Source: Mytilus trossulus
Taxonomy: Eukaryota
DNA length: 64,000 bases
Assembly (NCBI RefSeq): GCF_036588685.1
Contig: NC_086376.1
Location: forward strand, 30,628,001 to 30,692,000
Reading direction: 5' to 3'
The translations under genes were made by a program, and so were the position numbers. Below, piece after piece: positions 1 through 64,000 of the stretch (positions are counted from its first letter, which is position 1; the number at the start of each line of letters is the position of its first letter). The notes below the pieces were generated by a model. That model made no database searches. It was not told the DNA's origin and saw nothing but the letters and a program-made list of their open reading frames with translations.

Positions 1-147
1 CTATCAATGCAACTGTACTCCAGTTAAGGTATTGAAGGTTATACAAATACCTGCCAGTTCAGAAAAATTCATGATTAAGAAATTATTATTAAACATGTTA
101 AGTGATTAGTATTACCCCTTTATGTGTATTCTCTCTTGCAATTGTAG

Positions 148-1505
148 GGATATGCTATGGTTTCCAAATAATGGAAAGTAATGAGTCACCAAATGTGCCA
201 TTTACTTTTCTGAGGACAAGATTTAAAAGAGGTATGGAAGTTGGTTTGTTGAAACTTGACAATTGGAAGTATTAAATTGGGGGGAAAAAATCTAGCTTCT
301 GTCAGAAAAGCACACTTTTTTTCTGAACCAACACACAAGTTGGTGGGGAAGGTAAATGTATACAATGATAATAAAATTGAGAATGAAACTGGGGAATATG
401 TCAAAAAGGCAATAACCAGACCAAAGAGCAAATAAGAGTTGAAACCCACCAAAAAAGCTTTAAAGTAGTGAGAAAATCCAACACCTGCAGATGGTCCTAG
501 ACAAGGAAAATGGATGACATAATAAACACCAAGACATATAACCAAAATAAATTTGAAAAAAAGACAAACATAAGGCCATGCAATGGCTTACGAATGTATT
601 AGTGCTTGGAATTAATTTTATATATATATATATATTTATGTTGGGGAAAATTGTATTAATGTCAATTGATGTATTTCAACCTTGCTTTGATAATTTGTGA
701 TTCCAGATATTTTCCTATTTTCTGTTCTCTTTATTTTACAGCTCCAACAACTGTTGTTTACGACAATGCATGTAACCTTCATGCATACTGCCTGAACAGA
801 GACCCAGCATTTTTTCAACAAACATTATTTGTGGTGGACAATATGCACTGGGGAAATCATACCAGTTAGTATAAATAAAGACATACTAATGAATGATAAT
901 TATAACATATGATTAAAGTTGATTACAACTGTTTCTATTAATTTTATGAAATTAAGTTCCAAAGATTATTTTTTGCAGTTTGATCAGTTCATAATTCTGT
1001 TAAATGGGGAAATGTATAATTACTGTTTTATTGTTTCAAGACTTGAAATGTGTTTCATTTTATCATTACAATTTTATTGCTGTTGCATGTCATTGCTTTT
1101 TACATGAATACTTCTGATATTCTAAGGGTTTGCAAATGAAAGGAACTTATTTCTGCTTTAAAAGTACATATATGTTGTTTCAGATAATATTTATGCTATT
1201 GATACATCTCAAATTTCAATGTATTCTTTCTGATTTCTTGGAAAGTTCTAAGTTTAAATACTGAAAATATCGATGAAAGCTTTCAAATTCTATTATAAAT
1301 ATTTTATATTTCAGGTTGTTCAAAAGTGTACCATGCCAGAGTTCACCCCAGACTCCATGGAGTTAATACGCAGATGGTTGAGCAAAATAATGCAAAATTA
1401 AGAAAACTAAAGAGCCAACTTTCTTACATGAACCACAATAATTTCATGAACCACTTAAAGTTTTTTCTATGGTACTGTAACATGAATGTACTTGGTAAAT
1501 TATAA
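148..1505 (+). CDS. KDZ (Kyakuja-Dileera-Zisupton)/HMGXB3-like transposase, 3' part (last three exons; 5' part outside window)
   Basis: Exons 148-231, 742-864 and 1315-1505 (TAA) have AG/GT ends and consistent phase-1 introns. They give GICYGFQIMESNESPNVPFTFLRTRFKRAPTTVVYDNACNLHAYCLNRDPAFFQQTLFVVDNMHWGNHTSCSKVYHARVHPRLHGVNTQMVEQNNAKLRKLKSQLSYMNHNNFMNHLKFFLWYCNMNVLGKL*. The motifs G.CYGF..ESP, YDxAC, DxxHxxxH.C and N(S/T)Q..EQ.N match the KDZ transposase catalytic core as I recall it. Confidence 0.85.
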
Positions 1506-2454
1506 ACAGTCAATTAAATGCATCTCATTTTAGGAACTTTGTTTCTGTCTTTATATTCTTCTATTAACATTTTTTTAAATGGTCAATGATGAAAGGTAGT
1601 TGTAAATAGAAATATTGTTGTAACACTTATGGAAACTTTTTGATTTCAAATCTTATTCTTAATAAACGAAAATTTCCTAATCAGTAATAGTAATACTATA
1701 TCTCAGTTAGGAGAGAAAATAATTAATAAATATAAAAAGGTTGTTGTACAAAAATATTGTCATTTTATTGAACAGTAAAATGAGAACATATAAATGTTTC
1801 AAACATAACAGTATAACTTTGAGCAAAATTTGCTATAGAAAATTTCACTACATCATTGTTATACTTTTATGATTTAGATTAATAGTTGAAACAGGTAGGT
1901 TTAAAAAGAGATGACAATATTTGTTTTAACTAAAATATCTTAGAGGAAGAAAAAAATGTACTTTTAAATTGTGCATTTTATAAGGATCTACGAAAAGCAC
2001 TGTTTATTGATATATTGTGTTACAGTGATATGTTTTGATTTTGTATGATGAAGTATTATATATCTTTTTAGAAATACTGATATTTGTAATATTGTGTCCA
2101 AAACGTGCAATAACATTATCAAAAGAAAAAAAAGGTAATTGCTCTTTGTGGTGTTTTATTTTGGTATAGATATGTATATACATAGTCTGTCATAATTCTT
2201 TCAGATTGTCATATATATTTGACTCGTTTCATATATGTTTACTGTATATTTATTTTTATATTATTTCAGATGTATTTTATGTGTGTTGATACTGAAATAA
2301 ACTATTGAATCTGAATCTTGAATCTTTAATGGCTCAACCAAATAATGACATCTAAAAGCCAAAAAAACAAAAAAACATCCACTTGGTTTCCTCACATAAT
2401 GCTTCCATCGTATTACATAAATTTGATTGAATATTCTCTTGTTCAGTTTTTGAT

Positions 2455-5400
2455 ATTGTCTGTGGTCGTAAAACACAGTCTACATAGGCTGTCTGTGGTG
2501 ATTAGATACAGTCTGTAGATCTTGTATGTGGTCATGAGATACAGTCTACATATTCTATAAATGGTTGTTAGATACAGTCTGTAGATCTTGTATGTGGTCA
2601 TGAGATACAGTCTACATATTCTATAAATGGTTGTTAGATACAGTCTGTAGATCTTGTATGTGGTCCTGAGATACAGTCTACATATGCTGTAAATGGTTGT
2701 CAGATTCACTCGACATATGTTGTCTGTGGTTGTTGGGTAAAGTGTGTGTATGGTGACTGTGATTGTTAGGTGTAGTATACATATGTTGTCTCTGGTTGTT
2801 AGATACAGTCTGTATATGGTGACTGTGGTTATTATATACAGTGTGTTAATTGTTTCTGTGGTTGTTAGATGTAGTAAACATATGTTGTCTGTGATTGTTT
2901 GATACAGTGTATGTATGGTGTCTGTGGTTGTTAGATACAGTCTGTATATGGTGTCTGTGGTTGTTAGATGTAGTATACATATGATTGCTGTGGTTGTTGG
3001 ATACAGTGTATGTATGGTGTCGGTGGTTGATGGATACAGTCTGTATATGGTGTCTGTGGTTGTTAGATGCAGTGTGTGTATGGTCTCGGTGGTTAATAGA
3101 TACATTCTGTATATAGTTTCTGTGGTTATTAGATACAGTATGCAGATGGTGTCTGTGGTTGTTAGATGTAGTATACATATGTTTTCTGTGGTTGTTAGAT
3201 GCAGTCTGTATATGGTGACTGTGGTTATTAGATGCACTCTGTATATGGTGACTGTGGTTATTAGATGCACTCTGTATATGGTGACTGTGGTTATTAGATG
3301 CACTCTGTATATGGTGACTGTGGTTATTAGATGCAGTCTGTATATGGTGACTGTGGTTATTATATGCAGTCTGTATATGGTGACTGTGGTTATTAGATGC
3401 ACTCTGTATATGGTGACTGTGGTTGTTAGATACAGTGTGTGTATGGTGTCTGTGGTGGATAGATACAGTCTGTATATAGTGTCTGTGGTTATAAGATACA
3501 GTCTGTAAATGGTGTCGGTGGTTGATAGATACAGTCTGTATATGGTGTCTGTGGTTGTTAGATGCAGTGTGTGTATGGTCTCGGTGGTTGATAGATACAG
3601 TCTGTATATAGTTTCTGTGGTTATTAGATACAGTATGCAAATGGTGTCTGTGGTTGTTAGATGTAGTATACATATGTTTTCTGTGGTTGTTAGATGCAGT
3701 CTGTATATGGTGACTGCGGTTATTAGATGCACTCTGTATATGGTGACTGTGGTTGTTGGATACAGTGTGTGTATGGTGTCGGTGGTTGATGGATACAGTC
3801 TGTATATGGTGTCTGTAGTTATTAGATACAGTGTGTAAATGGTGTCTATGGTTGTTAGATGTAGTATACATATGTTGTCTGTGGTTGTTGGATACAGTGT
3901 GTGTATGGTGTCGGTGGTTGATAGATACAGTCTGTATATGGTGACTGTGGCTGTTAGATACAGTGTGTGTATGGTGTCTGTGGTTGATGGATACAGTCTG
4001 TATATAGTGTCTGTGGTTATTAGATACTTTGTGTAAATGGTGTCTGTGGTTGTTAGATGTAGTATACATATGTTGTCTGTGGTTGTTGGATGCAGTCTGT
4101 ATATGGTGACTGTGGTTATTATATGCAGTCTGTATATGGTGACTGTGGTTATTAGATGCACTCTGTATATGGTGACTGTGGTTGTTAGATACAGTGTGTG
4201 TATGGTGTCTGTGGTGGATAGATACAGTCTGTATATAGTGTCTGTGGTTATAAGATACAGTCTGTAAATGGTGTCTGTGGTTGTTAGATACAGTCTGTAT
4301 ATGGTGTCTGTGGTTGTTAGATACAGTGTGTGTATGGTGTCTGTTGTTGATGGATACAGTCTGTATATAGTGTCTGTGGTTATTAGATACTTTGTGTAAA
4401 TGGTGTCTGTGGTTGTTAGATGTAGTATACATATGTTTTCTGTGGTTGTTAGATGCAGTCTGTATATGGTGACTGCGGTTATTAGATGCACTCTGTATAT
4501 GGTGACTGTGGTTGTTGGATACAGTGTGTGTATGGTGTCGGTGGTTGATGGATACAGTCTGTATATGGTGTCTGTAGTTATTAGATACAGTGTGTAAATG
4601 GTGTCTATGGTTGTTAGATGTAGTATACATATGTTGTCTGTGGTTGTTGGATACAGTGTGTGTATGGTGTCGGTGGTTGATAGATACAGTCTGTATATGG
4701 TGACTGTGGCTGTTAGATACAGTGTGTGTATGGTGTCTGTGGTTGATGGATACAGTCTGTATATAGTGTCTGTGGTTATTAGATACTTTGTGTAAATGGT
4801 GTCTGTGGTTGTTAGATGTAGTATACATATGTTGTCTGTGGTTGTTGGATGCAGTCTGTATATGGTGACTGTGGTTATTATATGCAGTCTGTATATGGTG
4901 ACTGTGGTTATTATATGCAGTCTGTATATGGTGACTGTGGCTGTTAGATACAGTGTGTGTATGGTGTCTGTGGTTGATGGATACAGTCTATATATAGTGT
5001 CTGTGGTTATTAGATACTTTGTGTAAATGGTGTCTGTGGTTGTTAGATGTAGTATACATATGTTGTCTGTGGTTGTTGGATGCAGTCTGTATATGGTGAC
5101 TGTGGTTATTATATGCAGTCTGTATATGGTGACTGTGGTTGTTAGATACAGTGTGTGTATGGTGTCTGTGGTTGATAGATACAGTCTATATATAGTGTAT
5201 GTGGTTATTAGATACTGTGTGTAAATGGTGTCTGTGGTTGTTAGATGTAGTATACATTTGTTGTCTGTGGTTGTTGGATACAGTCTGTATATGGTGTCCA
5301 GGGTTGTTAGATGTAGTATACATATGGAGTCTTTGATTGTTCACACAGTATGTATATGGTTTCTGATATTGTTAAATACAGTCTACTTATGGTGTCTGTG

Positions 5401-5730
5401 GTACTTAGATGTCGTATATATATGTTATCTTTGGTTGTTTAATACAGTCGATATATTATGGCTGTGGTTGTTATGTACAGTTTGTATATGTTGTCTCTTA
5501 TTGTTATATGCAGTATCTACAGGGTGTCTGTAATTGTAAGGTACATTCTGGTATTCATTATCTATGGTTGTTAGATGCAGTTTGTATGTTTTGTCTGTGG
5601 TTAATAGGTATAGTCTATATTTATTAGGTACAGTCTGTATATTATGTCTGCGGCTGCTAGATGCAGTCTGTATAAGGTGTTTATGGTTGTTAGGTACAGT
5701 CTGTATTTGGTGTCTTGGGTTGTTAGATGC
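2455..5730 (+). repeat. 33-bp minisatellite array A (~100 units), consensus TCTGTGGTTGTTAGATACAGTCTGTATATGGTG
   Basis: Direct tandem periodicity; 11-aa periodic ORFs on both strands. Higher-order 759-bp (23-unit) duplication: ORFs 3839..4036 and 4598..4795 are identical. Degenerate edges, with remnant units resuming at ~5930-6030. Confidence 0.97.
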
Positions 5731-5734
5731 AGAC

Positions 5735-5905
5735 GTGTAATTCGGAGTCCAGTAGGACGTCCAGTATCACTGAACTAGTATACATTTTTGTTTAGGGGCC
5801 AGCTGAGGGACACCACCGGGTGCAGGAGTTCTTCGCTGCAGTGAAGACCCATCGATGGCCTTCTGCTATTTTCTCTTTGACACATTCCATATTTCCATCC
5901 TCAAT
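5735..5905 (+). mobile_element. SINE-like interspersed repeat fragment inserted in the decayed edge of array A
   Basis: GACGTCCAGTATCACTGAACTAGTATACATTTTTGTTTAGGGGCCAGCTGA...GAAGACCCAT is present again as a reverse complement at ~31600-31910. Confidence 0.7.
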
Positions 5906-6227
5906 TCCATGTCATAAGTTGTCTTTAGCTGTTTTTTGCAGTCTGTATATAGTGTCTGTGGCTGTTGCTGTTATATATACTGTTTATACGTATTACAAAA
6001 ACAATCTGTGGTATGATTGTTTATTAGATAACTCTTCTCAAAAGACAAAATGAGTGAAGTGCGACAACCTTTAATTTGGCAATCGCACAACGGGTACAGA
6101 GGAGGGTGCATGAACGTAATGATAAGTGTGTGTTTTAAATTAGTTAGTGACAGGGATAAAGATTAAACGGTTAGCAATTGAACATTATTTGTTTTTCATA
6201 TGTCTATTATTTACGATCACTTCGATA

Positions 6228-6932
6228 CGACGGGCACATGACGTTTGCGCTTTCTACCTGTAATACGATATGACATTTGCGCTTTAAAATTTCATTCATC
6301 TGTATTAAATTGACCGAAGATTTGCGCTTTTTGCTTACAGTCGTCTACCCGTTAATGCATTCTACTTCTAGTATCGGTCGTTAGTTACAGTCTTAAACAC
6401 GGAGTTTAAAGTTACAGATACTAGTAAAGAAATAAATGTATATGTCATGATGGATTTTTATATCGTTTGGATCAAACCTTCAAATGTGGATACCTTTAAT
6501 AGAAAATAACCGTGAAAAATTAAAATGCTAGAATTAAAACGGACATTGGACTACTAATATTACAAGCAAGAAAGTTAACCTAATCACTCACAATGTGATG
6601 ACAGATAAAATGAGCGTTTAAAATCCTTCCATGCCCACTGTAATGAACAGTTATACTCGACTCATCTTTTATGTCTATCTTTTTAAGGAGTATCATTGCA
6701 CAACAGTCTGTGTATTACATCAGGAACATATATATTGTTCCCAGATTACATTTAGACTGGTTATGTTAATAAGCAAGCACCGCAGTCAAGAATTAAGAAA
6801 GAGAAACTTGATTAATAATTTTTATTTGAAACGTGGGTCCTTGCATGTGCTATGAAATGTGATAAGAACGTAAGTGTCCAAAAATAAAAGCGCAAATGTC
6901 CTATGAAAAAGCGCCAACGTCCCGCGCCATAT
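6228..6932. mobile_element. Possible MITE bounded by inverted GACATTTGCGCTTT motifs
   Basis: GACGTTTGCGCTTT, GACATTTGCGCTTT and GATTTGCGCTTT at 6240-6332. Inverted AAAGCGCAAATGTC and AAAGCGCCAACGTC at 6887-6921. No TSD recognised. Confidence 0.45.
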
Positions 6933-7679
6933 ACGACAATGTACGGCAGCGTAGTTAGAATATTTTGCATCATTGAAACAATAAGAAACCAAGATAATAA
7001 TAAGTTAACGGTCATTTCAGTAAGAGTAATAATAATTGAAATTAATGATTTGGGTCAATATCACTTAAAATGCATATTCAGACAAGGAAGTGAATGCTTA
7101 CAATGATAGTGATGTGATTTAAACCCGCTTTGAAATCAAGCAACACTGATCTTCATTTTTTGAACTGTTTAATTCCAAATGTTGTCATGCACAAGAAGAC
7201 GTGTGACCATACACAGACTAATTGGTATGATCCCGTGTCTACAACTATTTGTCCTATTTACCAACTTCTTGCTGGGAATTGAATGTTAAGCCATAGTACG
7301 AAGATATAATATAAAAACTTCTGAACTGCTGATCCACGTAGTTTTACATGTATGTTAGACCATAGATGTGGTTATGAAGGAACTGAAGAATGTTCACGAA
7401 TAACCTGTATTTCAAAGTATGTCACTGTATTGACCTTTGTCTCTACGTGTATTAGTAAAGTGTTATGCATTGAGTGTAGTTCATTTTTATACAAATGTAA
7501 TCTTCTTGAAACATCTTTTTGACCGACAACTCACATCCGGTCATGGTAGGTATGATAAGACGAAGAAAACTGTATGCATCCACGAATTTGAATATCACGT
7601 TGGTATCTTTCGAAACTTCCATAAGAACCAAAACATGCATAAAAATCTGTATCCAGAAACATTGACATGCATAGAAAAC

Positions 7680-10600
7680 TAGACCCTATAACAATACCGT
7701 GCAGAGACAACATCATATTATTACAAAGTCATGTATGATCAAGTATAGAGAACTTGTACCTAGGAACCATACCATGCATAGACATCTTGCCTCTAGAAAC
7801 CATGATATGCATAGACACCGTCAATCTAGTAACAATACCATGCATTTATAACTTTAATCTATGAACAATACCATGCATATATTACTTGAATCTATGAACA
7901 ATACCATGCATTTATAACTTGAATCCATGAACAATACCCTGCATTTATAACTGGAATCTATGAACAATACCATGCATTTATAAATTGCATCGTGGAACCA
8001 TACCATGTACAGATAAACCTGTATCTTGGAACCACACCATGCATTGATAACCTGTATCTAGGAACCATGTCATACATTGATAACCTACATCTGGGAACCA
8101 TATCATACATTGATAGCTTGTATCTAGGAACCCTGTCATGCATTGATAACCTGTATCTAGGAACCATGTCATACATTGATAACCTGCATCTAGGAACCAT
8201 GTCATACATTGATAACCTGTATCTAGGAACCATGTCATACATTGATAACCTGTATCTAGGAACCATATCATGCATTGATAACCTGTATCTAGGAACCATG
8301 TCATACATTGATAACTTGTATCTAGGAACCATATCATGCATTGATAACCTGTATCTAGGAACCATGTCATGCATTGATAACCTGTATCTAGGAACCATGT
8401 TATACATTGATAACCTGTATCTAGGAACCATATCATACATTGATAGCTTGTATCTAGGAACCATGTCATTCATTGATAGCTTGTATCTAGGAACCATATC
8501 ATGCATTGATAACCTGTATCTAGGAACCATGTCATGCATTGATAACCTGTATCTAGGAACCATGTTATACATTGATAACCTGTATCTAGGAACCATATCA
8601 TACATTGATAGCTTGTATCTAGGAACCATGTCATACATTGATAGCTTGTATCTAGGAACCATATCATGCATTGATAACCTGAATCTAGGAACCATGTCAT
8701 GCATTGATAACCTGTATCTAGGAACCATGTTATACATTGATAACCTGTATCTAGGAACCATATCATGCATTGATAACCTATATCTAGGAACCATGTCATA
8801 CATTGATAACCTGGATCTAGGAACCATGTTATACATTGATAACCTGTATCTAGGAACCATATCATACATTGATAGCTTGTATCTAGGAACCCTGTCATGC
8901 ATTGATAACCTGAATCTAGGAACCATGTCATGCATTGATAACCTGTATCTAGGAACCATGTCATACATTGATAACCTGTATCTAGGAACCATATCATACA
9001 TTGATAGCTTGTATCTAGGAACCATGTCATACATTGATAGCTTGTATCTAGGAACCATATCATGCATTGATAACCTGTATCTAGGAACCATGTCATACAT
9101 TGATAACCTGTATCTAGGAACCATGTTATACATTGATAACCTGCATCTAGGAACCATGTCATGCATTGATAACTTGTATCTAGGAACCATGTTATACATT
9201 GATAACCTGCATCTAGGAACCATATCATACATTGATAACCTGTATCTAGGAACCATATCATACATTGATAACCTGAATCTAGGAACCATGTTATACATTG
9301 ATAACCTGTATCTAGGAACCATATCATGCATTGATAACCTGTATCTAGGAACCATGTCATACATTAATAACCTGTATCTAGGAACCATGTCATACATTGA
9401 TAACCTGTATCTAGGAACCATATCATGCATTGATAACCTGTATCTAGGAACCATGTCATACATTGATAACCTGTATCTAGGAACCATGTTATACATTGAT
9501 AACCTGCATCTAGGAACCATGTCATGCATTGATAACTTGTATCTAGGAACCATGTTATACATTGATAACCTGCATCTGGGAACCATATCATACATTGATA
9601 ACTTGTATCTAGGAACCCTGTCATGCATTGATAACCTATATCTAGGAACCATGTCATACATTGATAACCTGTATCTAGGAACCATGTCATACATTGATAA
9701 CCTGTATCTAGGAACCATGTCATACATTGATAACCTGTATCTAGGAACCATATCATGCATTGATAACTTGTATCTAGGAACCATGTCATACATTGATAAC
9801 CTGTATCTAGGAACCATGTCATACATTGATAACCTGTATCTAGGAACCATATCATACATTGATAGCTTGTATCTAGGAACCATGTCATACATTGATAGCT
9901 TGTATCTAGGAACCATATCATGCATTGATAACCTGTATCTAGGAACCATGTCATACATTGATAACCTGTATCTAGGAACCATGTTATACATTGATAACCT
10001 GCATCTAGGAACCATGTCATGCATTGATAACTTGTATCTAGGAACCATGTTATACATTGATAACCTGCATCTAGGAACCATATCATACATTGATAACCTG
10101 TATCTAGGAACCATATCATACATTGATAACCTGAATCTAGGAACCATGTTATACATTGATAACCTGTATCTAGGAACCATATCATGCATTGATAACCTGT
10201 ATCTAGGAACCATGTCATACATTAATAACCTGTATCTAGGAACCATGTCATACATTGATAACCTGTATCTAGGAACCATATCATGCATTGATAACCTGTA
10301 TCTAGGAACCATGTCATACATTGATAACCTGTATCTAGGAACCATGTTATACATTGATAACCTGCATCTAGGAACCATGTCATGCATTGATAACTTGTAT
10401 CTAGGAACCATGTTATACATTGATAACCTGCATCTGGGAACCATATCATACATTGATAACTTGTATCTAGGAACCCTGTCATGCATTGATAACCTGAATC
10501 TAGGAACCATGTCATACATTGATAACCTGTATCTAGGAACCATGTCATACATTGATAACCTGTATCTAGGAACCATGTCATACATTGATAACCTGTATCT

Positions 10601-10782
10601 AGGAACCATATCATGCATTGATAACTTGTATCTAGGAACCATGTCATACATTGATAACCTGTATCTAGGAACCATGTCATACATTGATAGCTTGTATCTA
10701 GGAACCATGTCATACATTGATAACCTGTATCTAGGAACCATATCATGCATTGATAACTTGTATCTAGGAACCATATCATGCA
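7680..10782 (-). repeat. 33-bp minisatellite array B (~90 units), + strand unit CTGTATCTAGGAACCATGTCATACATTGATAAC
   Basis: Tandem periodicity. Higher-order 858-bp (26-unit) duplication: the rare ATTAATAA variant occurs at ~9363 and ~10221. Left edge is degenerate; right edge is sharp. Confidence 0.97.
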
Positions 10783-13413
10783 TGTATTTTACGAAATCAT
10801 TGTGTAGAAAACCGGATACTCTAGAAGTATCTTTTCTTATCAGAAGATACTATCACATTGATTTTCATTTCTGCATATTAGGGACTGTTCAATATTCATC
10901 AAACAGATCGGCATGTGCTTTATTATGTTGTTTCATTTAAAAAAAGAAATGCTTTTTTTGCAAAGCAAGGCTTGCCAATTCCTCTAAATTTCTATAAAAT
11001 AAAAACTGATTGGCCCTGAAAAAATAAAGACAGTAAAATGATTTAGGTTTCATTTCTGTTTTAATGTTTGCATGTTTCTGTCTGATAAACCACAGAATTC
11101 AGACTTTGTCGTTATACAAAATACAAAATATGCTTCTTACATTCATATATATATATCAAAATCATAAATGTTATTGGTATTAAAATCCAGTATGATTATA
11201 AATGTATTAAATAGATTTCATATAAAGTGCAGTCTGATACAATACAATATACATATGAACATCCATATTACATGTGCATCTCCATATATGTGTAATAGTG
11301 AACTTTATCAGCTAGCCTTTAATGAAGACTAAATAATGCTAACAATATTCATACAAGTCATAAACCTATGAAGAAAGATTAACTACCATATTCTGTTAAG
11401 TGTTATTAAATGAAATTTATTCTGAAAGCTGAAATCATTTTAAATTTGAACTGTTTAATACATCCCTGTTCAGTATTTGTTGTAATGAATGATTGAATAA
11501 GTGACCATTTAATAGTTAAAATTAGAATTCTTCTTTTGGAAATTGCATGGATAAATACGGTCTACAATAGAATGGATGTATCTATTGGCATGTGAATATC
11601 CTCAGTGATCTTTCTTTAGTTAATTATATTGCTAATCAATATGTTATCTCCCCTTTATAATAGTTTGTATAGAATTCACCCTTTTAATTCTTTCAATCAC
11701 TCAGGTCCATTCAATATAAGGGTGATATAAGTTATCTGTACATCTTTGATTTTCACTAAAAAAAGAATAAAAGCTTTTGGTTTTTCCTGAAATACATGTA
11801 CCTTAATCATAAACTTGGTTCATGAAATATAATAGAGCTACTTGTTATCTGTAAGATCTGTGTTTACAATATTTGTGTAACAAACTATTGCTATAGATGT
11901 ATGTATTGATCCTTTGACTGTCTTTAATATTAATATAGAATTCTAACTATAAGATAAGATTATCTCTGATTGAAATGTGTAATAGAGGACAGTTGCTATT
12001 AATTTGTTAAGAAGAGCAAATAATGTGAATCTTTTTCTTTAAAAATATGTGCTCTTTAAGTTATCTCATCATTTAGAAAAATGTAAATATAAGTCAGTAT
12101 GCAATAAATTCTTTAATTACCTTATATGTTTTTAACATTGATCAGAAATTATATACTGAATATTTTGAACAAGTACAATTTTACAAGCTTGAATACATGG
12201 GAGATAACTCGATTCTTGTCAAAATTTATGTTAGATCAAATTATGAAAATATTGTGTTTTCAGGTTACGGGATTTAATTATTCAAAAAATAAGGGAGACA
12301 TTTAAAAAAAAACATAAAAATCCTATAAAAATTGTGACTTATTTTTTCATAATGATTTTTGTGTATTTAAAAAAAACAATTATTTTTCCAACTTTGAGCA
12401 CTGAGGAACTGTTATTCATGTTTAAAGGTTGTACCATTTTAATTTTATTAAATTACATCACAGTGTATTAACAAATATGTTTGTAGTTCTGTGTGAGGTT
12501 ATAATGAAACTTACTTGTGATTATGTACATGCAACTTATCTAAGGCAATATTTTTGATAAATGCCCAGATACTCACTGTTCCTTCCAGGAATTCATCTCC
12601 TGTTTTTGGATTTGTAAATGTACGATATATGATATTCATTAACAAATTGTTACAAAATACACTTCAAATTTACAATTATCAGACTGAAAATAAATGACAT
12701 TATTTGCGAGTATCTGGCAGTTTAAAATCATTTATAGACTGCAACAAATTGTCAACTTAAAAGAAAGTTTTCTTTTTTGTGATGTAAGTATGACAAAGTA
12801 AAATAAAAAATATGAGCCAGGAAACTCATGTGGAACATGAGTGTAAATTGGCCTAACAGTGGCACTGATCCTAACTTTTAACAAAAGTATATACATTGAA
12901 AAAATATCATATAACTATAAATCATGATTTATCTTACACATTTATACTCCACTGTATTATGTAAATTTGATTGTCCTTAAGAAGAATGCACTTTCAGATT
13001 TGAAATTTCTATCAATAAATAAAAATTGAAGAAAAACCCCAAATATTTTTTTTGTTGCCAGTATATGCTGTTGTAATACCACTAAAACATAGTATGTCAC
13101 ATCCAGTGGCTTTTGAAATAGGATAGAAAAAAAATCCCTAGATTTTGAGAATTGCAGGAAATCACTTATACATTTTACTGTAATAGAACATTTCTGAATC
13201 ATAAATATATATATTTGGTGTTTAAAAGCAAGTTTTGTTATTTTGTTTTTCAATAGAATAAGCTGCTAATTCTGTACAATTCTTTGAACAGTGAAAATCT
13301 AACAAAGACAAATAGGGTAAAATAAATTGTGGTATTACAACTGAAATTTGAATGCACCAATTGTCTGTGTTTTTGATACCAGCCATACCAACAAAATACA
13401 CTGTCAACAGTCA

Positions 13414-16400
13414 TTACACCCTATCTAGTGCACATGTGAACTCTGTAAGGTTGAGTTGGTCTACATTTTCACCAACACAATGGCTCTTCTTGTGGAAGAA
13501 TTTACAGCAAGTAATGCACTTCACCTAAAAAAAGGAATATAAATATGTGATATAATTCCTGGTTACACCTTTTCTTGTACTTTATCATCTTGATATTTTT
13601 TAAAGACAAGTTCTCTGTATAAAGCCTTGTACTAATATTGATTTGATTGTTAAAAGTTCAATCCAAAGTACATAATTATCAACAAGTGATAATAATAAGT
13701 TATTAATCAAATATCTTTTTCTATAACTGCTATTCTATGGGGGTTATTAATCTATCATGCTTTTTTATAAGTTGAAAAAGAAGGGATCATGAAAATTCAA
13801 AGCTTTAAGGTAATCTAAATTTATAAATGAACAAGTTTTCAAAATATGTCAAATAAAATGTAAATACTTGCATTAAATTTTAAAACTTTTAAAAATTCAG
13901 GCCTTCACAATATTAAGATATAAGCTACACCTATCACCAAACAAATACATTGCTACAAAATACATTTTAAGTCAGATGTTAATGTGACTAAAATACCTTA
14001 TGGGAATAAACCTGGCTCTTATCTATCTAAAAAAAAATCTTGAGTAATTTGTTTTCTTTGTTGATAATGACAATCACAAAATGTTTATGACATTGTAGTG
14101 ACAATGTTGTATGTTAAGCAGAGGAATGAGCACTGTCAAATGTATTAATAGAGCATGATTTTTTTTTTTAAATCTGTGGTGCTGTCTTTTTTGGTAGCTG
14201 CCATGAATGTTTGCATTTAACAAAATAAAAATGTCATTTTCTTTTCTGACAAAAAATGTAAATTAACATAATTATAAGATGAAGACAGTTTAAAATAGTA
14301 CCAAGGGTTCTGCAACTGGGTTGGTGTGGTAACCACAACAAGGACAGCAGCCTTCCATATATCCTGTAATAGAAAAAATAAGTTATTAAGAGTTAAATGT
14401 GGAATAAAAGTTATCACACATTAATATTCAAAAGTAAAAATTATTAAGTTAACATTTTTATATAATTCTTCAGTTCTGGAAGTAGATCAAGAAAAAGACA
14501 GATAATTGTGTGAATCATTGGTTTCATCAAAAAGCAAATAAGATTAAACAAAATCTGGTACATTTAATATGTAATAAAATGCCATTAGAATGATTGAAAG
14601 TTACCTTCAAACATCATCAGACTGCGGGCAATACTTTTCCTTTTCTGATTCGATTCAGCTGGCGTTATATGTAACGAAGTTCTAGCCAGGTATTTGTCTG
14701 CAAACTTATAAAAAAAATCAAATTATACACTTAATTAAAGTAGCCCAAAGGTTTTGTATATTTACTGTAATATGTTTTTATGAACAGTAACTAGTAACAG
14801 TTTGTATGTATACAACAGGGATCATGTACTGCCAAATACTGATACCCCATGTAGGCAATGAATGTGAATATGCATTGTACAGTATCAAAGTGTACTCAAT
14901 TCTAATTTTTAAGGAAGTTCTGATTAGCCAAACGGGGATGAAATTAAATTAATTTCTTTTTCAGACAAATTTAGACAAAAATAATAGACTAATTTTAATA
15001 CAAGGCATGTGTGTAAACAGACAAAATAAATTCCTTTGATTGTATGTATTCCTCTTCCTTTTTCCCCTACTTATTAGTTATTGTAACAACTGATCAACTA
15101 CCCATTGTCATCTACTGGTATATGTTCTTTTATACAAAGAAATAGTAAAGTAAAGTTAAGAATTAGATAACCATAAATTAAGGGAAGAAAACTGAATCTG
15201 GTTTATCATAACACCACCAGCATTCTTTTCTTTTTATTTGAATGAGGTAAACACGTTACTAAGAAAACATATTTCTGTGAAAGAGAAAGCAGGTCAATAC
15301 AATACACACCATTAGGCAATAAATTCCACAGCTGGATCCGTCCTGTTGCTTGGAATGAGTTGGTACCTCTAGGTTCCACTCTTTATCTATAACAGCAGCA
15401 TCTGCTGGAAACTGGAGTAGAAGTTGTTCAATGAATTTTCTGAAATGAAAAAAAACAAATATGACATTGACCATTGACCAGTCACATTGGACTGATATCT
15501 TTTAGAAAAATATTTGCTAAATCCTTTTATAAACCTAATGCAACCTCACTTTCACCTTGTATAACTGAATTGCATGTAGTTTGTAAATACCCAGATGTTC
15601 CCTTTATATGACAGAAATATTCCTTGCCCAATAGGTTTAAGGAGTCATTAAAGAAATGTCATAGATGTTTCACAGTTTGAATGAAATCTGATAAGTGATG
15701 AAATATATATTTGTATGTTGAAACCAGTTCTAAGAGGTTTATAAAATTACTGTTTTTATTGCAATTGTAGGCAACATTATCAATATGTTCAAAGGATATG
15801 TACTGTGTCATATTTGAACATATATGAATATGATGACTGATTTGAATGGTTGAAGTAAAATTATTGTGCTCATTTATTAAATGTTAATTTATTATTTGTG
15901 CATTGACACAAATCGACAAATTCAAAATAATTACAGGTACATTTTGTTGTTGAGTCTTTGGTGCAGCATTGAGCATTGATATTTTTTTATTTTATTTTAC
16001 AATATTTTTAACATGTTCTTACTTCCATCTTAAAGGAACTGTCCTCATCTGGAAATCTGTTTCACCCATTGGATTAAGGAAGATAATCCTTCCATTTAAA
16101 GGTTCTATAATCTAAAATAAACAGGTTAAATAAAAAAATCTATCGCTATCTCTCCTTATAAAAGCACATGCATGCAAATCTAATATACAGTGTATTATAT
16201 AAAAAGCAAAACATCTTAACCTTTTCAGTGTAGTGTCAGTCAGTCTTATCACATTAATCTAGCATGCTATGCATTACTAAATAGTAGCGCAATGTTTCAG
16301 TCAGGGTATGGTTATGGCCTTACCATTATTAAATATGCAAGAAATAAGGAAATGTAGCTCTTATCAACAAATGTATATTTTTATAAATTGGCTTGAATGC

Positions 16401-19400
16401 CCTAACCATTTTCTGGTTCATTTCCATCTTTCTTACCTAGCATATATTATTTTGTGAATATTGAATTTGCTTTTAAATATTATATGTTATTCAGGTCTCA
16501 GACAGGGTATATACTGTGACATTCCTGGCTTAGAGTTTATATCGCCTGAGCCGAGGCGAAGGGGATATAAGCCCTAAGCCAGGAATGTCACAGTATATAA
16601 CCTTTCTGAGACCTGAATTACACATACATTACGGATTACCCCTGACTTTTAATGTTATTTTCCAGTGCAGGTAATTGTTGACAACATATATATATTGAAA
16701 AATCAAACCTGATATATTCAGCGTACGTGAAGGATTTTCTTATTTGCTGTGAACATAATTTTATCATGTATGTAATAATTTTTAATAACACTTTTAACAT
16801 TAAATTTAAGTATTAATAGTGTAAATTGCGTGATTTTGTATCAAAAATGTATTATTGACTGAAGCACGTCATTCTTTTCCCTCTGTGAGCCTCTGACAGT
16901 CTGATAGCTTTTGACTACATCACATAGTAACTGGTGTTATGATGCCTTTTTGAGGTTCCAATTGGAGAGAAAAACATGGTATAAACCCCAGCAGTTTCCT
17001 GAATATATACTGACATCTCTGTGTTGTTATCCAATCACAAACCTCGACACATTTGTAATCCGTAATATATTGATATATTTTCATAATCATTTCATTAAAC
17101 AAAATTATACTAATAGAAAAAAGATGAACACTTACCAACAAATCCCAGTGACTTCCACTTTGGTGGTATGCACCAATTATGAACTCAGTAGACATCAATA
17201 TATTCTACAAAAAAAAAAAAAAAATCAAATCATACAAAATCTTAGCACATGGAATTCATCTCCTGAATAATTCACCTCCTGAATTTCATTTCTATACAAA
17301 TAAAAATGTCTAAACAAATGAAAATATATATAAAAAATATGTTACTTAGATCACTTAGTTTTAGAAAATAGTTGTTATATTTGATAGAGTCACACATTAT
17401 ATCACTAGACAAACTACATGTAGCTTCATCAGCTCATCATTAATCAGTTAACATTAAACACTGGATGCTGTTGAGAAGTTTTTGCAGGTTATTTTACATT
17501 TCATACAAACAGATCTAATGGTTTTGTGACATTGAATAAGTTTCTTCAGGGTTCATTCTGTCGGTAAAAAAAAATAAAACTGTTTTCCCTTTTCTAAAAT
17601 GGAACGGATTATTTCTTTGACTGGATCTTAGGATCTTTTACAACAGAAATTTTAGGTAATCTGCCATAAACTCCATCTTCTTACCTTAAATATCATGTAC
17701 TGCAGCCATATTTTTTTAACACCAACAGCTCCTAGAAATTAAATTCAGACAAAACTAAATCATTGTCTCCTAATTTTCCAATACAGTATGCCATCAAACA
17801 GGACCCTCCCAAATTTGGTTTTATTGATGTACTTTATAGTATAATATAACAAAAATTGTGTTTTTAAAACAGTAATTATACAGTTCCCATATAGGAACTA
17901 TACCTTATCATTCCGTGCAGGAACATATTCCCCATTTAAAATGTTGTTGGTTGTTGTCACTAACATATGCTTTATTTTTATACCGTTTGCCATCTCTCTA
18001 TTGGCAACAAGTTCTAGGTAGGCGTCCATTATCTGAAAAAGAAAAAACAATGACAAAATACAATGTTATGCCTTAGCATAAATATATTACACATCAACAC
18101 TGAAAACCAAAAAAAATATCAGTGGTCACAGATGCTATTAATGTTGCAAAAAAAAAAAGCATCTACATTTTATCATTTAAAGAATATACTCAATTTGATT
18201 GCAATCTCCATGTATATAACATAATTGACATATATTTACTTTATCAGTAACCCAGCTGTTCTTTTTCAGAGAGTAAATATCTCCATACGTGATGCTAGTT
18301 CCATATACTTTTGCAATAAAGTAATGTGACCAGGGTGCAATTTGGTCCTCCCAAATCTTTGCTATCTTAATAGCAGCTGAAAAAGAAATATTGCTTAATC
18401 ACAACAATAAAAGAAAAAGTAGTAAATATCAAATAATCATGTGTCCCACACCTTCATTAATATGCATATTAGCAAAACAATCAAAAAAACATTGAAGATA
18501 ATAATAGAATTCATATTCATGACAAAAATCTTCTTTTTGCTAATTTGTATTGCTGATCATTTATTTTTTGTTGTTGATATCTATCTTCTTTAAAGGGCAA
18601 AGAGTTATATAAAGAGTCACATTCTAATAAGTATTATGACAAATTTTAACTTGCTTGTAGAGCTTGCCTTGCTTATCAAAGTTTCTTTTTATCTATCATA
18701 AGTTTAAAGACATAAAAAAATGGTATTTTTTTTATTACACAACAATAACTCTTATAATTGTTCAACTGACAACATAACCTTGCAAACTTAAGACATCATT
18801 TAGCCAATATAAAGATTCTCATTATCCGTCAATTTTTTACGATAATAGGCAGAAATTTAAAAAAAAAAAATGGTTAGGGCAATAACTTTAGTTATAAATA
18901 TCTCAAAATTATTCCATTACCAACCTTTTTGTCTATCAATTTCATTGGTTGACAAGGAATCATCTTCAATTGATGTTGAAACACCTTTAAAAGAAATAAG
19001 TAGACATGAAAAGGTAACCATATCTTGTCTTATATATAGTAATAAATCATATTCTGAAACAAAAACATCATGGGGTGATGCTAAGAGTTGTTATCCTGTG
19101 ATTTTGTAACTGCTGTCATCCTTTTTTTTTCTCTTGACTATTTTTTATCTATACACATAACAGGAAATTCATCTTATCAAAGGAACCCTGTCACATAAAG
19201 GGAGATAATTCAAATTATAGGGATGATTACATAGATAAAGTTAAATTATAGAATAAAAAGATGTTGTGGATTGAGCTATTTTAATATGTAGCAAGAAAAC
19301 AAGTCTGATTTTTTCTTTTATTATCTGGAAACATGATATAAAAGCTATCTTTTCAATTATATATGAAAACTCGAGGGTTAGTTCCTTTTTTCACACAAAT

Positions 19401-22400
19401 TTGGATTTACCATCCATAATCTATACAAACCTGAAATATTTGCACAGGTAATGTGAAAAAAAAATCTGGTGACTCTGGTTATTATTGAAAAAAAGATTGA
19501 TCAGAAATACATTATGACAACTTATATACACCTTAAATTAAGGGCAAAAACTTTAAATAAATTGTACAAAAAGATGAATGAATCATGTATGAATGAAACT
19601 GTACAAGTTTTTTTTATTTTTTAATGTTGGTCTGATAAAATCACCCTTACCTATCAGCTGAAAACATTTTTAATCTGAAACAATTGGACATTTGAACATA
19701 AGTGTTTCTTTTTTTCATAGCAGTTACACATTGTTAGACAACTAAGGCCAAAATTATTAAATGAATATAAGTACCTGCATCAGGACTTGAATGCTCTACA
19801 AAAGAAATAATGGAACATATAAAACAGAAAGTTAACCAATGGTTTTTGTACTTTGAGTCGATTTAATGAATTTCAACCTTATCTATCATTTATTTGTAAA
19901 AGTTGGTTTAAAGATTTTATTTTTACATCACTGATATAAATTAAGGATCAGGTTACGCACTCACAAACAAGTTTAATCCTCTCCTTAACTCTGGTTTTGT
20001 CAATTACAAGTCAGTAGCAAGCGATTGAGTAGTTTTTGGCTAATGTCTGTCCTATTCAGTATTTTTACATATATAAACCAGATTTGCTAATAGGAATTGT
20101 CTGACATTTTAGGATAAAGTTATTAAAAGCTGCTTTGCCTATAGGGTGTAGGTATTGCTTATTATCTAGGGTCCTGAAGTGACATATATTTTCTTACATC
20201 TTGTCATTTACAAATTGAATAGTGTTTTTTAAAATAACTCATAGCTGGACTAACCTGTACACATTTTCTTCGGTTGGGACTCTTTAAAATCATCATCTTC
20301 CATTCTGTCTTTTGACGTACTGCAAAGGTAAATATTAAATTGGTCAACCAGATAATTTCTTTCACCTTTATTTCTCGCATGCATTAGGTCTATGGAAATA
20401 TTTTTCCTCATACACTTTAATCATTTACCAAGAAAAATAATTTGATTATTACTGGTAATGTACAAAGTAACAAGTCATGCTTTCATTAATATATGTGTTA
20501 AAAAAATAAACAGGCATAACTCTATAGAACAATTAAAGTGACACCCCTAAAATTCAAACTTGATGCATACATTTTTAGGGGAAATAAGCATTGTCTATAA
20601 GTTTCATAACATTTATTTGAGGCAAACTGGAAACAAAAAATTCAACACTTTTTCCATTTGTAAAGATGAATTACTCTAGAACAATGAAGTTTATGTCACA
20701 AAAAATCAACCTTGATCTGTATTTTGTAGTAATTATCATTGTTCATTAGTTTTGTGTATCAGTTTCATAACATTTAGTTGAGACAATCTGATGTTAGTAA
20801 TTCAATCAAACTTTTGGATATGCAGAGATATGTATGTACAGACAGACAAGGGTAAAATTGTATGCCCCCTCCGCTATAGCAGGGCATACAAATATGCACT
20901 GTGTGTACTATATATGTTGATAAACATTTAAATTAAATAATTTTGGTTTAAACAATGACAATATCTATAGTGTATATCCAATTTTTTTCGCCAATATACC
21001 TAATCCATACCTTGTGTCTGTAAATGTTTGTTCTGATTTACTGGAACATATTCCCTGAGAAGGAAAAAAGAAGAGTGCAATATAATAGTAATTTGTTCAT
21101 CATATATTGGAATATAATTGTAGTTTTGCAAAACAGTATAAAAGGACATGCTATTATTAACATGTCATTTCTACAATGAACATTTATGATACATTTTTGC
21201 AATGAATGTGGCACAGAGATTGATACAAAACAATAAATCATTGCTTTGTTTCTTTTTATATTATTCATATATTGCAAGACACAGAATTGATATCTTCATT
21301 GTGTAGTCTTGCATATGCTAAAATGATATGGCAATTAGTTTTTACCGTTAGAGGACACTAATATCAGAACAAAATTATGTAAAGACATAGCAAATAATTT
21401 GTAAACTTCTTACCTTTAAAACAAAAGTTTTGTATGACTCAACCACAGACACACATTGCGCCCTACTTAAACGTTCTTCTGAAAAAAACAGAATAATTCT
21501 TAAAATATCTACTGGGTATAAAAGAATGGTTAGAAATACCCTTTAGAAAACACCACCAACATGTATATGCTATATAAATCTTATGTACAAAACCTTATTT
21601 ATGTTGTAGAAATTATTTTTTTTTTTTAGATTTTTAGTAAAAGTTGTAAGTGTTTAATGGAATGCTATCACAAAGAGATGACAGAAGCACACAGTCTTTT
21701 GCTATGCATATGTCTGTAAAATTTCCATGGCTATGATACAGTTACTAAATATTATTACAAAAAAATCATTTTATGAAACACAAGAAGACTTCTTATGGAT
21801 ATGATTTTGGTATAAGGAGAAAAACAAAAATAAATTAAAATCATTATGGAGGTCCTTATTTCAAGTTTGATGACAAGGAGAAAAGCACTAATTATAAGGT
21901 TTAAGTATAAAAATTTGAATTCATAAACAATAAACTGATACATTTTAGGAAATTCACTTTTATTACCTGGTGAAAACAGATATGTGTCAGAAAACTTGTG
22001 ACTGGTACAACAACCTGGTACAAATTTAAAGGTATAAACTTAAATCTTAATTAAACACAACAAATATATATATTGTTCTTTAAAACTGTTGACCTATAAC
22101 CTGTTAATTTATACAAAGGAAAGGAAAAGTGGACAGTCATATTATATATTTTCCTACAATGGGTTGTTATTGAAGTTTAATGACACATGCATTTTTTCCC
22201 TGAAATGTCCTATAAATTCAATAAATTGTTCCAAATTCTAAATGACTTACTGTTTTTGTTGTCATTTGGTGACACAAAGGGTACCTCCTCAGGGTACCAT
22301 TCTGGGGCCAACTTTCGTATACCCCAGAATCCTCTCTGTATGTTGAGCCTGCTGAAAACTGGTAAATAGAAAAAAATGTATAGTTTCAATGTATGAAAAT

Positions 22401-25400
22401 TAAAGACCTATTTGATTTGTATTATCATCTCTAACAACTTAGTTGAAGTTGATATTTGTTATGAAATTTTCTTAAAACTTTTACAGAATGGTGATTTGGT
22501 ATGTCTACAGTTTGAATTTCAAATTTTGTTCGTCAATCAAAAAACACATAATGAAAATTGAACTTACAAATTTCTGAATTGAAAGTTAAATTGTGTACCT
22601 TTCAAAAATTTAGTCTGTTAAATAGCATAATATTTATTTTTAACACACAAAAAAATTAAGTCTCAACTAGTGCCATACAAACCAAAAAAGTGTGTGAAAT
22701 TGTGTATAAATATAAAACATACATGACAATAATTAGTTATTATATAGAAAGGTATAAGCAAAGCAAAAATTATAGTCCATATATATGTAAAGAGAAAATT
22801 TCCATGACAAAATTCCACATGAATCTAAAATACTCTGCACATATCTGTTAATGTAGGATATCATATTATATATATCATCTAAAACTTTCACCAAAAACAG
22901 GATTGATATGTGTTTCTGTTGGGAAAAATTGTTTAATCATTTACCTTCAATGCCAATTCTATTTATATTAAAAGTGTTCCATATTAACATGCAATGTGCT
23001 CATTTGTAGATCTATTAGTATTATATATATATATATATATTTATAAATATGAATATAATATTTTGTCTAAACGTCAGTCTAACAATGTAAGATCTGTAAA
23101 TATATATATCTTAGTAGTATGAGTTCACATCCCATTGAGGGAAGAACAGAAAATTGGCGTATGCAATTTACAGTTTTAACATTGTTGGGCTGTTATTTTA
23201 GACAAATTATATCTATTTATATGGAAGCATGGGTATATTCACACAATATCTTTTTACAAGTATGCATAAAATGGTACAGCTAGCTAGCATTTTAAACATG
23301 AAATACTTATTTGTATATAGAATCAATGATTAAATTTTCTTTTTTTTATCAACTTAGTTTTCTCGTTTGAATTGTTTTACATTGTCCTATCGGGTCCTTT
23401 TAAACCTATATGGTATGGGCTTTGCTCATTGTTGAAGGCCATCTATTGACCTACAGTTGTCAATGTCTGTGCCATTTTTGGTCTCTTGTGGACAGTTGTC
23501 TCATTGGCATTCATACCACATCTTCTTTTTTTTATATTTGTCACATTAAACAGAATTGGATATCTTCAAAAAAGGTTGAAAATAAACATGGTATTCAATT
23601 TTTTCCATAAAATGTATGCTGGCTTCTACAGTGAATAAGTAATAAGTGCTGAATTAGGTTTTTTTCCAGAATTATGAGAAGATCAATAATATTCAGTACT
23701 AATTTTCAATAAAGAAAACAGTGTTTTAGGTTCATTTACTATTCAAGCTAAGACTAACTTGCATATAAATCTAGTAAATAATTGGGTAGTCTACTTCAAA
23801 GTTTAATGAAGGAGTAGAATGATATTATGATACAGATAAGTAGAAGCAGTCACCACAGCTAGGAACACTTAGTACAAGTTGTAGAGACACCATAAGCTAC
23901 ACATTATATAATAATCTCAAATCACAAATACTTACCAAATATAATCTCCTTTAATATAATTGTAGTGATATTGTTATAGTTAATAAAGACAAATATATAA
24001 AAAAGCAAATGATTCATACATTGCATTTAAAAAGTAATAATAGTATATCAATTTTATCTTTTTCCTATGGGGTCAGTTTTTAATTGCTTGAGGAAGCTGG
24101 AGATCTACTGACCTTCAGTACAAAAACTGATGATCGTAGTCACTTAAGATAGAAGTCAGGTACACAAGCAGGTGATGCAGCGGTAAAACAAATTAAACCA
24201 CTGGATCACCAAGTATAACTAACATTTATACATAAATGTATTAAAAATATAACTATGCTGACCAATTTTCTTTTCTATAAACAAATACTGTCCTGTTTGC
24301 AATATCATATATCATATATTATTGTAAAGACCGTTTAATGCAGTGTCATACTGTAAAAACAAAAATTTTCATGGAGGATTTTTTTTTTTTAAATTCGTGG
24401 AAAGAATATTATATCCACAAAATTGAAACCTCCAAGGAAATTTAACTTACATATGATATCACTTCCCTTTACTGGAAACCACGAATGTAAATTCCCATGA
24501 AATCTTATATAGAGACAAAACCATGAAATTTTTATCCCACTAAAAAATAAATGTTTCTGCAGTATCTGTCAACATTAAAAGGTGTAAAATGCCTAATGGT
24601 GTCTGCCTTTTTAAAAACTCATTATTGCATGTAGAAATGGTAACATCCTAAATTTGATAAATAACTGTAACAAACATGATCAAAACACTACAACTATCTA
24701 AAACTTACCATCTGTGTTGACAATATCTGCCATCACCTTCCTTATGTTATGTGTATTGGCATTGTCTATATCCATGGTTGCCACTCCTTCAAAATATGAA
24801 TATTTTTAAATGTAAAGCACATGTGTATCAGCTTGTAGTATTTGTTACATGCTTATTATTCATAGATGATATGGCATGGTTACCTGTTTTTAATATTGTC
24901 TGCCTGTTGAATAATGTATTACTTTTGTTGGAGTTGCTCTCTTAAGATTTCAACATTGCTTATGTTTGTTAGTATATCAATGTTTTCATTTTTATTGTTG
25001 CAAAGTGTTTGTCCATCTTTATTGATTTAATGAACTTGTTCATGTCTTGGCATTATCTGCATAGCACATAAAAAATTAAAAATTAAAAACATAAGAAAAT
25101 AATAATTCAATCCCAAACTTACACTTAACTATATAATCATTTATGATACATATGTCAACTTTGTCTGGGCTAAGTGGAAAAAAGAAGTTTGGCTTTGACA
25201 AAGGCTAAAAACCACACCCCATAAACCACAATATCCGTCAGATCAGAACTTTTAATTAAGGTTGCCAACAAACAAATTGCATTTGCACTCAGTATCATTA
25301 ATTAAAGGGGGAAAAAACACATTGCTCTGTACATCTTATCATTCAAAAATAAAAGAAAAATACCTAAATTTATTGAGGGTGCACAGACTTCTATCTTTGT

Positions 25401-28400
25401 TGCAGCCTGGACAAAATCATTGGCAATCCTTTGCCCAAAGCCTTTCATGTGGTCAGGACCTGAAATTACATTTATCATCAAAATATAAATACACATGTAA
25501 AAAAGGAAACTCCATGTACATTTTAAAATAAACTGTTTTGCTTATAAAAAAGATACCTTATCTTCTCAGTTGAAATTGGTAAAAATTCTATTTCTATCAA
25601 TAGCAATATTTCATACTTCAAATACTTGTGTCTTCAATAAAAATGAAACCATATCTGTGCTTACCACAAAACTCAACTGTTTTTGAATCTTTGTTAATCA
25701 TTATAGATACAATAGTATCCCCTCTGTCCAACATCTTATTCACCTGCAAGTAAAAAGAAATTTATCAAACAAACTTGAATACTAGTCAAAACAGATCAAG
25801 CGTACAGAATATCATATATACATAAAAAGACATTGATAAAAATTCTATCTATAAATTATTTTTTTAATGTAAGCCTTTGTTAAAGAACACCATTTAGAAA
25901 AAAAATCTGAGTTTCAATGTAAAAATCTAATAAAGATACTGAAACATAAAAAGAAATGACACCTATTAAATGTTTGGTAATGAAAGTTGTTGCAAAGAAT
26001 ATGAGTTATTAAAGCTACTACTGCAATTGTAATTTGATGTTGAACTTACAACTGCCTTCACCTTTTCCCAATCTTCCTCACTTTTTCTGTCCTATAAATA
26101 TATAATAGAAATTATTTACATATTGGCACAGTAATTATGCACTTCCATTTTTTGTTGTTGCAAAAACTATAACAACAAATGGGAATCAAAGATAATGAAA
26201 CATGTAACACCTGTTAATATTGTAAAACAAGATGATATGTATATACATATAATGAATTATCGATATAGAGTCTTGATATATTATCTGTGCTCATAGATAA
26301 AGGTTTATGTTGTTCTAAGAAACTATCTATTTGCCTAGTATTTGCATTATCTATGGTTCTTAGGTATAGTCTGTATGAGTTGTCTTTGGTTCTATATACA
26401 ATTTTTATGTCTTGTCTGTGGTTCTTAGGTAAAGTCTATATGTAATGTTTGTGGTTCTTATATACAGTTTATATGTCTTGTCTGTGGTTCTTAGGTACAG
26501 TTTATATGTCTTGTCTGTGGTTCTTAGGTACAGTTTATATGTAATGTTTGTGGTTCTTTTATAGTTTATATGTATTGTTTGTGGTTCTTATGTACAGTTT
26601 ATATGTCTTGTCTGTGGTTCTTAGGTACAGTTTATAAGTCTTGTCTGTGGTTCTTAGGTACAGTTTATATGTCTTGTCTGTGGTTCTTACATACAGTTTA
26701 TATGTATTGTTTGTGGTTCTTAGGTACAGTTTATATGTCTTGTCTGTGGTTCTTAGGTACAGTTTATATGTAATGTTTGTGGTTCTTTTATAGTTTATAT
26801 GTCTTGTCTGTGGTTCTTAGGTAGAGTCTTTATGTCTGTGGTTCTAAGGTAGAGTCTTTATGTCTGTGGTTCTTAGGTACAGTCTATATCTATTGTCTGT
26901 GGTTCTTAGGTATAGTCTTTATGTCTTGCCTGTGGTTCTTACATACAGTTTATATGTCTTGTTTGTGGTTCTTAGGTACAGTTTATATGTATTGTTTGTG
27001 GTTCTTAGGTACAGCTTATATGTCTTGTTTGTGGTTCTTAGGTACAGTTTATATGTCTTGTTTGTGGTTCTTAGGTACAGTTTATATGTATTGTTTGTGG
27101 TTCTTAGGTACAGTTTATAAGTCTTGTCTGTGGTTCTTAGGTACAGTTTATGTTTCTGGTCTGTGGTTCTTAGGTACAGTTTATATGTCTTGTCTGTGGT
27201 TCTTACATACAGTTTATATGTCTTGTCTGTGGTTCTTACATACAGTTTATATGTATTGTTTGTGGTTCTTAGGTACAGTTTATATGTCTTGTCTGTGGTT
27301 CTTAGGTACAGTTTATATGTATTGTTTGTGGTTCTTTTATAGTTTATATGTATTGTTTGTGGTTCTTATATACAGTTTATAAGTCTTGTCTGTGGACCTT
27401 AAGTAGAGTCATTATGTCTGTGGTTCTTAGGTAGAGTCTTTATGTCTGTGGTTCTTAGGTACAGTCTATATCTATTGTCTGTGGTTCTTAGGTATAGTCT
27501 TTATGTCTTGCCTGTGGTTCTTACATACAGTTTATATGTATTGTTTGTGGTTCTTATATACAGTTTATATGTCTTGTCTGTGGTTCTTAGGTACAGCTTA
27601 TATGTCTTGTCTGTGGTTCTTATATACAGTTTATATGTAATGTTTGTGGTTCTTTTATAGTTTATATGTCTTGTCTGTGGTTCTTAGGTAGAGTCTTTAT
27701 GTCTGTGGTTCTTAGGTAGTCTATATCTATTGTCTGTGGTTCTTAGGTATAGTCTTTATGTCTTGCCTGTGGTTCTTATATACAGTTTATATGTCTTGTC
27801 TGTGGTTCTTATGTACAGTTTATATGTCTTGTCTGCGGTTCTTTTATACAGTTTATATGTCTTGTCTGTGGTTCTAAGGTAGAGTCTTTATGTTTGTGGT
27901 TCTTATGTACAGTCTATATCTATTGTCTGTGGTTCTTAGGTACAGTTTATATGTCTTGTCTGTGGTTCTTATATACAGTTTATATGTATTGTTTGTGGTT
28001 CTTATATACAGTTTATATGTCTTGTCTGTGGTTCTTAGGTACAGCTTATATGTCTTGTCTGTGGTTCTTATATACAGTTTATATGTCTTGTCTGTGGTTC
28101 TTAGGTACAGCTTATATGTCTTGTCTGTGGTTCTTATATACAGTTTATATGTCTTGTCTGTGGTTCTTATATACAGTTTATATGTCTTGTCTGTGGTTCT
28201 TAGGTACAGCTTATATGTCTTGTCTGTGGTTCTTATATACAGTTTATATGTCTTGTCTGTGGTTCTTAGGTACAGCTTATATGTCTTGTTTGTGGTTCTT
28301 ATATACAGTTTATATGTCTTGTCTGCGGTTCTTTTATACAGTTTATATGTCTTGTCTGTGGTTCTAAGGTAGAGTCTTTATGTTTGTGGTTCTTATGTAC

Positions 28401-31158
28401 AGTCTATATCTATTGTCTGTGGTTCTTAGGTACAGTTTATATGTCTTGTCTGTGGTTCTTATATACAGTTTATATGTATTGTTTGTGGTTCTTATATACA
28501 GTTTATATGTCTTGTCTGTGGTTCTTAGGTACAGCTTATATGTATTGTTTGTGGTTCTTATATACAGTTTATATGTCTTGTCTGCGGTTCTTTTATACAG
28601 TTTATATGTCTTGTCTATGGTTCTTAGGTACAGCTTATATGTCTTGTCTGTGGTTCTTATATACAGTTTATATGTATTGTTTGTGGTTCTTATGTACAGT
28701 TTATATGTCTTGTCTGTGGTTCTTAGGTACAGCTTATATGTCTTGTCTGTGGTTCTTATATACAGTTTATATGTATTGTTTGTGGTTCTTATGTACAGTT
28801 TATATGTCTTGTCTGTGGTTCTTATGTACAGTTTATATGTCTTGTCTGTGGTTCTTATATACAGTTTATATGTATTGTTTGTGGTTCTTATATACAGTTT
28901 ATATGTCTTGTCTGTGGTTCTTAGGTACAGTTTATATGTCTTGTCTGTGGTTCTTATATACAGTTTATATGTATTGTTTGTGGTTCTTATATACAGTTTA
29001 TATGTCTTGTTTGTGGTTCTTATATACAGTTTATATGTCTTGTTTGTGGTTCTTATATACAGTTTATATGTCTTGTCTGTGGTTCTTAGGTACAGTTTAT
29101 ATGTCTTGTCTGTGGTTCTTAGGTACAGTTTATATGTATTGTTTGTGGTTCTTTTATAGTTTATATGTATTGTTTGTGGTTCTTATATACAGTTTATATG
29201 TATTGTTTGTGGTTCTTATATACAGTTTATATGTCTTGTTTGTGGTTCTTATATACAGTTTATATGTCTTGTCTGTGGTTCTTTTATAGTTTATATGTAT
29301 TGTTTGTGGTTCTTTTATAGTTTATATGTATTGTTTGTGGTTCTTATATACAGTTTATATGTATTGTTTGTGGTTCTTATATACAGTTTATATGTCTTGT
29401 TTGTGGTTCTTATATACAGTTTATATGTCTTGTCTGTGGTTCTTAGGTACAGCTTATATGTCTTGTCTGTGGTTCTTACATACAGTTTATATGTATTGTT
29501 TGTGGTTCTTATATACAGTTTATATGTCTTGTCTGTGGTTCTTTTATAGTTTATATGTATTGTTTGTGGTTCTTATATACAGTTTATATGTATTGTTTGT
29601 GGTTCTTATATACAGTTTATATGTCTTGTTTGTGGTTCTTATATACAGTTTATATGTCTTGTCTGTGGTTCTTAGGTACAGCTTATATGTCTTGTCTGTG
29701 GTTCTTACATACAGTTTATATGTCTTGTTTGTGGTTCTTATATACAGTTTATATGTATTGTTTGTGGTTCTTTTATAGTTTATATGTATTGTTTGTGGTT
29801 CTTATATACAGTTTATATGTATTGTTTGTGGTTCTTATATACAGTTTATATGTCTTGTTTGTGGTTCTTATATACAGTTTATATGTCTTGTCTGTGGTTC
29901 TTAGGTACAGCTTATATGTCTTGTCTGTGGTTCTTACATACAGTTTATATGTATTGTTTGTGGTTCTTATATACAGTTTATATGTCTTGTCTGTGGTTCT
30001 TATGTACAGTTTATGTTTCTGGTCTGTGGTTCTTAGGTACAGTTTATATGTCTTGTCTGTGGTTCTTAGGTACAGCTTATATGTCTTGTCTGTGGTTCTT
30101 ATGTACAGTTTATATGTATTGTTTGTGGTTCTTATATACAGTTTATATGTCTTGTCTGTGGTTCTTATGTACAGTTTATGTTTCTGGTCTGTGGTTCTTA
30201 GGTACAGTTTATATGTATTGTTTGTGGTTCTTATATACAGTTTATATGTCTTGTCTGTGGTTCTTATGTACAGTTTATGTTTCTGGTCTGTGGTTCTTAG
30301 GTACAGTTTATATGTAATGTTTGTGGTTCTTTTATAGTTTATATGTCTTGTCTGTGGTTCTTAGGTAGAGTCTTTATGTCTGTGGTTCTTAGGTAGTCTA
30401 TATCTATTGTCTGTGGTTCTTAGGTATAGTCTTTATGTCTTGCCTGTGGTTCTTATATACAGTTTATATGTCTTGTCTGTGGTTCTTATGTACAGTTTAT
30501 ATGTCTTGTCTGCGTTCTTTTATACAGTTTATATGTCTTGTCTGTGGTTCTAAGGTAGAGTCTTTATGTTTGTGGTTCTTATTTACAGTCTATATCTATT
30601 GTCTGTGGTTCTTATGTACAGTTTATATGTCTTATCTGTGGTTCTTATGTACAGTTTATATGTCTTGTCTGTGGTTCTTATGATAGTCTTTATGTCTTGT
30701 CTGTGGTTCTTAGGTACAGTCTATATGTATTGTAAATCCCGGCATCCCGAAAGCGGAAATGAAGAATTCCCGGATCCCGAAAGGATCAATCCGGAAATCC
30801 CGAGCTTATTAACAGCCGATACCGGAGTCCTGATAAAGGTCCTATCCCCCCTCATTTGACGCAAATGGTAGCCGAAAATGACTGAAGTAAACAGACATTA
30901 CTACCCTCAAGAATACAAAAAGGTGAAGTAACTTTGGTATTTTCATCTTTTAATCAGTGGTAGATCCAAAATTGTTTATGAAGCGGCCCATAGACTGCCA
31001 CGAAGGCGGGACAGCTCCAGTCAGGCTGAAGTAATCCCTTGTCTAATCATCAATTGTTTCCAACAAAAAAGGGGGACATTTTTTTGCTTTAAAGTTTAAT
31101 GCAAAGGTTATATTTGCAATATGATGGTTCTATTTTAATGTGTTACCCTTTTCGGCAT
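13414..31158 (-). CDS. ~500-aa protein: NRF1/ewg/P3A2-like DNA-binding region + acidic linker + Ulp1/SENP (peptidase C48) domain + PHD finger
   Basis: Phase-consistent exons in transcript order: 31147-31158, 26050-26091, 25665-25743, 25364-25459, 24709-24786, 23936-23948, 22251-22351, 21414-21478, 21011-21054, 20255-20319, 19775-19795, 18925-18984, 18240-18376, 17904-18032, 17136-17204, 16023-16111, 15310-15439, 14605-14704, 14302-14363, 13414-13524 (1503 nt, no internal stop). C48 motifs: SLKKNSWVTDKIMDAYLELV, SHWDLLII, FLNPMG, QQDGSSCGIYCLMFADKYL. PHD: CPCC..VKCITCCKFFHKKSHCVG..FTCALD. The 3' ten exons are secure; the 78-nt and 13-nt exons are less so. Confidence 0.82.
15310..18376 (-). CDS. 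Ulp1/SENP-like cysteine protease (C48) catalytic exons of the gene above
   Basis: W-x-T-D-x-I-M-D-A-Y-L motif, catalytic His in HWDLL (exon 17136-17204), oxyanion Gln and catalytic Cys in QQDGSSCG (exon 15310-15439). Confidence 0.9.
16484..17070. mobile_element. Non-autonomous element with long terminal hairpin (Crypton-like), intronic
   Basis: ~140-bp near-perfect palindrome at 16484-16625 (TTCAGGTCTCAGA..ATATACTGTGACATTCCTGGCTTAG / CTAAGCCAGGAATGTCACAGTATAT..TCTGAGACCTGAA) with a GCCGAGGCGAAGG loop. Second inverted pair ATTACGGATTAC (16628) / GTAATCCGTAAT (17056). Confidence 0.6.
20500..20892 (-). mobile_element. HINE/pearl-like (Helentron-associated) non-autonomous element, decayed
   Basis: Two diverged internal repeats (AACTCTAGAAC...CTTGAT...GTTTCATAACATTT), GACA microsatellite and terminal hairpin TATGCCCC..GGGCATA. 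Confidence 0.5.
23355..23535 (+). mobile_element. Abundant SINE-like repeat (..TTGTCTCATTGGCAATCATACCACATCTTCT family)
   Basis: The same family recurs in either orientation at ~34490-34890, 40545-40810, 44620-44820, 48170-48450, 49730-49810, 51270-51580 and 52395-52510. Confidence 0.8.
24349..24564. mobile_element. TA-flanked MITE (TACTGT...CAGTA), Tc1/mariner-like
   Basis: TACTGTAAAAAC...GTTTCTGCAGTA termini with internal CCACGAA-type repeats. Relatives at 42746-42940 and 61824-62033. Confidence 0.5.
26340..30732 (+). repeat. 33-bp minisatellite array C (~130 units), consensus TCTGTGGTTCTTAGGTACAGTTTATATGTCTTG, inside intron 1 of the Ulp1 gene
   Basis: Tandem periodicity with recurrent 31-bp and shorter deletion variants. 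Higher-order blocks, e.g. 229-bp and ~490-bp offsets between near-identical ORFs. Confidence 0.97.
30735..30855 (-). mobile_element. Truncated MITE (ATGAGGGGG.. termini family)
   Basis: Reverse complement of the 5' half of the element at 58228-58427 (ATGAGGGGGGATAGGACCTTTA...CGGGATTTC). Confidence 0.75.
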
Positions 31159-31159
31159 C

Positions 31160-31340
31160 TTCTAGACTGTCTCAGTAGTAAAGTAAAGTTAAAACGAAAG
31201 TAAACATAAACTTCGGAACCTCTCTTCTTTGTCTAAAAAATCCGAGTTTGATTAAGAGCCAATGGTAAGATAGATGACAAAAATGATTGGTAAATTAACC
31301 AATCAGAGCGTGGTCCATATCGTGGTTTTTAAATGGTAAG
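31160..31340. promoter_or_regulatory. Probable bidirectional CCAAT-box promoter of the Ulp1 gene
   Basis: Three CCAAT boxes (AGCCAATG ~31257, TGATTGG ~31284, AACCAATCAG ~31297) and CGAAAGTAAA ~31196 lie just upstream of the - strand ATG at 31158. A + strand donor AAATG/GTAAGA is at 31336. Confidence 0.55.
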
Positions 31341-31559
31341 AACCACAACTATTATACCTCCCGTTTTTGTAAAAACAACAGCACTCGAGGTCTGACAGTA
31401 TTTTACCAAGAAATGCACAAAATATTCAAAAAGAAGGCCTAGAAAATTTAAATATTGGTATGCACACATACTCCCCTGTCAGCACAGACAATTATATTTT
31501 TGTAAACGCGCCAAACTCGTTTCTAATATTTATAATAGAACTGAAAAGAAAATTGAAAT

Positions 31560-32015
31560 GGAAATGGGGAATGTATCAAAGAGATAACAACATGACCAAA
31601 GAGCAGATAACAGCCATAGGTCACCAATGGGTCTTCATTGCAACGAGAAAATCCCGAAACATGAGACTTGGGTGGATCCTGAGTCATATAAAGGGGTTCC
31701 TAACCCAGGACAAATTTGGGGGGGGGGGGGGGGGGGTGTGTTAAACTACATGTCCCCATTCAAATGCATTGATCGTCCAGTAAAGAAAGGGGGGGTTCCA
31801 ACATGTCCAACCCTCAGCCCCCTGGATCCGTGCCTGTGAGGCATGCTTTAGCTTGCCATTAAACAAAAATGTATACTAGTTGAGTGATAATGGACGTCAT
31901 ACTAAACTTTTCAATACAAAGAAAAAGAAACTAAAATAAAAATCATACAAAGGTCACAAAGGCCATAACTTCTGGCTCCTGAATAAGAAAAAGTGCAAAA
32001 TGCAGTGGGGATAAA
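31560..32015 (-). mobile_element. SINE-like repeat interrupted by a GGATCC-type MITE (~31666-31838)
   Basis: Flanks match 5735-5905 in reverse. The insert has inverted ends GGTGGATCC...GGATCCGTGCCTG and poly-G tracts. Confidence 0.65.
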
Positions 32016-32244
32016 AGCCTTTACTGTAAATCCTGAAATTACAATTATATAAATCATCTCGCATCTTTGTGCATTTCTTGAAATTGGTCATATTAATAAA
32101 TGCATGCAATATTTTCAGAAAATTTCAATATATAGGCTTTTTTAAAAAAAGTCAATCTTGTGCATGATTATCAATGATTATACTCGCACAATTAACACAT
32201 GTGGTTCTCAAAACTCAAAGGTGTCTATGCTATTTATGACAACT

Positions 32245-32725
32245 TTTATACCCCCGCTTTCAAAAAAGGGGGGTATACTGTTTTACCTCTGTCTGTCAGT
32301 CCGTCCGTCCGTCAGTCAGTCAGTCCGTCCCATGAATATTTTTCTTCGCATTTTTCGCAGGAACTACAATACAAGGATTTCTGAAATTTGGTTTCAGGGT
32401 TTATCTAAGTCATTTATACCATGTGATGCGTTTTCAGATTGATCACTTGTCAACTTCCTGTTAACCGAACACTTGTATGATTTTACACATGATACTGAGC
32501 CAAGTTGAAAATTTTCGTCACATTTTTCTCAGGAACTACAATACAAGGATTTCTTTAATTTTGTTTTAGGATTTATATAAGTCAGCTATACCGTGTGATG
32601 CGTTTTCAGATTCATCACTCGACAACTTCCTGTTTACCGAACACTTGCATATTTTTACACTATTTATATTATCCACTTGCGGCGGGGGTATCATCAGTGA
32701 GCAGTAGCTCGCAGTTTCACTTGTT
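32245..32725 (+). mobile_element. HINE/DINE-1/pearl-like Helentron-associated element
   Basis: TT-flanked. Subterminal IR ATACCCCCGC / GCGGGGGTAT, (CCGT/CAGT)n microsatellite, two ~175-bp internal tandem repeats, 3' hairpin AGTGAGC..GCTCGC. Confidence 0.8.
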
Positions 32726-33304
32726 AATAAAGTATAAATTTACAAAATATGTTTAGAACTATATGATTTTTATGTTTTTAAGCATAGATATAGTAGGTCA
32801 GGATCTGCCAACTCTCACTGACTGACTGAGCACATAAATTCAACACTAGTTTTTTGGTGTTGCTTAGTGTTTTGTTTTGTTTTGTTTTTCTTTTCTGCAT
32901 CTTATGTTTTGCCTTGGCATTGTCAGTTTCTCTTTCATTGCCTTTGGTTTTTTTTGTTATGTTAAATAACAAGTCACATATAACATGTATAATCATGATA
33001 ATTAAGGTCCTTTTTAATTTTTAGGGATTTTAAATTTTTTATTTAAAGTTAGGGATTTTATTCATAAAAGGGGGGATTTTCCAGTACGTATACTATTAAT
33101 AATGCTTTGAGCAATTTTAATGAAACTTGGTGAATTATTTTTGTATAACATAAACATGATAATTTTCCTTTTAATTTTAAAAAAAAATCTGATTTATGTC
33201 ATTGTACTATCATGACTTGGGATTAGGATAGTCTCAAGAATGCTTTCACAAATTTTTATGAAACTTTGGTGAATTGTTTTTATATCTTGACATAAACACC
33301 CTTT

Positions 33305-33880
33305 TTATTATTATGACCCAAAGTGGAGGGGGCATAATGTTTAACACTTTATCGTTTGTCCGTCTGTCCCAAAGTTGTTTTTTGTTCTCTTACATTACTT
33401 TAGTTTGCCTCAAACAAATTCAATTAAACTTTTACAAAAGCTTGTTATCACAATACTCAGATCAAGTTTGAATTTTGGTGATGTCAGTGTTACTGTACTA
33501 GAGTATCAGAGTTATGCCCCTTTAGAAATGGGGAAAATATGCTGAATTTTTGGTTTCCTGTTTTCTAAACTTTAGTTTGTCTCAACCAAATGTTATGAAA
33601 TCAATACACAATGCTTATAACCACAAAATACAGATTAAGTTTGAATTTTGGTAGTGTCTCTTTTACTAAATTCTATAGTTATGTTCTTTAAAAATGGAAA
33701 AAATTGTTTCAGCCTTCTAACTTAAGTTTCCCTCAACCAAATTTTATTAAACTTTAAAACAATACTTTTTATCACAATTTTAATCAGATCAATTTCAAAT
33801 TTTTGTAGTAAAACTTTTACCGTTCTTCAGTTATGTTCCTTTAAAACTTTGAATAATATGCAAGCTGGAGTATCATTCCC
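33305..33880 (+). mobile_element. Second, decayed HINE-like element
   Basis: 5' hairpin, GTCC microsatellite remnant, three diverged ~165-bp internal repeats. Confidence 0.55.
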
Positions 33881-35954
33881 TATTTATCATGTATATTTTT
33901 TTATAAGATGCAGAGTTAAGGAACTTTAGTTGTTGCAAAGTTATTTAAAATTTGTCCATTTTCAAAATCTTTGAAAGGTTTTAGAAATGTATTTGTTAAA
34001 AAAATCGCAGCCTTAAACTTATAGTCACTTGAGAGATCTATAAATTGAGCCAAATTATATACATGTTTTATGTCAATGAATACCACTGTTTGTGCATGTT
34101 TTTGTTTTTTTGGAGGGCGGGGGTCTTATTTGCGCAGTGCTCATAGTTTTTTAGTCGATCAATAAAATTCATTTAAAGCTTACAGACCAGCTATAAGGGC
34201 AAGAAGCTTATCAAGCACTCATGGTTTAGATTTTTATTAAACACACATTAATATACATATAAATGTACATTAAACAGAAAAAATATTGATGCAAGATGTC
34301 ATTCAACTTTTACTCTTTTATGTATAGGACAAGAACTATAGAAGGTACAGAGAAATAATATACAGCAGAAATGATAGGCAATGTAAAATTTGCAGAAGCC
34401 AACTAAACCTAAATGGTAAGGCACCTTTTAATTTTAAAAAGTTATTGAACTTGAAAGATGATTACTAGTATCATGATTACTATAAAAACTCAAAGATGTG
34501 GTATATTAAATATGAAAACTATCACGGCTTTGAGAAAGAAATTGTAGGCCTGTTATGACCTTCAATAATGAGAAAATCAATACCCTATACTATAGTCAAA
34601 GTATAAAAGACCTAAAGATGAAACATTGAAACAATTCAAACTGTAAAACTAATCATGCTAATTGCCTAGTTTATAACAAAATAAATTACAAAAAATAAAT
34701 ATGACCGGTATGAAACAACAACAACAACAACCACTAAATTTTAGTGTCAGACTAAACTGATAAAAGCTACAGGCTCTGAACTTTGGACAGGCACAATAGG
34801 AATATGGCAAGGTTATATAAAAATAAGATGTGGTATGATTACCAATAAGACAACTCTCCACCAGACAACCAATGATGTAAATTTCCTGCAAACATGGACT
34901 TGACTACTGTAAATCAACTAATTTTTCGTGAATACTTTATCTTGCATTTTATACTTTTTAGTCTACATCGCAGTTATTTATTTTTCTCGAGTTCAAGTTT
35001 ACTTAATGTATTTTAATAAGGAAAGATACACATGAAAAACATTTATTGCTGTTTCTCTCTCCATTTATAACATTTTATTTGCTTTTTTTGTGTATTTATA
35101 GGTGATCAGACATCTCAGTTTTCATGATTACTGAAGAGGAAACTTAAAGTTGAAATTTATTTACATAGTGCATAATTGGAATAATTTGAAATGGAATGTG
35201 TGCTTTCCTGCAAAAAAGAAATAGGAAATTTCAACATGTGATAATGACCATATAAAACAAAATGGAGTTCTATCATAGATACCCGAAAACACTATTGCAT
35301 AAAAGCAACAACATATCTTAATCAAAAGAAAGGAGAATGCAGAATAAATACTATTTTGTTGTTGAAAAAAGGATAACCAGTTTTATCCACTCATTTACAT
35401 CGCTCCCTCATATCAAATATACAGAAGAAGATCATTGAAGAACAATTTGCAAAAATGATTTCTCTTAGAATTGAAGGGAATTGTTTAGTGAATGGAATAA
35501 TGTATTCACTGAATTCTTACATAGTGGATTGAATAACTGTACACAAGCTGAAACAGAAGAAATTCTAATTTAAAATAACACGAAAAGTGTTTATTTTATT
35601 ATTTAATCTGCAAATATATAAATATTTTTTTTAGAACACCACAAATGATATAATGACATTCAAATTGGTTGCTTATTATTGTATCGCATTGAAACAATTA
35701 CAAAGAAAACAGAAGCATTTGCTCCAAAAAAATTATAAATCAAAGTTAAATTTATATAAAAAGTATAAACAATACCTAGATCTAAACAGTCAGACTGTAT
35801 TATTTTCAATGTCATTAAAATTTTGAGTCAAACATTTATTATTAAATTTTTAAATATCATTTGCATCAATTCTACAGTCTTTTAATAATTATATTCATAC
35901 TGTTAGTATACATGGTGTAGTGAAGAAATGTTTAACAAGTAAAAATAAGGAAAA

Positions 35955-36390
35955 ACATTTCCTTAAGGGAAATTTGATGTTCAGAAATTTCCTTGGAGGA
36001 AATTTGAAGAACAATGATTTCCTCAGAGGAAATTTGTTGTCTTGAATTTTCCTCCAAGGAAAAGTGTTTGTCAAAAATTTCCTCACAGGAAAAAAAATTT
36101 CCTCAAAGGAAAATGTGAAGCTACAAATTTCCTCACAGGAAAAAGTATTTCCTCAAAGGAAAATTTGAAGCTGCAAATTTCCTCAAAGGAAAATTTGAAG
36201 CTGCAAATTTCCTCAAAGGAAAAAGAATTTCCTCTAAGGAAAAAGAATTTCCTCTAAGGAAATAATTATGCAGCAAATTCCCTAAGGGAAATCTTTTTCC
36301 CTTGAGGAAAAAACAATTTCCCTTGAGGAAAAATCTTTTTCCTTCAGGGAAATTTGATTTCCCTTGAGGAAAAGTACTTTTCCTCTGAGG
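35955..36390. repeat. Cluster of palindromic TTTCCTCAAAGGAAA-type repeats (subterminal-repeat-like)
   Basis: About 20 copies of TTTCC(N5)GGAAA at ~20-31 bp spacing, switching polarity (TTTCCTCAAAGGAAA to TTTCCCTTGAGGAAA) near 36280. Confidence 0.9.
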
Positions 36391-36558
36391 AATTTGTTGA
36401 AAAAAGGGGCATAACTTTTTCAACAGTGGTGCTAGAGCCAAATTTTTTTAGGACAAATATCAGGGAACCAATACCAACCAAGTTATCAACTTTGTTTTGA
36501 CTTAAGTCTAAAAATTAAGGTGACAACTTTTGCACTCAGCGGAATTGCAAACTTGTCC

Positions 36559-38811
36559 CGGAGACTGTACTACGTTGTTGATATCAACAAATATGGCATT
36601 GATTTAAGTGGGATAACGACACTTACATTTGAGGCGAAGGCATGTCGAGATGTTTCAATTATTATGTCCAATTCAGTTGATGGAGATTCCTCAAAGCCCA
36701 TGTATGGTTTTATTATTGGTGGCTGGGCAAATGGAAAATCAGCTATTCGAAAACGGTATGACGATTCACTAACAAAGGATAGCAAGCAAAGCGTCAAATA
36801 CGACACCCCTGACGTTTGTAAATGTGATGAGTACCGACCATTTTGGATCAGTGCCATAAACGGAGATCTAAGGATAGGAAGAGGACTTATCATTGGTATA
36901 AAGGTTATAGCTGAGTGGACCGACCCAAATCCCTTTACAGTAAGAAGCATAGGAATATACACAAATCATGATAATTTAGGAGAATGGAAGGTACAATTAG
37001 AAGGTAAAAGTGTTTCACCTTCTCAATTTCTTAATGGCTTCAATACAATAGTTATTGTTTATAAGAGTTTGTAAATTTTGTTCTTTGAATTCAATTGAGA
37101 ATGAAATTTATTTCCTGATGAAATGCCCAGTATTCGAACAACAGCGAAAAGTAATTCTTCTTTAAAAATGGTTTATAATTAATATAAATACATAAAACAC
37201 ATGGTTGTTTGGTTTCTGACTTGCAAACATGAAGAAGTATGGAACATTGGGACTTTCATTTTTTATAAATATTTAACGATAAGAAAACAGATGCTATAGT
37301 TAAATCCATATTATCATATTAAACAATATCATTGTTGTTTTTTTGCTTCACAATATCTTATTATTTTGGAGTGAACACGTAGAACAAGATAGCATTACAA
37401 GGCAGTAAGAAACTTAAATCATTTATTCAATCATTCTGCATTCAAATATCCGAACAAGACCATTTACAAGAAGATAATGTATTGCCAAATAAGGGGCACA
37501 TAGAGCATGTATAAGGGAAAAAACAACATTGATTAGTATAGATATTAAGAATCTAATTACACAATCACAATACAATTTGATTGTAACAAAAACTTTGGTT
37601 TACAATATAGTTACATGAAAAATAAATAGATCTAACTCATATTCGTATCGAGGACCTGATTGTCTTCACACTTAAATAAATTAATTTTTGCTGATTATTC
37701 AGTGTAGATAAGTTTAAAATTTCTTAAGCAATGTCAAAGAGGGCATCTCTATCAGACTTCACATGAAGTTAAGAATTGATTTCAGCTTCAACACAATCGA
37801 GGAGCGTTTTTTTTTGGTCAATTCTGTCATTTCGTGGAATATTTGAAAAACGACCATTCCAATTAAAATATAGATCTCTGATTTCGCCATACTACGTTAT
37901 ACTACATATTTTAGATCAAATAACTACCGTAATCTCTTTTAAAATTTATATTGTCCAAAATGTTTACTTCTTGTCTAATTTACCAAAAAACTTCTACCAA
38001 GGAGTATTGTTAGATTTGTGAATTGTGAAGTTCTCGAACTTGTATTTTCATGTGTTTTGTAGTTGTAAACAACCTTTACGATGGCAGATTCTCTAGATGT
38101 AAAACAAACTATAAAGCAGACTTGACCATTTTGTTCTCAAAGAAAATACCATTGTTGCAATGTGCTGCCGTGTGTGATACGCAACTCTCATGCATCGGAT
38201 TCAACTATCATAATCAAAGGTAGGTTTTGATCCTCTGCATTGTCATTCCTCCAAATTATCTGAACCATTAAAAAGTATACTGGTATTAGATATATCGGAC
38301 AGATATACCACATACAATACCAAAATTTGAAACAGTGATGACATAAGCCAAACTTCTTTACTTTGGAGAGAGCGGAGGATATGACCCGAAAGAAAACGAC
38401 GTATGGAGTTTCTGTAGTGTATGATGCACGTCCGTCGCGTGAATATTTTTCGTCGCATCTTTCTCAGGAACTTTATAAAATTATAAACTTTTAGAGTTAA
38501 CAACCTTTAAAAAATTATATACTAAAACAAATCTAAATTTTAGATAAAAGAGGAAGAACACCGGTCATAATTTTGAAATCCTTTCATTATCCAAGAAGTA
38601 TTTTCTGAAAAGATTTAAGACGTAAAGCTAAATTCTATTAAAAAGAAAAAACCACATGAAGGTTATTAATGATTTAATCTATTTCAGCTGTGAACTAGTC
38701 GCAGTAAGTCCAGGTGTTATAACACAGATCCCTAAGATAAAAGAAGACGGTTGGAAATTTTATACAAAATGTTACAGATACGATAGTGCATGTCTTTGGT
38801 GTAACTTCTGA
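36559..38811 (+). CDS. Farnesoic acid O-methyltransferase-like (Methyltransf_FA) domain + PAN/Apple domain protein, 5'-truncated or interrupted
   Basis: Exon ~36559-37003: LTFEAKACRDVSI..MYGFIIGGWANGKSAIR..CDEYRPFWIS..IGRG..WTDPNPFTVRSIGI..GEW. Exon 38063-38219: LLQCAAVCDTQLSCIGFNY. Exon 38688-38811: CELV..GWKFY..*. Phases are consistent. No signal-peptide exon was found. Confidence 0.82.
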
Positions 38812-38949
38812 TGTTGCTTTTCGCCATCTTAGAGTTTGGTGTTGCTTCTGATGTATGGATGTTACTTTATTCAACTATATACTTCACTCGACTTGGTGTC
38901 ACTTCTGGATGATGAATATTACTTATGACGGGCTGGTGTTACTTCTAGA

Positions 38950-40200
38950 TACCGCGTGTCAGTCGACATTGTGAATATTCTGGATGTTGAATGTAACATC
39001 CAACGTGCTGATACCTCTTCTGGAGACTTGAGTGACAGTCGACATATTGATTCTTCTGGATGTTGAATGTAACACCTAACGGACTGATACTTCTTCTGGA
39101 GACTTGAGTGACAGTCAACATTGTGATTCTTCTGGATGTTGAATGTAACATCTAACGGACTGATACCTCTTCTGGAGACTTGAGTGACAGTCGACATATT
39201 GATTCTTCTGGATGTTGAATGTAACATCTAACGGACTGATACTTCTTCTAGAGACTTGAGAGACAGTCGACATTGTGATTCTTCTGGATGTTGAATGTAA
39301 CATCTAACGGACTGATACCTCTTCTGGAGACTTGAGTGACAGTCGACATATTGATTCTTCTGGATGTTGAATGTAACATCTAACGGACTGATACTTCTTC
39401 TAGAGACTTGAGAGACAGTCGACATTGTGATTCTTCTGGATGTTGAATGTAACATCTAACGGACTGATACTTCTTCTGGAGACTTGAGTGACAGTCGACA
39501 TATTGATTTTTCTGGATGTTGAATGTAACATCTAACGGACTGATACTTCTTCTGGAGACTTGAGTGACAGTCGACATTGTGATTCTTCTGGATGTTGAAT
39601 GTAACATCTAACGGACTGATACCTCTTCTGGAGACTTGAGTGACAGTCGACATTGTGATTCTTCTGGATATTGAATGTAACATCTAACGGACTGAATTTT
39701 TTCTGGAGACTTGAGAGACAGTCGACATTGTGATTCTTCTGGATGTTGAGTGTAACATCTAACGGACTGATACTTCTTCTGGAGACTTGAGTGACAGTCG
39801 ACATATTGATTCTTCTGGATGTTGAATGTAACATCTAACGGACTGATACTTCTTCTGGAGACTTGAGTGACAGTCGACATTGTGATTCTTCTGGATGTTG
39901 AATGTAACATCTAACGGACTGATACCTCTTCTGGAGACTTGAGTGACAGTCGACATTGTGATTCTTCTGGATATTGAATGTAACATCTAACGGACTGAAT
40001 TTTTTCTGGAGACTTGAGAGACAGTCGACATTGTGATTCTTCTGGATGTTGAGTGTTACTTCCAATGGGCTGATATTACTTCTGCAGACTGAGTGACAGT
40101 CGACATTGTTTTTTCTTTTTCTTCGGGATGATGAAGCTTACTTCTGAAGGGCTGATACTACTTCTGGGGACTGAGTGTCAGTCGACATGATTTTTCTTCT
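38950..40200. repeat. 76-bp tandem repeat (~16 units)
   Basis: Unit TTCTGGATGTTGAATGTAACATCTAACGGACTGATACTTCTTCTGGAGACTTGAGTGACAGTCGACATTGTGATTC with degenerate edges. Confidence 0.96.
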
Positions 40201-40314
40201 GGATCTGACCGGCTAGCGCTACTTCTTGGGTGTTAAACTTATTACTTTTTTGTGTTAAAATGTTTCGTCTTTTCGTTTGTTGTTACTTTTGTTGATTTTA
40301 TTCATTGAAGTAAA

Positions 40315-42400
40315 AGAGGGACGAAAGATAACATAGGGACAGTCAACCTCATAAATCGTAAATAAACTGACAACGCCGTGGTACAAACAGACAAACAATA
40401 GTACACATGACACAACATAAAAATCTAAAAAATAAACAACACGAATCCCACCAAAAAATAGGGATGATTTCGGTGCTCTGGAAGGGAAAGCAGATCCTGC
40501 TCCACGTGTGGCACCCGTCGTGTTGCTTATGAGATAACAATATAAAAAAGAAGATGTGGTATGATTGCCAATGAGACAACTATCAACAAAAGACCAAAAT
40601 GACACAGACATTAACAACTATAGGTCACCGTGCGGCCTTCAACAATGAGCAAAGCCCATACCGCATAGTCAGCTATAAAACGCCCCGATAAGACAATGTA
40701 AAACAATTCAAACGAGTAAAACTAACGGCCTCATTTATGTAAAAAAAAAATGAACGAAAAACACATATGTAACACATAAACAAACGACAACCACTGCATT
40801 TACAGGCTAAATAGTCTAATTCGGTAGATCACATTTATGAAAGGGAAGGAGATTGTAGTTACGACGTAGGGAACATATCCCATATTCGTTATCATTTGTG
40901 AAACGGTTATTCCATAACGGTCAACCAACTCGTGATGGCGTCCGTAAAATTTACGAAGAAATTATTTCAACTTCACCATTTGGAACTCTTGATTTAATAG
41001 CTTCCTTGTGAGAAACAACCCTCTATCAAGAAAATCATTATAGGAAATGCAAGCACGGGAGTTTCGTATCAATTGGGAGATATATACACCGTATACAGGT
41101 GCTGCTGGTATGTTGCTACTTAGAATTAGAAATGGAAAGTTCACAATTAGAAAGCTGAAATCATCTCATTTGTTTTGTTTTCAATCGACCCTCAATGTCA
41201 ATTTCTAGATGTAAGTCCAGATATGAGGCCGACTTAACTGTATCTGTTGTATCCTTTATATCTAGGTCAATGAGATAGATGCGTTCGACATATTCACCAA
41301 ATTTTGAATTATTTAGTGAAAAACATCATCTATAGAGCGGAAAGTAGAGTTACATGATATTGCTAACTTCTTATCTTTCTTCCTACGACGTTTCTGTATA
41401 AAGTCAGCCTCAAAATAATAAACAAGTCGGCAAGAAAAGGGCATAATTCGTTCCCATTTGAATCCCGAAAGTCTGTTGATAAACACGTCCGCCGAACGTA
41501 ACAAATATGTTGTCAATCATGAAATCAAGCATCTTGATAATGTCAGTTTCAGAGAATTTTTTGTTTGAGTTAGAGTGATCCTTTACAAAGTAGGATATAT
41601 CCCTTCCTAAGACAATATACTTGTTTCTTTGTAGGCCATTCTTTTTTATGAAACAAAACAATACCAACTCTTTCAATTTGTCTTTTAGATTGGAATGTGG
41701 AATACTTGTATAAAGTGTAGAAAAATGAAATGTTTTAATACTATTACCAGATGAAAGAGAGTTAGATTGTATGTACTCTAAAAAGTAAAAACACAAAAAT
41801 ACTGAACTCAGAGGAAAATTCAAAACGGAAAGTCCAAATTCAAAAGGCAAAATCAAGGTCTAAACACATCAAACGAATGAAAATAAAATATCTTTGGAAT
41901 TTGAAGTATCCACATCTGATTCACGCCAACTCTAAAATAGGCATTTTCACAATAACTTTGAAGCCCGTCTATAATTGCTGATAAAATAGATATTAATAAT
42001 TTAGAAAGGTTTCGTGGAGTACTTGGAAGACCTAGCAATATACCGTTGGTTTGTAAGGACACTTGTGCAGTTTAGGTATCCAATACAGTGATGGAAGATC
42101 CAGTTCATCATCTTTGGTTGAAATTCCAAAGAAAAACAGAGCAGACCTTTGATTATCCAGGATTTCCTCTTTAGTGAGTGTCGTGAGGGTATTTGTTGGG
42201 TTTCCAAGTGAATTTTCAATACCTTATTCATTTATCAAGCAGTTAATGTAACGAGTTGAACACACACAAATGATGTTGCTTGGGGCTTTACATGTATTTG
42301 CGGGGACAACAACATATTTGTAATGAAGGTAGGATAAGTGTTTTGCAACATTATGGTCTTTAAAGATTGATGTAGCATGGACATTGATAGTAACATACTG
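40315..42400 (-). mobile_element. Decayed Penelope-like retroelement (RT fragments) with nested SINE insertions
   Basis: Frameshifted RT pieces: TFHFSTLYTSIPH, DIIKMLDFMIDNIFVTFGGRVYQQTFGIQMGTN, FRSIDDV, SSNIPAAPVYGVYISQLIR. Interrupted at ~40545-40810 and ~41785-41890. Confidence 0.85.
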
Positions 42401-43832
42401 TCAGGGTTGGACAGTGTCTACGAACAGGGTCATTGGATTGTAATTAGACCTAAAATGTGGTTGACTGTTTGATGCCGTAGATCTTACTTCTAGTCAGCTG
42501 ATTGATTAATCGGTGGGTTTTTTTAACGTGTATCGACCTTTCATTCAACTAGAAACAAGAAACATGAACAATTTAACCATAAATTGGTAGGAGATGTCAT
42601 GTAGGTCGACCGGGCTGGAAATGTTAAGATATGGGAAGACACCTTGTATTCCTTGCCATATGACACATACAGATTTCTTTGAGATTTCGTATTGGTTCTT
42701 GGACATGCAGATACCGTGGTATTCAAAGAGAACAACTGTGGATTCATTTATTTTCGTGAGCATCAATTTTCGTGGATTGAGGATACCTTGCATTTCCGAG
42801 GATATTTAATTCCGTGGTTTATTACAATTGCTGCTTACAAAGCCTAAAAAACATGTAATTTCGTTGTTGATATTTAAATTCATGGTTGACCTGTACTCAC
42901 GAAACCCACAAAATTTAGTATCGAACGTGAATCCACAGTGACACCTAGATAAGAGATCGATTGGTTGCTGTCATGTAGGTCGACCGGGATGAAAATGTTA
43001 GGATAGGGGCAGACACCTTGTATTCCTTACCATAAGCCACACACAGATTTCTTTACGATTTTGCATAGGTTCTTTAACATGCAGAGACCGTGGCGTTCAA
43101 ATAGAACAACTAGAACTACTAGTAACACAAAGTTGAGTGATCAATTTGTTGCTGCCAGGTGGTAAATATTTCATGCATATTTAGAACGATAACAGATTAA
43201 AATCAAAAACAGAACCATTGAAGGACTTTCCACATCTATTTTCTAAATTATTAATGAGAAGGTACTTCCGGTTTACTCAAAGTTACTATTGGCGTCCAAA
43301 CATTATTGCAAAAAAAAAGCATGTTAGTGATTCAAATTTTTTATAGTTGTCGATCAAGAGCATAATTTATGTTCTGATACAAGTGTAATGGTCATATTCA
43401 CAATTCCTCTAAAATATTTAAACCATTGTTTGGGGCTTTGAATTATTATCAATGACATAATCCAGATTTAAGCTAGAGATCAATATGCCAACGAACAATA
43501 TGGTGTAACAAGCTAGCGAGCATTTTAAGAAATACGCACCGAAAACCGTCGGAAATGCTAGACATGTGCATGAAGGCAAAATTGATAATTTATACATATA
43601 AATATGTAAATTGACATAATATTCCTGACTTCCGGGCATCTCTGATAGGATTTTCAAAAGTAAAGTTATGAAACGTCTAAAAATTTCAGTCAAAAGATAA
43701 GGTATGATGACCACTACACACCGTCCCTGTTTTGATTCATAAAAAAGTCCCTACGAAAAAGCTTATACTTTTTTTTTACTTCTCCCTTGTTGAAAAGTGA
43801 CGTCCGTTTGTCTGTGCAAAAAGTAGCCAAGG

Positions 43833-45940
43833 CCGGTGTTATATAGCCATTCTTCCCCCATGCCAGTTTTTCCCCCAGGGGAAAGACTGGCATGAGCCAA
43901 TGTTTCCCCCGGGGAAATTTTGGATCATTGTCATTCTTCCCCTGCGGAAAGTTTACAATACGTATACATATAGTAACTTTTCCCCCATGCCACTCTTTCC
44001 CCCATGATATAGATTTCAATATATTTATATGCATGTCTGGAAATTAAACCGAACAGTGTTAGAATTATATTTATTTGTATACAAATATGTTGTTCATTCA
44101 AATTTACACAAGTCTGTCTATGTGTCAACTAGTCTGTCTTTCTGTTTAGCAGTTTTCTATGTGTCCCCTAGTCTTTACGTTTTCAACTGTCTGTCTTTAT
44201 GTCCACAAGTCTGTCTACATATTCACCAGTCTGTCTATGTGTCAACTGGTCTGTCTTTCTATGTGTCTCCTAGTCTTTTTACATATTTAACTGTCTGTCT
44301 ATATGTCCACAAGTCTGTATACATATTCACCACTCTGTTTACATGTTTATCATTCTGTCTATGTCCACTAGTCCGACTAGAGACCATTTTCACTGGCTTT
44401 GAAATAACTTTCAGTGTAAACAGCGCATACATTTGACTTTCATTTCGGTGCTTTGTGTCTATTGTTTTTTAATTTAAGTGATTATTGTGCACCGTACTAA
44501 CAATTAAGTGAAGTCAATTGCAGATGATATTTTACAGTATTTTCTTGTGGTGTGCTGTCTCGTATTGTGTTGGAGGAGGGTTGAGTTTATTGCCGCCATG
44601 TTCTGTATGTGCCATTCCAGAGCCAGGAACAGTGCTACAGTGGTTGTTGACGTTTCATGTCGGTCATATGTTTTTCGTAAATTATTTTGTTATAAATAAG
44701 TCCGTAAGTTTGGTTTGAATTTTTTCACATTTTTATGGTAGGGGCATTCTAAAGCCGACTACATGAGGGTTTCTCGTTGTGAAATGCCGTACGGTCCCAG
44801 TGGCCTTTAATTACTTAATACCACGTCGAATTTGTATCATTAGTGCTGGAAAGTGTTCGACCCTATATATGCACCTGTAGGGCAGATGTTTTTTTTTGTA
44901 GATCTTGAACAGCTCAAACAATAATGTGGTTAGTCCCTGTACTTCCATGTCTTCCGTGCTGGCAAAAGCGGGTGTTAATATCTCCTCTAAGTTTAAAGAA
45001 GTTTCATCCGTATCGGACTTCTTCTCCTGAATGAAAGGTTTAAGTCGACGAGTATTCCTCTCTATCCGTGCTTTTTTTAGTTCTTTTACTTATTAATACT
45101 TTATACTTTATACTTTACTTGATATATCATGTGAAATCATTTCACCATAATACTTTGGAGATATCATAGACGTCTGTCCTGGGGAAAATCTACTAATTGA
45201 CCAGAAGTGGTAAAAGTAATTGTATTCATTTAGTCAATGATACCAAGGGTTCACGAAAGAGAATGGATGTGATCATCACATCAGAATGTGTTTCGTGTGT
45301 ATAAATATAAACTCTATTAATACCTATCAAAGGATTAATCATACAATGAAGCTTTGGTTACTATAAACTGATGCTGAGTTCACACGTAATTCGAATTCGA
45401 TTCGCACTAACTAATTCGAATTAGTTTAATTCGCATTTGAAATGTTTTACGTCCTAACGTCAATTCTACATCGAATTGCAATGCGCGTCAAATTCACTTG
45501 ACTGTCCAAACGACGTTTACTTTTAAGTCGTATTAACAAAACCGTGTTTCTAATGCAAATTGGATAATTCGAATGAGCCAATTCGAATCAATTCGAATTA
45601 AAAATGAAGAGTGTGTGGACGTGATTAGCGAATTCGATTCGCATTCGATTGAAATTCGAATTAAATGTACGTGTGAACGAGGCATGATATAAGAAAAGTT
45701 ACAATTCTTTTGTTTCATAAAAAATTCTTACCGCGACGTCGCCGACGTTATGTTACAAGGCGGAAAATTTAGCTTCTCACGCTACTACGGGGGAAAAATT
45801 GGCCTGCTCCTGGTTTTCCCCCCATAACGCTGAAGGGGAAAGTGGGATCATGCCAATTTTTCCGGGGGGGAATATTAGATCGATCCAGTCTTTCCCACCG
45901 GAAAATTTGGCATGGGGGAAGAATGGCTATAGGACACCGG
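43833..45940. mobile_element. Non-autonomous DNA transposon with CCGGTG.. terminal inverted repeats
   Basis: Left end CCGGTGTTATATAGCCATTCTTCCCCCATGCCAGTTTT; right end AAAATTTGGCATGGGGGAAGAATGGCTATAGGACACCGG. Internal CCCC/GGGG subterminal repeats and a degenerate tandem repeat at 44110-44370. No TSD recognised. Confidence 0.75.
45372..45684. mobile_element. PIF/Harbinger-like MITE nested in the element above
   Basis: TIRs TGCTGAGTTCACACGTA / TACGTGTGAACGAGGCA, flanked by TGA on both sides (TNA-type TSD); many internal ATTCGAAT palindromes. Confidence 0.75.
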
Positions 45941-46429
45941 TCGCCTTCTATATATTAAAGAACCATTTGATTAACTCTCTTCTATCTACACACAAGTAAA
46001 ATAATTGAAATCTTTAAACATCAACTAAGGTTCGCTAGATCTTCAAATAAATCACATGATTGTCCGTCGTCTGCAATGACGATAGTTTACTTTTGTTGCG
46101 CCTTTTGCTAAGACAAATGTAGATCAGCAAGAGAGAAGTCAAAATGTGACAATATTTCTATACTTTTGGTTTTGAATAAAAGGATATAAGGGTAAATATT
46201 GGTGAGATAACAAAACAACGACACAGACAATCAAGACATTTAGAGTCAACAGCAGTCTTCTAGCAAAACAACTCATGCATACGTTAATGCTCAAAAAGTT
46301 TAAGATCCTTACAATTATTTAGGAAGAACTTTTAATTACAACAGTAGTTTTTTACTGCTAGAAAACGATTTTTGATCAACTACAAAAAGGATCTACAGGA
46401 AGACAAAACGTATATCATTGCCAATTGAT

Positions 46430-46985
46430 ATCAAGTAACAACTTTTTGATGCTGTAATCGCACCTATATTATTATACTCATCAGAGGTGAAGAGGTTTGA
46501 ACATTAACAGAATATTGAGAAAATGGATTTGCAATTCTGTAAACATGTTTTTGGTTTCGGAATAGGACACCAAATTTTATGGTTTATGGGGAATTATGTA
46601 GCATTTCTTTATATCTCTACAAAGCTAAGGATATGGCATCATTTTGTTGCAGAACTATTAAAGCAGAGAGAAAAATGTCAAATATTCCTTTAGGACTTTA
46701 TGACTAAATTACACGGAACTAATCCAACCCAATTTAAATGATACTGGTCTTAGTTTTTTATAGGACGATCAATTAGTTGTAAATATTGATTGGTTAAAGA
46801 GTTACATTGTTAAACAGCGATTTTACAGATTAGTACTGTCAGCATTGGTTCTCACATATGCATAATGCATCAAGGGGGAATACTTTTCTTTATTAAAAAT
46901 TAGTTTTGTTTGGAACCATATTTGTTATGATTATTACGTAAGGACAGATATTACATATCTAAACGTCTATGTTCGAATTTGAAGT
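46430..46985 (+). pseudogene. Decayed non-LTR retrotransposon (LINE) post-RT 3' fragment
   Basis: Broken frames read FDAVIAPILLYSSE, IEKMDLQFCKHVF, TPNFMVYGEL and EPYLL, which are typical post-RT LINE motifs. Confidence 0.65.
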
Positions 46986-48748
46986 ATAAAATGTGTCCCC
47001 ACCTGCAAACCAAAATGCCCGACAAGGCGAACAAAAATCGATCAAAGGAATAAAATGCAAGTTTTGTTTATTAATTTGAAAACTGTAATAAATAGGGAAA
47101 ATCTAACAAAGCAAAAGTTGAGCTTTACAAATTATCATGGCAAAATACGTCAAAACTGTCAAACAACTTCTTATAGGAGTTCATGATTGCCCTTAGATGA
47201 CAAATGTTACCATAGTTTTTTTATCTTTGTCTATTAACTTGAAAATTATAATAGATAGAGAGAACTTTAAAATGCCAAAGAAATGATCAGCAAGACAAAT
47301 TCATGGTTGAAATCGTCAGTCGAGTGTTTATTAGAGTTTTTGCCTTTTGGTGTAAATTTTTACCAATTTTTTTGTGAGTCATTTTTGCCTAACATCTATA
47401 AAATTAAAATGGATAAATAGAAACTCAAATAAGAAAAAAATCAAACTTTGATGAAAAATTGAAGAAAAAAAAATATTTGAAAACTGTTATGTATATAATT
47501 TAACAAATAAATTGTTTTCCTTTCAGCCCCTTGATTGGTCAAAATTGAGGACAATTACTTAAGTTGCTGCTGTCTTTCTGGACAGTTATGTTGATATCTG
47601 AATGAAACATAACCCGAGAACAAGATTGTAAGTTGCTTAGCAGTACTTAACTCGTTTAGTTCGCTGCTCATTACACCCTCAAATGCTATCTGTCGATCAA
47701 CCACCAATCTACCAAGTCATAAATTTTATATAAAGTTTTTACCTTTATGTTATCAGAATGCGTATGCATGTCCATTAAAATTGATGCTTACATGTAAATA
47801 GATTTAAAAAAAAAAAGAATTACAAGCTAATGACCATTCGAGCATGAAGGATTCAAGTACTTTATTGTTCTGATTTTTATAAAGTATTATTTTATGTGCC
47901 TTTTATTGTTATCCTGCCGCTAAGAAGGAAGGGAGGAAACAAACAACACTATAAAAAAAAAAGATTCACCGTTCTATACTTTACACAGATTTAACTCAAA
48001 AACATTGAAAGAACTAACCCAGCTTTGTTTCGTGAATAAGTGGACCGACGTACTTAGATACAAATGTCTGCTGTAAGAAAGCAATCCGATTCAAACAAAC
48101 CAATCTCTGAAACTGACACCATAAGATGCTTGTGGTTTTATTGCCAACAAACTTGATATGATAAAAAAAAATGAAATATGATATGATTGCCGATGAGACA
48201 ATTTTCCATCAGAGACCAAATGACGATGATTTCAACAACTGCAGGTTACTATACGGCCTTCAACAATGAGCAAAACACAACATAAACCTACACCGGATGG
48301 TTATCTATCGAAGTCCTCGACATGCCATACCCGACAACTGAATGTGCACGGAACAATTCAAAAGAAAAAAAAATCAACAGCCTTATTTGTGCTTAAAACA
48401 ACAACGAAGAACAAATAAAACAGAGGTCAACATGCGACAACCATTGAATTTGTTTGATGAAGAGGTCTACAGAAAGCTGTCAATTAAATGAGAATCGACT
48501 GTGCTATCTGACTTGTTACTTTACTCGTGTGCTGTTGACTTTACACAGGGTCTTATCAAGACGTTTCAAGTAAGCTATCATTGTCTCTTTAGCCGCATGT
48601 GCCGCCATGTATAAGATATCCTATGACTGAATTTTTCAAAATGTGTTCACATTGTTGAATGTAGTTACCCTGTTGACATTTAAAAAGGATATCACAGAAA
48701 GTGTTCAATCTGCTTCACATATCTTGAACTAGAAATTGGCAGTGTATG

Positions 48749-48832
<84 letters not shown>
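48749..48832. repeat. (TTGA)n microsatellite, ~21 units
   Basis: Perfect tetranucleotide run. Confidence 0.99.
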
Positions 48833-49216
48833 GTGTAAATTTATCCAAAAGTTAGAGCTTTCATTGTCTGTGTTTAATCTATTTCAAGACTTTTTTTTGG
48901 TAATTTAGATACATGTATTGACATATACAGATGTCTGTCTACTGACGAGGACCGTTTGCTCCATTTTGGTAATATCTTTTTTGTGAGGGTGCTGTCTTAT
49001 TGGTGTATATTACATATTTCTATCTATCCACGTTAAAACCAAAAGAGAACAACATAAATAATTATGTACGAATAAATATATTTGTAGAAAAGATTAACTG
49101 GAAACGGCACCACTTGTAACGTCACTGGTGACATTCACGTGACCGATAACTCGGCTCGGCTACTTGTTTCCAATGTTATCCCTGAGAAGTTTGGATTTCA
49201 TCATTATAGATCTTTA

Positions 49217-50508
49217 TCATCGTCCTACCATAGAGACACCATATTCACAACTGCTGCTCTCGTCTGATGCTTTCACAACGTGTTCATAACAACCATCTGA
49301 AGATACTATCTTTTTACAGTCGTCAGGGATTTTTTTAACTTTATTTCCAACTCTGAAATTATTAAAGGGTGTACATTTTAATAAACAAGAAAGGTTATAT
49401 CGTGTGATGCGATAATCAAAAAGACAGCACTCGTCGTGTTATTAAATATACTGTTCACAAGACCCTGATTATGTACCTTAAGGAAAAAACAATAAAAAAA
49501 TGTCTTGATTTCTACAATAGAATCTCGTATGAAATCTGAAAATTCAAAAATGTTGGTGTATCGTTGCTAATTAGCAGCAGAATACCAGTAAATCTGCGAC
49601 TTATTCTCAGTGTAAATGTATTTGTGTTATTACAAAGAAAGGACGGAGACAAACGAGCGATGCAGGTTTAAACAATTATTATAATTTCAACGAAACAGGA
49701 GAAGTAGCACGTTTCGCACACATGATCTTACTGTAACCTATAATTTCTATGTCATTTGGTCTATTGTAGAGACTTGTCTCTGTGGCAATCATGCCACATC
49801 TTCTTATTTTTATATATATGATATTAAAAGCAATAAGTTAACCTAATGATTCTTGAAATTAAAGACCCGGAATATGATTTAATCGAAAGTCCTTACACCA
49901 AACTGTACCCGACCAGGCGATTTTAAAATGAACAAATTATTGATTTGATTTAAACTTACGTGCAACATTTGAGATATCCGCCACTGGAATGTCCACAGAA
50001 ACAACTCATACAGTTCCTTGTAATTGTAGAACCGGGATACATTATTTCGCCAGCAAAGAAACATGTGTCATACACGTTATTCTGACCTGAAATACAAAAT
50101 TGAAATTTTTAAAATAAATATATATTTCTATCGAAGTGAAAATTATAATTATCATGTAAAATTGGTCAGTATCGTCGTTGTAAATAGTCTCTGTTGTATC
50201 GTCTTTTGTATTTTATCATTTAATCTACATTCAGTGAATTTATAGGGTATCAAGTTTTCATATTTTATTTATTTCCATATTGGAAAACAAAATAGAAAAA
50301 AGAGAATACCTTTTAGCAACTGGTAACATTGGACTGTGTGAACAATTACAGAAAAAATATTAAACAAATGAGGTGACTTTAATACCAGCTTGTTAAAAAT
50401 AATTTTATGAAAAATAACCTTACCTGAAGTAGGAGGTATCACCCAGCAGGATCCATGGCAATAGTAAACAACAGCAAAGAGACAACATACAATAAATGCT
50501 ACTTTCAT
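49217..50508 (-). CDS. Beta-microseminoprotein (MSMB/PSP94)-like small secreted cysteine-rich protein, 115 aa
   Basis: Exons 50424-50508, 49960-50086 and 49217-49352 give MKVAFIVCCLFAVVYYCHGSCWVIPPTSGQNNVYDTCFFAGEIMYPGSTITRNCMSCFCGHSSGGYLKCCTVGNKVKKIPDDCKKIVSSDGCYEHVVKASDESSSCEYGVSMVGR*. Signal peptide present; 10 mature Cys in a C..C..CxxCxC..CC..C..C..C pattern. Confidence 0.85.
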
Positions 50509-50601
50509 CTTTACGGTAGATATAAACACAAGTCTTAGTTCTACAGTAGTAGTGTAGCTTGAATGCTGTTAAAGTTATGTCCCAAGAAAGTCGAACCATT
50601 G

Positions 50602-50609
50602 TTTATATA
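50602..50609 (-). promoter_or_regulatory. TATA box of the MSMB-like gene
   Basis: TATATAAA on the - strand ~95 bp upstream of the ATG. Confidence 0.5.
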
Positions 50610-52671
50610 CTTTTTGAATTCCGTAAACAAATTTAAGACATGCATACTCATCATCGATGTCAATAAAAAGGTCATGTGTGAAATAACTAAAATTAGACAA
50701 TTTCCTACTTTTTTTTACTATAGATTACACATTCTGAAGTAATCAGAAAAACCCACGCATCCTTCACATATCTAAGTGTGTATGTTCGTAACATTTATGT
50801 TAACAAGACAAAACATTAATTTGTTGGCCTTTTTTCCCTGAAACGTGTTATGAATGGTGTAGACCAATCTCTTCATTTGTCATTTTAGTTTGTACCTGGT
50901 ACATAACTTTTCAATGAATGTACAGAAATTCATTAATTATAAATTATTTACGTGATACGGATTTATGTACAGCAGGCGTAGTGCTAGTTTCCAACTTGTT
51001 ACTTGAACAAGCAATGCAAGCAGTAAACAGGAAATTGTGAGCCTACACATGCAATGTAGACAATAAACAGTAGCTCTGTTAACAAGCACAACTACATTTT
51101 ATTAATAATAAATCAGTCTGACTGACTTTACTATAGTACATCTACGCCTATATACAAAATATATTGTAGCAAAAGATCAGTTAGTGCTTATCGTGAACTG
51201 ATTTTATTGTATGTTCCTTTATGGATCTTTTGCTAGTCAACTTATCGAGATTAGAAGTCTACTAAAACTAGTTTAACCCCAATGCATGCCCAAGTGCCTG
51301 TCCCAAAGTCATTCTTTGCTTGTTCCTGATAAATTCATAATAGTAGTTGTCTGTTTATGTAGTTCAAATGTGTTTCTCGTTTCTCGTTTTTATGTAGATT
51401 AGATCGTTGGTTTTACCGTATGAATGTTTTTACACTAGTAATTTTGGGGTCCTTTGTAGCTTGATGTTCGGTGTGAGCCTAGGCTCCATGTTGAAGCCCG
51501 TACCTTGACCTTTAATGGTTTACTTTTATAAATTGGTACTTGGATGGAGAGTTTGGCACTCATACCACATCTTCATATATCTATCGACTTGTTGAAAAAA
51601 AAATGAACGCTATAGAGCTTGGCATTTTGTATAATGGTTACTTTAGATGTCTTTTAGAGTTGTGTGTGTGTGTGTGTTGTTTTGTTGCCTCTTGAACGTT
51701 TATCCCACATCTTCTTTTATTCACATTTTACACGTTTTGAAAGAATCTTTGTATTTGATATAAACGAGGGAAATAAACTAGAGACAAATTCGTATGAAAT
51801 AATAAGAAATATACAAAAAAAGGAACTAAGAAGATCTCACATGAGAGCACACGACCCAAAATCACCCTGTTTGTTTTAGACTTTAATTTAGGGGACATAT
51901 AACAAGGGGAAATAAAACCATAAATCATAAGAAATAACCCAGACAAAACCATTACTTACATGAAAAGACAAAACGGATATCAAAGTTTCACAAAACACAG
52001 CATGAAAATTTGAGTTTGAGCAACATAAACCCTACAAAAAACTGCGATAGTGAACTCGTGTGCGTCCAAAGAGTGAGCAGTTCTTGTAGTTTAGATGATA
52101 CTCTTTTATTTCAAAGCGAAGATAACTGCCATACCATATCTATCTGCTTCATTAGTATGATAAAGTTTAAAGAATATTGGAAATACTAAATAATTCGTTC
52201 GACAGAATCGCTTTTCTGTGTTTAAAATATCAAGAACTCAACCCTAGAAACATTTGAAAATCAGGGGAGGGTAAATACGTAGAATTTTAGGATATATTGA
52301 ATATGATAAAAAAAAGGACCGAAAATAGCTTCGTTCCTCCTGGATTTTTTTTCCTGCGGCCGATATTATTATTATTTAAATCTTTGGTTATAATAAAGGA
52401 GATGTAAATTGATTGCCTACGGGACAACTCAACTGTTTAAACAACGTGAATGTAGGCAACGAAAGGTGAACGTACAGCCTTCAATAATGAGCAAAACCCA
52501 TACCACACGCGGCTGATTTTATTCCAAATAGTATTTCTTGAATTTTTAAATCTTTAATTAATGTGTATTGATAACGACAAAAATATTTTATATAGATACG
52601 TAATGAATTTTATGATGAGTATTGTGTACAAAGTACAGACAAGATAAAAACAAATATAAACATAAACAATT

Positions 52672-55188
52672 ATGGACATCCGATGGATAATTTATGTATT
52701 GCTATTACACGTATGCACAGCTTCTCCAGAATATTGGTCTCCGAACGTTCCAGAATGGCCGGAGGTCTACAAGGTATCAAACTAATTGTGAAAACAAGAA
52801 ATTGAAAGGGGGCTCTCAAAAAGAGGAAACTTTATTTAATTTCCCTGTTTTTATTTATCCCCATTCTTTGGAAGCTTTCATTATTTTCGTCTGCATTACC
52901 TATTCCATGATTTTTGATTTGACGCATCGAAACTTTTTTCTTTTTCTTATTTCTAGCAATATATGTTTTCCTTATTTCAGGCATGCGTACGTTTCGAGTC
53001 AACACGTGAGTTTCTGACCACTGGATGGTATGTTGATAGTCACAACGAATGGATGAGGCTAGACAGTTATGGTGTCCCTTCGGGTAATAAATCTAAAATA
53101 AAAAAGTCATATCACGCTATTTGAGTTTAAAATCTATCAAACAGAAAGGAAACATTGATATGAAAGAATATTTATTATTTTAAACTGCAGCTGCATTTGA
53201 AAAAAACTAATCGTTCATGCCATTCTTTTTATGCTTGTTACATTACTACTTTATGCTACTTATTTTGGTGTAGAGTATGGTTTAAAGGGTATTTTACTGT
53301 ATATTCATAAAAGAATTGTGATGAACAATTGGTATTCTTGTTGCGGTTAAACAATTTTTCTATCGGTTTACCGCAATTTTTTAATAACGCATACAAATTT
53401 AAAAGGTTAATCGATAACGTAAATAGCGACTAACCAGGCTAACCACTTAAAATAGCGGTTAACCAATAAAAACATAATGAATGCGTTTTGTCATGCAAAT
53501 GTGGAAAATTGGTTGCACAATCGTAGAAGAAACTTGCACAAACGCAACGCACCGACGTTGTTTCTTTTCTCAGTGATGCCATAGTTCTAAAAACATTTTT
53601 GTCTATATGTGCACTTTAAAAAAACTTTGAAATTTTCATGATTTTCAAAAGAGTTCTTTTTCGGAGAGAAACTTTATATTATTCAAGATTGTTTTCCATT
53701 TTCCATTTTCCAGAATCCAATACGACCTATCTCCTGGACACAGATGACGATTATGCCTGTGATAAACTTGGTGAACCATTGTACATGTATCTGTACCACT
53801 ACAGCCAAGGACTTCAGTTTAATATATTCCCTGCTCCAGACCCTCCATATGTCAAGTGTACAGCTATGTATGTACTGATAATGTTATAGTATACTACCAC
53901 CATATGTTCTGTATAGTAACTGAGTACATACATGTATCCATGGATGTATATCATTTAATATAATCAGACCCTAACCTTTACATAACAACGCTTGTTACAA
54001 TTTCAACTTTCCACATTATGACATATCTATAGGGAGGTTACAGTTGCTAAAACCATTTTCAAAAGTATTCAATATGCTTCCCAAAGAAATTACGCCTTTA
54101 TACATTCAAGTATTATATTCCATACATCATAAAATGTATAGTAGCTTGCACCTTGATATTCAGGTTGTTTTGTTATGTTCATTTGAATTTGTTTGTCGGT
54201 TACTTTTGAAATTAAGGCCTATACTTTATTGAAATAATCGTTTTTTCTTACGCAGAATGGTAATTGCTTCATGTGCTATTTTCCTTCAAACGCACTTTTA
54301 AAACACAGTTTAACTTAATAATTACAAACATTCTTTATTTGTTATAATGATCATAATTTGGTGGTCTTTATTAATAGGAAGATTCCAAAAATATTTCTAC
54401 CAAATCCTCTGTTACCAGGAATACAGTTTGTAAGGCAGGCACGTGATAACGTTACAACATTTGATCATTGGAAAGCAGAATACTTCCTCTTTACGTTGGA
54501 TTATTTCTTTCACACTGAGTCAGGTCTGCCGTATAAGTAAGTGATATTCTTAATATGCAAATTAAACTTTTCACGAAAACATACTTTACAATTGTAAAAA
54601 ATGTCGAGAAAATATTTTCTTACCATTGTTTTTAAATGAGCTATTAACTATATAATAGAAATGAGAATAAATCCCCACCTAAACAAACTTGAAATAATAA
54701 AACGAAAATCACACACACACACTCACAAATAAAGTCCCCAAAACAAAATAAAACAAAGAAATTAATGTCATGTACTTTATTTCTATAATCTACATTGATG
54801 TATATATGTTGGTGTTAACTATTTTTCCTTGTTATATTAATTAAGTCCATATGAACATCGCACACAAGTTGCGGGAAGTTTCACACTCTTACCTAGGAGT
54901 CTACTCACTTATTCGGAAAAAGAGGAACCTCGAATAAGGCCTTACATTTCGAGTACCCGGTCATCAATATGAATGAAGTGGCTTTTCTTTATTTCATTTA
55001 TTTCTTATGGAGATTTTTATATACACATCCAAGTCTTAATGTATCCTCCTAAAGTATACAATTTATTATTTTGCAGGATGTATGTCGAAACCGAATTGTT
55101 TGAGTTTTTGTCTATAGAAAGTGGTCCATTAGACGAATCCGTTTTTATGTTACCTCAAGGCGTCAAATGTACATGGGCAGAGACATAA
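52672..55188 (+). CDS. Ependymin-related (EPDR+/LolA-fold) secreted or lysosomal protein, 209 aa
   Basis: Exons 52672-52773, 52981-53083, 53714-53867, 54378-54536 and 55077-55188 join in frame: MDIRWIIYVLLLHVCTA|SPEYWSPNVPEWPEVYK..WYVDSHNEWMRLD..TFDHW..DYFFHTESGLPYK..FEFLSIESGPLDESVFMLPQGVKCTWAET*. The gene model is secure; the family call rests on P.WP..Y, D...R.D and DxSVFxLPxxC motifs. Confidence 0.75.
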
Positions 55189-55447
55189 TTGATATTTTTA
55201 CTATGCTGAACTACTGATATTAAAAAGGGTTAAAGATTGTCTAGTCTTATTTGTAATCATGATTTAATATATAATTTCGTACCTTACAATGTGTTTGTCA
55301 AATTTCTCTGTGGAGCATCTTTGAATACAAGCAAAGACTATATATATAAGACGCCATAGTTAGCCAGGTCTACCAGTGAACTTTACTCTACTGAAAGTAT
55401 ATCAAGAGAGCAGAACTCTTATTAGAAAATCCTATTGTCTCCTCTTA

Positions 55448-55501
55448 GACAAGAACCCGGCGCCTTTGCGTTTCGCGTCAGCGCTCTAACCGACTTAGCT
55501 A
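55448..55501 (-). mobile_element. tRNA-derived SINE head or tRNA pseudogene fragment
   Basis: Reverse complement TAGCTAAGTCGGTTAGAGCGCTGACGCGAAACGCAAAGGCGCCGGGTTCTTGTC has an A-box and a degenerate B-box; no acceptor stem. Confidence 0.5.
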
Positions 55502-56644
55502 AAGATGTACCTCCGTAACGCTTTTGTCAGCTTAAAACGGAAAAATAAACATTAACCTAATAAGTTTTACTTTTTTTCTCTTTTCTTTAGATGGACCAGA
55601 AATCCATATTTAATCTTACACCCCTTACGTATATGTACCCACTGCTTATAGTACTGTGTTATAAATATAACAGCAACCAAGATTGAATCTCAGCTAAACT
55701 CTAAAAATGACAGGACCTCACCATTATTTCTATGCAAAAGACGCCAGCTTTAACTATTTGATGCTATCTAAATTTGAAGGCCCGAAATAAAAATTTATTT
55801 GATTCAACTTGATTTTTCCTCAAGGATAGCTGTGTGCGTTTGCGTTGTTGTTAGCACATATGTTTTCAGAGGAGACGGTTGTTGGTATTAAGTGTGGTCA
55901 TGTTGTAATATCCGTTGCTGGTATTACGTGTGGTCTGTTATAATGTCCAAAATTTGCTGTTATTCCTGTTATCATCTTTATTATGAATAACTTAAATATG
56001 TGTTCCTTAAATAACGTAGCACCAGGAAATTGTATCAACTAGTATATGACGCTGTCTGTTGTGAGTCATTGTGTAGCATTTCTGACAGAAGACCTAATTA
56101 TGCAATGCAATAAGTCTTTTAGTTTTTGAATTTGACATAATTTTTACCTAGTGTTTGATCAATTACGAGAAGTGTTTCTTTAAAGCTTCCGCATATTTAA
56201 TTTTTAATTATAAAATAAGAAATGCACATTCATATCCCGAGGGGTTGAAGGCATATGAACAATGTAGTCAAAACTTAACGTGATAGAAATGTATGACTAT
56301 GATTCAGAGCAATTGAATGTAAATCCAAACTACTATATATCAATTTTATATTTGTTAATTGTCTCCTTATCCATCATCATATATTATATTTTACATGTAA
56401 AATGTTGATAAAATTTTAAGTGGTGCCTTAAATTTGATTTAATGCACAATGGGTTTTTCAACCATCAAACCTAGAATTAAGACCGATTTTCTGAAAAAAG
56501 TAACGGTCATAAAAGTAATAGCGATACCTCACAATTTTACAATTAAAATTGGATTAGAAAAATAATTACCAACAACTCAAGCTGAGAGGGGGTTGTATGG
56601 TGAGGGGTATCTTTCTATTGATAATTTGATGTATGTATGGATAT

Positions 56645-57254
56645 AGTGGTATGGGTGTCTTCCTCCATCTTGGATTGTTAAAAAACAGAGAACCAAAGGT
56701 CCAGATTTTCTATCAAATTAACAAAATTTGATGCAGGAATGCAGATATTTAATGTGAATTTTAATTTAAATGAACTAATTTATACGAATATAACTTACAA
56801 ATATTAATATTTTTGAAAATGTTGATTATTTTTGGTTGTTTTGAAAAGAAAAAATAATTGTCATTTTAAGGGGAGTTAACTCTAAAACAGTGCATTTTGT
56901 GAAGGATTCTACATGGAATTTTCCTACTTTTCCTACTTGTATTTTAGCCGTAAAAACGTACGGTTACCTTATTTTTTCTTTTTATATTCTCAAAGCATTG
57001 CCTGAAAGCTATCATTTCCTTAAGCATTTAACAATTATTATATCATTTTGTTTATTTTCATATCACAAAATGGTGTTTTTTTTTCTGTATAATCCATACA
57101 AAATGTGCCATTTTGTCACGTCCTGTAGCTTGAGAAAATGCGCGGTGACCTACCACTTTTATCATATTTTTCAACATATATCAATAGATACTACGTTTTG
57201 GCAAAGTATGAACAAATTAATTCTATCATTTTTATTTTAGACTCCCATACCACC
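56645..57254. mobile_element. Kolobok-like non-autonomous DNA transposon
   Basis: Termini (A)GTGGTATGGGTGTCT / AGACTCCCATACCACC, followed by TTAA on the right. Confidence 0.65.
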
Positions 57255-57399
57255 TTAAGACTTTTCTGTGACATAATTGAATTACTGCAATAGTGGGTTA
57301 CAGACTAACGATTAGCATCTGAAATACAAGTACTATTGATCTACTGACCTTCGTTTTATCTGTGAATTATCATTGATTAGTTGTTATAGGTTCCTAACT

Positions 57400-58100
57400 A
57401 ATGATATACTGCAGCCTTTTAGTGACTAACTACCAATCTGTGTTCTATTGATGATATACTGCAATTTGTTCCTGATATACAGCAGTCAAGTTCTGACTAA
57501 TGCCAAATTTGTGATAACTCGTTGATATACTGCAGTCAACTTCTGACTAACGCCCAATTGGTGAAATATCGTCGTTATATTGCAATCAACTTCTGACTAA
57601 CGCCCAATTTGTGAAATACCGTTGATATATTATATACTACAGTTAATTTCTAATTAAAGCCTAATTTGTAAAATATTGTTGAAATACTGAAATATGTTTC
57701 TGACTAACGACTTATCTATAAAATATCGTTGATATACTGCAGTCAACTTCTGACTAACGCCCAATTTGTGAAATATCGTTGATATACTGTAATCAACTTC
57801 TGACTTACGCCAAATAAGTGAAATGCCGTTGATATACTGCAATCAGCTTCTGACTAAAAACCAATTTGTGAAATGTCGTTGATAAACTGCAACCAACTTC
57901 TGACTAACGCCCAATATGTGAAATATCGTCGGTATACTGCAATCAACTTCTGACTAACGCCCAATTTGTGAAATATAGTTGATATATTATATACTACAGC
58001 GAATTTCTGATTAAAGCCTTATTTGTAAAATATTGTTGACATACTGAAATATGTTTCTGACTAACGACTAAATCTATGAAATATCGTTGATATGCTGCAG
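57400..58100. repeat. ~50-bp tandem repeat
   Basis: Unit GATATACTGCAATCAACTTCTGACTAACGCCCAATTTGTGAAATATCGTT, ~13 diverged copies with a ~355-bp higher-order duplication. Confidence 0.9.
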
Positions 58101-58227
58101 TAGATTTTCGTTGTTGCTAGCTTAAAGTTCATTGGCAAATTCCATATTGCACATTCAGGATGACAATTAGTTTCTTAGTACAAGTGACCTAAATTTAAAA
58201 CTTAAAAAAAGACTTTTTATACATAAA

Positions 58228-58427
58228 TGAGGGGGGGATAGGACCTTTACCTGGACTCTGGGATCGGGTGTTTTTTAGCTCGGGATTTCGGGATTACCCT
58301 TTGGGGTCCGGGAATTCTATTTTTCGAATTTCGGGACCTCGGGATTTCGTGTTTTTAAGCCCGGAATTTCGGGATTTCTTGTTTTTAAGCCCAGGATTTC
58401 GGGATCTGGACCCCTCCCCCCCCTCAT
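58228..58427 (+). mobile_element. MITE with ATGAGGGGGGG / CCCCCCCTCAT termini
   Basis: Terminal inverted repeats and internal TTTCGGGA repeats; partial copy at 30735-30855. Confidence 0.8.
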
Positions 58428-58789
58428 AAATAGATGTCTAACTGAACTATAAATCAGGAACAAGATAGGATGTATAAGATGCAGGTGAAATATATTGTTT
58501 TGGGGATATTATGTTTTTCTCGTAATTCTCGGGAAATCGTGGTACCCCAATGAAAAGGTATTGCAATGGTGGTATGAAAAATGAACCTGACAAAAAAAAC
58601 CACATATCTATTTAAGTTCTTATAAAAATAGACAAAACTAGAAAGAAAAAAAAAAATAAGTCGTATACTGAGATACATCATCCAAGAAAATGAGGTCAAG
58701 GACAGATAACCCAAACAAGAAATACATGTACACCTTGCATTCATTCCATAAAAATGAAAAGTAACCTTTTGCTTATACAATGTAGTGTA

Positions 58790-60655
58790 CAACAAACAAG
58801 ACCATGAAAACTTTATATTGACCAAAGAATCATGAAATAGTCAAGGTCTGTCAGATGAACCCTGTCAGACAGACATTACACCTTACAATCATTCAATACA
58901 CAAAATATAGTTGACCTATTGATTATTGTTTAAAAAAATCTTACCAAAACACATAAACCTAACATTGAGCAATGACCTGTGAAAATGAGGTCAAGGTCAA
59001 ATCAAACCTGCCAGACTGACATGTGCATCTTAACATATTTCCATACACCAAATATAGTTAACTTTTTATATATAAAGTATAAGAAAAACGGACAAAAACA
59101 CAACAATAGGCTGTCAGAGTGGCATCAAACAGGATTTTCATGTAGGGATAACCCTGACCAGTTGAGCAAGTATGGACACAACATGTTAGCTTAAAACAGC
59201 TCTGAATTTATATTTTGACTGAAGATTTGATACAGCATACATAGGTTTGCGACACAAAATGAATGTGGTCAAAGAACTGAAAAATTTCTGAACTGAAATG
59301 TTGAAAGGGAAATTGTTTCCATGGACCAGAAATGCAAATCTAAAATAAGGTATGATTTTATCATTAGCAAAATGTTCTCTAAAATAAGATATGATGTTTT
59401 CAAATTATAATAAAATATAATTAATAGTTCCCAGTATTTTTTATTTCATTGGTCACACATTAATATCTTACCTGCATTTTATCTATCAATGTAAACAACT
59501 TTACCTATACAATATAACCTAATGCAAAATATCCTTTAATAAAAATAGATAATTATCTAAAGCAAATGATATTTGCAAATTTTAACACCCAAACAGGATC
59601 ATGTAAAAATTTAATATTAACCCACACAACAAAAATAAAATACTAGTACCACATAACAACTATGAGAAAGGACACTGAAACGCACGTCTGGCGTATTAAA
59701 TTATAATCCTGGTATTTTTGATAACTATTAAGCAGCCAAATCAATATCTGATTTTTCCTTCCAAAATCCAATTTTAAACTGAATTTAACAACTGAACCAT
59801 GAAAATGAGTTCAAGGTCAGGTGATGTGTACAATTTACATAATTTCATACACCAAATGTAGACCTATTGCTGAAAGTATCTGAGATGTGGGCTTGACTTT
59901 GAAAACTGATGTATACATGAAATGAGGTCAAAGTCAAGTGAATACAGTCCGACAGGCATGAGGACCTGGCAAGGTATGCACATACTGAAAATAGTTATCC
60001 TATCACTTACAATAAGAGGTAATAAATTGCCTTGCCGAGGCCAGCTGGAAACGACTACAGAGGCCTATCCCAGAACAGTTGGGCAAAAATGGACACAATA
60101 TTCACGCTTGATAAAGGTCTTAAATTGGATTGTAATTAAATATTTAAAAAAAAAAAAAAATCTTTCCCTCAAGATATGGTCAAAATCTCAATTCAAATTT
60201 CCAATGGAGCTTGCAACCATAACTTTACATTTAATAATTTAAAAGCAGTGTAAGGGAGGTAATTCAAATTTACTTAAAAGTAATTGTCCATTAACCAGGA
60301 AACCCTTGGGTTTTCCCCTTTTTGCCCCTAATTCCTGAACAGTTTGAACCGTAACCCTCAAAGCCAATCATAACCATCCCATTTCAGAGGGATACATACA
60401 CTGACCCATAAAAAATTGTCTGAAAACTAGAAAAAAAGCCTTTTTGGGCCCCAAATTCCTTAACTGTTAAGACCACAACCCCTTAAATCAATCCCAACCT
60501 TCCTTTAGTGGTTATGAACCTTGTGTTTAAATTTGATAGACTTCTATTCACTTATATTTCAGCTATTGTCCAGAAACCAAGTGTCTTTGAAGGACGCTGA
60601 CGACGACGTCATGATAGCAATATACGACCGCAAAATTTTTGGGGTCATACATTTT
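58790..60655 (-). mobile_element. Patchwork of decayed HINE/satellite-bearing elements
   Basis: Recurring CCATGAAAATGAGGTCAAGGTCA units (58690, 58980, 59800, 59920, 60695) and terminal ATACGACC..GGTCATAC hairpin at ~60620-60650. Confidence 0.5.
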
Positions 60656-60825
60656 TTTTTTTAAAGAAGCTATTGAACTTATGAACTGAATATAAGGTCA
60701 AGGACAATGGACATATGACAGACGGAAACTTCATCACATTTTATGCCTGTTGACTTATTTGCAGATCTTTATTTGCTGAACATTATAAAAATAAGAATAT
60801 TTTTGGTAAAATTGCCAATGTCACA

Positions 60826-61407
60826 AAGGAGTAAGTTCGGTAAGGGCCATATTTAGCCCCAATTATAAAGTTCATAGTTTTAAGACAATAAATGTTTTAT
60901 GTTGCCTTAAAGGCATGCTAGAAAGTCAAACAGAACTGTTTTTGTCAAAGATTAATTCTAACACGTTGATTTTTACATCAAAAAAAGGTCAAGATTAGGA
61001 ATTTTGTGAAATTTGACAAAATCAGCTAGATTTCAACTAAATAAAGGACCAGGAAACATAGAGTGCAGGCGTCGACAAGCTTAAGATTCGAATAACACAT
61101 GTGAAATGTCTTCACAAACATTATTTTAAAAGATCTTTGTTGTCGACGTATGCGCTCTATGTTTCCTGTTCAATAATCTATGGAAATTTACCCATTTTCA
61201 TTGAATTTTTCGTGAAAAATCAATATGAGTACAACTTGTGACGTCATAATGAAACACAGAAACATAAAATTTTCAACAAAATGGTTTATATCTTAGCTAG
61301 TCAATGTATTAGCTATAATTTATCGTGATATTGGTCGATAAATCCGAATTTGAAACTTACGCTAAAAAAGGGGGCCATTTTAGTACCTTATTGAACATAC
61401 TCCTTTC
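60826..61407. mobile_element. Non-autonomous DNA transposon with AAAGGAGTA(A/T)GTTC termini
   Basis: Left end AAAGGAGTAAGTTCGGTAAGG..TTTAGCCCC; right end GGGGCCATTT..CCTTATTGAACATACTCCTTT. Internal inverted pair GGAAACATAGAGTGCA.GCGTCGACAA / TTGTCGACGTATGCGCTCTATGTTTCC. Confidence 0.75.
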
Positions 61408-64000
61408 TCATCTACTATTGTTTTGCAAAAAATGCCAAAAAAAGGGTTCAGCACTGAATTTCATACTGTTCAAAGACATTGTTGATATAAACCTGTAATT
61501 CAAGTTTCATATAATTCTATCAAGAAATATACGCATCTGAAGGCTAACAATGTCATTCATTGAAATTACTTATACAGTTTTTTCATATTTTTTAGGGCAA
61601 AGTATCAATTCAAAAATTATTTTTGTATCATTATTTGGGTGTTGATGTCAAAACCTTTTTAATTTATTCACTTCTTATTCTAGACTTCATAGACATGTAT
61701 TAACTTCTAGTCTAGATGTCTTTTTGTGTTGTTGGGTTGCTGTGTCAACGACATATACCCACAATCTACTTTTATTCACCAATGTATACTTATGACTTCA
61801 AAATCAATAAAGCTTTACAAATTACTGTGGACTTCTCAATATTCATTGTTTACCAATTTTCCTGAATTTTGTTGGTGTATGTAATCCACAAGTTTGAATG
61901 TCCAGCAAATTATAATTTTATAAGGGATGTATGCACAATAGCAAATCAAGGAAATCAGATATACACCAAATTATATTTTTCACAATCCACGAAAACCAGT
62001 ATCCACTAAATTAAATATAAATGAATCCAAAGTAAACAATAAAAAAAGGTAGACACATCATTGTACTGCAGCCCACCACAAGTCCTACTACTCAGAATTA
62101 ACAAACATTGATATTCCTAGAATCAATCGTCTTTCAAGGTCACGTCTGCAGCGTAGACAAGAAAAATTGAATCATAGTAAATAAAGGCAAAATTAGCTAT
62201 TTTGGGAAAATAATCAATTATTACCACACAAACAAACAAATAAACAATGTTGAATTTGACATTTAATGCAGATTAATAAGATGTTTACAATGTTTACAAT
62301 ATAATAAAACAAGCTAGAATTATACAGCAAAATTACATATGAGACAGCAAAACAGGCAAGAAATTTTTATCAAAACCCCCCATCAGCTTCAAATATGTAT
62401 GTTCTCTTTCTGATGTAAATTCTTCCTATATAAAATTCAAGATTAAGAAAACATATTTTTGTTTTTATATTTGCAGTCCACAATTGCTGCAATTTTATTT
62501 GTTGAAAAATACAACAAAAAATAAAATTATTGTAAATCTCTATACAAACTCCAGATTGTGAAGAAATGTTGACAAGGAATGGTCATAGAGACAACATGAA
62601 GTGTTTTAGCTGTAGTATAAAAATCTATAACATCATATGAAACAAAACAAAAGCTCACTCAATATTACATTGGTACTTTTGATTTGATAATATCAAGCAT
62701 CAAGATACATTATTGCAGCTTCCATTCTTATCATGGTGAGGAAACATTTCTATTACCAATGTTATTTCAACTGATCGGGCGAAGCTAGCTTTTAATTTGA
62801 ATAAGGACAGTCTATTTGAAGATGTGTGTGATAAGGATGATTGCCGTTATAATTATTACTGATTTCTAATCACCTATCAGTGTCATGAAAGGAATTCACA
62901 AAAGAATTACTGTACACTTCATTGATGAGTTTATCCTAATACACCTGTCTATAGATGGACTGGTTTATTATGAGCGAACCGGTTAAACTCTGCCCAGTCA
63001 AGTGAAATAAATTGAGTAATATCATACTGATGAAAACAATGTATATTAATTTTTCATCACATTTATCCTTGTAAGGCAAAACCACAGCAAATGTATCTGT
63101 CATATGCTTGAACTAGCATGAATTCAAGGATGCATTCATGCATGAAAACCAATATAATTTTTAAGAATCCTTAAAATATCAATACACAGAAAACAGAAGG
63201 ATAAGGAAACTGCATGCTTTTGATTTTAGCATCCATTTTTTAAATAAATATTCCACCCTAAATCAATTTGTTTTGACTATGCATGAAATATTTGCCGTGA
63301 ACAATAAAATTACTATGAATAATAGAGTAGTTCACAGAATAATCTTTAATATCAAAATCTGATTATGTCATGAAAAAGACTTCTCTTATTGAGTATTCAT
63401 AAAACATTGTCACACATATAAGCTACCTTTGATTTCCTGGTCTCTATTTGTGGTAAGCTTGAACAAAAGTACAAAATCAAATTAGGAAATGTTCGTAGCT
63501 AAAAATAGAAAAAAATCCTAAAAAAAGATGGATGTGTAACATATGATGTCAACAAGAAAGTAAGTAAATTTCCTAACTGAAAGGGGATTAACCTTTTGAT
63601 GATAGCAATACAAAAAGTACATTTTTACGTCATCTCATAATTTTGATGTAAAAACTATAAATACTTCATTGATAGATGATGGATAATTACAAGACATTTT
63701 TACTTTTTACAAAAACTAAATTTTACAACATTTCAAATATCCATTTAAAAAAAATGATTTTTGAAACTTCGAAATAATGCATGAGTATCTGACTGAATAA
63801 AAGTTTTTCTCTGAAACAGCTACCATTATCCATGCAAAAATGTCTATATAAGAAATAGGGACTGAACAAATTTGATCTTCAATTTTCTAATCTTAAAATT
63901 TACACGAGCAAAGTTCAAATCTAGAACAGAAGAATAATAAGATATGTAAGATGTATGTCAGTGATCAACAAACTAAACATACTAAAACAGGTTTGAACTA

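Follow-up and report, generated by a model that had tools for sequence, protein, structure and literature searches.

A 49-kb insertion in the Mytilus trossulus genome with features of a giant KDZ transposon and a second, protease-like gene

In the genome of the mussel Mytilus trossulus, a 49,131-bp unit was inserted as a single piece into one copy of a ~20-kb repeat to which it is unrelated. The unit contains two genes, one for a KDZ-type transposase and one that is protease-like, and four minisatellite arrays. This unit, here referred to as the giant element, extends over C4:30,610,230-30,659,360, which corresponds to positions -17770 to 31360 of the window, i.e., the whole 64,000-nucleotide stretch of DNA that was analyzed (negative positions lie to the left of its first letter). 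Positions 1 to 31360 of the window probably represent the right-hand two thirds (31.4 kb, no strand assigned) of a cut-and-paste DNA transposon of the Kyakuja-Dileera-Zisupton (KDZ) superfamily, with the left 17.8 kb located outside the window, in loci L012 and L014. Its contents are, in order, the left terminal inverted repeat (TIR), array 0, the KDZ/CxC4 gene on the plus strand, arrays 1 and 2, the protease-like gene on the minus strand, array 3, and the right TIR. A preliminary description of the window had proposed that such parts form one mobile unit, and the TIRs, the target site duplication (TSD), and the empty sites described below, which enclose both genes and all four local arrays, bear this out. 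Both ends of the element, for which it had suggested a size of more than 36 kb, had been misplaced.

Results

The ends of the giant element are 220-bp TIRs that match at 208 of 220 positions (95%), the left one at L012:2230-2442 and the right one, in inverted orientation, at positions 31141 to 31360 (minus strand). The termini read GAGG...CCTC. They are flanked on both sides by a perfect 7-bp TSD, CCGTTTT, with its left copy at L012:2223-2229 and its right copy at 31361 to 31367 (no strand assigned); the left side lacks the fifth T that a TSD of 8 bp would require. The empty site, uninterrupted and with CCGTTTT present once, is preserved in at least five further copies of the ~20-kb host repeat. 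In these copies, the counterparts of window positions -20189 and 31361 lie 27 bp apart, compared with 51.5 kb at the C4 locus. The 51.5-kb gap consists of two clean insertions of 2,375 bp and 49,131 bp, each with its own TIRs and TSD; the smaller one is a separate ~2.4-kb element that has TIRs of 516 bp and a TSD of 9 bp and lies 34 bp to the left of the giant element. The possibility that 27 bp had been deleted at the site was considered and ruled out, as the site resolves into these two insertions. Since the interrupted host copy is still 96 to 98% identical to its sibling copies, the insertion of the giant element is evolutionarily recent.

The host repeat is itself bounded by TIRs. Its right arm runs from 31361 to 36568 (plus strand) and has at least 25 copies at 95 to 98% identity over 4.6 to 5.2 kb; its left end is at window position -30556, and the left arm is likewise 95 to 98% identical to other copies. 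At the C4 locus, the repeat is collinear with two copies, A and B, that extend from left arm to right arm without the 51.5 kb, and other copies of the repeat lack the KDZ and protease-like genes. The right TIR of the host repeat (35945 to 36568, plus strand; 122 matches, 40 of them full length at 87 to 97%) contains palindromic repeats of 20 to 50 bp at 36017 to 36392. The host repeat ends sharply at 36568, and a farnesoic-acid-O-methyltransferase-type (FAMeT) exon of a host gene starts right there (36569 to 37071, plus strand; Pfam PF12248, Methyltransf_FA, E=4.9e-22).

The giant element has one transposase-like gene, and no other was found inside it. This gene lies on the plus strand, has 10 exons over ~10 kb, and is intact, with its final three exons in the window and the preceding seven upstream in L014; the spliced plus-strand gene anticipated by the preliminary description is thereby confirmed. 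By tblastn, exon 8 (147 to 233, plus strand) is 88% identical to residues 743 to 768 of P0002 and 93% identical to P0165. Exon 9 (732 to 866, plus strand), carrying the YDNACNLH and D..H...H motifs, shows 67% and 88% identity to the same two proteins, and exon 10 (1311 to 1505, plus strand), which follows an acceptor AG at 1310 and contains a VEQ motif and the stop codon, shows 80% and 86%. The reading frame is open over all 10 exons, and the exon junctions tile on P0002 and P0165. Over its entire length, the gene is collinear with residues 11 to 867 of an 874-amino-acid Pecten maximus protein, and it retains the D, D..H, and E motifs.

Domain searches for both genes were run exon by exon. Pfam KDZ (PF18758) gave no match in exon-size scans of the KDZ exons of the window. 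The last three exons align at 53 to 64% to residues 646 to 773 of P0008 and at 59 to 62% to residues 746 to 870 of P0167, and in these aligned stretches, which include the counterpart of exon 9, Pfam calls KDZ in both proteins (E=7.6e-07 for P0008 and E=3.3e-10 for P0167). A CxC4 zinc cluster scored below the cut-off in the KDZ exons of the window (E=0.0068, 16.7 bits) and above it in the aligned region of the homologues P0067 and P0167. The KDZ domain of the predicted transposase is thus assigned indirectly, through the aligned homologues. While a word search with the whole P0002 protein returned only P0002 itself, one with its C-terminal region returned 16 full-length homologues. Pfam found no C48 peptidase domain in the KDZ exons, and none appeared for the 16 homologues either, as judged from a precomputed Pfam list and from new scans of seven of them or related matches.

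Convergent to the KDZ gene is a multi-exon gene on the minus strand whose frame translations contain Ulp1/C48-like catalytic motifs. A putative catalytic His exon (17133 to 17204, minus strand; G-S-H-W-D-L-L-V) and an F-L-N-P-M-G exon with Asn where the catalytic Asp would be expected (16022 to 16111, minus strand) were recognized in the frame translation by motif, with no Pfam match to either. The putative catalytic Cys exon (15325 to 15429, minus strand; Q-Q-D-G-S-S-C-G) was identified by motif and by the Atlas language-model search, in which 28 of 30 matches belonged to the PF02902 set (score 0.94); its paralogues in the genome, one at 84% and ~18 at 38 to 59%, are spread over multiple loci. 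Profile and word searches for C48, comprising exon-size Pfam scans, PDB phmmer, a six-frame PF02902 scan of the genome, and a word search, gave no match in the gene. The C48 assignment of the gene, for which the preliminary description had proposed an Ulp1 protease, is therefore weak, with only the motifs and the Atlas result in its favor.

Two further domains that had been proposed for this gene were not recovered. For a PHD finger, the last exon (13417 to 13524, minus strand), which ends in a stop codon, has a Cys/His-rich, PHD-like pattern in its frame translation, C-x2-C-x4-H-x4-C followed by C-x2-D; this departs from C4HC3, in that a PHD finger is expected to have H-x2-C and C-x2-C, and Pfam gave no PHD match. 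For an Nrf1-type DNA-binding domain, a six-frame genome scan with PF10491 (Nrf1_DNA-bind) gave no match in the window at E<=10, while it returned two NRF1-type genes and weaker matches on C1 and weak matches on C12 and C5; an Atlas search with window positions 25305 to 25541 returned nothing. A candidate N-terminal exon of the gene is without a paralogue.

The four arrays share a 33-bp unit and together make up 17.4 kb, or ~35%, of the giant element. Array 0 (about -15600 to -8877, strand not given) lies upstream of the window and is larger than each of the three arrays within it, which were delineated by TRF: array 1 (2457 to 5726, plus strand, ~99 units), array 2 (7751 to 10787, minus strand), which is in the opposite orientation and has higher-order periods of 66 and 165 bp, and array 3 (26350 to 30733, plus strand, 135 units), just inside the right TIR. 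The three arrays originally noted are thus real, but they are not exclusive to the interval, given the fourth array and the presence of related 33-bp arrays on at least 12 other chromosomes, which rules out a minisatellite family private to the element. Elsewhere, a 33-bp array lies within a dispersed repeat of more than 10 kb, where it adjoins 79-bp and 52-bp arrays; this repeat has no unique end sequence in common with the giant element. The array units were also considered as copies of the TIR tip, and the resulting 12 of 16 matches were no better than those of shuffles.

No second full copy of the giant element was found in this assembly, and the KDZ exon, the KDZ gene DNA, and the DNA of the protease-like gene are unique. 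The sole exception is a 3.6-kb fragment of the protease-like region on C3, introns included, at 87 to 92% identity (91% for the last exon), which is consistent with an older second copy. Among the matches listed, no KDZ and Ulp1-like paralogues lie close together elsewhere, and the convergent co-occurrence at several loci that had been predicted is not seen for this single-copy element. Because there is no second full copy, the case for mobility rests on one insertion, and because both genes are single copy in the genome, we infer rather than observe which enzyme moved the unit.

Discussion

The data presented here show that the giant element entered the host repeat in one event. The reading as a KDZ transposon is supported because a 7-bp TSD with TIRs fits what KDZ elements make (7 to 8 bp): Kyakuja elements generate 7-bp TSDs (PMC12730594), and Zisupton and Dileera elements generate 8-bp TSDs (PMC12730594; PMC11343200). 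According to this reading, the KDZ protein would recognize the TIRs and move the unit, the protease-like gene and the arrays would be accessory cargo, and the element would be autonomous and low copy, represented in the assembly by one copy and the older 3.6-kb fragment on C3. It is of note that the link between the KDZ protein and the TIRs is one that we infer, that a single insertion is at hand, and that the TSD is 7 bp as opposed to the 8 bp of Zisupton.

The origin of the ends bears on a different account, in which the 49-kb unit is a macrotransposon that was moved, through two ends of an abundant nonautonomous family, by some other transposase, with both genes as passengers and the KDZ gene possibly domesticated. 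The full 220-bp TIR occurs in the genome only as the pair of the giant element; its outer ~100 bp, however, are 80 to 86% similar to an abundant repeat with at least 530 candidates, and for this reason the ends might belong to another family. That both genes are single copy and that the relatives of the KDZ gene are low copy (72% for P0165 and 48% for Pecten), as would be the case for a conserved host gene, point the same way. However, neither TIR amounts to a whole small element, the inner 120 bp being confined to this pair, and in the related loci that were examined, the 100-bp TIR-like unit is internal to other repeats and is not a clean terminus. With a TSD length that suits KDZ and the KDZ gene as the sole transposase candidate within the unit, we regard such cargo transport as unlikely.

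The remaining accounts conflict with the structure of the locus itself. If there were no mobile unit and the two genes were merely neighboring host genes amid unrelated repeats, one of them a domesticated KDZ transposase, their single-copy state would be expected, as would the result of a search for TIRs immediately flanking the KDZ gene, where only array units were found (in the stretches from array 0 to exon 1 and from the stop codon to array 1). This is very improbable, since a single 49-kb insertion is defined by its TIRs and TSD and by the empty site that at least five paralogous copies of the host repeat display, and a KDZ gene inside a recently inserted unit with such boundaries argues against domestication. 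A misjoin that placed a 49-kb block into this region, which is indeed full of arrays and nested repeats, is scarcely credible, as it would not yield matching 220-bp inverted ends and a perfect 7-bp duplication of host sequence. Finally, the preliminary description had placed the right end in the palindromic repeats at 36300 to 36558 and had predicted an inverted copy with a TSD on the left. The repeat to which the palindromes belong does abut the host exon, and an inverted partner of 35840 to 36573 does exist at window positions -30562 to -29826 (identity 90% in total and 97% within the terminal 160 bp). This pair, however, constitutes the TIRs of the ~20-kb host repeat, a TSD was not observed at its ends, and copies A and B span the two arms without the inserted DNA, so that a >36-kb element with the palindromes as its terminus is almost certainly not what the locus contains.

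To our knowledge, KDZ transposons are well characterized in fungi and a few fish and hardly at all in invertebrates. The transposase of fish Zisupton elements reportedly carries a SUMO-protease domain, and vertebrate HMGXB3 is a domesticated relative. In the literature searched, the sole mention of KDZ in bivalves was a count of Pfam domains in oysters. Like Zisupton, the mussel element has TIRs and a multi-exon gene for a KDZ transposase with a zinc cluster of the CxC type (CxC4 in the homologues), and a CxC4-plus-KDZ architecture is regarded as Zisupton-like (PMC11343200). It differs from Zisupton in its 7-bp TSD and its 49-kb size and in that the protease-like motifs are found in a separate convergent gene and not in the transposase or its 16 full-length homologues. 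It shares the 7-bp TSD with Kyakuja, which, unlike the mussel element with its 220-bp TIRs starting with GAGG, has 5'-CA..TG-3' ends and no TIRs. The second gene is also reminiscent of Ulp1-carrying Mutator-like elements, having many exons, Ulp1-like motifs, and a putative Cys/His finger at its C-terminal end; here, in contrast, the transposase is of the KDZ type and separately encoded, and searches of the minus-strand gene revealed neither a MULE nor a SWIM part.

In Cryptococcus, the "gigantic" multi-gene elements KDZ1, KDZ2, and KDZ3 have 236-bp TIRs, are multicopy, and have been observed to transpose (PMC11343200). The giant element resembles them in its multi-gene content, long TIRs, and TSD, but it is roughly five times their size (49 kb compared with 10.9 kb for KDZ1, which has an 8-bp TSD [PMC11343200]) and would represent one past insertion. 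[quoted passage not shown] 2014). The mussel element differs in having a protease-like accessory gene, an animal host, a several-fold larger size, and a minisatellite content of about one third. It is conceivable, though quite doubtful, that it is an autonomous, recently mobile animal KDZ transposon whose separate Ulp1-like protease acts on its SUMO-dependent silencing and whose four alternating arrays are functional, for example, as multimerized binding sites for the transposase or chromatin proteins. If so, it would be an animal counterpart of the fungal arrangement, although an anti-silencing role of the protease-like gene is speculation.

For a putative 49-kb animal KDZ element, the locus defines both ends precisely, together with a TSD and an empty site, and it shows that insertion in one piece is possible for a cut-and-paste unit this large, long introns and 17 kb of minisatellite included. 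It may also add, beside the fungal TET/JBP carriers, a second example of a KDZ element with a separate enzyme gene, and the idea of counter-silencing enzymes in transposons thus becomes testable in an animal. For annotation, it cautions that single-copy, intron-rich "genes" of mussels can be transposon genes.

Some smaller observations concern repeats at the locus. Variable left ends had suggested that the host repeat might be a LINE or a Helitron; they result from comparing arms, and the repeat was left unclassified. Left of the right arm of copy A, a 10-kb stretch (L034) contained no open reading frame of 120 or more amino acids. In addition, a ~600-bp MITE that is missing from the C3 fragment is nested in an intron of the protease-like gene (16474 to 17079, no strand assigned); it has inverted ends of ~150 bp and at least 40 copies at 90 to 94% identity.

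RESULTS

The locus examined, comprising the window (C4:30628001-30692000) and 40 kb upstream of it (pieces L013, L015, L012, and L014) in a 1.30-Gb, AT-rich bivalve genome whose closest named proteins are those of Mytilus, Pecten, and oysters, contains a 49-kb unit that is bounded by terminal inverted repeats (TIRs) and that inserted as one piece, duplicating 7 bp. Self-comparison of 78 kb of the locus revealed two inverted pairs, one linking window positions 35840-36573 with -30562 to -29826 (negative positions lie to the left of the window) and the other linking 31141-31360 with -17770 to -17558. Of these, the first represents the TIRs of a ~20-kb repeat family, here referred to as the host repeat, which occupies L013:9444 onward (window -30556 to -20189) and 31361-36568. 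Copies A (C13) and B (C17) of this family are collinear with window -29013 to -20189, then 27 bp, and then 31361-36568; as both are uninterrupted, the C4 copy is broken by 51.5 kb. Reading of the junctions showed that this interruption consists of two clean insertions of 2,375 bp and 49,131 bp. The larger one, referred to as the giant element (-17770 to 31360; C4:30610230-30659360), has 220-bp TIRs that start with GAGGTATAAT and are identical at 208 of 220 positions. It is bordered on either side by CCGTTTT, a 7-bp target site duplication (TSD), and the empty site, with a single CCGTTTT, is seen in five uninterrupted host-repeat copies. Since the C4 host-repeat copy is 96 to 98% identical to its siblings, the insertion of the giant element is evolutionarily recent. 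The giant element is single copy in this genome, and, small MITEs and one 3.6-kb C3 fragment aside, the DNA of both of its gene regions is unique. Our first reading, of two adjacent single-copy genes amid unrelated repeats, was overturned by the TIR pairs and the 51.5-kb interruption of the host repeat.

A preliminary description had placed the right terminus of the element at the palindromic repeats at 36300-36558. These repeats are genuine, as is the Methyltransf_FA exon adjoining them, and they belong instead to a repeat with many copies that are 95 to 98% identical. At least 25 long host-repeat copies show this level of identity, and the upstream copy of the first inverted pair matches the left arms of family members at 95 to 98% over >2 kb. 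The host-repeat TIRs are ~730 bp long and packed with palindromic 20- to 50-bp repeats, and inverted end pairs lie 15.7 to 19 kb apart on C9, C13, and C26. The 10 kb adjoining the right arm of copy A on its left (L034) held no open reading frame (ORF) of ≥120 amino acids, and no TSD was seen for the host repeat. The 2,375-bp element (L015:9812 to L012:2186; window -20188 to -17814) inserted 34 bp to the left of the target site of the giant element and is followed by 43 bp of host repeat. It has 516-bp TIRs that are 94% identical and a TSD, TCTTTTTAG, whose length of 9 bp suggests a nonautonomous, Mutator-like element. The FAMeT-type exon (window 36569-37071; Methyltransf_FA model positions 20 to 136) starts exactly at the end of the host repeat. 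At the opposite host-repeat end, 67 kb upstream, a candidate splice acceptor was noticed together with some 9 nt of possible exon sequence; if these belong to the exon, the host repeat may have split it. Downstream of the exon lies a 76-bp tandem array with 16 copies at 90% (window 38956-40204).

From left to right, the giant element consists of the left TIR, 2 kb of unique DNA, array 0 (-), the KDZ gene (+), array 1 (+), 2 kb of unique DNA, array 2 (-), the minus-strand gene with its stop codon at 13417, array 3 (+), 0.4 kb of unique DNA, and the right TIR. About 35% of the element (17.4 kb) is made up of the 33-bp arrays. The three previously noted are genuine, and a fourth (array 0) was found upstream of the window; their supposed confinement to this interval did not hold, as at least 12 further chromosomes carry the 33-bp repeat. 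A composite dispersed repeat of >10 kb (L022 to L027, e.g., C10:48893301-48903300), whose interchromosomal copies are 88 to 98% identical, contains a 79-bp array, a 2.6-kb 52/104/156-bp array, and 2.5 kb of 33-bp units to which the arrays of the giant element are related. The outer ~100 bp of the giant-element TIR also resembles a dispersed repeat (L038 to L043), which at several loci forms direct copies spaced about 280 bp from each other, their flanks being conserved.

The spliced KDZ gene is genuine, but the window covers just the final three of its exons (147-233, 732-866, and 1311-1505; plus strand; tblastn to P0002); the other seven are in L014. Among 1.8 billion representatives searched, the best full-length match for its 250-amino-acid exon was P0002 (XP_033731140), an 874-amino-acid protein from Pecten maximus. 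Ten pieces with tiling ends are collinear with P0002 residues 11 to 867 by tblastn, with 33 to 88% identity per exon; the exon boundaries carry GT-AG sites, and an ATG is located at about window -8514. P0165, an uninterrupted 631-amino-acid ORF from a public read assembly, is 72% identical to the gene over seven exons and may derive from a spliced mRNA or be an intron-free relative in another species. Homologues pass the Pfam cutoffs for KDZ and CxC4 in the aligned regions; direct Pfam analysis of the locus returned CxC4 only, at a score below the cutoff (E = 0.0068). A second copy of the KDZ exon was not found in the genome, the next matches having 29 to 31% identity. One intron (L014:6871-7442) holds a ~570-bp interspersed repeat with at least 39 copies at 76 to 81%.

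The frames of the minus-strand gene contain H-W, N-P-M-G, and Q-Q-D-G-S-S-C-G motifs, whose succession is that expected of a clan-CE/C48 protease, and the Cys exon groups with PF02902 clusters in an Atlas search; no exon-level profile or sequence search gave a match for this gene. The Nrf1-type DNA-binding domain previously assigned to it was not found, and its proposed PHD finger is an atypical, PHD-like pattern in the last exon without a Pfam match. One intron contains a ~600-bp MITE with ~150-bp inverted ends (window 16474-17079; at least 40 copies at 90 to 94%). The 3.6-kb C3 fragment (L019 and L020; C3:58839721-58843226) is 87 to 92% identical to window 13406-18653, introns included, and lacks this MITE and 13621-15311. 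The TIR of the giant element was not found within 60 kb of the fragment, which is probably a leftover of an older copy of the element.

DISCUSSION

We propose that the intact internal KDZ gene encodes the transposase that would move the giant element, with the protease-like gene and the arrays as its presumed accessories. The main alternative is that the ends derive from another, abundant family and that both genes are passengers, and it draws on the outermost ~100 bp of the TIR (window 31259-31360), which is 80 to 86% similar to the dispersed repeat mentioned above, for which there are at least 530 candidate loci. Judged from transposase homology, TIRs, and TSD length, the giant element is assigned to the KDZ superfamily. 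Elements of this superfamily can be large and multigenic (PMC11343200), and those of fungi carry separate TET/JBP genes that are thought to counter silencing (PMC12730594). The TSD is 7 bp long in Kyakuja and 8 bp long in Zisupton and Dileera (PMC12730594; PMC11343200). The giant element thus differs from Zisupton in its 7-bp TSD and from Kyakuja, which lacks TIRs, in having them; on the features testable here, it matches neither. The giant element is several times the size of described KDZ elements, and its protease-like function resides in a separate convergent gene. Elsewhere in the same genome, four open 266-amino-acid KDZ frames with equal scores (C1:98907914, C3:35866599, C9:43419603, and C1:29587862), each 31% identical to the KDZ gene, probably represent a multicopy KDZ family.

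Follow-up and report, generated by a model that had tools for sequence, protein, structure and literature searches.

What is the origin of three kilobase-long tandem arrays that share a 33-bp period and lie close together beside transposon genes in the mussel Mytilus trossulus, and does anything hold their sequence constant? The arrays lie in a 64-kb stretch of DNA (the window). A preliminary description took them to share ancestry, with a core and a period conserved as if constrained, and suggested that they might be phased binding sites for a protein encoded by a nearby element, or a satellite family spread by the transposon. We consider it likely (probability roughly 0.62) that they are ordinary minisatellites: one old family that was seeded separately at each site and then expanded and homogenised one array at a time, with no constraint imposed by a protein.

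Three arrays of one period

2459..5712, + strand: array A, 98 units of 33 bp, both edges degenerate (TRF and unit parsing)
7634..10777, − strand: array B, 93 units, the most homogeneous array, degenerate at its left edge only
26350..30732, + strand: array C, 135 units, including 28-, 31- and 32-bp variants
5922..5993, + strand: A-type remnant units, with PWM matches at 5922 and 5961

TRF detects period-33 arrays at 2457-5620 (plus 5624-5726), 7751-10787 and 26350-30733; together with unit parsing, this confirms that the three arrays exist where they had been placed. Each is 3-4 kb long, and jointly they comprise 326 units and 10.8 kb. The consensus strings given earlier for A and B are identical to ours, whereas that for C differs at one site, which is polymorphic (T 0.53 vs G). 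The alternating orientation is also real (+, −, + for A, B and C), but such a pattern has a 2-in-8 chance of arising with three arrays. Head-to-tail units within the ~10-100 bp range, repeated into arrays of kilobase length, are the format of a minisatellite. Long open reading frames run through the arrays because 33 bp is an 11-codon period; since several frames on both strands are open, we do not regard them as genes.

Relatedness of the units

Units are more alike within arrays than between them, the pattern of concerted evolution. Mean unit identity is 0.77 within A, 0.88 within B and 0.83 within C, and it is 0.67 for A-C, 0.53 for A-B and 0.54 for B-C. For 323 of the 326 units, the nearest neighbour is in the same array. 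In a tree of distinct units, all 33 B units form a clade and so do 58 of the 59 A units; C is not recovered as a single clade.

How are the arrays related to one another? The consensus units of A and C are identical at 25 of 33 positions, a level that none of 3000 dinucleotide shuffles attains when register and strand are left free. By the same procedure, B matches A at 19/33 (p = 0.015) and C at 19/33 (p = 0.018). The best 16-bp window between A and B has 14 matching positions (p = 0.002 against shuffles), and outside the core B shares further bases at positions 23, 25 and 29. From these identities and shuffle tests, the common ancestry of A and C, as one family, is therefore a firm reading of the sequence, and B is probably a more distant relative with shared ancestry. 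The original proposal of common ancestry with separate homogenisation is thus strongly supported for A and C and moderately for B.

Core and period

The idea of a constrained core, TGGTT(C/G)(C/T)TAG(A/G)TACAG, is not supported on closer inspection. Core matches are in excess only when B is one of the pair compared, and just 92 of 326 units have the exact core (10/98 in A, 44/93 in B and 38/135 in C). A slightly looser pattern, allowing up to 2 mismatches, gives 73 sites in A, 84 in B and 119 in C. Given the match count, matches cluster in the core for A-B (p = 0.018), and not for C-B (p = 0.13) or A-C (p = 0.81); the three-way test gives p = 0.022. Similarly, the statement that the rest of the unit has diverged holds against B only, since A and C agree at 13/16 core positions and 12/17 positions outside. 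Conservation within arrays is higher in the core than in the rest in all three (0.86 vs 0.82 in A, 0.88 vs 0.84 in B, 0.88 vs 0.86 in C), a slight advantage of 2-5 points.

Constraint on the period is not supported either: it is not strict in C, which tolerates units of 28-32 bp. There, 110-111 of 134 steps are 33 bp and the others are 28, 31 or 32 bp (~18% of steps at 28-32 bp), and the 28- and 31-bp units have been amplified as blocks. Array B has stayed at exactly 33 bp despite 42% divergence. The DNA helix makes one turn per 10.5 bp, so three turns take 31.5 bp, and a 33-bp unit exceeds them by 1.5 bp, a slip of 51 degrees per unit. The core sites are therefore not phased.

The neighbouring genes

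147..1505, + strand: KDZ (Kyakuja-Dileera-Zisupton) transposase, last three exons (147-233, 742-863, 1315-1505)
13414..26091, − strand: NRF1-like/Ulp1 gene, multi-exon; Ulp1/SENP protease with a Cys-rich tail
22251-22354, − strand: NRF1-like N-terminal exon (PDB and Atlas searches)
31147..31158, − strand: candidate first coding exon, predicted only; 4 codons with a GT donor
6235-6925: small inverted-repeat element between A and B

Both genes named in the preliminary description are real. The KDZ exons are 86-93% identical to P0002 (tblastn), and PF18758 was found on 79%-identical bivalve relatives. The gene ends ~950 bp before array A. The KDZ and Ulp1 genes converge, and arrays A and B occupy the space between their 3' ends. 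A KDZ alignment search of metagenomes returned one distant locus (L001, 5.9 kb, 34% identity) from 176 candidates; it has no tandem array at a TRF score of 50.

The C-terminal 318 aa of the Ulp1 gene product are P0010, a sentrin-specific protease 2-like protein of M. trossulus. P0010 carries PF02902 and aligns with ten exon stretches on the minus strand at 13417-20303, and an exon between B and C matches it at 100%. Upstream of the P0010 part, exons continue in the same reading frame as far as 26091. The C-terminal part of our gene model is based on P0010; the joined exon model is one base off at later exons. Relatives of the Ulp1 gene occur in five Mytilus species, with differing N-termini, one of them fused to a SWIM-domain protein (P0015). 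In a sequencing-run search for 10850-20800, 20 of the 24 matches listed hold part of the region and 7 hold half or more; they come from 11 studies, and there is no RNA run among the matches listed.

Does this gene encode an NRF1-like domain, as had been proposed? One exon resembles NRF1: its top PDB match is NRF1 itself (8k3d_A, E = 0.51), and its top two Atlas clusters are PF10491 (0.86 and 0.83). Three other exons of the gene gave no PDB match, and we therefore grade the likeness as a lead. Pfam searches of 15 single exons found nothing NRF1-like, with only FAMeT above the cut-off. NRF1 binds TGCGC half-sites, according to the available part of one source (PMC10810270). Neither TGCGC, with 13 matches in the window, nor GCGCATGCGC occurs in A, B or C, and GCGC is likewise absent from all three arrays. 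Four of the 13 TGCGC matches lie in the A-B spacer, within the small element at 6235-6925, which has two GAC(G/A)TT(T/G)GCGCTTT motifs per end in inverted orientation. Thus, the suggestion of phased binding sites falters on the slip per unit, on the irregular spacing in C and on the lack of TGCGC in the arrays.

As modelled, intron 1 of the NRF1-like/Ulp1 gene probably contains array C. A strong acceptor marks the exon at 26050-26091, which lacks a start codon; there is only one weak donor between this exon and array C, and the predicted 4-codon exon at 31147-31158 joins it in frame across the array. The intronic placement is predicted from these features. Three CCAAT boxes lie at 31259-31303, with the 4-codon exon below them. 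The CCAAT boxes at 31259-31340 may serve both directions. On the + strand, 34329-35148 has strong splice sites and would yield only a short Cys-containing peptide of ~39 aa.

Flanks and a candidate element end

5746..5910: dispersed repeat in the tail of array A, right boundary approximate; related pieces at 31605-31654 and 31850-31908
30734..30857: small inverted-repeat element, right part only, 82% identical to 58225-58347, abutting array C directly
35958..36428: cluster of palindromic TTTCC-N5-GGAAA, 16 exact sites (18 with one mismatch), then CAACAGTG
36541-36999, + strand: FAMeT-like (farnesoic acid O-methyltransferase) exon, PF12248, E 2e-22, 110 bp right of the candidate end

BLAST comparison of the array flanks with one another found short AT-rich words only. 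A search around B-C for CA..TG ends with a 7-9-bp TSD gave 7 candidate pairs, the best with 4 matching terminal bases, and no TIR/TSD pair. From these flank and end searches, it follows that the arrays fit neither the pattern of Helentron central repeats nor that of the subterminal repeats of elements with TIRs and an 8-bp TSD. An element running from B to C with inverted subterminal arrays was considered and rejected, given the lack of a TIR/TSD pair and of flank homology and the probable intronic position of C.

Two of the array borders have been disturbed. The dispersed repeat cuts the remnant A-type units at 5922-5993 off from array A, and the truncated element at array C, of which a full copy lies at 58225-58426, probably meets the array at a deletion junction. 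Both the interrupted tail of A and the truncated element at C fit unconstrained DNA.

Further to the right, 16 exact TTTCC-N5-GGAAA palindromes lie at 35958-36372, mostly 20 or 30 bp apart, where 0.06 would be expected by chance in the window. Judged from its sequence, 35958-36428 is a candidate terminus, on the right, of a large DNA transposon, and the KDZ and Ulp1 genes may belong to that element. A palindrome-cluster end of this kind may fit Zisupton-type termini. No matching left end or target duplication was found in the 64-kb window.

Array edges and a possible history

What do the arrays record of their own formation? In array A, match to the consensus of 33 falls to 25.8 and 25.9 in the edge deciles, as against 28-30 in the interior, and in array B the last decile scores 22.5/33 vs about 31.5 elsewhere. 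Diagnostic sites show C's base in 19% of cases in the edge units of A, vs 5% in its centre, and the edge consensus of A shifts toward C at two sites. No such enrichment of ancestral bases was seen at the edges of C, nor, beyond general decay, at those of B; in both arrays the share of non-own bases is unchanged. Exact internal duplications are present in each array: 516 bp at an offset of 759 bp (23 units) in A, 705 bp at an offset of 858 bp (26 units) in B, and 256/240 bp at offsets of 458 and 490 in C, where they include short units. It is possible that assembly error lies behind the long exact duplications. Degenerate edges and multi-unit block duplications are both minisatellite features, and they fit slippage and unequal exchange.

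We suggest the following history. The three arrays would be copies of one old mussel minisatellite family, with array B a likely member, at moderate confidence. Long ago, a few 33-bp units were probably copied ectopically to each separate site, by gene conversion, circle reinsertion or local rearrangement. Each array would then have expanded and homogenised alone through replication slippage and unequal exchange. It is likely that no protein keeps the core or the period constant; since units are copied whole in unequal exchange, this process may by itself maintain the period. The sites themselves are low-constraint DNA of the transposon-gene region, namely the space between converging 3' ends and a probable intron.

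Occurrence elsewhere and known systems

The A-type 11-residue repeat is also encoded outside the window, in an ENA contig of 707 bp (P0001). Identity reaches 69% over 49 residues, and ~100 residues beside the repeat have no match in the window; the contig was seen as protein only. It was the one match among 8000 scored candidates in a search with the array A translation, a low-complexity and insensitive query; an Atlas search with the same translation was uninformative. Degenerate core and unit patterns had no matches in viral, metagenome and GTDB contigs, and since these collections hold little mussel DNA, the blanks say nothing on dispersal. With a 19-base pattern, 7 matches turned up in viral contigs, all of them single and outside tandem arrays, and we take these as chance. 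Our literature search, which covered sources other than Repbase, Dfam and most subscription papers, found no description of a 33-bp family, and this is apparently an undescribed but ordinary Mytilus minisatellite family.

Human minisatellites offer a classic comparison. In Jeffreys' 33.6 and 33.15, separate arrays are said to share a core of 10-16 bp and to differ at other positions. The mussel arrays likewise share a core in separate arrays, but they are AT-rich, not GC-rich or chi-like, they keep one period throughout, and their core excess appears only against B. As in the Zisupton/KDZ elements covered by the available parts of two papers (PMC12730594, PMC9297572), the KDZ transposase of the mussel is multi-exon. 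It also has a Ulp1 protease gene nearby, and Ulp1 has reportedly been noted in fish Zisupton (Bohne 2012). Here, however, the two proteins come from separate genes that converge, the N-terminus of the protease is NRF1-like, and the TIR and 8-bp TSD given in the portion consulted of PMC12730594 were not found around the mussel arrays.

The satellitome of another mytilid, Limnoperna fortunei, is described in the accessible material of PMC12818792 as holding 129 families, 48 of them of ≤60 bp (hand count from Table S1). It has the same short head-to-tail units, kilobase-long arrays and array-specific variants, and its scattered placement may be shared as well; compared by size only, it differs in having no 33- or 66-bp family in that table and two families of 99 bp. 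Central repeats of bivalve Helentron/HINE elements (Cg_HINE, Pearl, DTC84, MgE) are, in the sections available, mostly ≤5 units of 140-180-bp monomers with conserved flanks (PMC7492417). They share with the mussel arrays a location in bivalve non-coding DNA, where related tandem arrays occur in either orientation; the mussel arrays differ from them in having 93-135 units of 33 bp and no shared flanks.

Weighing the explanations

Judged by their units, the arrays behave as minisatellites under concerted evolution do, in a family that may be dispersed. What speaks most strongly against the ordinary-minisatellite explanation is clustering in the transposon-gene interval: all three arrays fall within 28 kb inside the KDZ/Ulp1 interval and none in the other 33 kb, where there is one stray 2-mismatch core, at 49280. 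Also against it are the A-B clustering in 16 bp, the slight core excess in every array, B's exact period and the lack of ancestral-base enrichment at the edges of B and C, and its support for dispersal is one outside contig, seen as protein only. Alternatively, the arrays would be neutral passengers of one giant (>36 kb) KDZ-type transposon with the NRF1-like/Ulp1 gene on board and its end at 36428, having arisen by local copying inside the element and spread with it. We regard this as unlikely. In its favour, all arrays lie between the KDZ gene and the terminus-like cluster of 16 palindromes (0.06 expected), Mytilus Ulp1 relatives occur fused to a SWIM-domain protein (P0015), and oyster tandem repeats are mostly element-borne in the available parts of three papers (PMC8268682, PMC11136912, PMC7492417), two of which include both element-borne and standalone repeats (PMC8268682, PMC11136912). 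However, the window holds no left end or target duplication, the A-type repeat in P0001 sits beside unrelated sequence, and a divergence of 24-42% between arrays is old for one mobile copy; the arrayless L001 (34% identity, 5.9 kb) is weak evidence in the same direction.

Could selection instead hold core and period constant, with the arrays as binding sites for an NRF1-like or transposase domain of an element-encoded protein? The NRF1-like exon makes a binding protein plausible (8k3d_A E = 0.51; PF10491 0.86, 0.83), the period is shared, and the A-B core matches cluster. Set against these points are the 0/13 TGCGC matches in arrays with 4 in the A-B spacer, the lack of GCGC, the exact core in 92/326 units, the lack of core excess between A and C, the 51-degree slip and the block-amplified 28-/31-bp units of C, and we find the idea very improbable. 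An elaboration strikes us as equally improbable: the window would be the right part of a giant KDZ transposon (>36 kb, to 36428) with its own NRF1-like/SUMO-protease gene, and the arrays would be conserved modules bound by an element-encoded protein of re-specified DNA preference that might, for example, recruit the protease to shield the element from SUMO-dependent silencing. The homology of B can also be doubted. Only A and C would then form a family, and B would owe its likeness to chance or convergence among AT-rich repeats derived from simple sequence; 19/33 is indeed reached by 1.5-1.8% of shuffles, the core was singled out post hoc, and there are several other tandem families in the window. 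The identical period, the 14/16 match in one window (p = 0.002) and the extra shared bases outside the core (positions 23, 25 and 29) make this highly unlikely, and we retain B as a probable member of the minisatellite family.

Implications

What would follow from each explanation? As minisatellites, the arrays are a minor addition to knowledge of mussel repeats: a Mytilus family, apparently unnamed, in which three subfamilies lie next to one another. Such a family could serve as a length marker and illustrates concerted evolution on a small scale. If the arrays were fixed parts of a giant KDZ element, they would matter more because they would tie the NRF1-like/Ulp1 accessory protein to the transposon's own DNA and allow self-targeted anti-silencing to be tested directly. 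For element-bound sites, the palindromes at 35958-36393, spaced 20/30 bp, are a better lead than the arrays.

Other repeats of the window

Rfam gave 0 matches in the window. Other tandem arrays lie at 38956-40204 (76 bp), 57473-58099 (50 bp), 32340-32660 (172 bp) and 44107-44360 (20/40 bp); by their size, the 76-bp and 172-bp units may match satellites reportedly described from Mytilus (Kourtidis 2006). The Ulp1 gene has a 72-bp near-perfect hairpin element in one of its introns, at 16481-16626, with arms 88% complementary. At 43833-45940, inverted arms of ~95 bp stand 2 kb apart and enclose the 20/40-bp repeat, a probable non-autonomous DNA transposon.

What the first reader, a model, noticed from the sequence alone, without database searches (positions are those of the whole stretch)
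21414..31158. N-terminus resembles the NRF1/erect-wing/P3A2 DNA-binding domain, fused to a SUMO protease
Seen: ..WEKVKAVVNKMLDRGDTIVSIMINKDSKTVEFCGPDHMKGFGQRIANDF..MDIDNANTHNIRKVMADIV..RGFWGIRKLAPEWYPEEVPFVSPNDNKNKERLSRAQCVSVVESY. From memory, this parallels NRF1 in order: helix-G-strand-strand-FG dimerisation unit, then VDKMTQAQLRAFI, then PGWG....PIWWPEDIPW, then a helix ending in Y. Inference: a transposon-borne NRF1-like domain. It would bear on a possible TE link for this small transcription-factor family and gives an unusual NRF1-like + C48 + PHD architecture.
Basis: inference. Interest (0 to 1): 0.8.

Follow-up and report, generated by a model that had tools for sequence, protein, structure and literature searches.

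The report
NRF1-like domain on a SUMO-protease gene
A mussel gene joins a diverged copy of the NRF1 transcription factor's dimerisation and DNA-binding module to a SUMO-protease-like domain and a PHD-like finger, a combination that public annotation calls only "sentrin-specific protease-like".

Summary
On the minus strand, seven exons (ATG at 31158, last one ending at 21414) have canonical GT-AG sites and matching phases. They encode the quoted peptides.

The NRF1 reading is supported, but only through relatives. Pfam sees nothing in the window's exons. A profile of the core exon plus paralogous exons found a bivalve protein family. Profiles built from those natural proteins alone hit only NRF1 in the whole PDB (8k4l, E 7e-7 and 3e-6). 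Profile-profile comparison with this genome's own NRF1 exons gave E 9e-9. Two family members pass Pfam's Nrf1_DNA-bind cut-off. AlphaFold models of two natural homologues have NRF1 as top Foldseek hit, at non-significant E-values (0.02-0.03).

An oyster transcript-sized contig (P0045, 507 aa) carries the NRF1-like module, C48 protease and PHD finger in one protein, and the window's exons are colinear with it.

"Transposon-borne" is not supported here. The N-terminal exons are single copy, and the nearby repeats are separate insertions. The C48-PHD module, however, has transposase-linked relatives.

Two of NRF1's three base-reading residues differ, the protease's catalytic Asp is Asn, and the PHD finger's last zinc ligand is lost. 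No RNA evidence could be obtained. This is a new variant of a known kind, of moderate interest.

The parts
31147..31158 (-). Coding part of the first exon: ATG plus three codons (basic, M-P-K-R), then donor GTAACA.
   Evidence: The basic start resembles the homologues' N-termini (P0010, P0020). Not confirmed by RNA.
26050..26091 (-). E1: start of the first helix of the dimerisation unit (..EEDWEKVKAV).
   Evidence: AG acceptor, GTAAGT donor, phase 0. Aligns with the homologues' W-containing helix.
25665..25743 (-). E2: end of the helix, then strand-turn-strand ending in ..EFCG (the MADS-like part of the dimerisation unit).
   Evidence: Fifth-best of 3253 segments with P0045, at residues 12-51.
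25364..25459 (-). E3: the two helices after the strands (..HMKGFG..IANDF..).
   Evidence: Weak colinear hit to the family profile, positions 30-58. Phase 1 in and phase 1 out.
24709..24786 (-). E4: linker end and first helix of the DNA-binding domain (..NIRKVMADIV..). It holds the Arg that corresponds to NRF1 R206.
   Evidence: (E 9e-6 against P0014).
22251..22358 (-). E5: core loop of the DNA-binding domain, RGFWG-x5-P-x-WYP-EE-VPF-x-SP.
   Evidence: E 1.2e-16 to the natural-protein profile. 68% identical to P0045.
21414..21478 (-). E6: last helix of the DNA-binding domain (..LSRAQCVSVVESY..).
   Evidence: E 2e-6 against P0005; 60% identical to P0045.
18240..18376 (-). C48 exon: N-terminal motif (..SLKKNSWVTDK).
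17904..18032 (-). C48 exon (IMDAYLELV..). Both junctions are phase 0.
   Evidence: Matched by eye to P0045 (INAYLALL..); no statistical hit.
17136..17204 (-). C48 exon with the catalytic His (..GSHWDLL).
   Evidence: Matched by eye to P0045 (..ENHWVLL..).
16023..16111 (-). C48 exon with the third triad position, here Asn (..IIFLNPMGE..) where relatives have Asp (..ILDSMNGE..).
   Evidence: The C3 duplicate also has Asn.
15310..15439 (-). C48 exon with the oxyanion Gln and the catalytic Cys (..KQQDGSSCG..).
   Evidence: (E 4e-5). The 3' boundary is less certain.
13414..13524 (-). Last exon: second half of a PHD-like finger, then the stop codon. The final CxxC is reduced to C-A-L-D.
   Evidence: Compared by eye with the P0045 C-terminus.
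26350..30733 (.). Minisatellite inside the first intron. It is not coding for this gene.
16475..17080 (.). A 600-bp repeat with inverted ends, inserted in a protease intron. Not part of the gene's function.
   Evidence: more than 40 copies at 91-94% identity.

Best explanation
This is a spliced, single-copy, minus-strand gene of a bivalve, running from ATG 31158 to the stop at 13414-13416. By inference the animal is a mytilid mussel.

The product starts with a basic stretch. It is followed by a module homologous to NRF1's dimerisation domain (MADS-like helix-strand-strand-helix), a linker and NRF1's DNA-binding domain. After a further, unresolved linker come a Ulp1/SENP-type C48 cysteine-protease domain and a PHD-like finger.

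Shown here: the exons, their splice signals and phases; membership of a bivalve protein family; statistically supported homology of that family to NRF1; and the same four-part architecture in one natural oyster protein.

Inferred: the N-terminal module dimerises and binds DNA, probably not the NRF1 site GCGCATGCGC, because two of the three base-reading residues differ. It would thereby bring a SUMO-type (or other ubiquitin-like) protease and a histone-tail reader to particular chromatin sites. Removing SUMO locally from chromatin proteins is the most likely activity.

Whether this particular copy is still active is open.
For: Exons and phases.

Family membership:
- E5 scores E 1.2e-16 against a profile of natural proteins only, and E4, E6 and E3 follow colinearly.
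- The paralogous exons share intron position and phase with E5.

Homology to NRF1:
- Family profiles hit only NRF1 in 177,635 PDB sequences: 8k4l_A at E 7.2e-7 and 2.7e-6, 8k3d_A at 5.3e-5. The alignment runs from the dimerisation strands to the WWP loop.
- hhalign of the family DNA-binding-domain (DBD) profile (A3, which also contains the window's E4-E6 and three paralog exons) against this genome's own NRF1 exons gives probability 95.7 and E 8.6e-9.
- Pfam Nrf1_DNA-bind passes its cut-off in P0013 (25.4 bits) and P0021 (23.7 bits, model positions 60-170). It is the recurring sub-threshold hit in most other members.
- AlphaFold model of P0018: the three best Foldseek hits are NRF1 chains (8k3d_A, E 0.031, probability 0.96); the next hit is at E 7.
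- AlphaFold model of P0014: the top Foldseek hits are 8k4l A and B, and the top VIA hit is the NRF1 dimerisation domain (Z 5.1), followed by SRF and MCM1. The NRF1 structure paper also names SRF as NRF1's closest fold (PMC10810270).

Architecture:
- P0045 (507 aa, on a 1782-nt contig) has Peptidase_C48 at 4.4e-16, PHD at 2.8e-4 and Nrf1_DNA-bind at 0.016 over residues 7-143.
- The window's five best segments are colinear with it.
- The protease exons are phase-compatible.
Against: - No Pfam or own-genome PF10491 hit falls on the window's own exons. The link to NRF1 rests on relatives.
- The dimerisation half is weak by sequence alone (hhalign P 0.004, probability 8.7). By fold it ties with MADS boxes.
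- Foldseek E-values are above 0.01 and TM scores about 0.35.
- NRF1's N242 and R244 are Ser and Asn here (with PMC10810270).
- The protease has Asn at the Asp position, and the PHD finger has lost its last Cys.
- Exons and introns diverged equally from the C3 partial duplicate (90.1% against 89.4%). This gives no sign of constraint.
- The exons between E6 and the first protease exon, and between the Cys exon and the last exon, are not resolved.
- There is no RNA evidence.
Confidence: 0.72

Rival explanations
1. The gene is cargo of a DNA transposon, or was until recently. The candidates are a KDZ/Zisupton-type or a Ginger/MULE-type element. On this reading the NRF1-like module serves the element, for example by binding its ends or countering SUMO-dependent silencing.
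For: - The nearest relatives of the C48-PHD module carry what look, by eye, like transposase-type N-termini: a SWIM-like finger in P0029 and a GPY/F-like integrase end in P0031 (Pfam named only the C48 and PHD parts).
- Ulp1+PHD tails on Ginger1 and Mutator transposases are published (PMC2836005).
- The oyster protein P0026 is recorded under four accessions on four contigs. This suggests recent copying.
- A KDZ-like ORF lies at 666-1505.
Against: - The N-terminal exons are single copy.
- Only a 3.5-kb piece of the protease part is duplicated, at C3:58839721-58843226.
- The KDZ-like piece is unique, 12 kb away and convergent.
- The repeat ending at 36568 is a self-contained 5.2-kb element with more than 20 copies that do not include the gene.
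- No terminal repeats bracket the gene.
Confidence: 0.2
2. This copy is a decaying gene. The exons still read through, but the protein is no longer made or no longer active.
For: - Asn replaces the triad Asp, and the last PHD ligand is lost.
- Exon and intron divergence from the C3 copy are equal.
- A 5.2-kb repeat sits 200 bp upstream of the ATG.
- A 4.4-kb minisatellite lies in intron 1, and another repeat is inserted in a protease intron.
Against: - All 13 recognised exons are open, with canonical, phase-compatible splice sites.
- The C3 fragment alone may account for the neutral divergence.
- Asn can take the third triad position in other cysteine proteases (general knowledge, not tested here).
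Confidence: 0.25
3. The likeness to NRF1 is a shared short motif (GWG...P.WWP) reached by chance or convergence. On this reading the N-terminus is an unrelated domain.
For: - The window exon alone gives only E 0.26 to NRF1 and no Pfam hit.
- The fungal family PF11001 also matches the motif.
Against: - Profile E-values of 1e-6 to 1e-8 extend beyond the motif into the preceding helix and the dimerisation strands.
- The domain order and linker are the same as in NRF1.
- The predicted folds pick NRF1 first for both halves.
- A true divergent NRF1 paralogue of this genome also hits PF11001, so that family looks related rather than rival.
Confidence: 0.07

Closest known systems
NRF1 / Erect wing / P3A2 (Pfam PF10491; structures 8k4l and 8k3d)
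   Same: The order is the same: basic stretch, MADS-like dimerisation unit, linker, DNA-binding domain. The core motif has identical spacing (aromatic-W-G, five residues, P-x-W-[WY]-P-acidic-acidic-[VI]-P-aromatic). The Arg of the recognition helix (R206) and W224/G225 are kept.
   Different: Sequence identity is about 20%. N242 and R244 are replaced by Ser and Asn within a family-conserved S-P motif. There is no NRF1 activation domain; a protease and a PHD finger follow instead. The intron before the core exon is at a different place than in this genome's NRF1 genes.
Drosophila SU(VAR)2-1 / Ova (PMC7021753)
   Same: [quoted passage not shown]
   Different: [quoted passage not shown] No sequence comparison was made here.
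Oyster 'sentrin-specific protease 1-like' / 'ubiquitin-like-specific protease 1' RefSeq models (P0026, P0027) and the longer transcript form P0045
   Same: The family and architecture are the same. The core exon is 68% and the last DBD helix 60% identical, and the protease exons are colinear.
   Different: The RefSeq isoforms retrieved here start inside the DNA-binding domain, and only the protease domain is annotated. The oyster protein keeps Asp in the triad and a complete PHD finger.
Ulp1-PHD tails of Ginger1 and Mutator transposases (PMC2836005)
   Same: A C48 domain is followed directly by a PHD finger. The closest C48-PHD relatives found here have what look by eye like SWIM-like or integrase-like N-termini.
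   Different: No transposase domain is present in this gene, and it is not multicopy here.
Fungal YDR124W-like helical bundle domain (Pfam PF11001)
   Same: It matches the same core loop in most family members (best E 5.5e-5) and in a divergent true NRF1 paralogue.
   Different: All hits are below its cut-off. It covers only the core loop, and no dimerisation unit is matched.

Membership tests
NRF1/EWG/P3A2 (Nrf1_DNA-bind, PF10491) | The Pfam model scores above its gathering cut-off (23.5 bits). | tested here: not met
   The window's exons score nothing, and the own-genome scan finds no hit in the window. Among natural relatives, P0013 (25.4 bits) and P0021 (23.7 bits) pass. P0045 (15.4), P0014 and P0019 do not.
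NRF1/EWG/P3A2 (Nrf1_DNA-bind, PF10491) | Significant profile-level similarity to authentic NRF1 sequences. | tested here: met
   The family profile hits only NRF1 in the PDB, at E 7.2e-7 and 2.7e-6. hhalign against this genome's own NRF1 exons gives E 8.6e-9.
NRF1/EWG/P3A2 (Nrf1_DNA-bind, PF10491) | DNA-binding-domain core loop GWG-x5-P-x-WWP-[ED][ED]-[IV]-P-W with this spacing. | tested here: met
   The window has FWG-x5-P-x-WYP-EE-V-P-F with the same spacing.
NRF1/EWG/P3A2 (Nrf1_DNA-bind, PF10491) | A MADS-like dimerisation domain upstream of the DNA-binding domain. | tested here: inconclusive
   The P0014 model shows helix-strand-strand-helix-helix. Its top VIA hit is the NRF1 dimerisation domain (Z 5.1), tied with SRF at 4.7. 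Sequence alone gives P 0.004.
NRF1/EWG/P3A2 (Nrf1_DNA-bind, PF10491) | Base-reading residues R206, N242 and R244 (PMC10810270). | tested here: not met
   The R206 equivalent is kept (N-I-R in E4). N242 is Ser and R244 is Asn (alignments).
NRF1/EWG/P3A2 (Nrf1_DNA-bind, PF10491) | A C-terminal NRF1 activation region. | tested here: not met
   The Pfam scan of P0045 shows C48 and PHD after the module and no NRF1 activation family.
Ulp1/SENP peptidase C48 (PF02902) | The Pfam model hits, and the fold-level relatives are SENPs. | tested here: inconclusive
   The window's exons alone give no hit. The colinear homologue P0045 scores 4.4e-16 and hits SENP2 at 2e-14. The window's Cys exon scores E 4e-5 against a profile of C48-PHD relatives.
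Ulp1/SENP peptidase C48 (PF02902) | Catalytic His, Asp and Cys plus the oxyanion Gln. | tested here: not met
   His, Gln and Cys are present. The Asp position is Asn, both here and in the C3 duplicate.
PHD finger (PF00628) | The C4-H-C3 set of zinc ligands. | tested here: inconclusive
   Only the last exon was identified. The final CxxC reads C-A-L-D, and the spacing after His is two residues longer than in P0045. The exon with the first ligands was not found.
DNA transposon carrying the gene (KDZ/Zisupton, Ginger1, MULE) | Several copies bounded by terminal repeats, with a transposase in the unit. | tested here: not met
   The N-terminal exons are single copy. No bracketing repeats were found. 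The KDZ-like piece is unique. The neighbouring repeat at 31361-36568 excludes the gene.

The most novel reading that the evidence does not exclude
The NRF1-type dimerisation-plus-DNA-binding module is not confined to a handful of transcription factors. It would be a portable DNA-targeting cassette of a wider superfamily that also reaches the fungal YDR124W-like domain. In bivalves it has multiplied and been coupled to a transposon-derived Ulp1-PHD module. That would give a site-directed SUMO-type protease that moves or has moved with mobile DNA (the oyster copies). It would tie the NRF1 family's history to transposable elements.
Probability: 0.15. Interest if true: 0.75.

Novelty: new variant of a known kind. 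Interest (0 to 1): 0.55.

Why it matters
NRF1's DNA-binding fold was solved only in 2023 and is regarded as peculiar to a very small family. A diverged bivalve family with the same two-domain module widens that family. It also gives natural variants at two base-reading positions, which is useful for asking how the fold reads DNA.

The fusion to a C48 protease and a PHD finger predicts a sequence-targeted enzyme that removes SUMO or a related modifier on chromatin. No such architecture turned up in the paper library searched here, and current annotation misses it.

The link between the C48-PHD module and transposases, and the multiple recorded oyster accessions, make the transposon question testable in oyster genomes.

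Tried and rejected
- Exon-by-exon Pfam scans found nothing, not even C48, so they are uninformative at this exon size.
- The PF10491 scan of the whole genome found the two true NRF1 genes and weaker loci on C1, but not the window.
- A loose tblastn of the exons against the fetched loci gave only noise.
- Word-based protein searches gave few extra members.
Those letters were not sent to any database search afterwards. DNA queries were cut to avoid them, and they were masked in the local comparison. The local six-frame target files were made from the whole window.
I stopped that step and took exon coordinates by arithmetic instead.
All window evidence is exon by exon, and the folds are of natural homologues.
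- The idea of one 36-kb KDZ element spanning 148-36570 was rejected.
- The selection test against the C3 duplicate was uninformative.
Full report
WHAT IS THERE

The window is AT-rich animal DNA. It is C4:30628001-30692000 of a 1.3-Gb assembly. On the minus strand I find a first coding exon at 31158-31147: ATG and three codons, then donor GTAACA. Six further exons follow:
- E1, 26091-26050
- E2, 25743-25665
- E3, 25459-25364
- E4, 24786-24709
- E5, 22358-22251
- E6, 21478-21414

Each has an AG acceptor and a GT donor, and their phases fit one another.

Downstream lie five phase-compatible protease exons: 18376-18240, 18032-17904, 17204-17136, 16111-16023 and 15439-15310. A last exon, 13524-13417, is followed by a stop codon. 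I could not resolve the exons between E6 and 18376, or those between 15310 and 13524. Everything on the window was done exon by exon.

IS THE N-TERMINUS NRF1-LIKE?

Direct tests on the window fail. Pfam finds nothing in any exon, not even the protease. A scan of the whole genome with PF10491 finds two real NRF1 genes (C1:94.44 Mb and C1:66.79 Mb) and weaker loci near C1:10.45 Mb, but nothing in the window. The E5 open segment searched against the PDB does put NRF1 first, but only at E 0.26.

The way forward was through relatives. E5 is single copy, but about a dozen exons elsewhere in the genome carry the same core motif. They share with E5 the position and phase of the preceding intron, seven codons plus two bases before R-G-aromatic-W-G.

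A 37-position profile of these exons (A1) was searched against 1.84 billion proteins. It gave 21 hits at E<=0.001. Every hit that carries a name is from a bivalve: Mytilus, Potamilus, Argopecten, Dreissena and Solemya. Oyster (Crassostrea/Magallana) relatives were added by the later word search.

Profiles built only from these natural proteins give the following:
- In 177,635 PDB sequences they hit nothing but NRF1: 8k4l_A at E 7.2e-7 and 2.7e-6, and 8k3d_A at 5.3e-5. The alignment runs from the dimerisation strands through the linker and recognition helix to the WWP loop.
- They hit the window's E5 at E 1.2e-16, with E4, E6 and E3 following in colinear order.

Further support:
- hhalign of the family's DNA-binding part (alignment A3, which also includes the window's E4-E6 and three paralog exons) against the matching exons of this genome's own NRF1 genes gives probability 95.7 and E 8.6e-9.
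- Pfam's Nrf1_DNA-bind passes its own cut-off in two members, P0013 and P0021. In P0021 the match spans both halves. It is the recurrent sub-threshold hit in most other members.
- The dimerisation half alone is weak by sequence (P 0.004).

FOLDS

The folds are of natural homologues, not of the window's product.
- The AlphaFold model of P0014 (pLDDT 63.5) shows helix, two strands and two helices, then a linker and a long helix. Its best Foldseek hits are 8k4l A and B (E 0.02-0.04). The best VIA-align hit is the NRF1 dimerisation domain (Z 5.1, 67 residues), closely followed by SRF and MCM1 MADS boxes. The NRF1 structure paper likewise reports SRF as NRF1's nearest fold (PMC10810270).
- The model of P0018 (pLDDT 75; 80-92 over residues 1-77) has the three NRF1 chains as its only Foldseek hits below E 0.1 (8k3d_A, probability 0.96). 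The next hit is at E 7.

These scores are modest, but NRF1 comes first for both halves.

WHAT DIFFERS FROM NRF1

According to PMC10810270, R206, N242 and R244 read the bases. In the window the R206 position is kept (N-I-R in E4), and so are W224 and G225. N242 and R244 are Ser and Asn, inside an S-P motif that the whole family conserves. A DNA target other than GCGCATGCGC is therefore likely.

ARCHITECTURE

A word search with P0005 reached oyster RefSeq models named sentrin-specific protease 1-like or ubiquitin-like-specific protease 1. The isoforms retrieved start inside the DNA-binding domain.

Their 90% cluster also holds P0045, 507 aa, on a 1782-nt contig, which is the size of a transcript. 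P0045 has the whole N-terminal module, a C48 domain (4.4e-16), a PHD finger (2.8e-4) and a Nrf1_DNA-bind hit of 0.016 over residues 7-143. It also hits SENP2 at 2e-14.

With P0045 as query, the five best of the window's 3253 six-frame segments are E5, E6, the Cys exon, the first protease exon and E2, in protein order on the minus strand. So the fusion is real in a relative, and the window is colinear with it.

Direct RNA proof for this locus is missing.

STATE OF THIS COPY

- The protease has His, Gln and Cys, but Asn at the Asp position.
- The PHD-like end has lost its last Cys.
- A 3.5-kb partial duplicate of the protease part lies at C3:58839721-58843226. Exons and introns differ from it equally, 90.1% against 89.4%. 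This gives no evidence of constraint, although the fragment may be the neutral partner.

TRANSPOSON QUESTION

At this locus the claim fails.
- The N-terminal exons are unique.
- 31361-36568 is a separate 5.2-kb repeat with more than 20 copies at 96-98% identity. Those copies do not contain the gene. It has no long ORF.
- The KDZ-like ORFs at 666-1505 are on the plus strand, and 1-1571 is unique.
- The only long match between the two flanks is a shared minisatellite family.

The C48-PHD module does have a transposon flavour.
- Its nearest relatives carry, by eye, a SWIM-like or integrase-like N-terminus.
- Ulp1+PHD tails of Ginger1 and Mutator transposases are published (PMC2836005).
- One identical oyster protein is recorded under four accessions on four contigs.

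COMPARISON AND NOVELTY

The module is a diverged member of the NRF1 domain superfamily, not an NRF1 orthologue. The NRF1 domain outside NRF1/EWG is already known from Drosophila SU(VAR)2-1 (PMC7021753). I found no paper describing it on a C48 protease.

The fungal Pfam family PF11001 matches the same loop in this family and in a divergent true NRF1 paralogue. This hints at a wider superfamily.

VERDICT

The NRF1 likeness and the architecture are supported. The transposon carriage is not supported here. This is a new variant of a known kind.

- The protein atlas was unavailable.

Noticed in passing
window 31361-36568: A 5.2-kb repeat with more than 20 near-full copies at 96-98% identity across the genome. 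It has no ORF over about 100 aa. It ends about 200 bp upstream of the gene's ATG and abuts the ORF at 36520-37074. This is the 'terminus' of the other note on this window.
   Followed up: partly
window 16475-17080: A repeat of about 600 bp in more than 40 copies (91-94% identity). Its first 150 bp also match in reverse, so it has inverted ends (MITE-like). It is inserted in a protease intron and is absent from the C3 duplicate.
   Followed up: partly
window 26350-30733, 2434-5732 and 7961-10849: Three large minisatellites. The first two belong to one family (about 69% identity, same orientation). The first fills most of the gene's first intron. They create long spurious ORFs on both strands.
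   Followed up: partly
G000 C7:57859246-57873691 (L021, L028): Seven tandem copies, 2.0-2.6 kb apart, of an exon closely like E5 (..RGYWG..KPEFWP..FRSPSTN..), each with a good acceptor. What gene or satellite this represents was not worked out. Degenerate copies also lie at C3:58847310 and C3:58849135, 4-6 kb from the protease duplicate.
   Followed up: partly
G000 C1:10449268-10449390 and C1:10485984-10488017 (L026, L027/L034): Divergent NRF1-like exons that have lost the GWG but keep P-x-WWP. One of them hits both PF10491 (1.6e-8) and the fungal PF11001 (3.1e-5), which suggests the two Pfam families are related.
   Followed up: partly
P0001 (Mytilus galloprovincialis VDI08314.1): This gene model joins an E5-like exon, identical over 30 residues to C5:51026816 of this genome, to a C-terminal part containing a ..TDTDS.. 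motif. From memory this recalls protein-primed DNA polymerases of Maverick/Polinton elements. Not tested.
   Followed up: no
window 666-869 and 1326-1505 (+): ORF pieces that, by eye, look like the end of a KDZ-type transposase (..DNACNLH.., ..DNMHWGNH..). The DNA at 1-1571 is unique in the genome. 1572-2325 is an old repeat with many copies at about 70% identity.
   Followed up: partly
Nothing was laid, and the letters were kept out of later database searches.
   Followed up: no
P0014 against G000: The closest complete stand-alone family member, Mytilus galloprovincialis LOC143046834, has no near-identical locus in this genome. Its best match is the window's E5 at 47% identity. Either the species differs or the gene is absent here.
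   Followed up: no

Follow-up and report, generated by a model that had tools for sequence, protein, structure and literature searches.

The locus studied here lies in a 64,000-nucleotide stretch of the Mytilus trossulus genome (the window), in which a block of palindromic repeats gives way abruptly to the coding sequence of a FAMeT domain, and it raises the question of whether a transposable element ends inside a host exon and, if so, what kind of element it is. The subterminal array (35958–36393, with no strand assigned) contains 18 units of the palindrome TTTCC-N5-GGAAA when one mismatch is allowed. Exact units number 16 in the array (35958–36372) and 18 in the whole window, whereas shuffled sequence has 0.06 on average and never more than one; the sequence-only reading that first drew attention to the locus counted about 20 repeats, which is a fair description. 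All 17 spacings between units are either 19–21 or 29–30 bp and all 17 fall within one base of a multiple of ten, a phasing that is not an independent statistic because the units arose by duplication. The window contains no other similar array except for an unrelated TIR element at 43833–45940.

The array is followed by 175 bp (36394–36568, + strand) that end in ...CCCGGAGACTGT. This segment, described previously as about 170 bp of unique sequence, is indeed free of array units and unique in the window, but is multi-copy in the genome. Contigs from four public runs (X1, X2, X3 and X6, out of 21 listed) were aligned to positions 36395–37100, a stretch that begins beyond the array; X1, X2 and X3 are DNA runs, of which X1 and X3 come from one study, and X6, with 16 contigs, is of unrecorded kind and may be RNA. 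Loose ends lie behind position 36568 in 10 contigs of X1, 20 of X2 and 20 of X3, and the flanks that follow are unrelated, since they agree with one another at a level of only 0.45–0.47. Smaller sets of loose ends lie behind 36565 (three contigs in X1 and one in X6). Word depth in the run contigs peaks at 36515–36562; summed over 36539–36562 it amounts to 3536, 49558 and 7152 in X1, X2 and X3 versus 26, 74 and 22 over 36587–36610, these values being sums and not copy numbers. An exact 20-mer from the terminal segment was found at two metagenome loci, L001 and L002. L001 is 96–97% identical to the terminal segment and matches the window through ...CCCGGAGACTGT (36568) before diverging into a different flank, and L002, which also has a different flank, diverges after 36565. 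The proposal of a transposon terminus is thus borne out by a shared end with unrelated flanks in L001, L002 and the contigs of three runs and, with the empty sites described below, the locus holds the multi-copy end of a DNA transposon. The element ends at 36568 and reads inward as 5'-ACAGTCTCCGGGACAAGTTTGC; alternatively, the T at 36568 could belong to the target as a fixed base, leaving an end that reads CAG.

This position corrects the original placement of the end at about 36558, as the shared sequence reaches 36568 in the window, in L001 and in the contigs of the three DNA runs counted above. The octamer CGGAGACT (36559–36566, + strand), which had been taken for the TSD, belongs to the element and is not a target duplication, because the contigs exit into unrelated flanks at 36568; it precedes unrelated flanks in L001 and in the run contigs alike. 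The predicted left terminus, starting GGACAAGTTTGC, is likewise wrong, the end being 36568 and not 36558. Both CGGAGACT and GGACAAGTTTGC occur exactly in the window only at the junction. The first eight host-side bases, ACTACGTT (36569–36576, + strand), are the predicted right copy of the duplication if the TSD is 8 bp long, a length taken from the available part of PMC12730594, and the left end would then be likely to start ACAGTCTCCGGGAC. One contig listed in each of X1 and X3 matches only 36476–36568, and loose ends are present before 36510/36511 in X2 and X3, which suggests that the last ∼58–93 bp, being common to more copies, are a candidate TIR or are shared with related families. No TIR partner or second terminus was found within the 64 kb window.

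On the host side, the open reading frame 36436–37074 matches Methyltransf_FA (PF12248) with an E value of 4.9e-22, in agreement with the earlier assignment of FAMeT coding sequence beyond the terminus. The remnant of the FAMeT exon (36569–37003, + strand) has lost about 26 codons from its 5' end and is followed by a phase-1 donor GT at 37004, by an intact PAN-like exon (38063–38219, + strand; PAN_1 E value of 0.012, below the cut-off) that matches the RefSeq M. trossulus model P0001 (XP_063433068.1) and by the last coding exon of the gene (38688–38811, + strand). P0001 is identical to the window and starts at an internal methionine at 36664. A search for FAMeT relatives gave 19 hits, and all 14 that are named are Mytilus proteins. 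In nine paralogs that retain the start of this exon, G(L/V)VIE and Y(V/A)VD(I/V)N are separated by 26 residues that are absent from the window, and in six of the nine this segment is preceded by a signal-peptide-like N-terminus, which is also absent. The suspicion that the non-ATG start of the frame is not part of the domain proved to be justified, as MTTFALSGIANLS, the translation from GTG at 36520, fails to align with the intact paralogs, and the remark that a signal-peptide exon is missing holds for the whole window, as does the absence of the 5' half of the exon. A tblastn search of the window with the nine paralog N-termini found no such half, the best off-site match (E value of 0.028) lying in an intron.

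The same FAMeT exon is present without interruption in runs X1 and X3, as expected if the element disrupts the gene. Record 4 of X1 has no differences from the window in 136 nt (36571–36706) and record 21 of X3 has six in 291 nt (36571–36861), and upstream of 36571 both read ...GCTGATATWTGG(C/A)AG, which encodes the A-D-I-W-Q/K that precedes Y-V-V-D in the paralogs; a search of the window for this upstream motif, with as many as three mismatches allowed, gave no match. The depths of these records (10.2 for X1 and 13.6 for X3) cover all window-type letters at 36615 there, so that both runs, as far as the contigs tell, show only the uninterrupted allele. The insertion is therefore polymorphic, and we are almost certain that a polymorphic transposon insertion in a host exon is real. 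By separating the signal peptide and ∼26 codons from the remainder, it is likely to inactivate this member of a multigene family of secreted FAMeT-PAN proteins. The first host-side bases are AC in the window versus AG or GG in the empty alleles (C36570 versus G), for which an SNP is the simplest account.

Inward of the terminus, L001 is collinear with the window over 34308–36568 (∼2.2 kb), with 96–99% identity over the last 570 bp and about 70% by blastn over the blocks further in. L001 has the same array, with 19 units counted, and L002 has a shortened one. A stand-alone MITE made of the array, an alternative raised at the outset, is ruled out by this collinear interior and by the lack of a left end in the window. 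The interior begins with a small, outward-facing, decayed multi-exon gene (31333–35532, + strand; candidate exons 31333–31335, 34328–34415 and 35272–35532), which has one internal stop in the candidate exon 35272–35532, has homologous decayed exons in L001 and gave no match in Pfam or the Atlas. Next to it, between two divergent first exons, is a CpG-richer segment with CCAAT boxes (30740–31400, no strand), the observed/expected CpG ratio of which is 0.83 versus 0.42 and 0.19 in its flanks and which is a putative bidirectional promoter. Three blocks of 33 bp minisatellite (2457–5726, 7751–10787 and 26350–30733, no strand) total 10.7 kb, or 29% of positions 1–36568. Single window exons searched against Pfam gave no significant match in any of the 12 cases tested.

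The second gene that starts at the CpG-richer segment runs in the opposite direction (13414–31158, − strand) and would encode about 514 residues in multiple exons, with a weak NRF1-like motif in its N-terminal part, a Ulp1/C48 protease and a C-terminal PHD-like cysteine cluster. Ten upstream exons join without a stop onto the 318-residue RefSeq model P0028, which matches Peptidase_C48 (E value of 2.4e-8) and has a cysteine-rich end. The 35-residue exon 22251–22358 has no Pfam hit, an Atlas value of 0.84 to PF10491 clusters and NRF1 (PDB entry 8k3d, E value of 0.52) as its top PDB match, and thus bears a weak resemblance to the NRF1/Ewg DNA-binding domain (PF10491). Among 30 long relatives of the Ulp1-PHD module that were scanned, five contain MULE, three YqaJ and one DDE_1 domains above the cut-off; that these long relatives are often transposon proteins favours a giant transposon.

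A KDZ transposase gene, convergent with the Ulp1 gene, has its final three exons at the far end of the window (148–1505, + strand). They are 86–93% identical to P0020 and 78–79% identical to proteins positive for PF18758; among the relatives, P0023, P0025, P0027 and P0040 pass the PF18758 cut-off, while P0020, P0026, P0029 and P0036 fail it, and P0040 combines KDZ with CxC4 at an E value of 0.016, which is below the cut-off. By these similarities the exons appear to encode part of a KDZ transposase (PF18758). The earlier suggestion of Zisupton is consequently plausible as to the kind of element, since a KDZ transposase gene ends at 1505, but the predicted TSD and left start are mistaken. Because the window contains no second terminus and no 5' exon half, one simple insertion would have to begin before position 1, so that it would take in the KDZ gene and be longer than 36.6 kb; specifically, no left-end-like sequence or 5' exon half was found between the KDZ gene and the terminus. 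We therefore hold, with moderate confidence, that 36568 is the right end of a single giant KDZ/Zisupton element of at least 36.6 kb, to which the KDZ gene would also belong. KDZ/Zisupton is a known kind of element, and membership is probable but incomplete. Several observations count against it. In the nine fungal Zisupton consensus starts shown in the available part of PMC12730594, none begins with ACA and three begin with CAG, and the absence of ACA starts speaks against the KDZ reading. In addition, the KDZ protein P0026 has no match among 149 Ulp1 relatives, which argues against the unity of KDZ and Ulp1, as does the MULE/SWIM make-up of the nearest long Ulp1-PHD proteins. The AC that opens the host side in place of the AG or GG of the empty alleles, the weakness of the NRF1-like match and a filled junction seen in the window only, with no bridging piece among the 32 contig pieces listed, weigh on the same side. 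A search for a second locus linking KDZ with this end gave no loci among prokaryote genomes and viral contigs.

A different division of the 36 kb is possible, though doubtful: the terminus could belong to a smaller or non-autonomous Ulp1-PHD element, possibly related to MULE, with the KDZ gene as a separate neighbour or nested insert and the 5' half of the FAMeT exon lost by deletion or rearrangement. Among the long Ulp1-PHD relatives, those nearest to the window gene (P0056, P0060 and P0069) are MULE/SWIM fusions, the mismatch at C36570 to the empty alleles could be a deletion scar, and the fall of identity with L001 to about 70–80% beyond the last 600 bp would fit ends and interiors that are shuffled among subfamilies. 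Nevertheless, a tblastn search with the 149 Ulp1 relatives, MULE fusions included, gave no match in the window outside 13400–19000 (satellite blocks excluded), so that no MULE-type exon was detected, and the predicted coding sequence of the window appears to contain neither the transposase nor the SWIM domain by which a MULE (MuDR) would be recognized. There is also no left-end-like sequence between the KDZ and Ulp1 genes. MULE ends start with G, unlike the ACAG end found here.

It is very unlikely that a genuine junction has been combined, by misassembly through the repeated terminal segment, with 36 kb of upstream sequence from elsewhere. The terminal segment is highly repeated and none of the contig pieces listed (32 of 404) bridges 36568, so that the filled junction is seen in the window only; however, the terminal segment and array together span only ∼0.6 kb, while L001 is collinear for 2.2 kb inward, and the RefSeq models P0001 and P0028 match window exons at 100% and have the same longest contig, of 96.3 Mb. 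Least probable is a normal FAMeT exon spliced through a CACTCAG acceptor at 36539, with the array as an intronic repeat or small MITE, which the sequence-only reading had named as a case that would refute it: although TTTTGCACTCAG is acceptor-like and the frame is open from 36436, the AG at 36538–36539 is in phase 2 whereas the exon donor is in phase 1, the same AG lies in sequence that precedes dozens of unrelated flanks, L001 ties the array to 2.2 kb of interior, and real alleles have other, paralog-like codons upstream of 36571, the empty alleles thereby refuting it as the ancestral state and leaving only a secondary use of a cryptic acceptor.

A candidate for such secondary use is a phase-1 acceptor at 36436–36452 (+ strand; TTTTTTTAG|G, exon start 36452), from which an open frame continues in register into the FAMeT exon. 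Splicing from the small element gene through 36452 into FAMeT and PAN could produce an in-frame chimera of 307 codons plus a stop, which we regard as a lead. Shuffled sequence keeps the frame through the terminal segment open in 6.4% of cases, and in L002 this region carries a 1 nt insertion. Neither 36540 nor 36452 has a loose end or joint among the rows listed for X6, the run that may be RNA.

If the element at 36568 is a single giant KDZ/Zisupton, its movement can be pictured as follows. The KDZ transposase, encoded far to the left, would cut at ACAG...CTGT ends, and cut-and-paste insertion would duplicate ∼8 bp of target, so that A[C/G]TACGTT should precede the left end. Spaced at two to three turns of the helix, the palindromes would offer repeated sites to a dimeric DNA-binding protein encoded by the element, which would pair both ends and could be the transposase or else the NRF1-like accessory protein. 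Ulp1 proteases remove SUMO, and the putative Ulp1-PHD domains of the accessory protein might do so and read chromatin, thereby blunting SUMO-dependent silencing by the host. The boldest form of this proposal is a still-mobile animal KDZ/Zisupton far longer than 36.6 kb, the own NRF1-like/SUMO-protease/PHD protein of which would recognize helically phased TTCC-N5-GGAA arrays and the right end of which would combine an outward promoter with the in-frame cryptic acceptor at 36452 to make chimeric transcripts; in this complete form we consider it unlikely.

Comparison with known systems gives a mixed picture. The Zisupton element of fish is said to have a Ulp1/SUMO-protease domain and a length of roughly 11 kb (reportedly Boehne et al. 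2012). The mussel element would resemble Zisupton in its multi-exon KDZ transposase, in being a large DNA element with defined ends and perhaps in the weak CxC4 of the relative P0040, CxC4 and SWIM being the canonical Zisupton structure in the available part of PMC11343200. It differs in that Ulp1-PHD, instead of being fused to the transposase, belongs to a gene of its own that is convergent with it and has an NRF1-like motif, in its third small gene, in its phased palindromic array and in its predicted size of more than 36.6 kb. Homologues of Zisupton proteins in mussel are mentioned in the accessible text of PMC9297572. The portions seen of PMC12477816, PMC9977147 and PMC11343200 report giant KDZ elements that contain accessory genes as well as nested inserts, with lengths of up to 30.3 kb in Ectocarpus (PMC12477816) and 31.7 kb in Zisupton-3_cRei of Chlamydomonas (PMC9977147). 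The mussel element would share with these its very large size, its accessory genes and the nested repeats that it carries along, but it has an animal host and would span at least 36.6 kb without the upstream part of the transposase gene, 10.7 kb of this being minisatellite. Cryptococcus KDZ1–3 and KDZx1 (6.4–10.9 kb) were shown to move, according to the excerpted text of PMC11343200. They are similar in the insertional inactivation of host genes, in extra ORFs and in an expected TSD of 8 bp, the length given for Zisupton/KDZ in the parts available of PMC12730594 and PMC11343200, whereas in mussel mobility is inferred only from polymorphism and the many flanks. With the MULE/SWIM-Ulp1(-PHD) proteins (P0056, P0060, P0069, P0111 and P0196) the window gene shares the C-terminal Ulp1 module, often with PHD, at 30–37% identity for the closest; it differs from them in having an unrelated N-terminus and neither the MULE RNase H nor SWIM. 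No published account of this architecture (KDZ/Zisupton with Ulp1/SUMO protease, NRF1 and a subterminal array in Mytilus) was found, although Repbase or Dfam may hold the family, and the accessible portions of PMC7599744, PMC3424704, PMC12062965, PMC5718144 and bioRxiv 2022.06.16.496473 contain nothing decisive.

The insertion itself is ordinary, in that it would disable a single member of a multigene family on a single haplotype. With the exact end sequence, a possibly very large, gene-carrying and recently mobile KDZ family can be retrieved from any Mytilus assembly. If the KDZ gene lies inside, the element is longer than the KDZ elements of 30.3 and 31.7 kb and is found in an animal. The sections available of Gerdol et al. 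2020 (PMC7653742) leave open what part transposons play in the presence–absence variation of mussel genes and note an under-representation of transposon genes in the dispensable set. Such a part becomes testable with a polymorphic giant element; were it still mobile, hemizygous blocks of tens of kilobases would feed this variation.

Some minor observations concern the ends. The half-sites of the array resemble NFAT/STAT sites, and a host factor is a possible binder as an alternative to an element-encoded one. An Rfam search of 30700–39000 gave no families, and patterns of the terminal segment and of the L002 join gave no matches in prokaryote genomes and viral contigs. The join in L002, which is also found in X6 (depth 40), leads after ∼190 bp to a second array with a 21 bp period and the motif TTCC-CATG-GGAA, of a type that is absent from the window. 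It may reflect either a nested element or two elements joined end to end; a further idea, which competes with the reading of the last 58–93 bp as a TIR, is that it represents a left end that would start ACAAATCTGC.

The reading frame is open through the right terminus of the multi-copy element (residues 36436–36568 of the window) and is in frame both with the 3′ remnant of the interrupted FAMeT-domain exon (36569–37003, + strand) and with exon 34328–34415 of the element's small gene; a candidate cryptic phase-1 acceptor is located within this stretch at 36452. Immediately beyond the terminus, at 36569–36570, the filled allele represented by the window reads AC and the uninterrupted alleles, found in contigs of runs X1 and X3, read AG or GG.

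Two metagenome loci carry the same terminus with other flanks. When window positions 35001–36568 are compared with the first (L001), the last 570 bp are 96–99% identical and the region further in mostly 74–85%, a pattern of sequence identity which suggests that the ends have been exchanged or homogenised between subfamilies. In the second (L002, positions 697–1131) and in record 29 of the public sequencing run X6, a recurrent different sequence follows …GGAGAC (window 36565). This joined sequence contains a GTTATGCCC motif and, ∼190 bp in, a TTCC-CATG-GGAA array with a 21 bp period. The join is either the insertion of a related element 3 bp short of the end, nested within it, or an end-to-end fusion of two ends, with 5 nt lost between two AC dinucleotides.

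A separate element of ∼2.1 kb (43833–45940) has 41 bp arms with 90% complementarity, no clear target-site duplication, subterminal TTTCCCC-GGGAAA palindromes and repeats nested inside. Inverted GACATTTGCGCTTT-type repeats that resemble a small TIR element were identified by eye at 6220–6940, in the interval separating the first minisatellite block from the second, and a small GC-rich CCCGAAAT-type MITE is present in two copies (30734–30860 and 58230–58430), one of which is partial.

Downstream of the stop of the Ulp1 gene (13414–31158, − strand), an exon-like stretch with a good donor (12577–12660, − strand; …GDEFLEGT) is possibly part of a further gene. Four cysteine-containing exons at 52978–55190 (+ strand), three pieces of which gave no match in a Pfam search, resemble an ependymin-related protein; a signal-peptide-like exon (50426–50506) lies on the opposite strand. 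The 149-codon frame at 41410–41859 (− strand), likewise without a Pfam match, resembles part of a retroelement reverse transcriptase.

Long spurious ORFs arise from three related 33 bp minisatellite blocks (2457–5726, 7751–10787 and 26350–30733), the second of which is inverted; intron 1 of the Ulp1 gene contains one of them. A 76 bp tandem repeat (38956–40204; 16 copies, 90% matches) starts ∼150 bp past the stop of the FAMeT gene.
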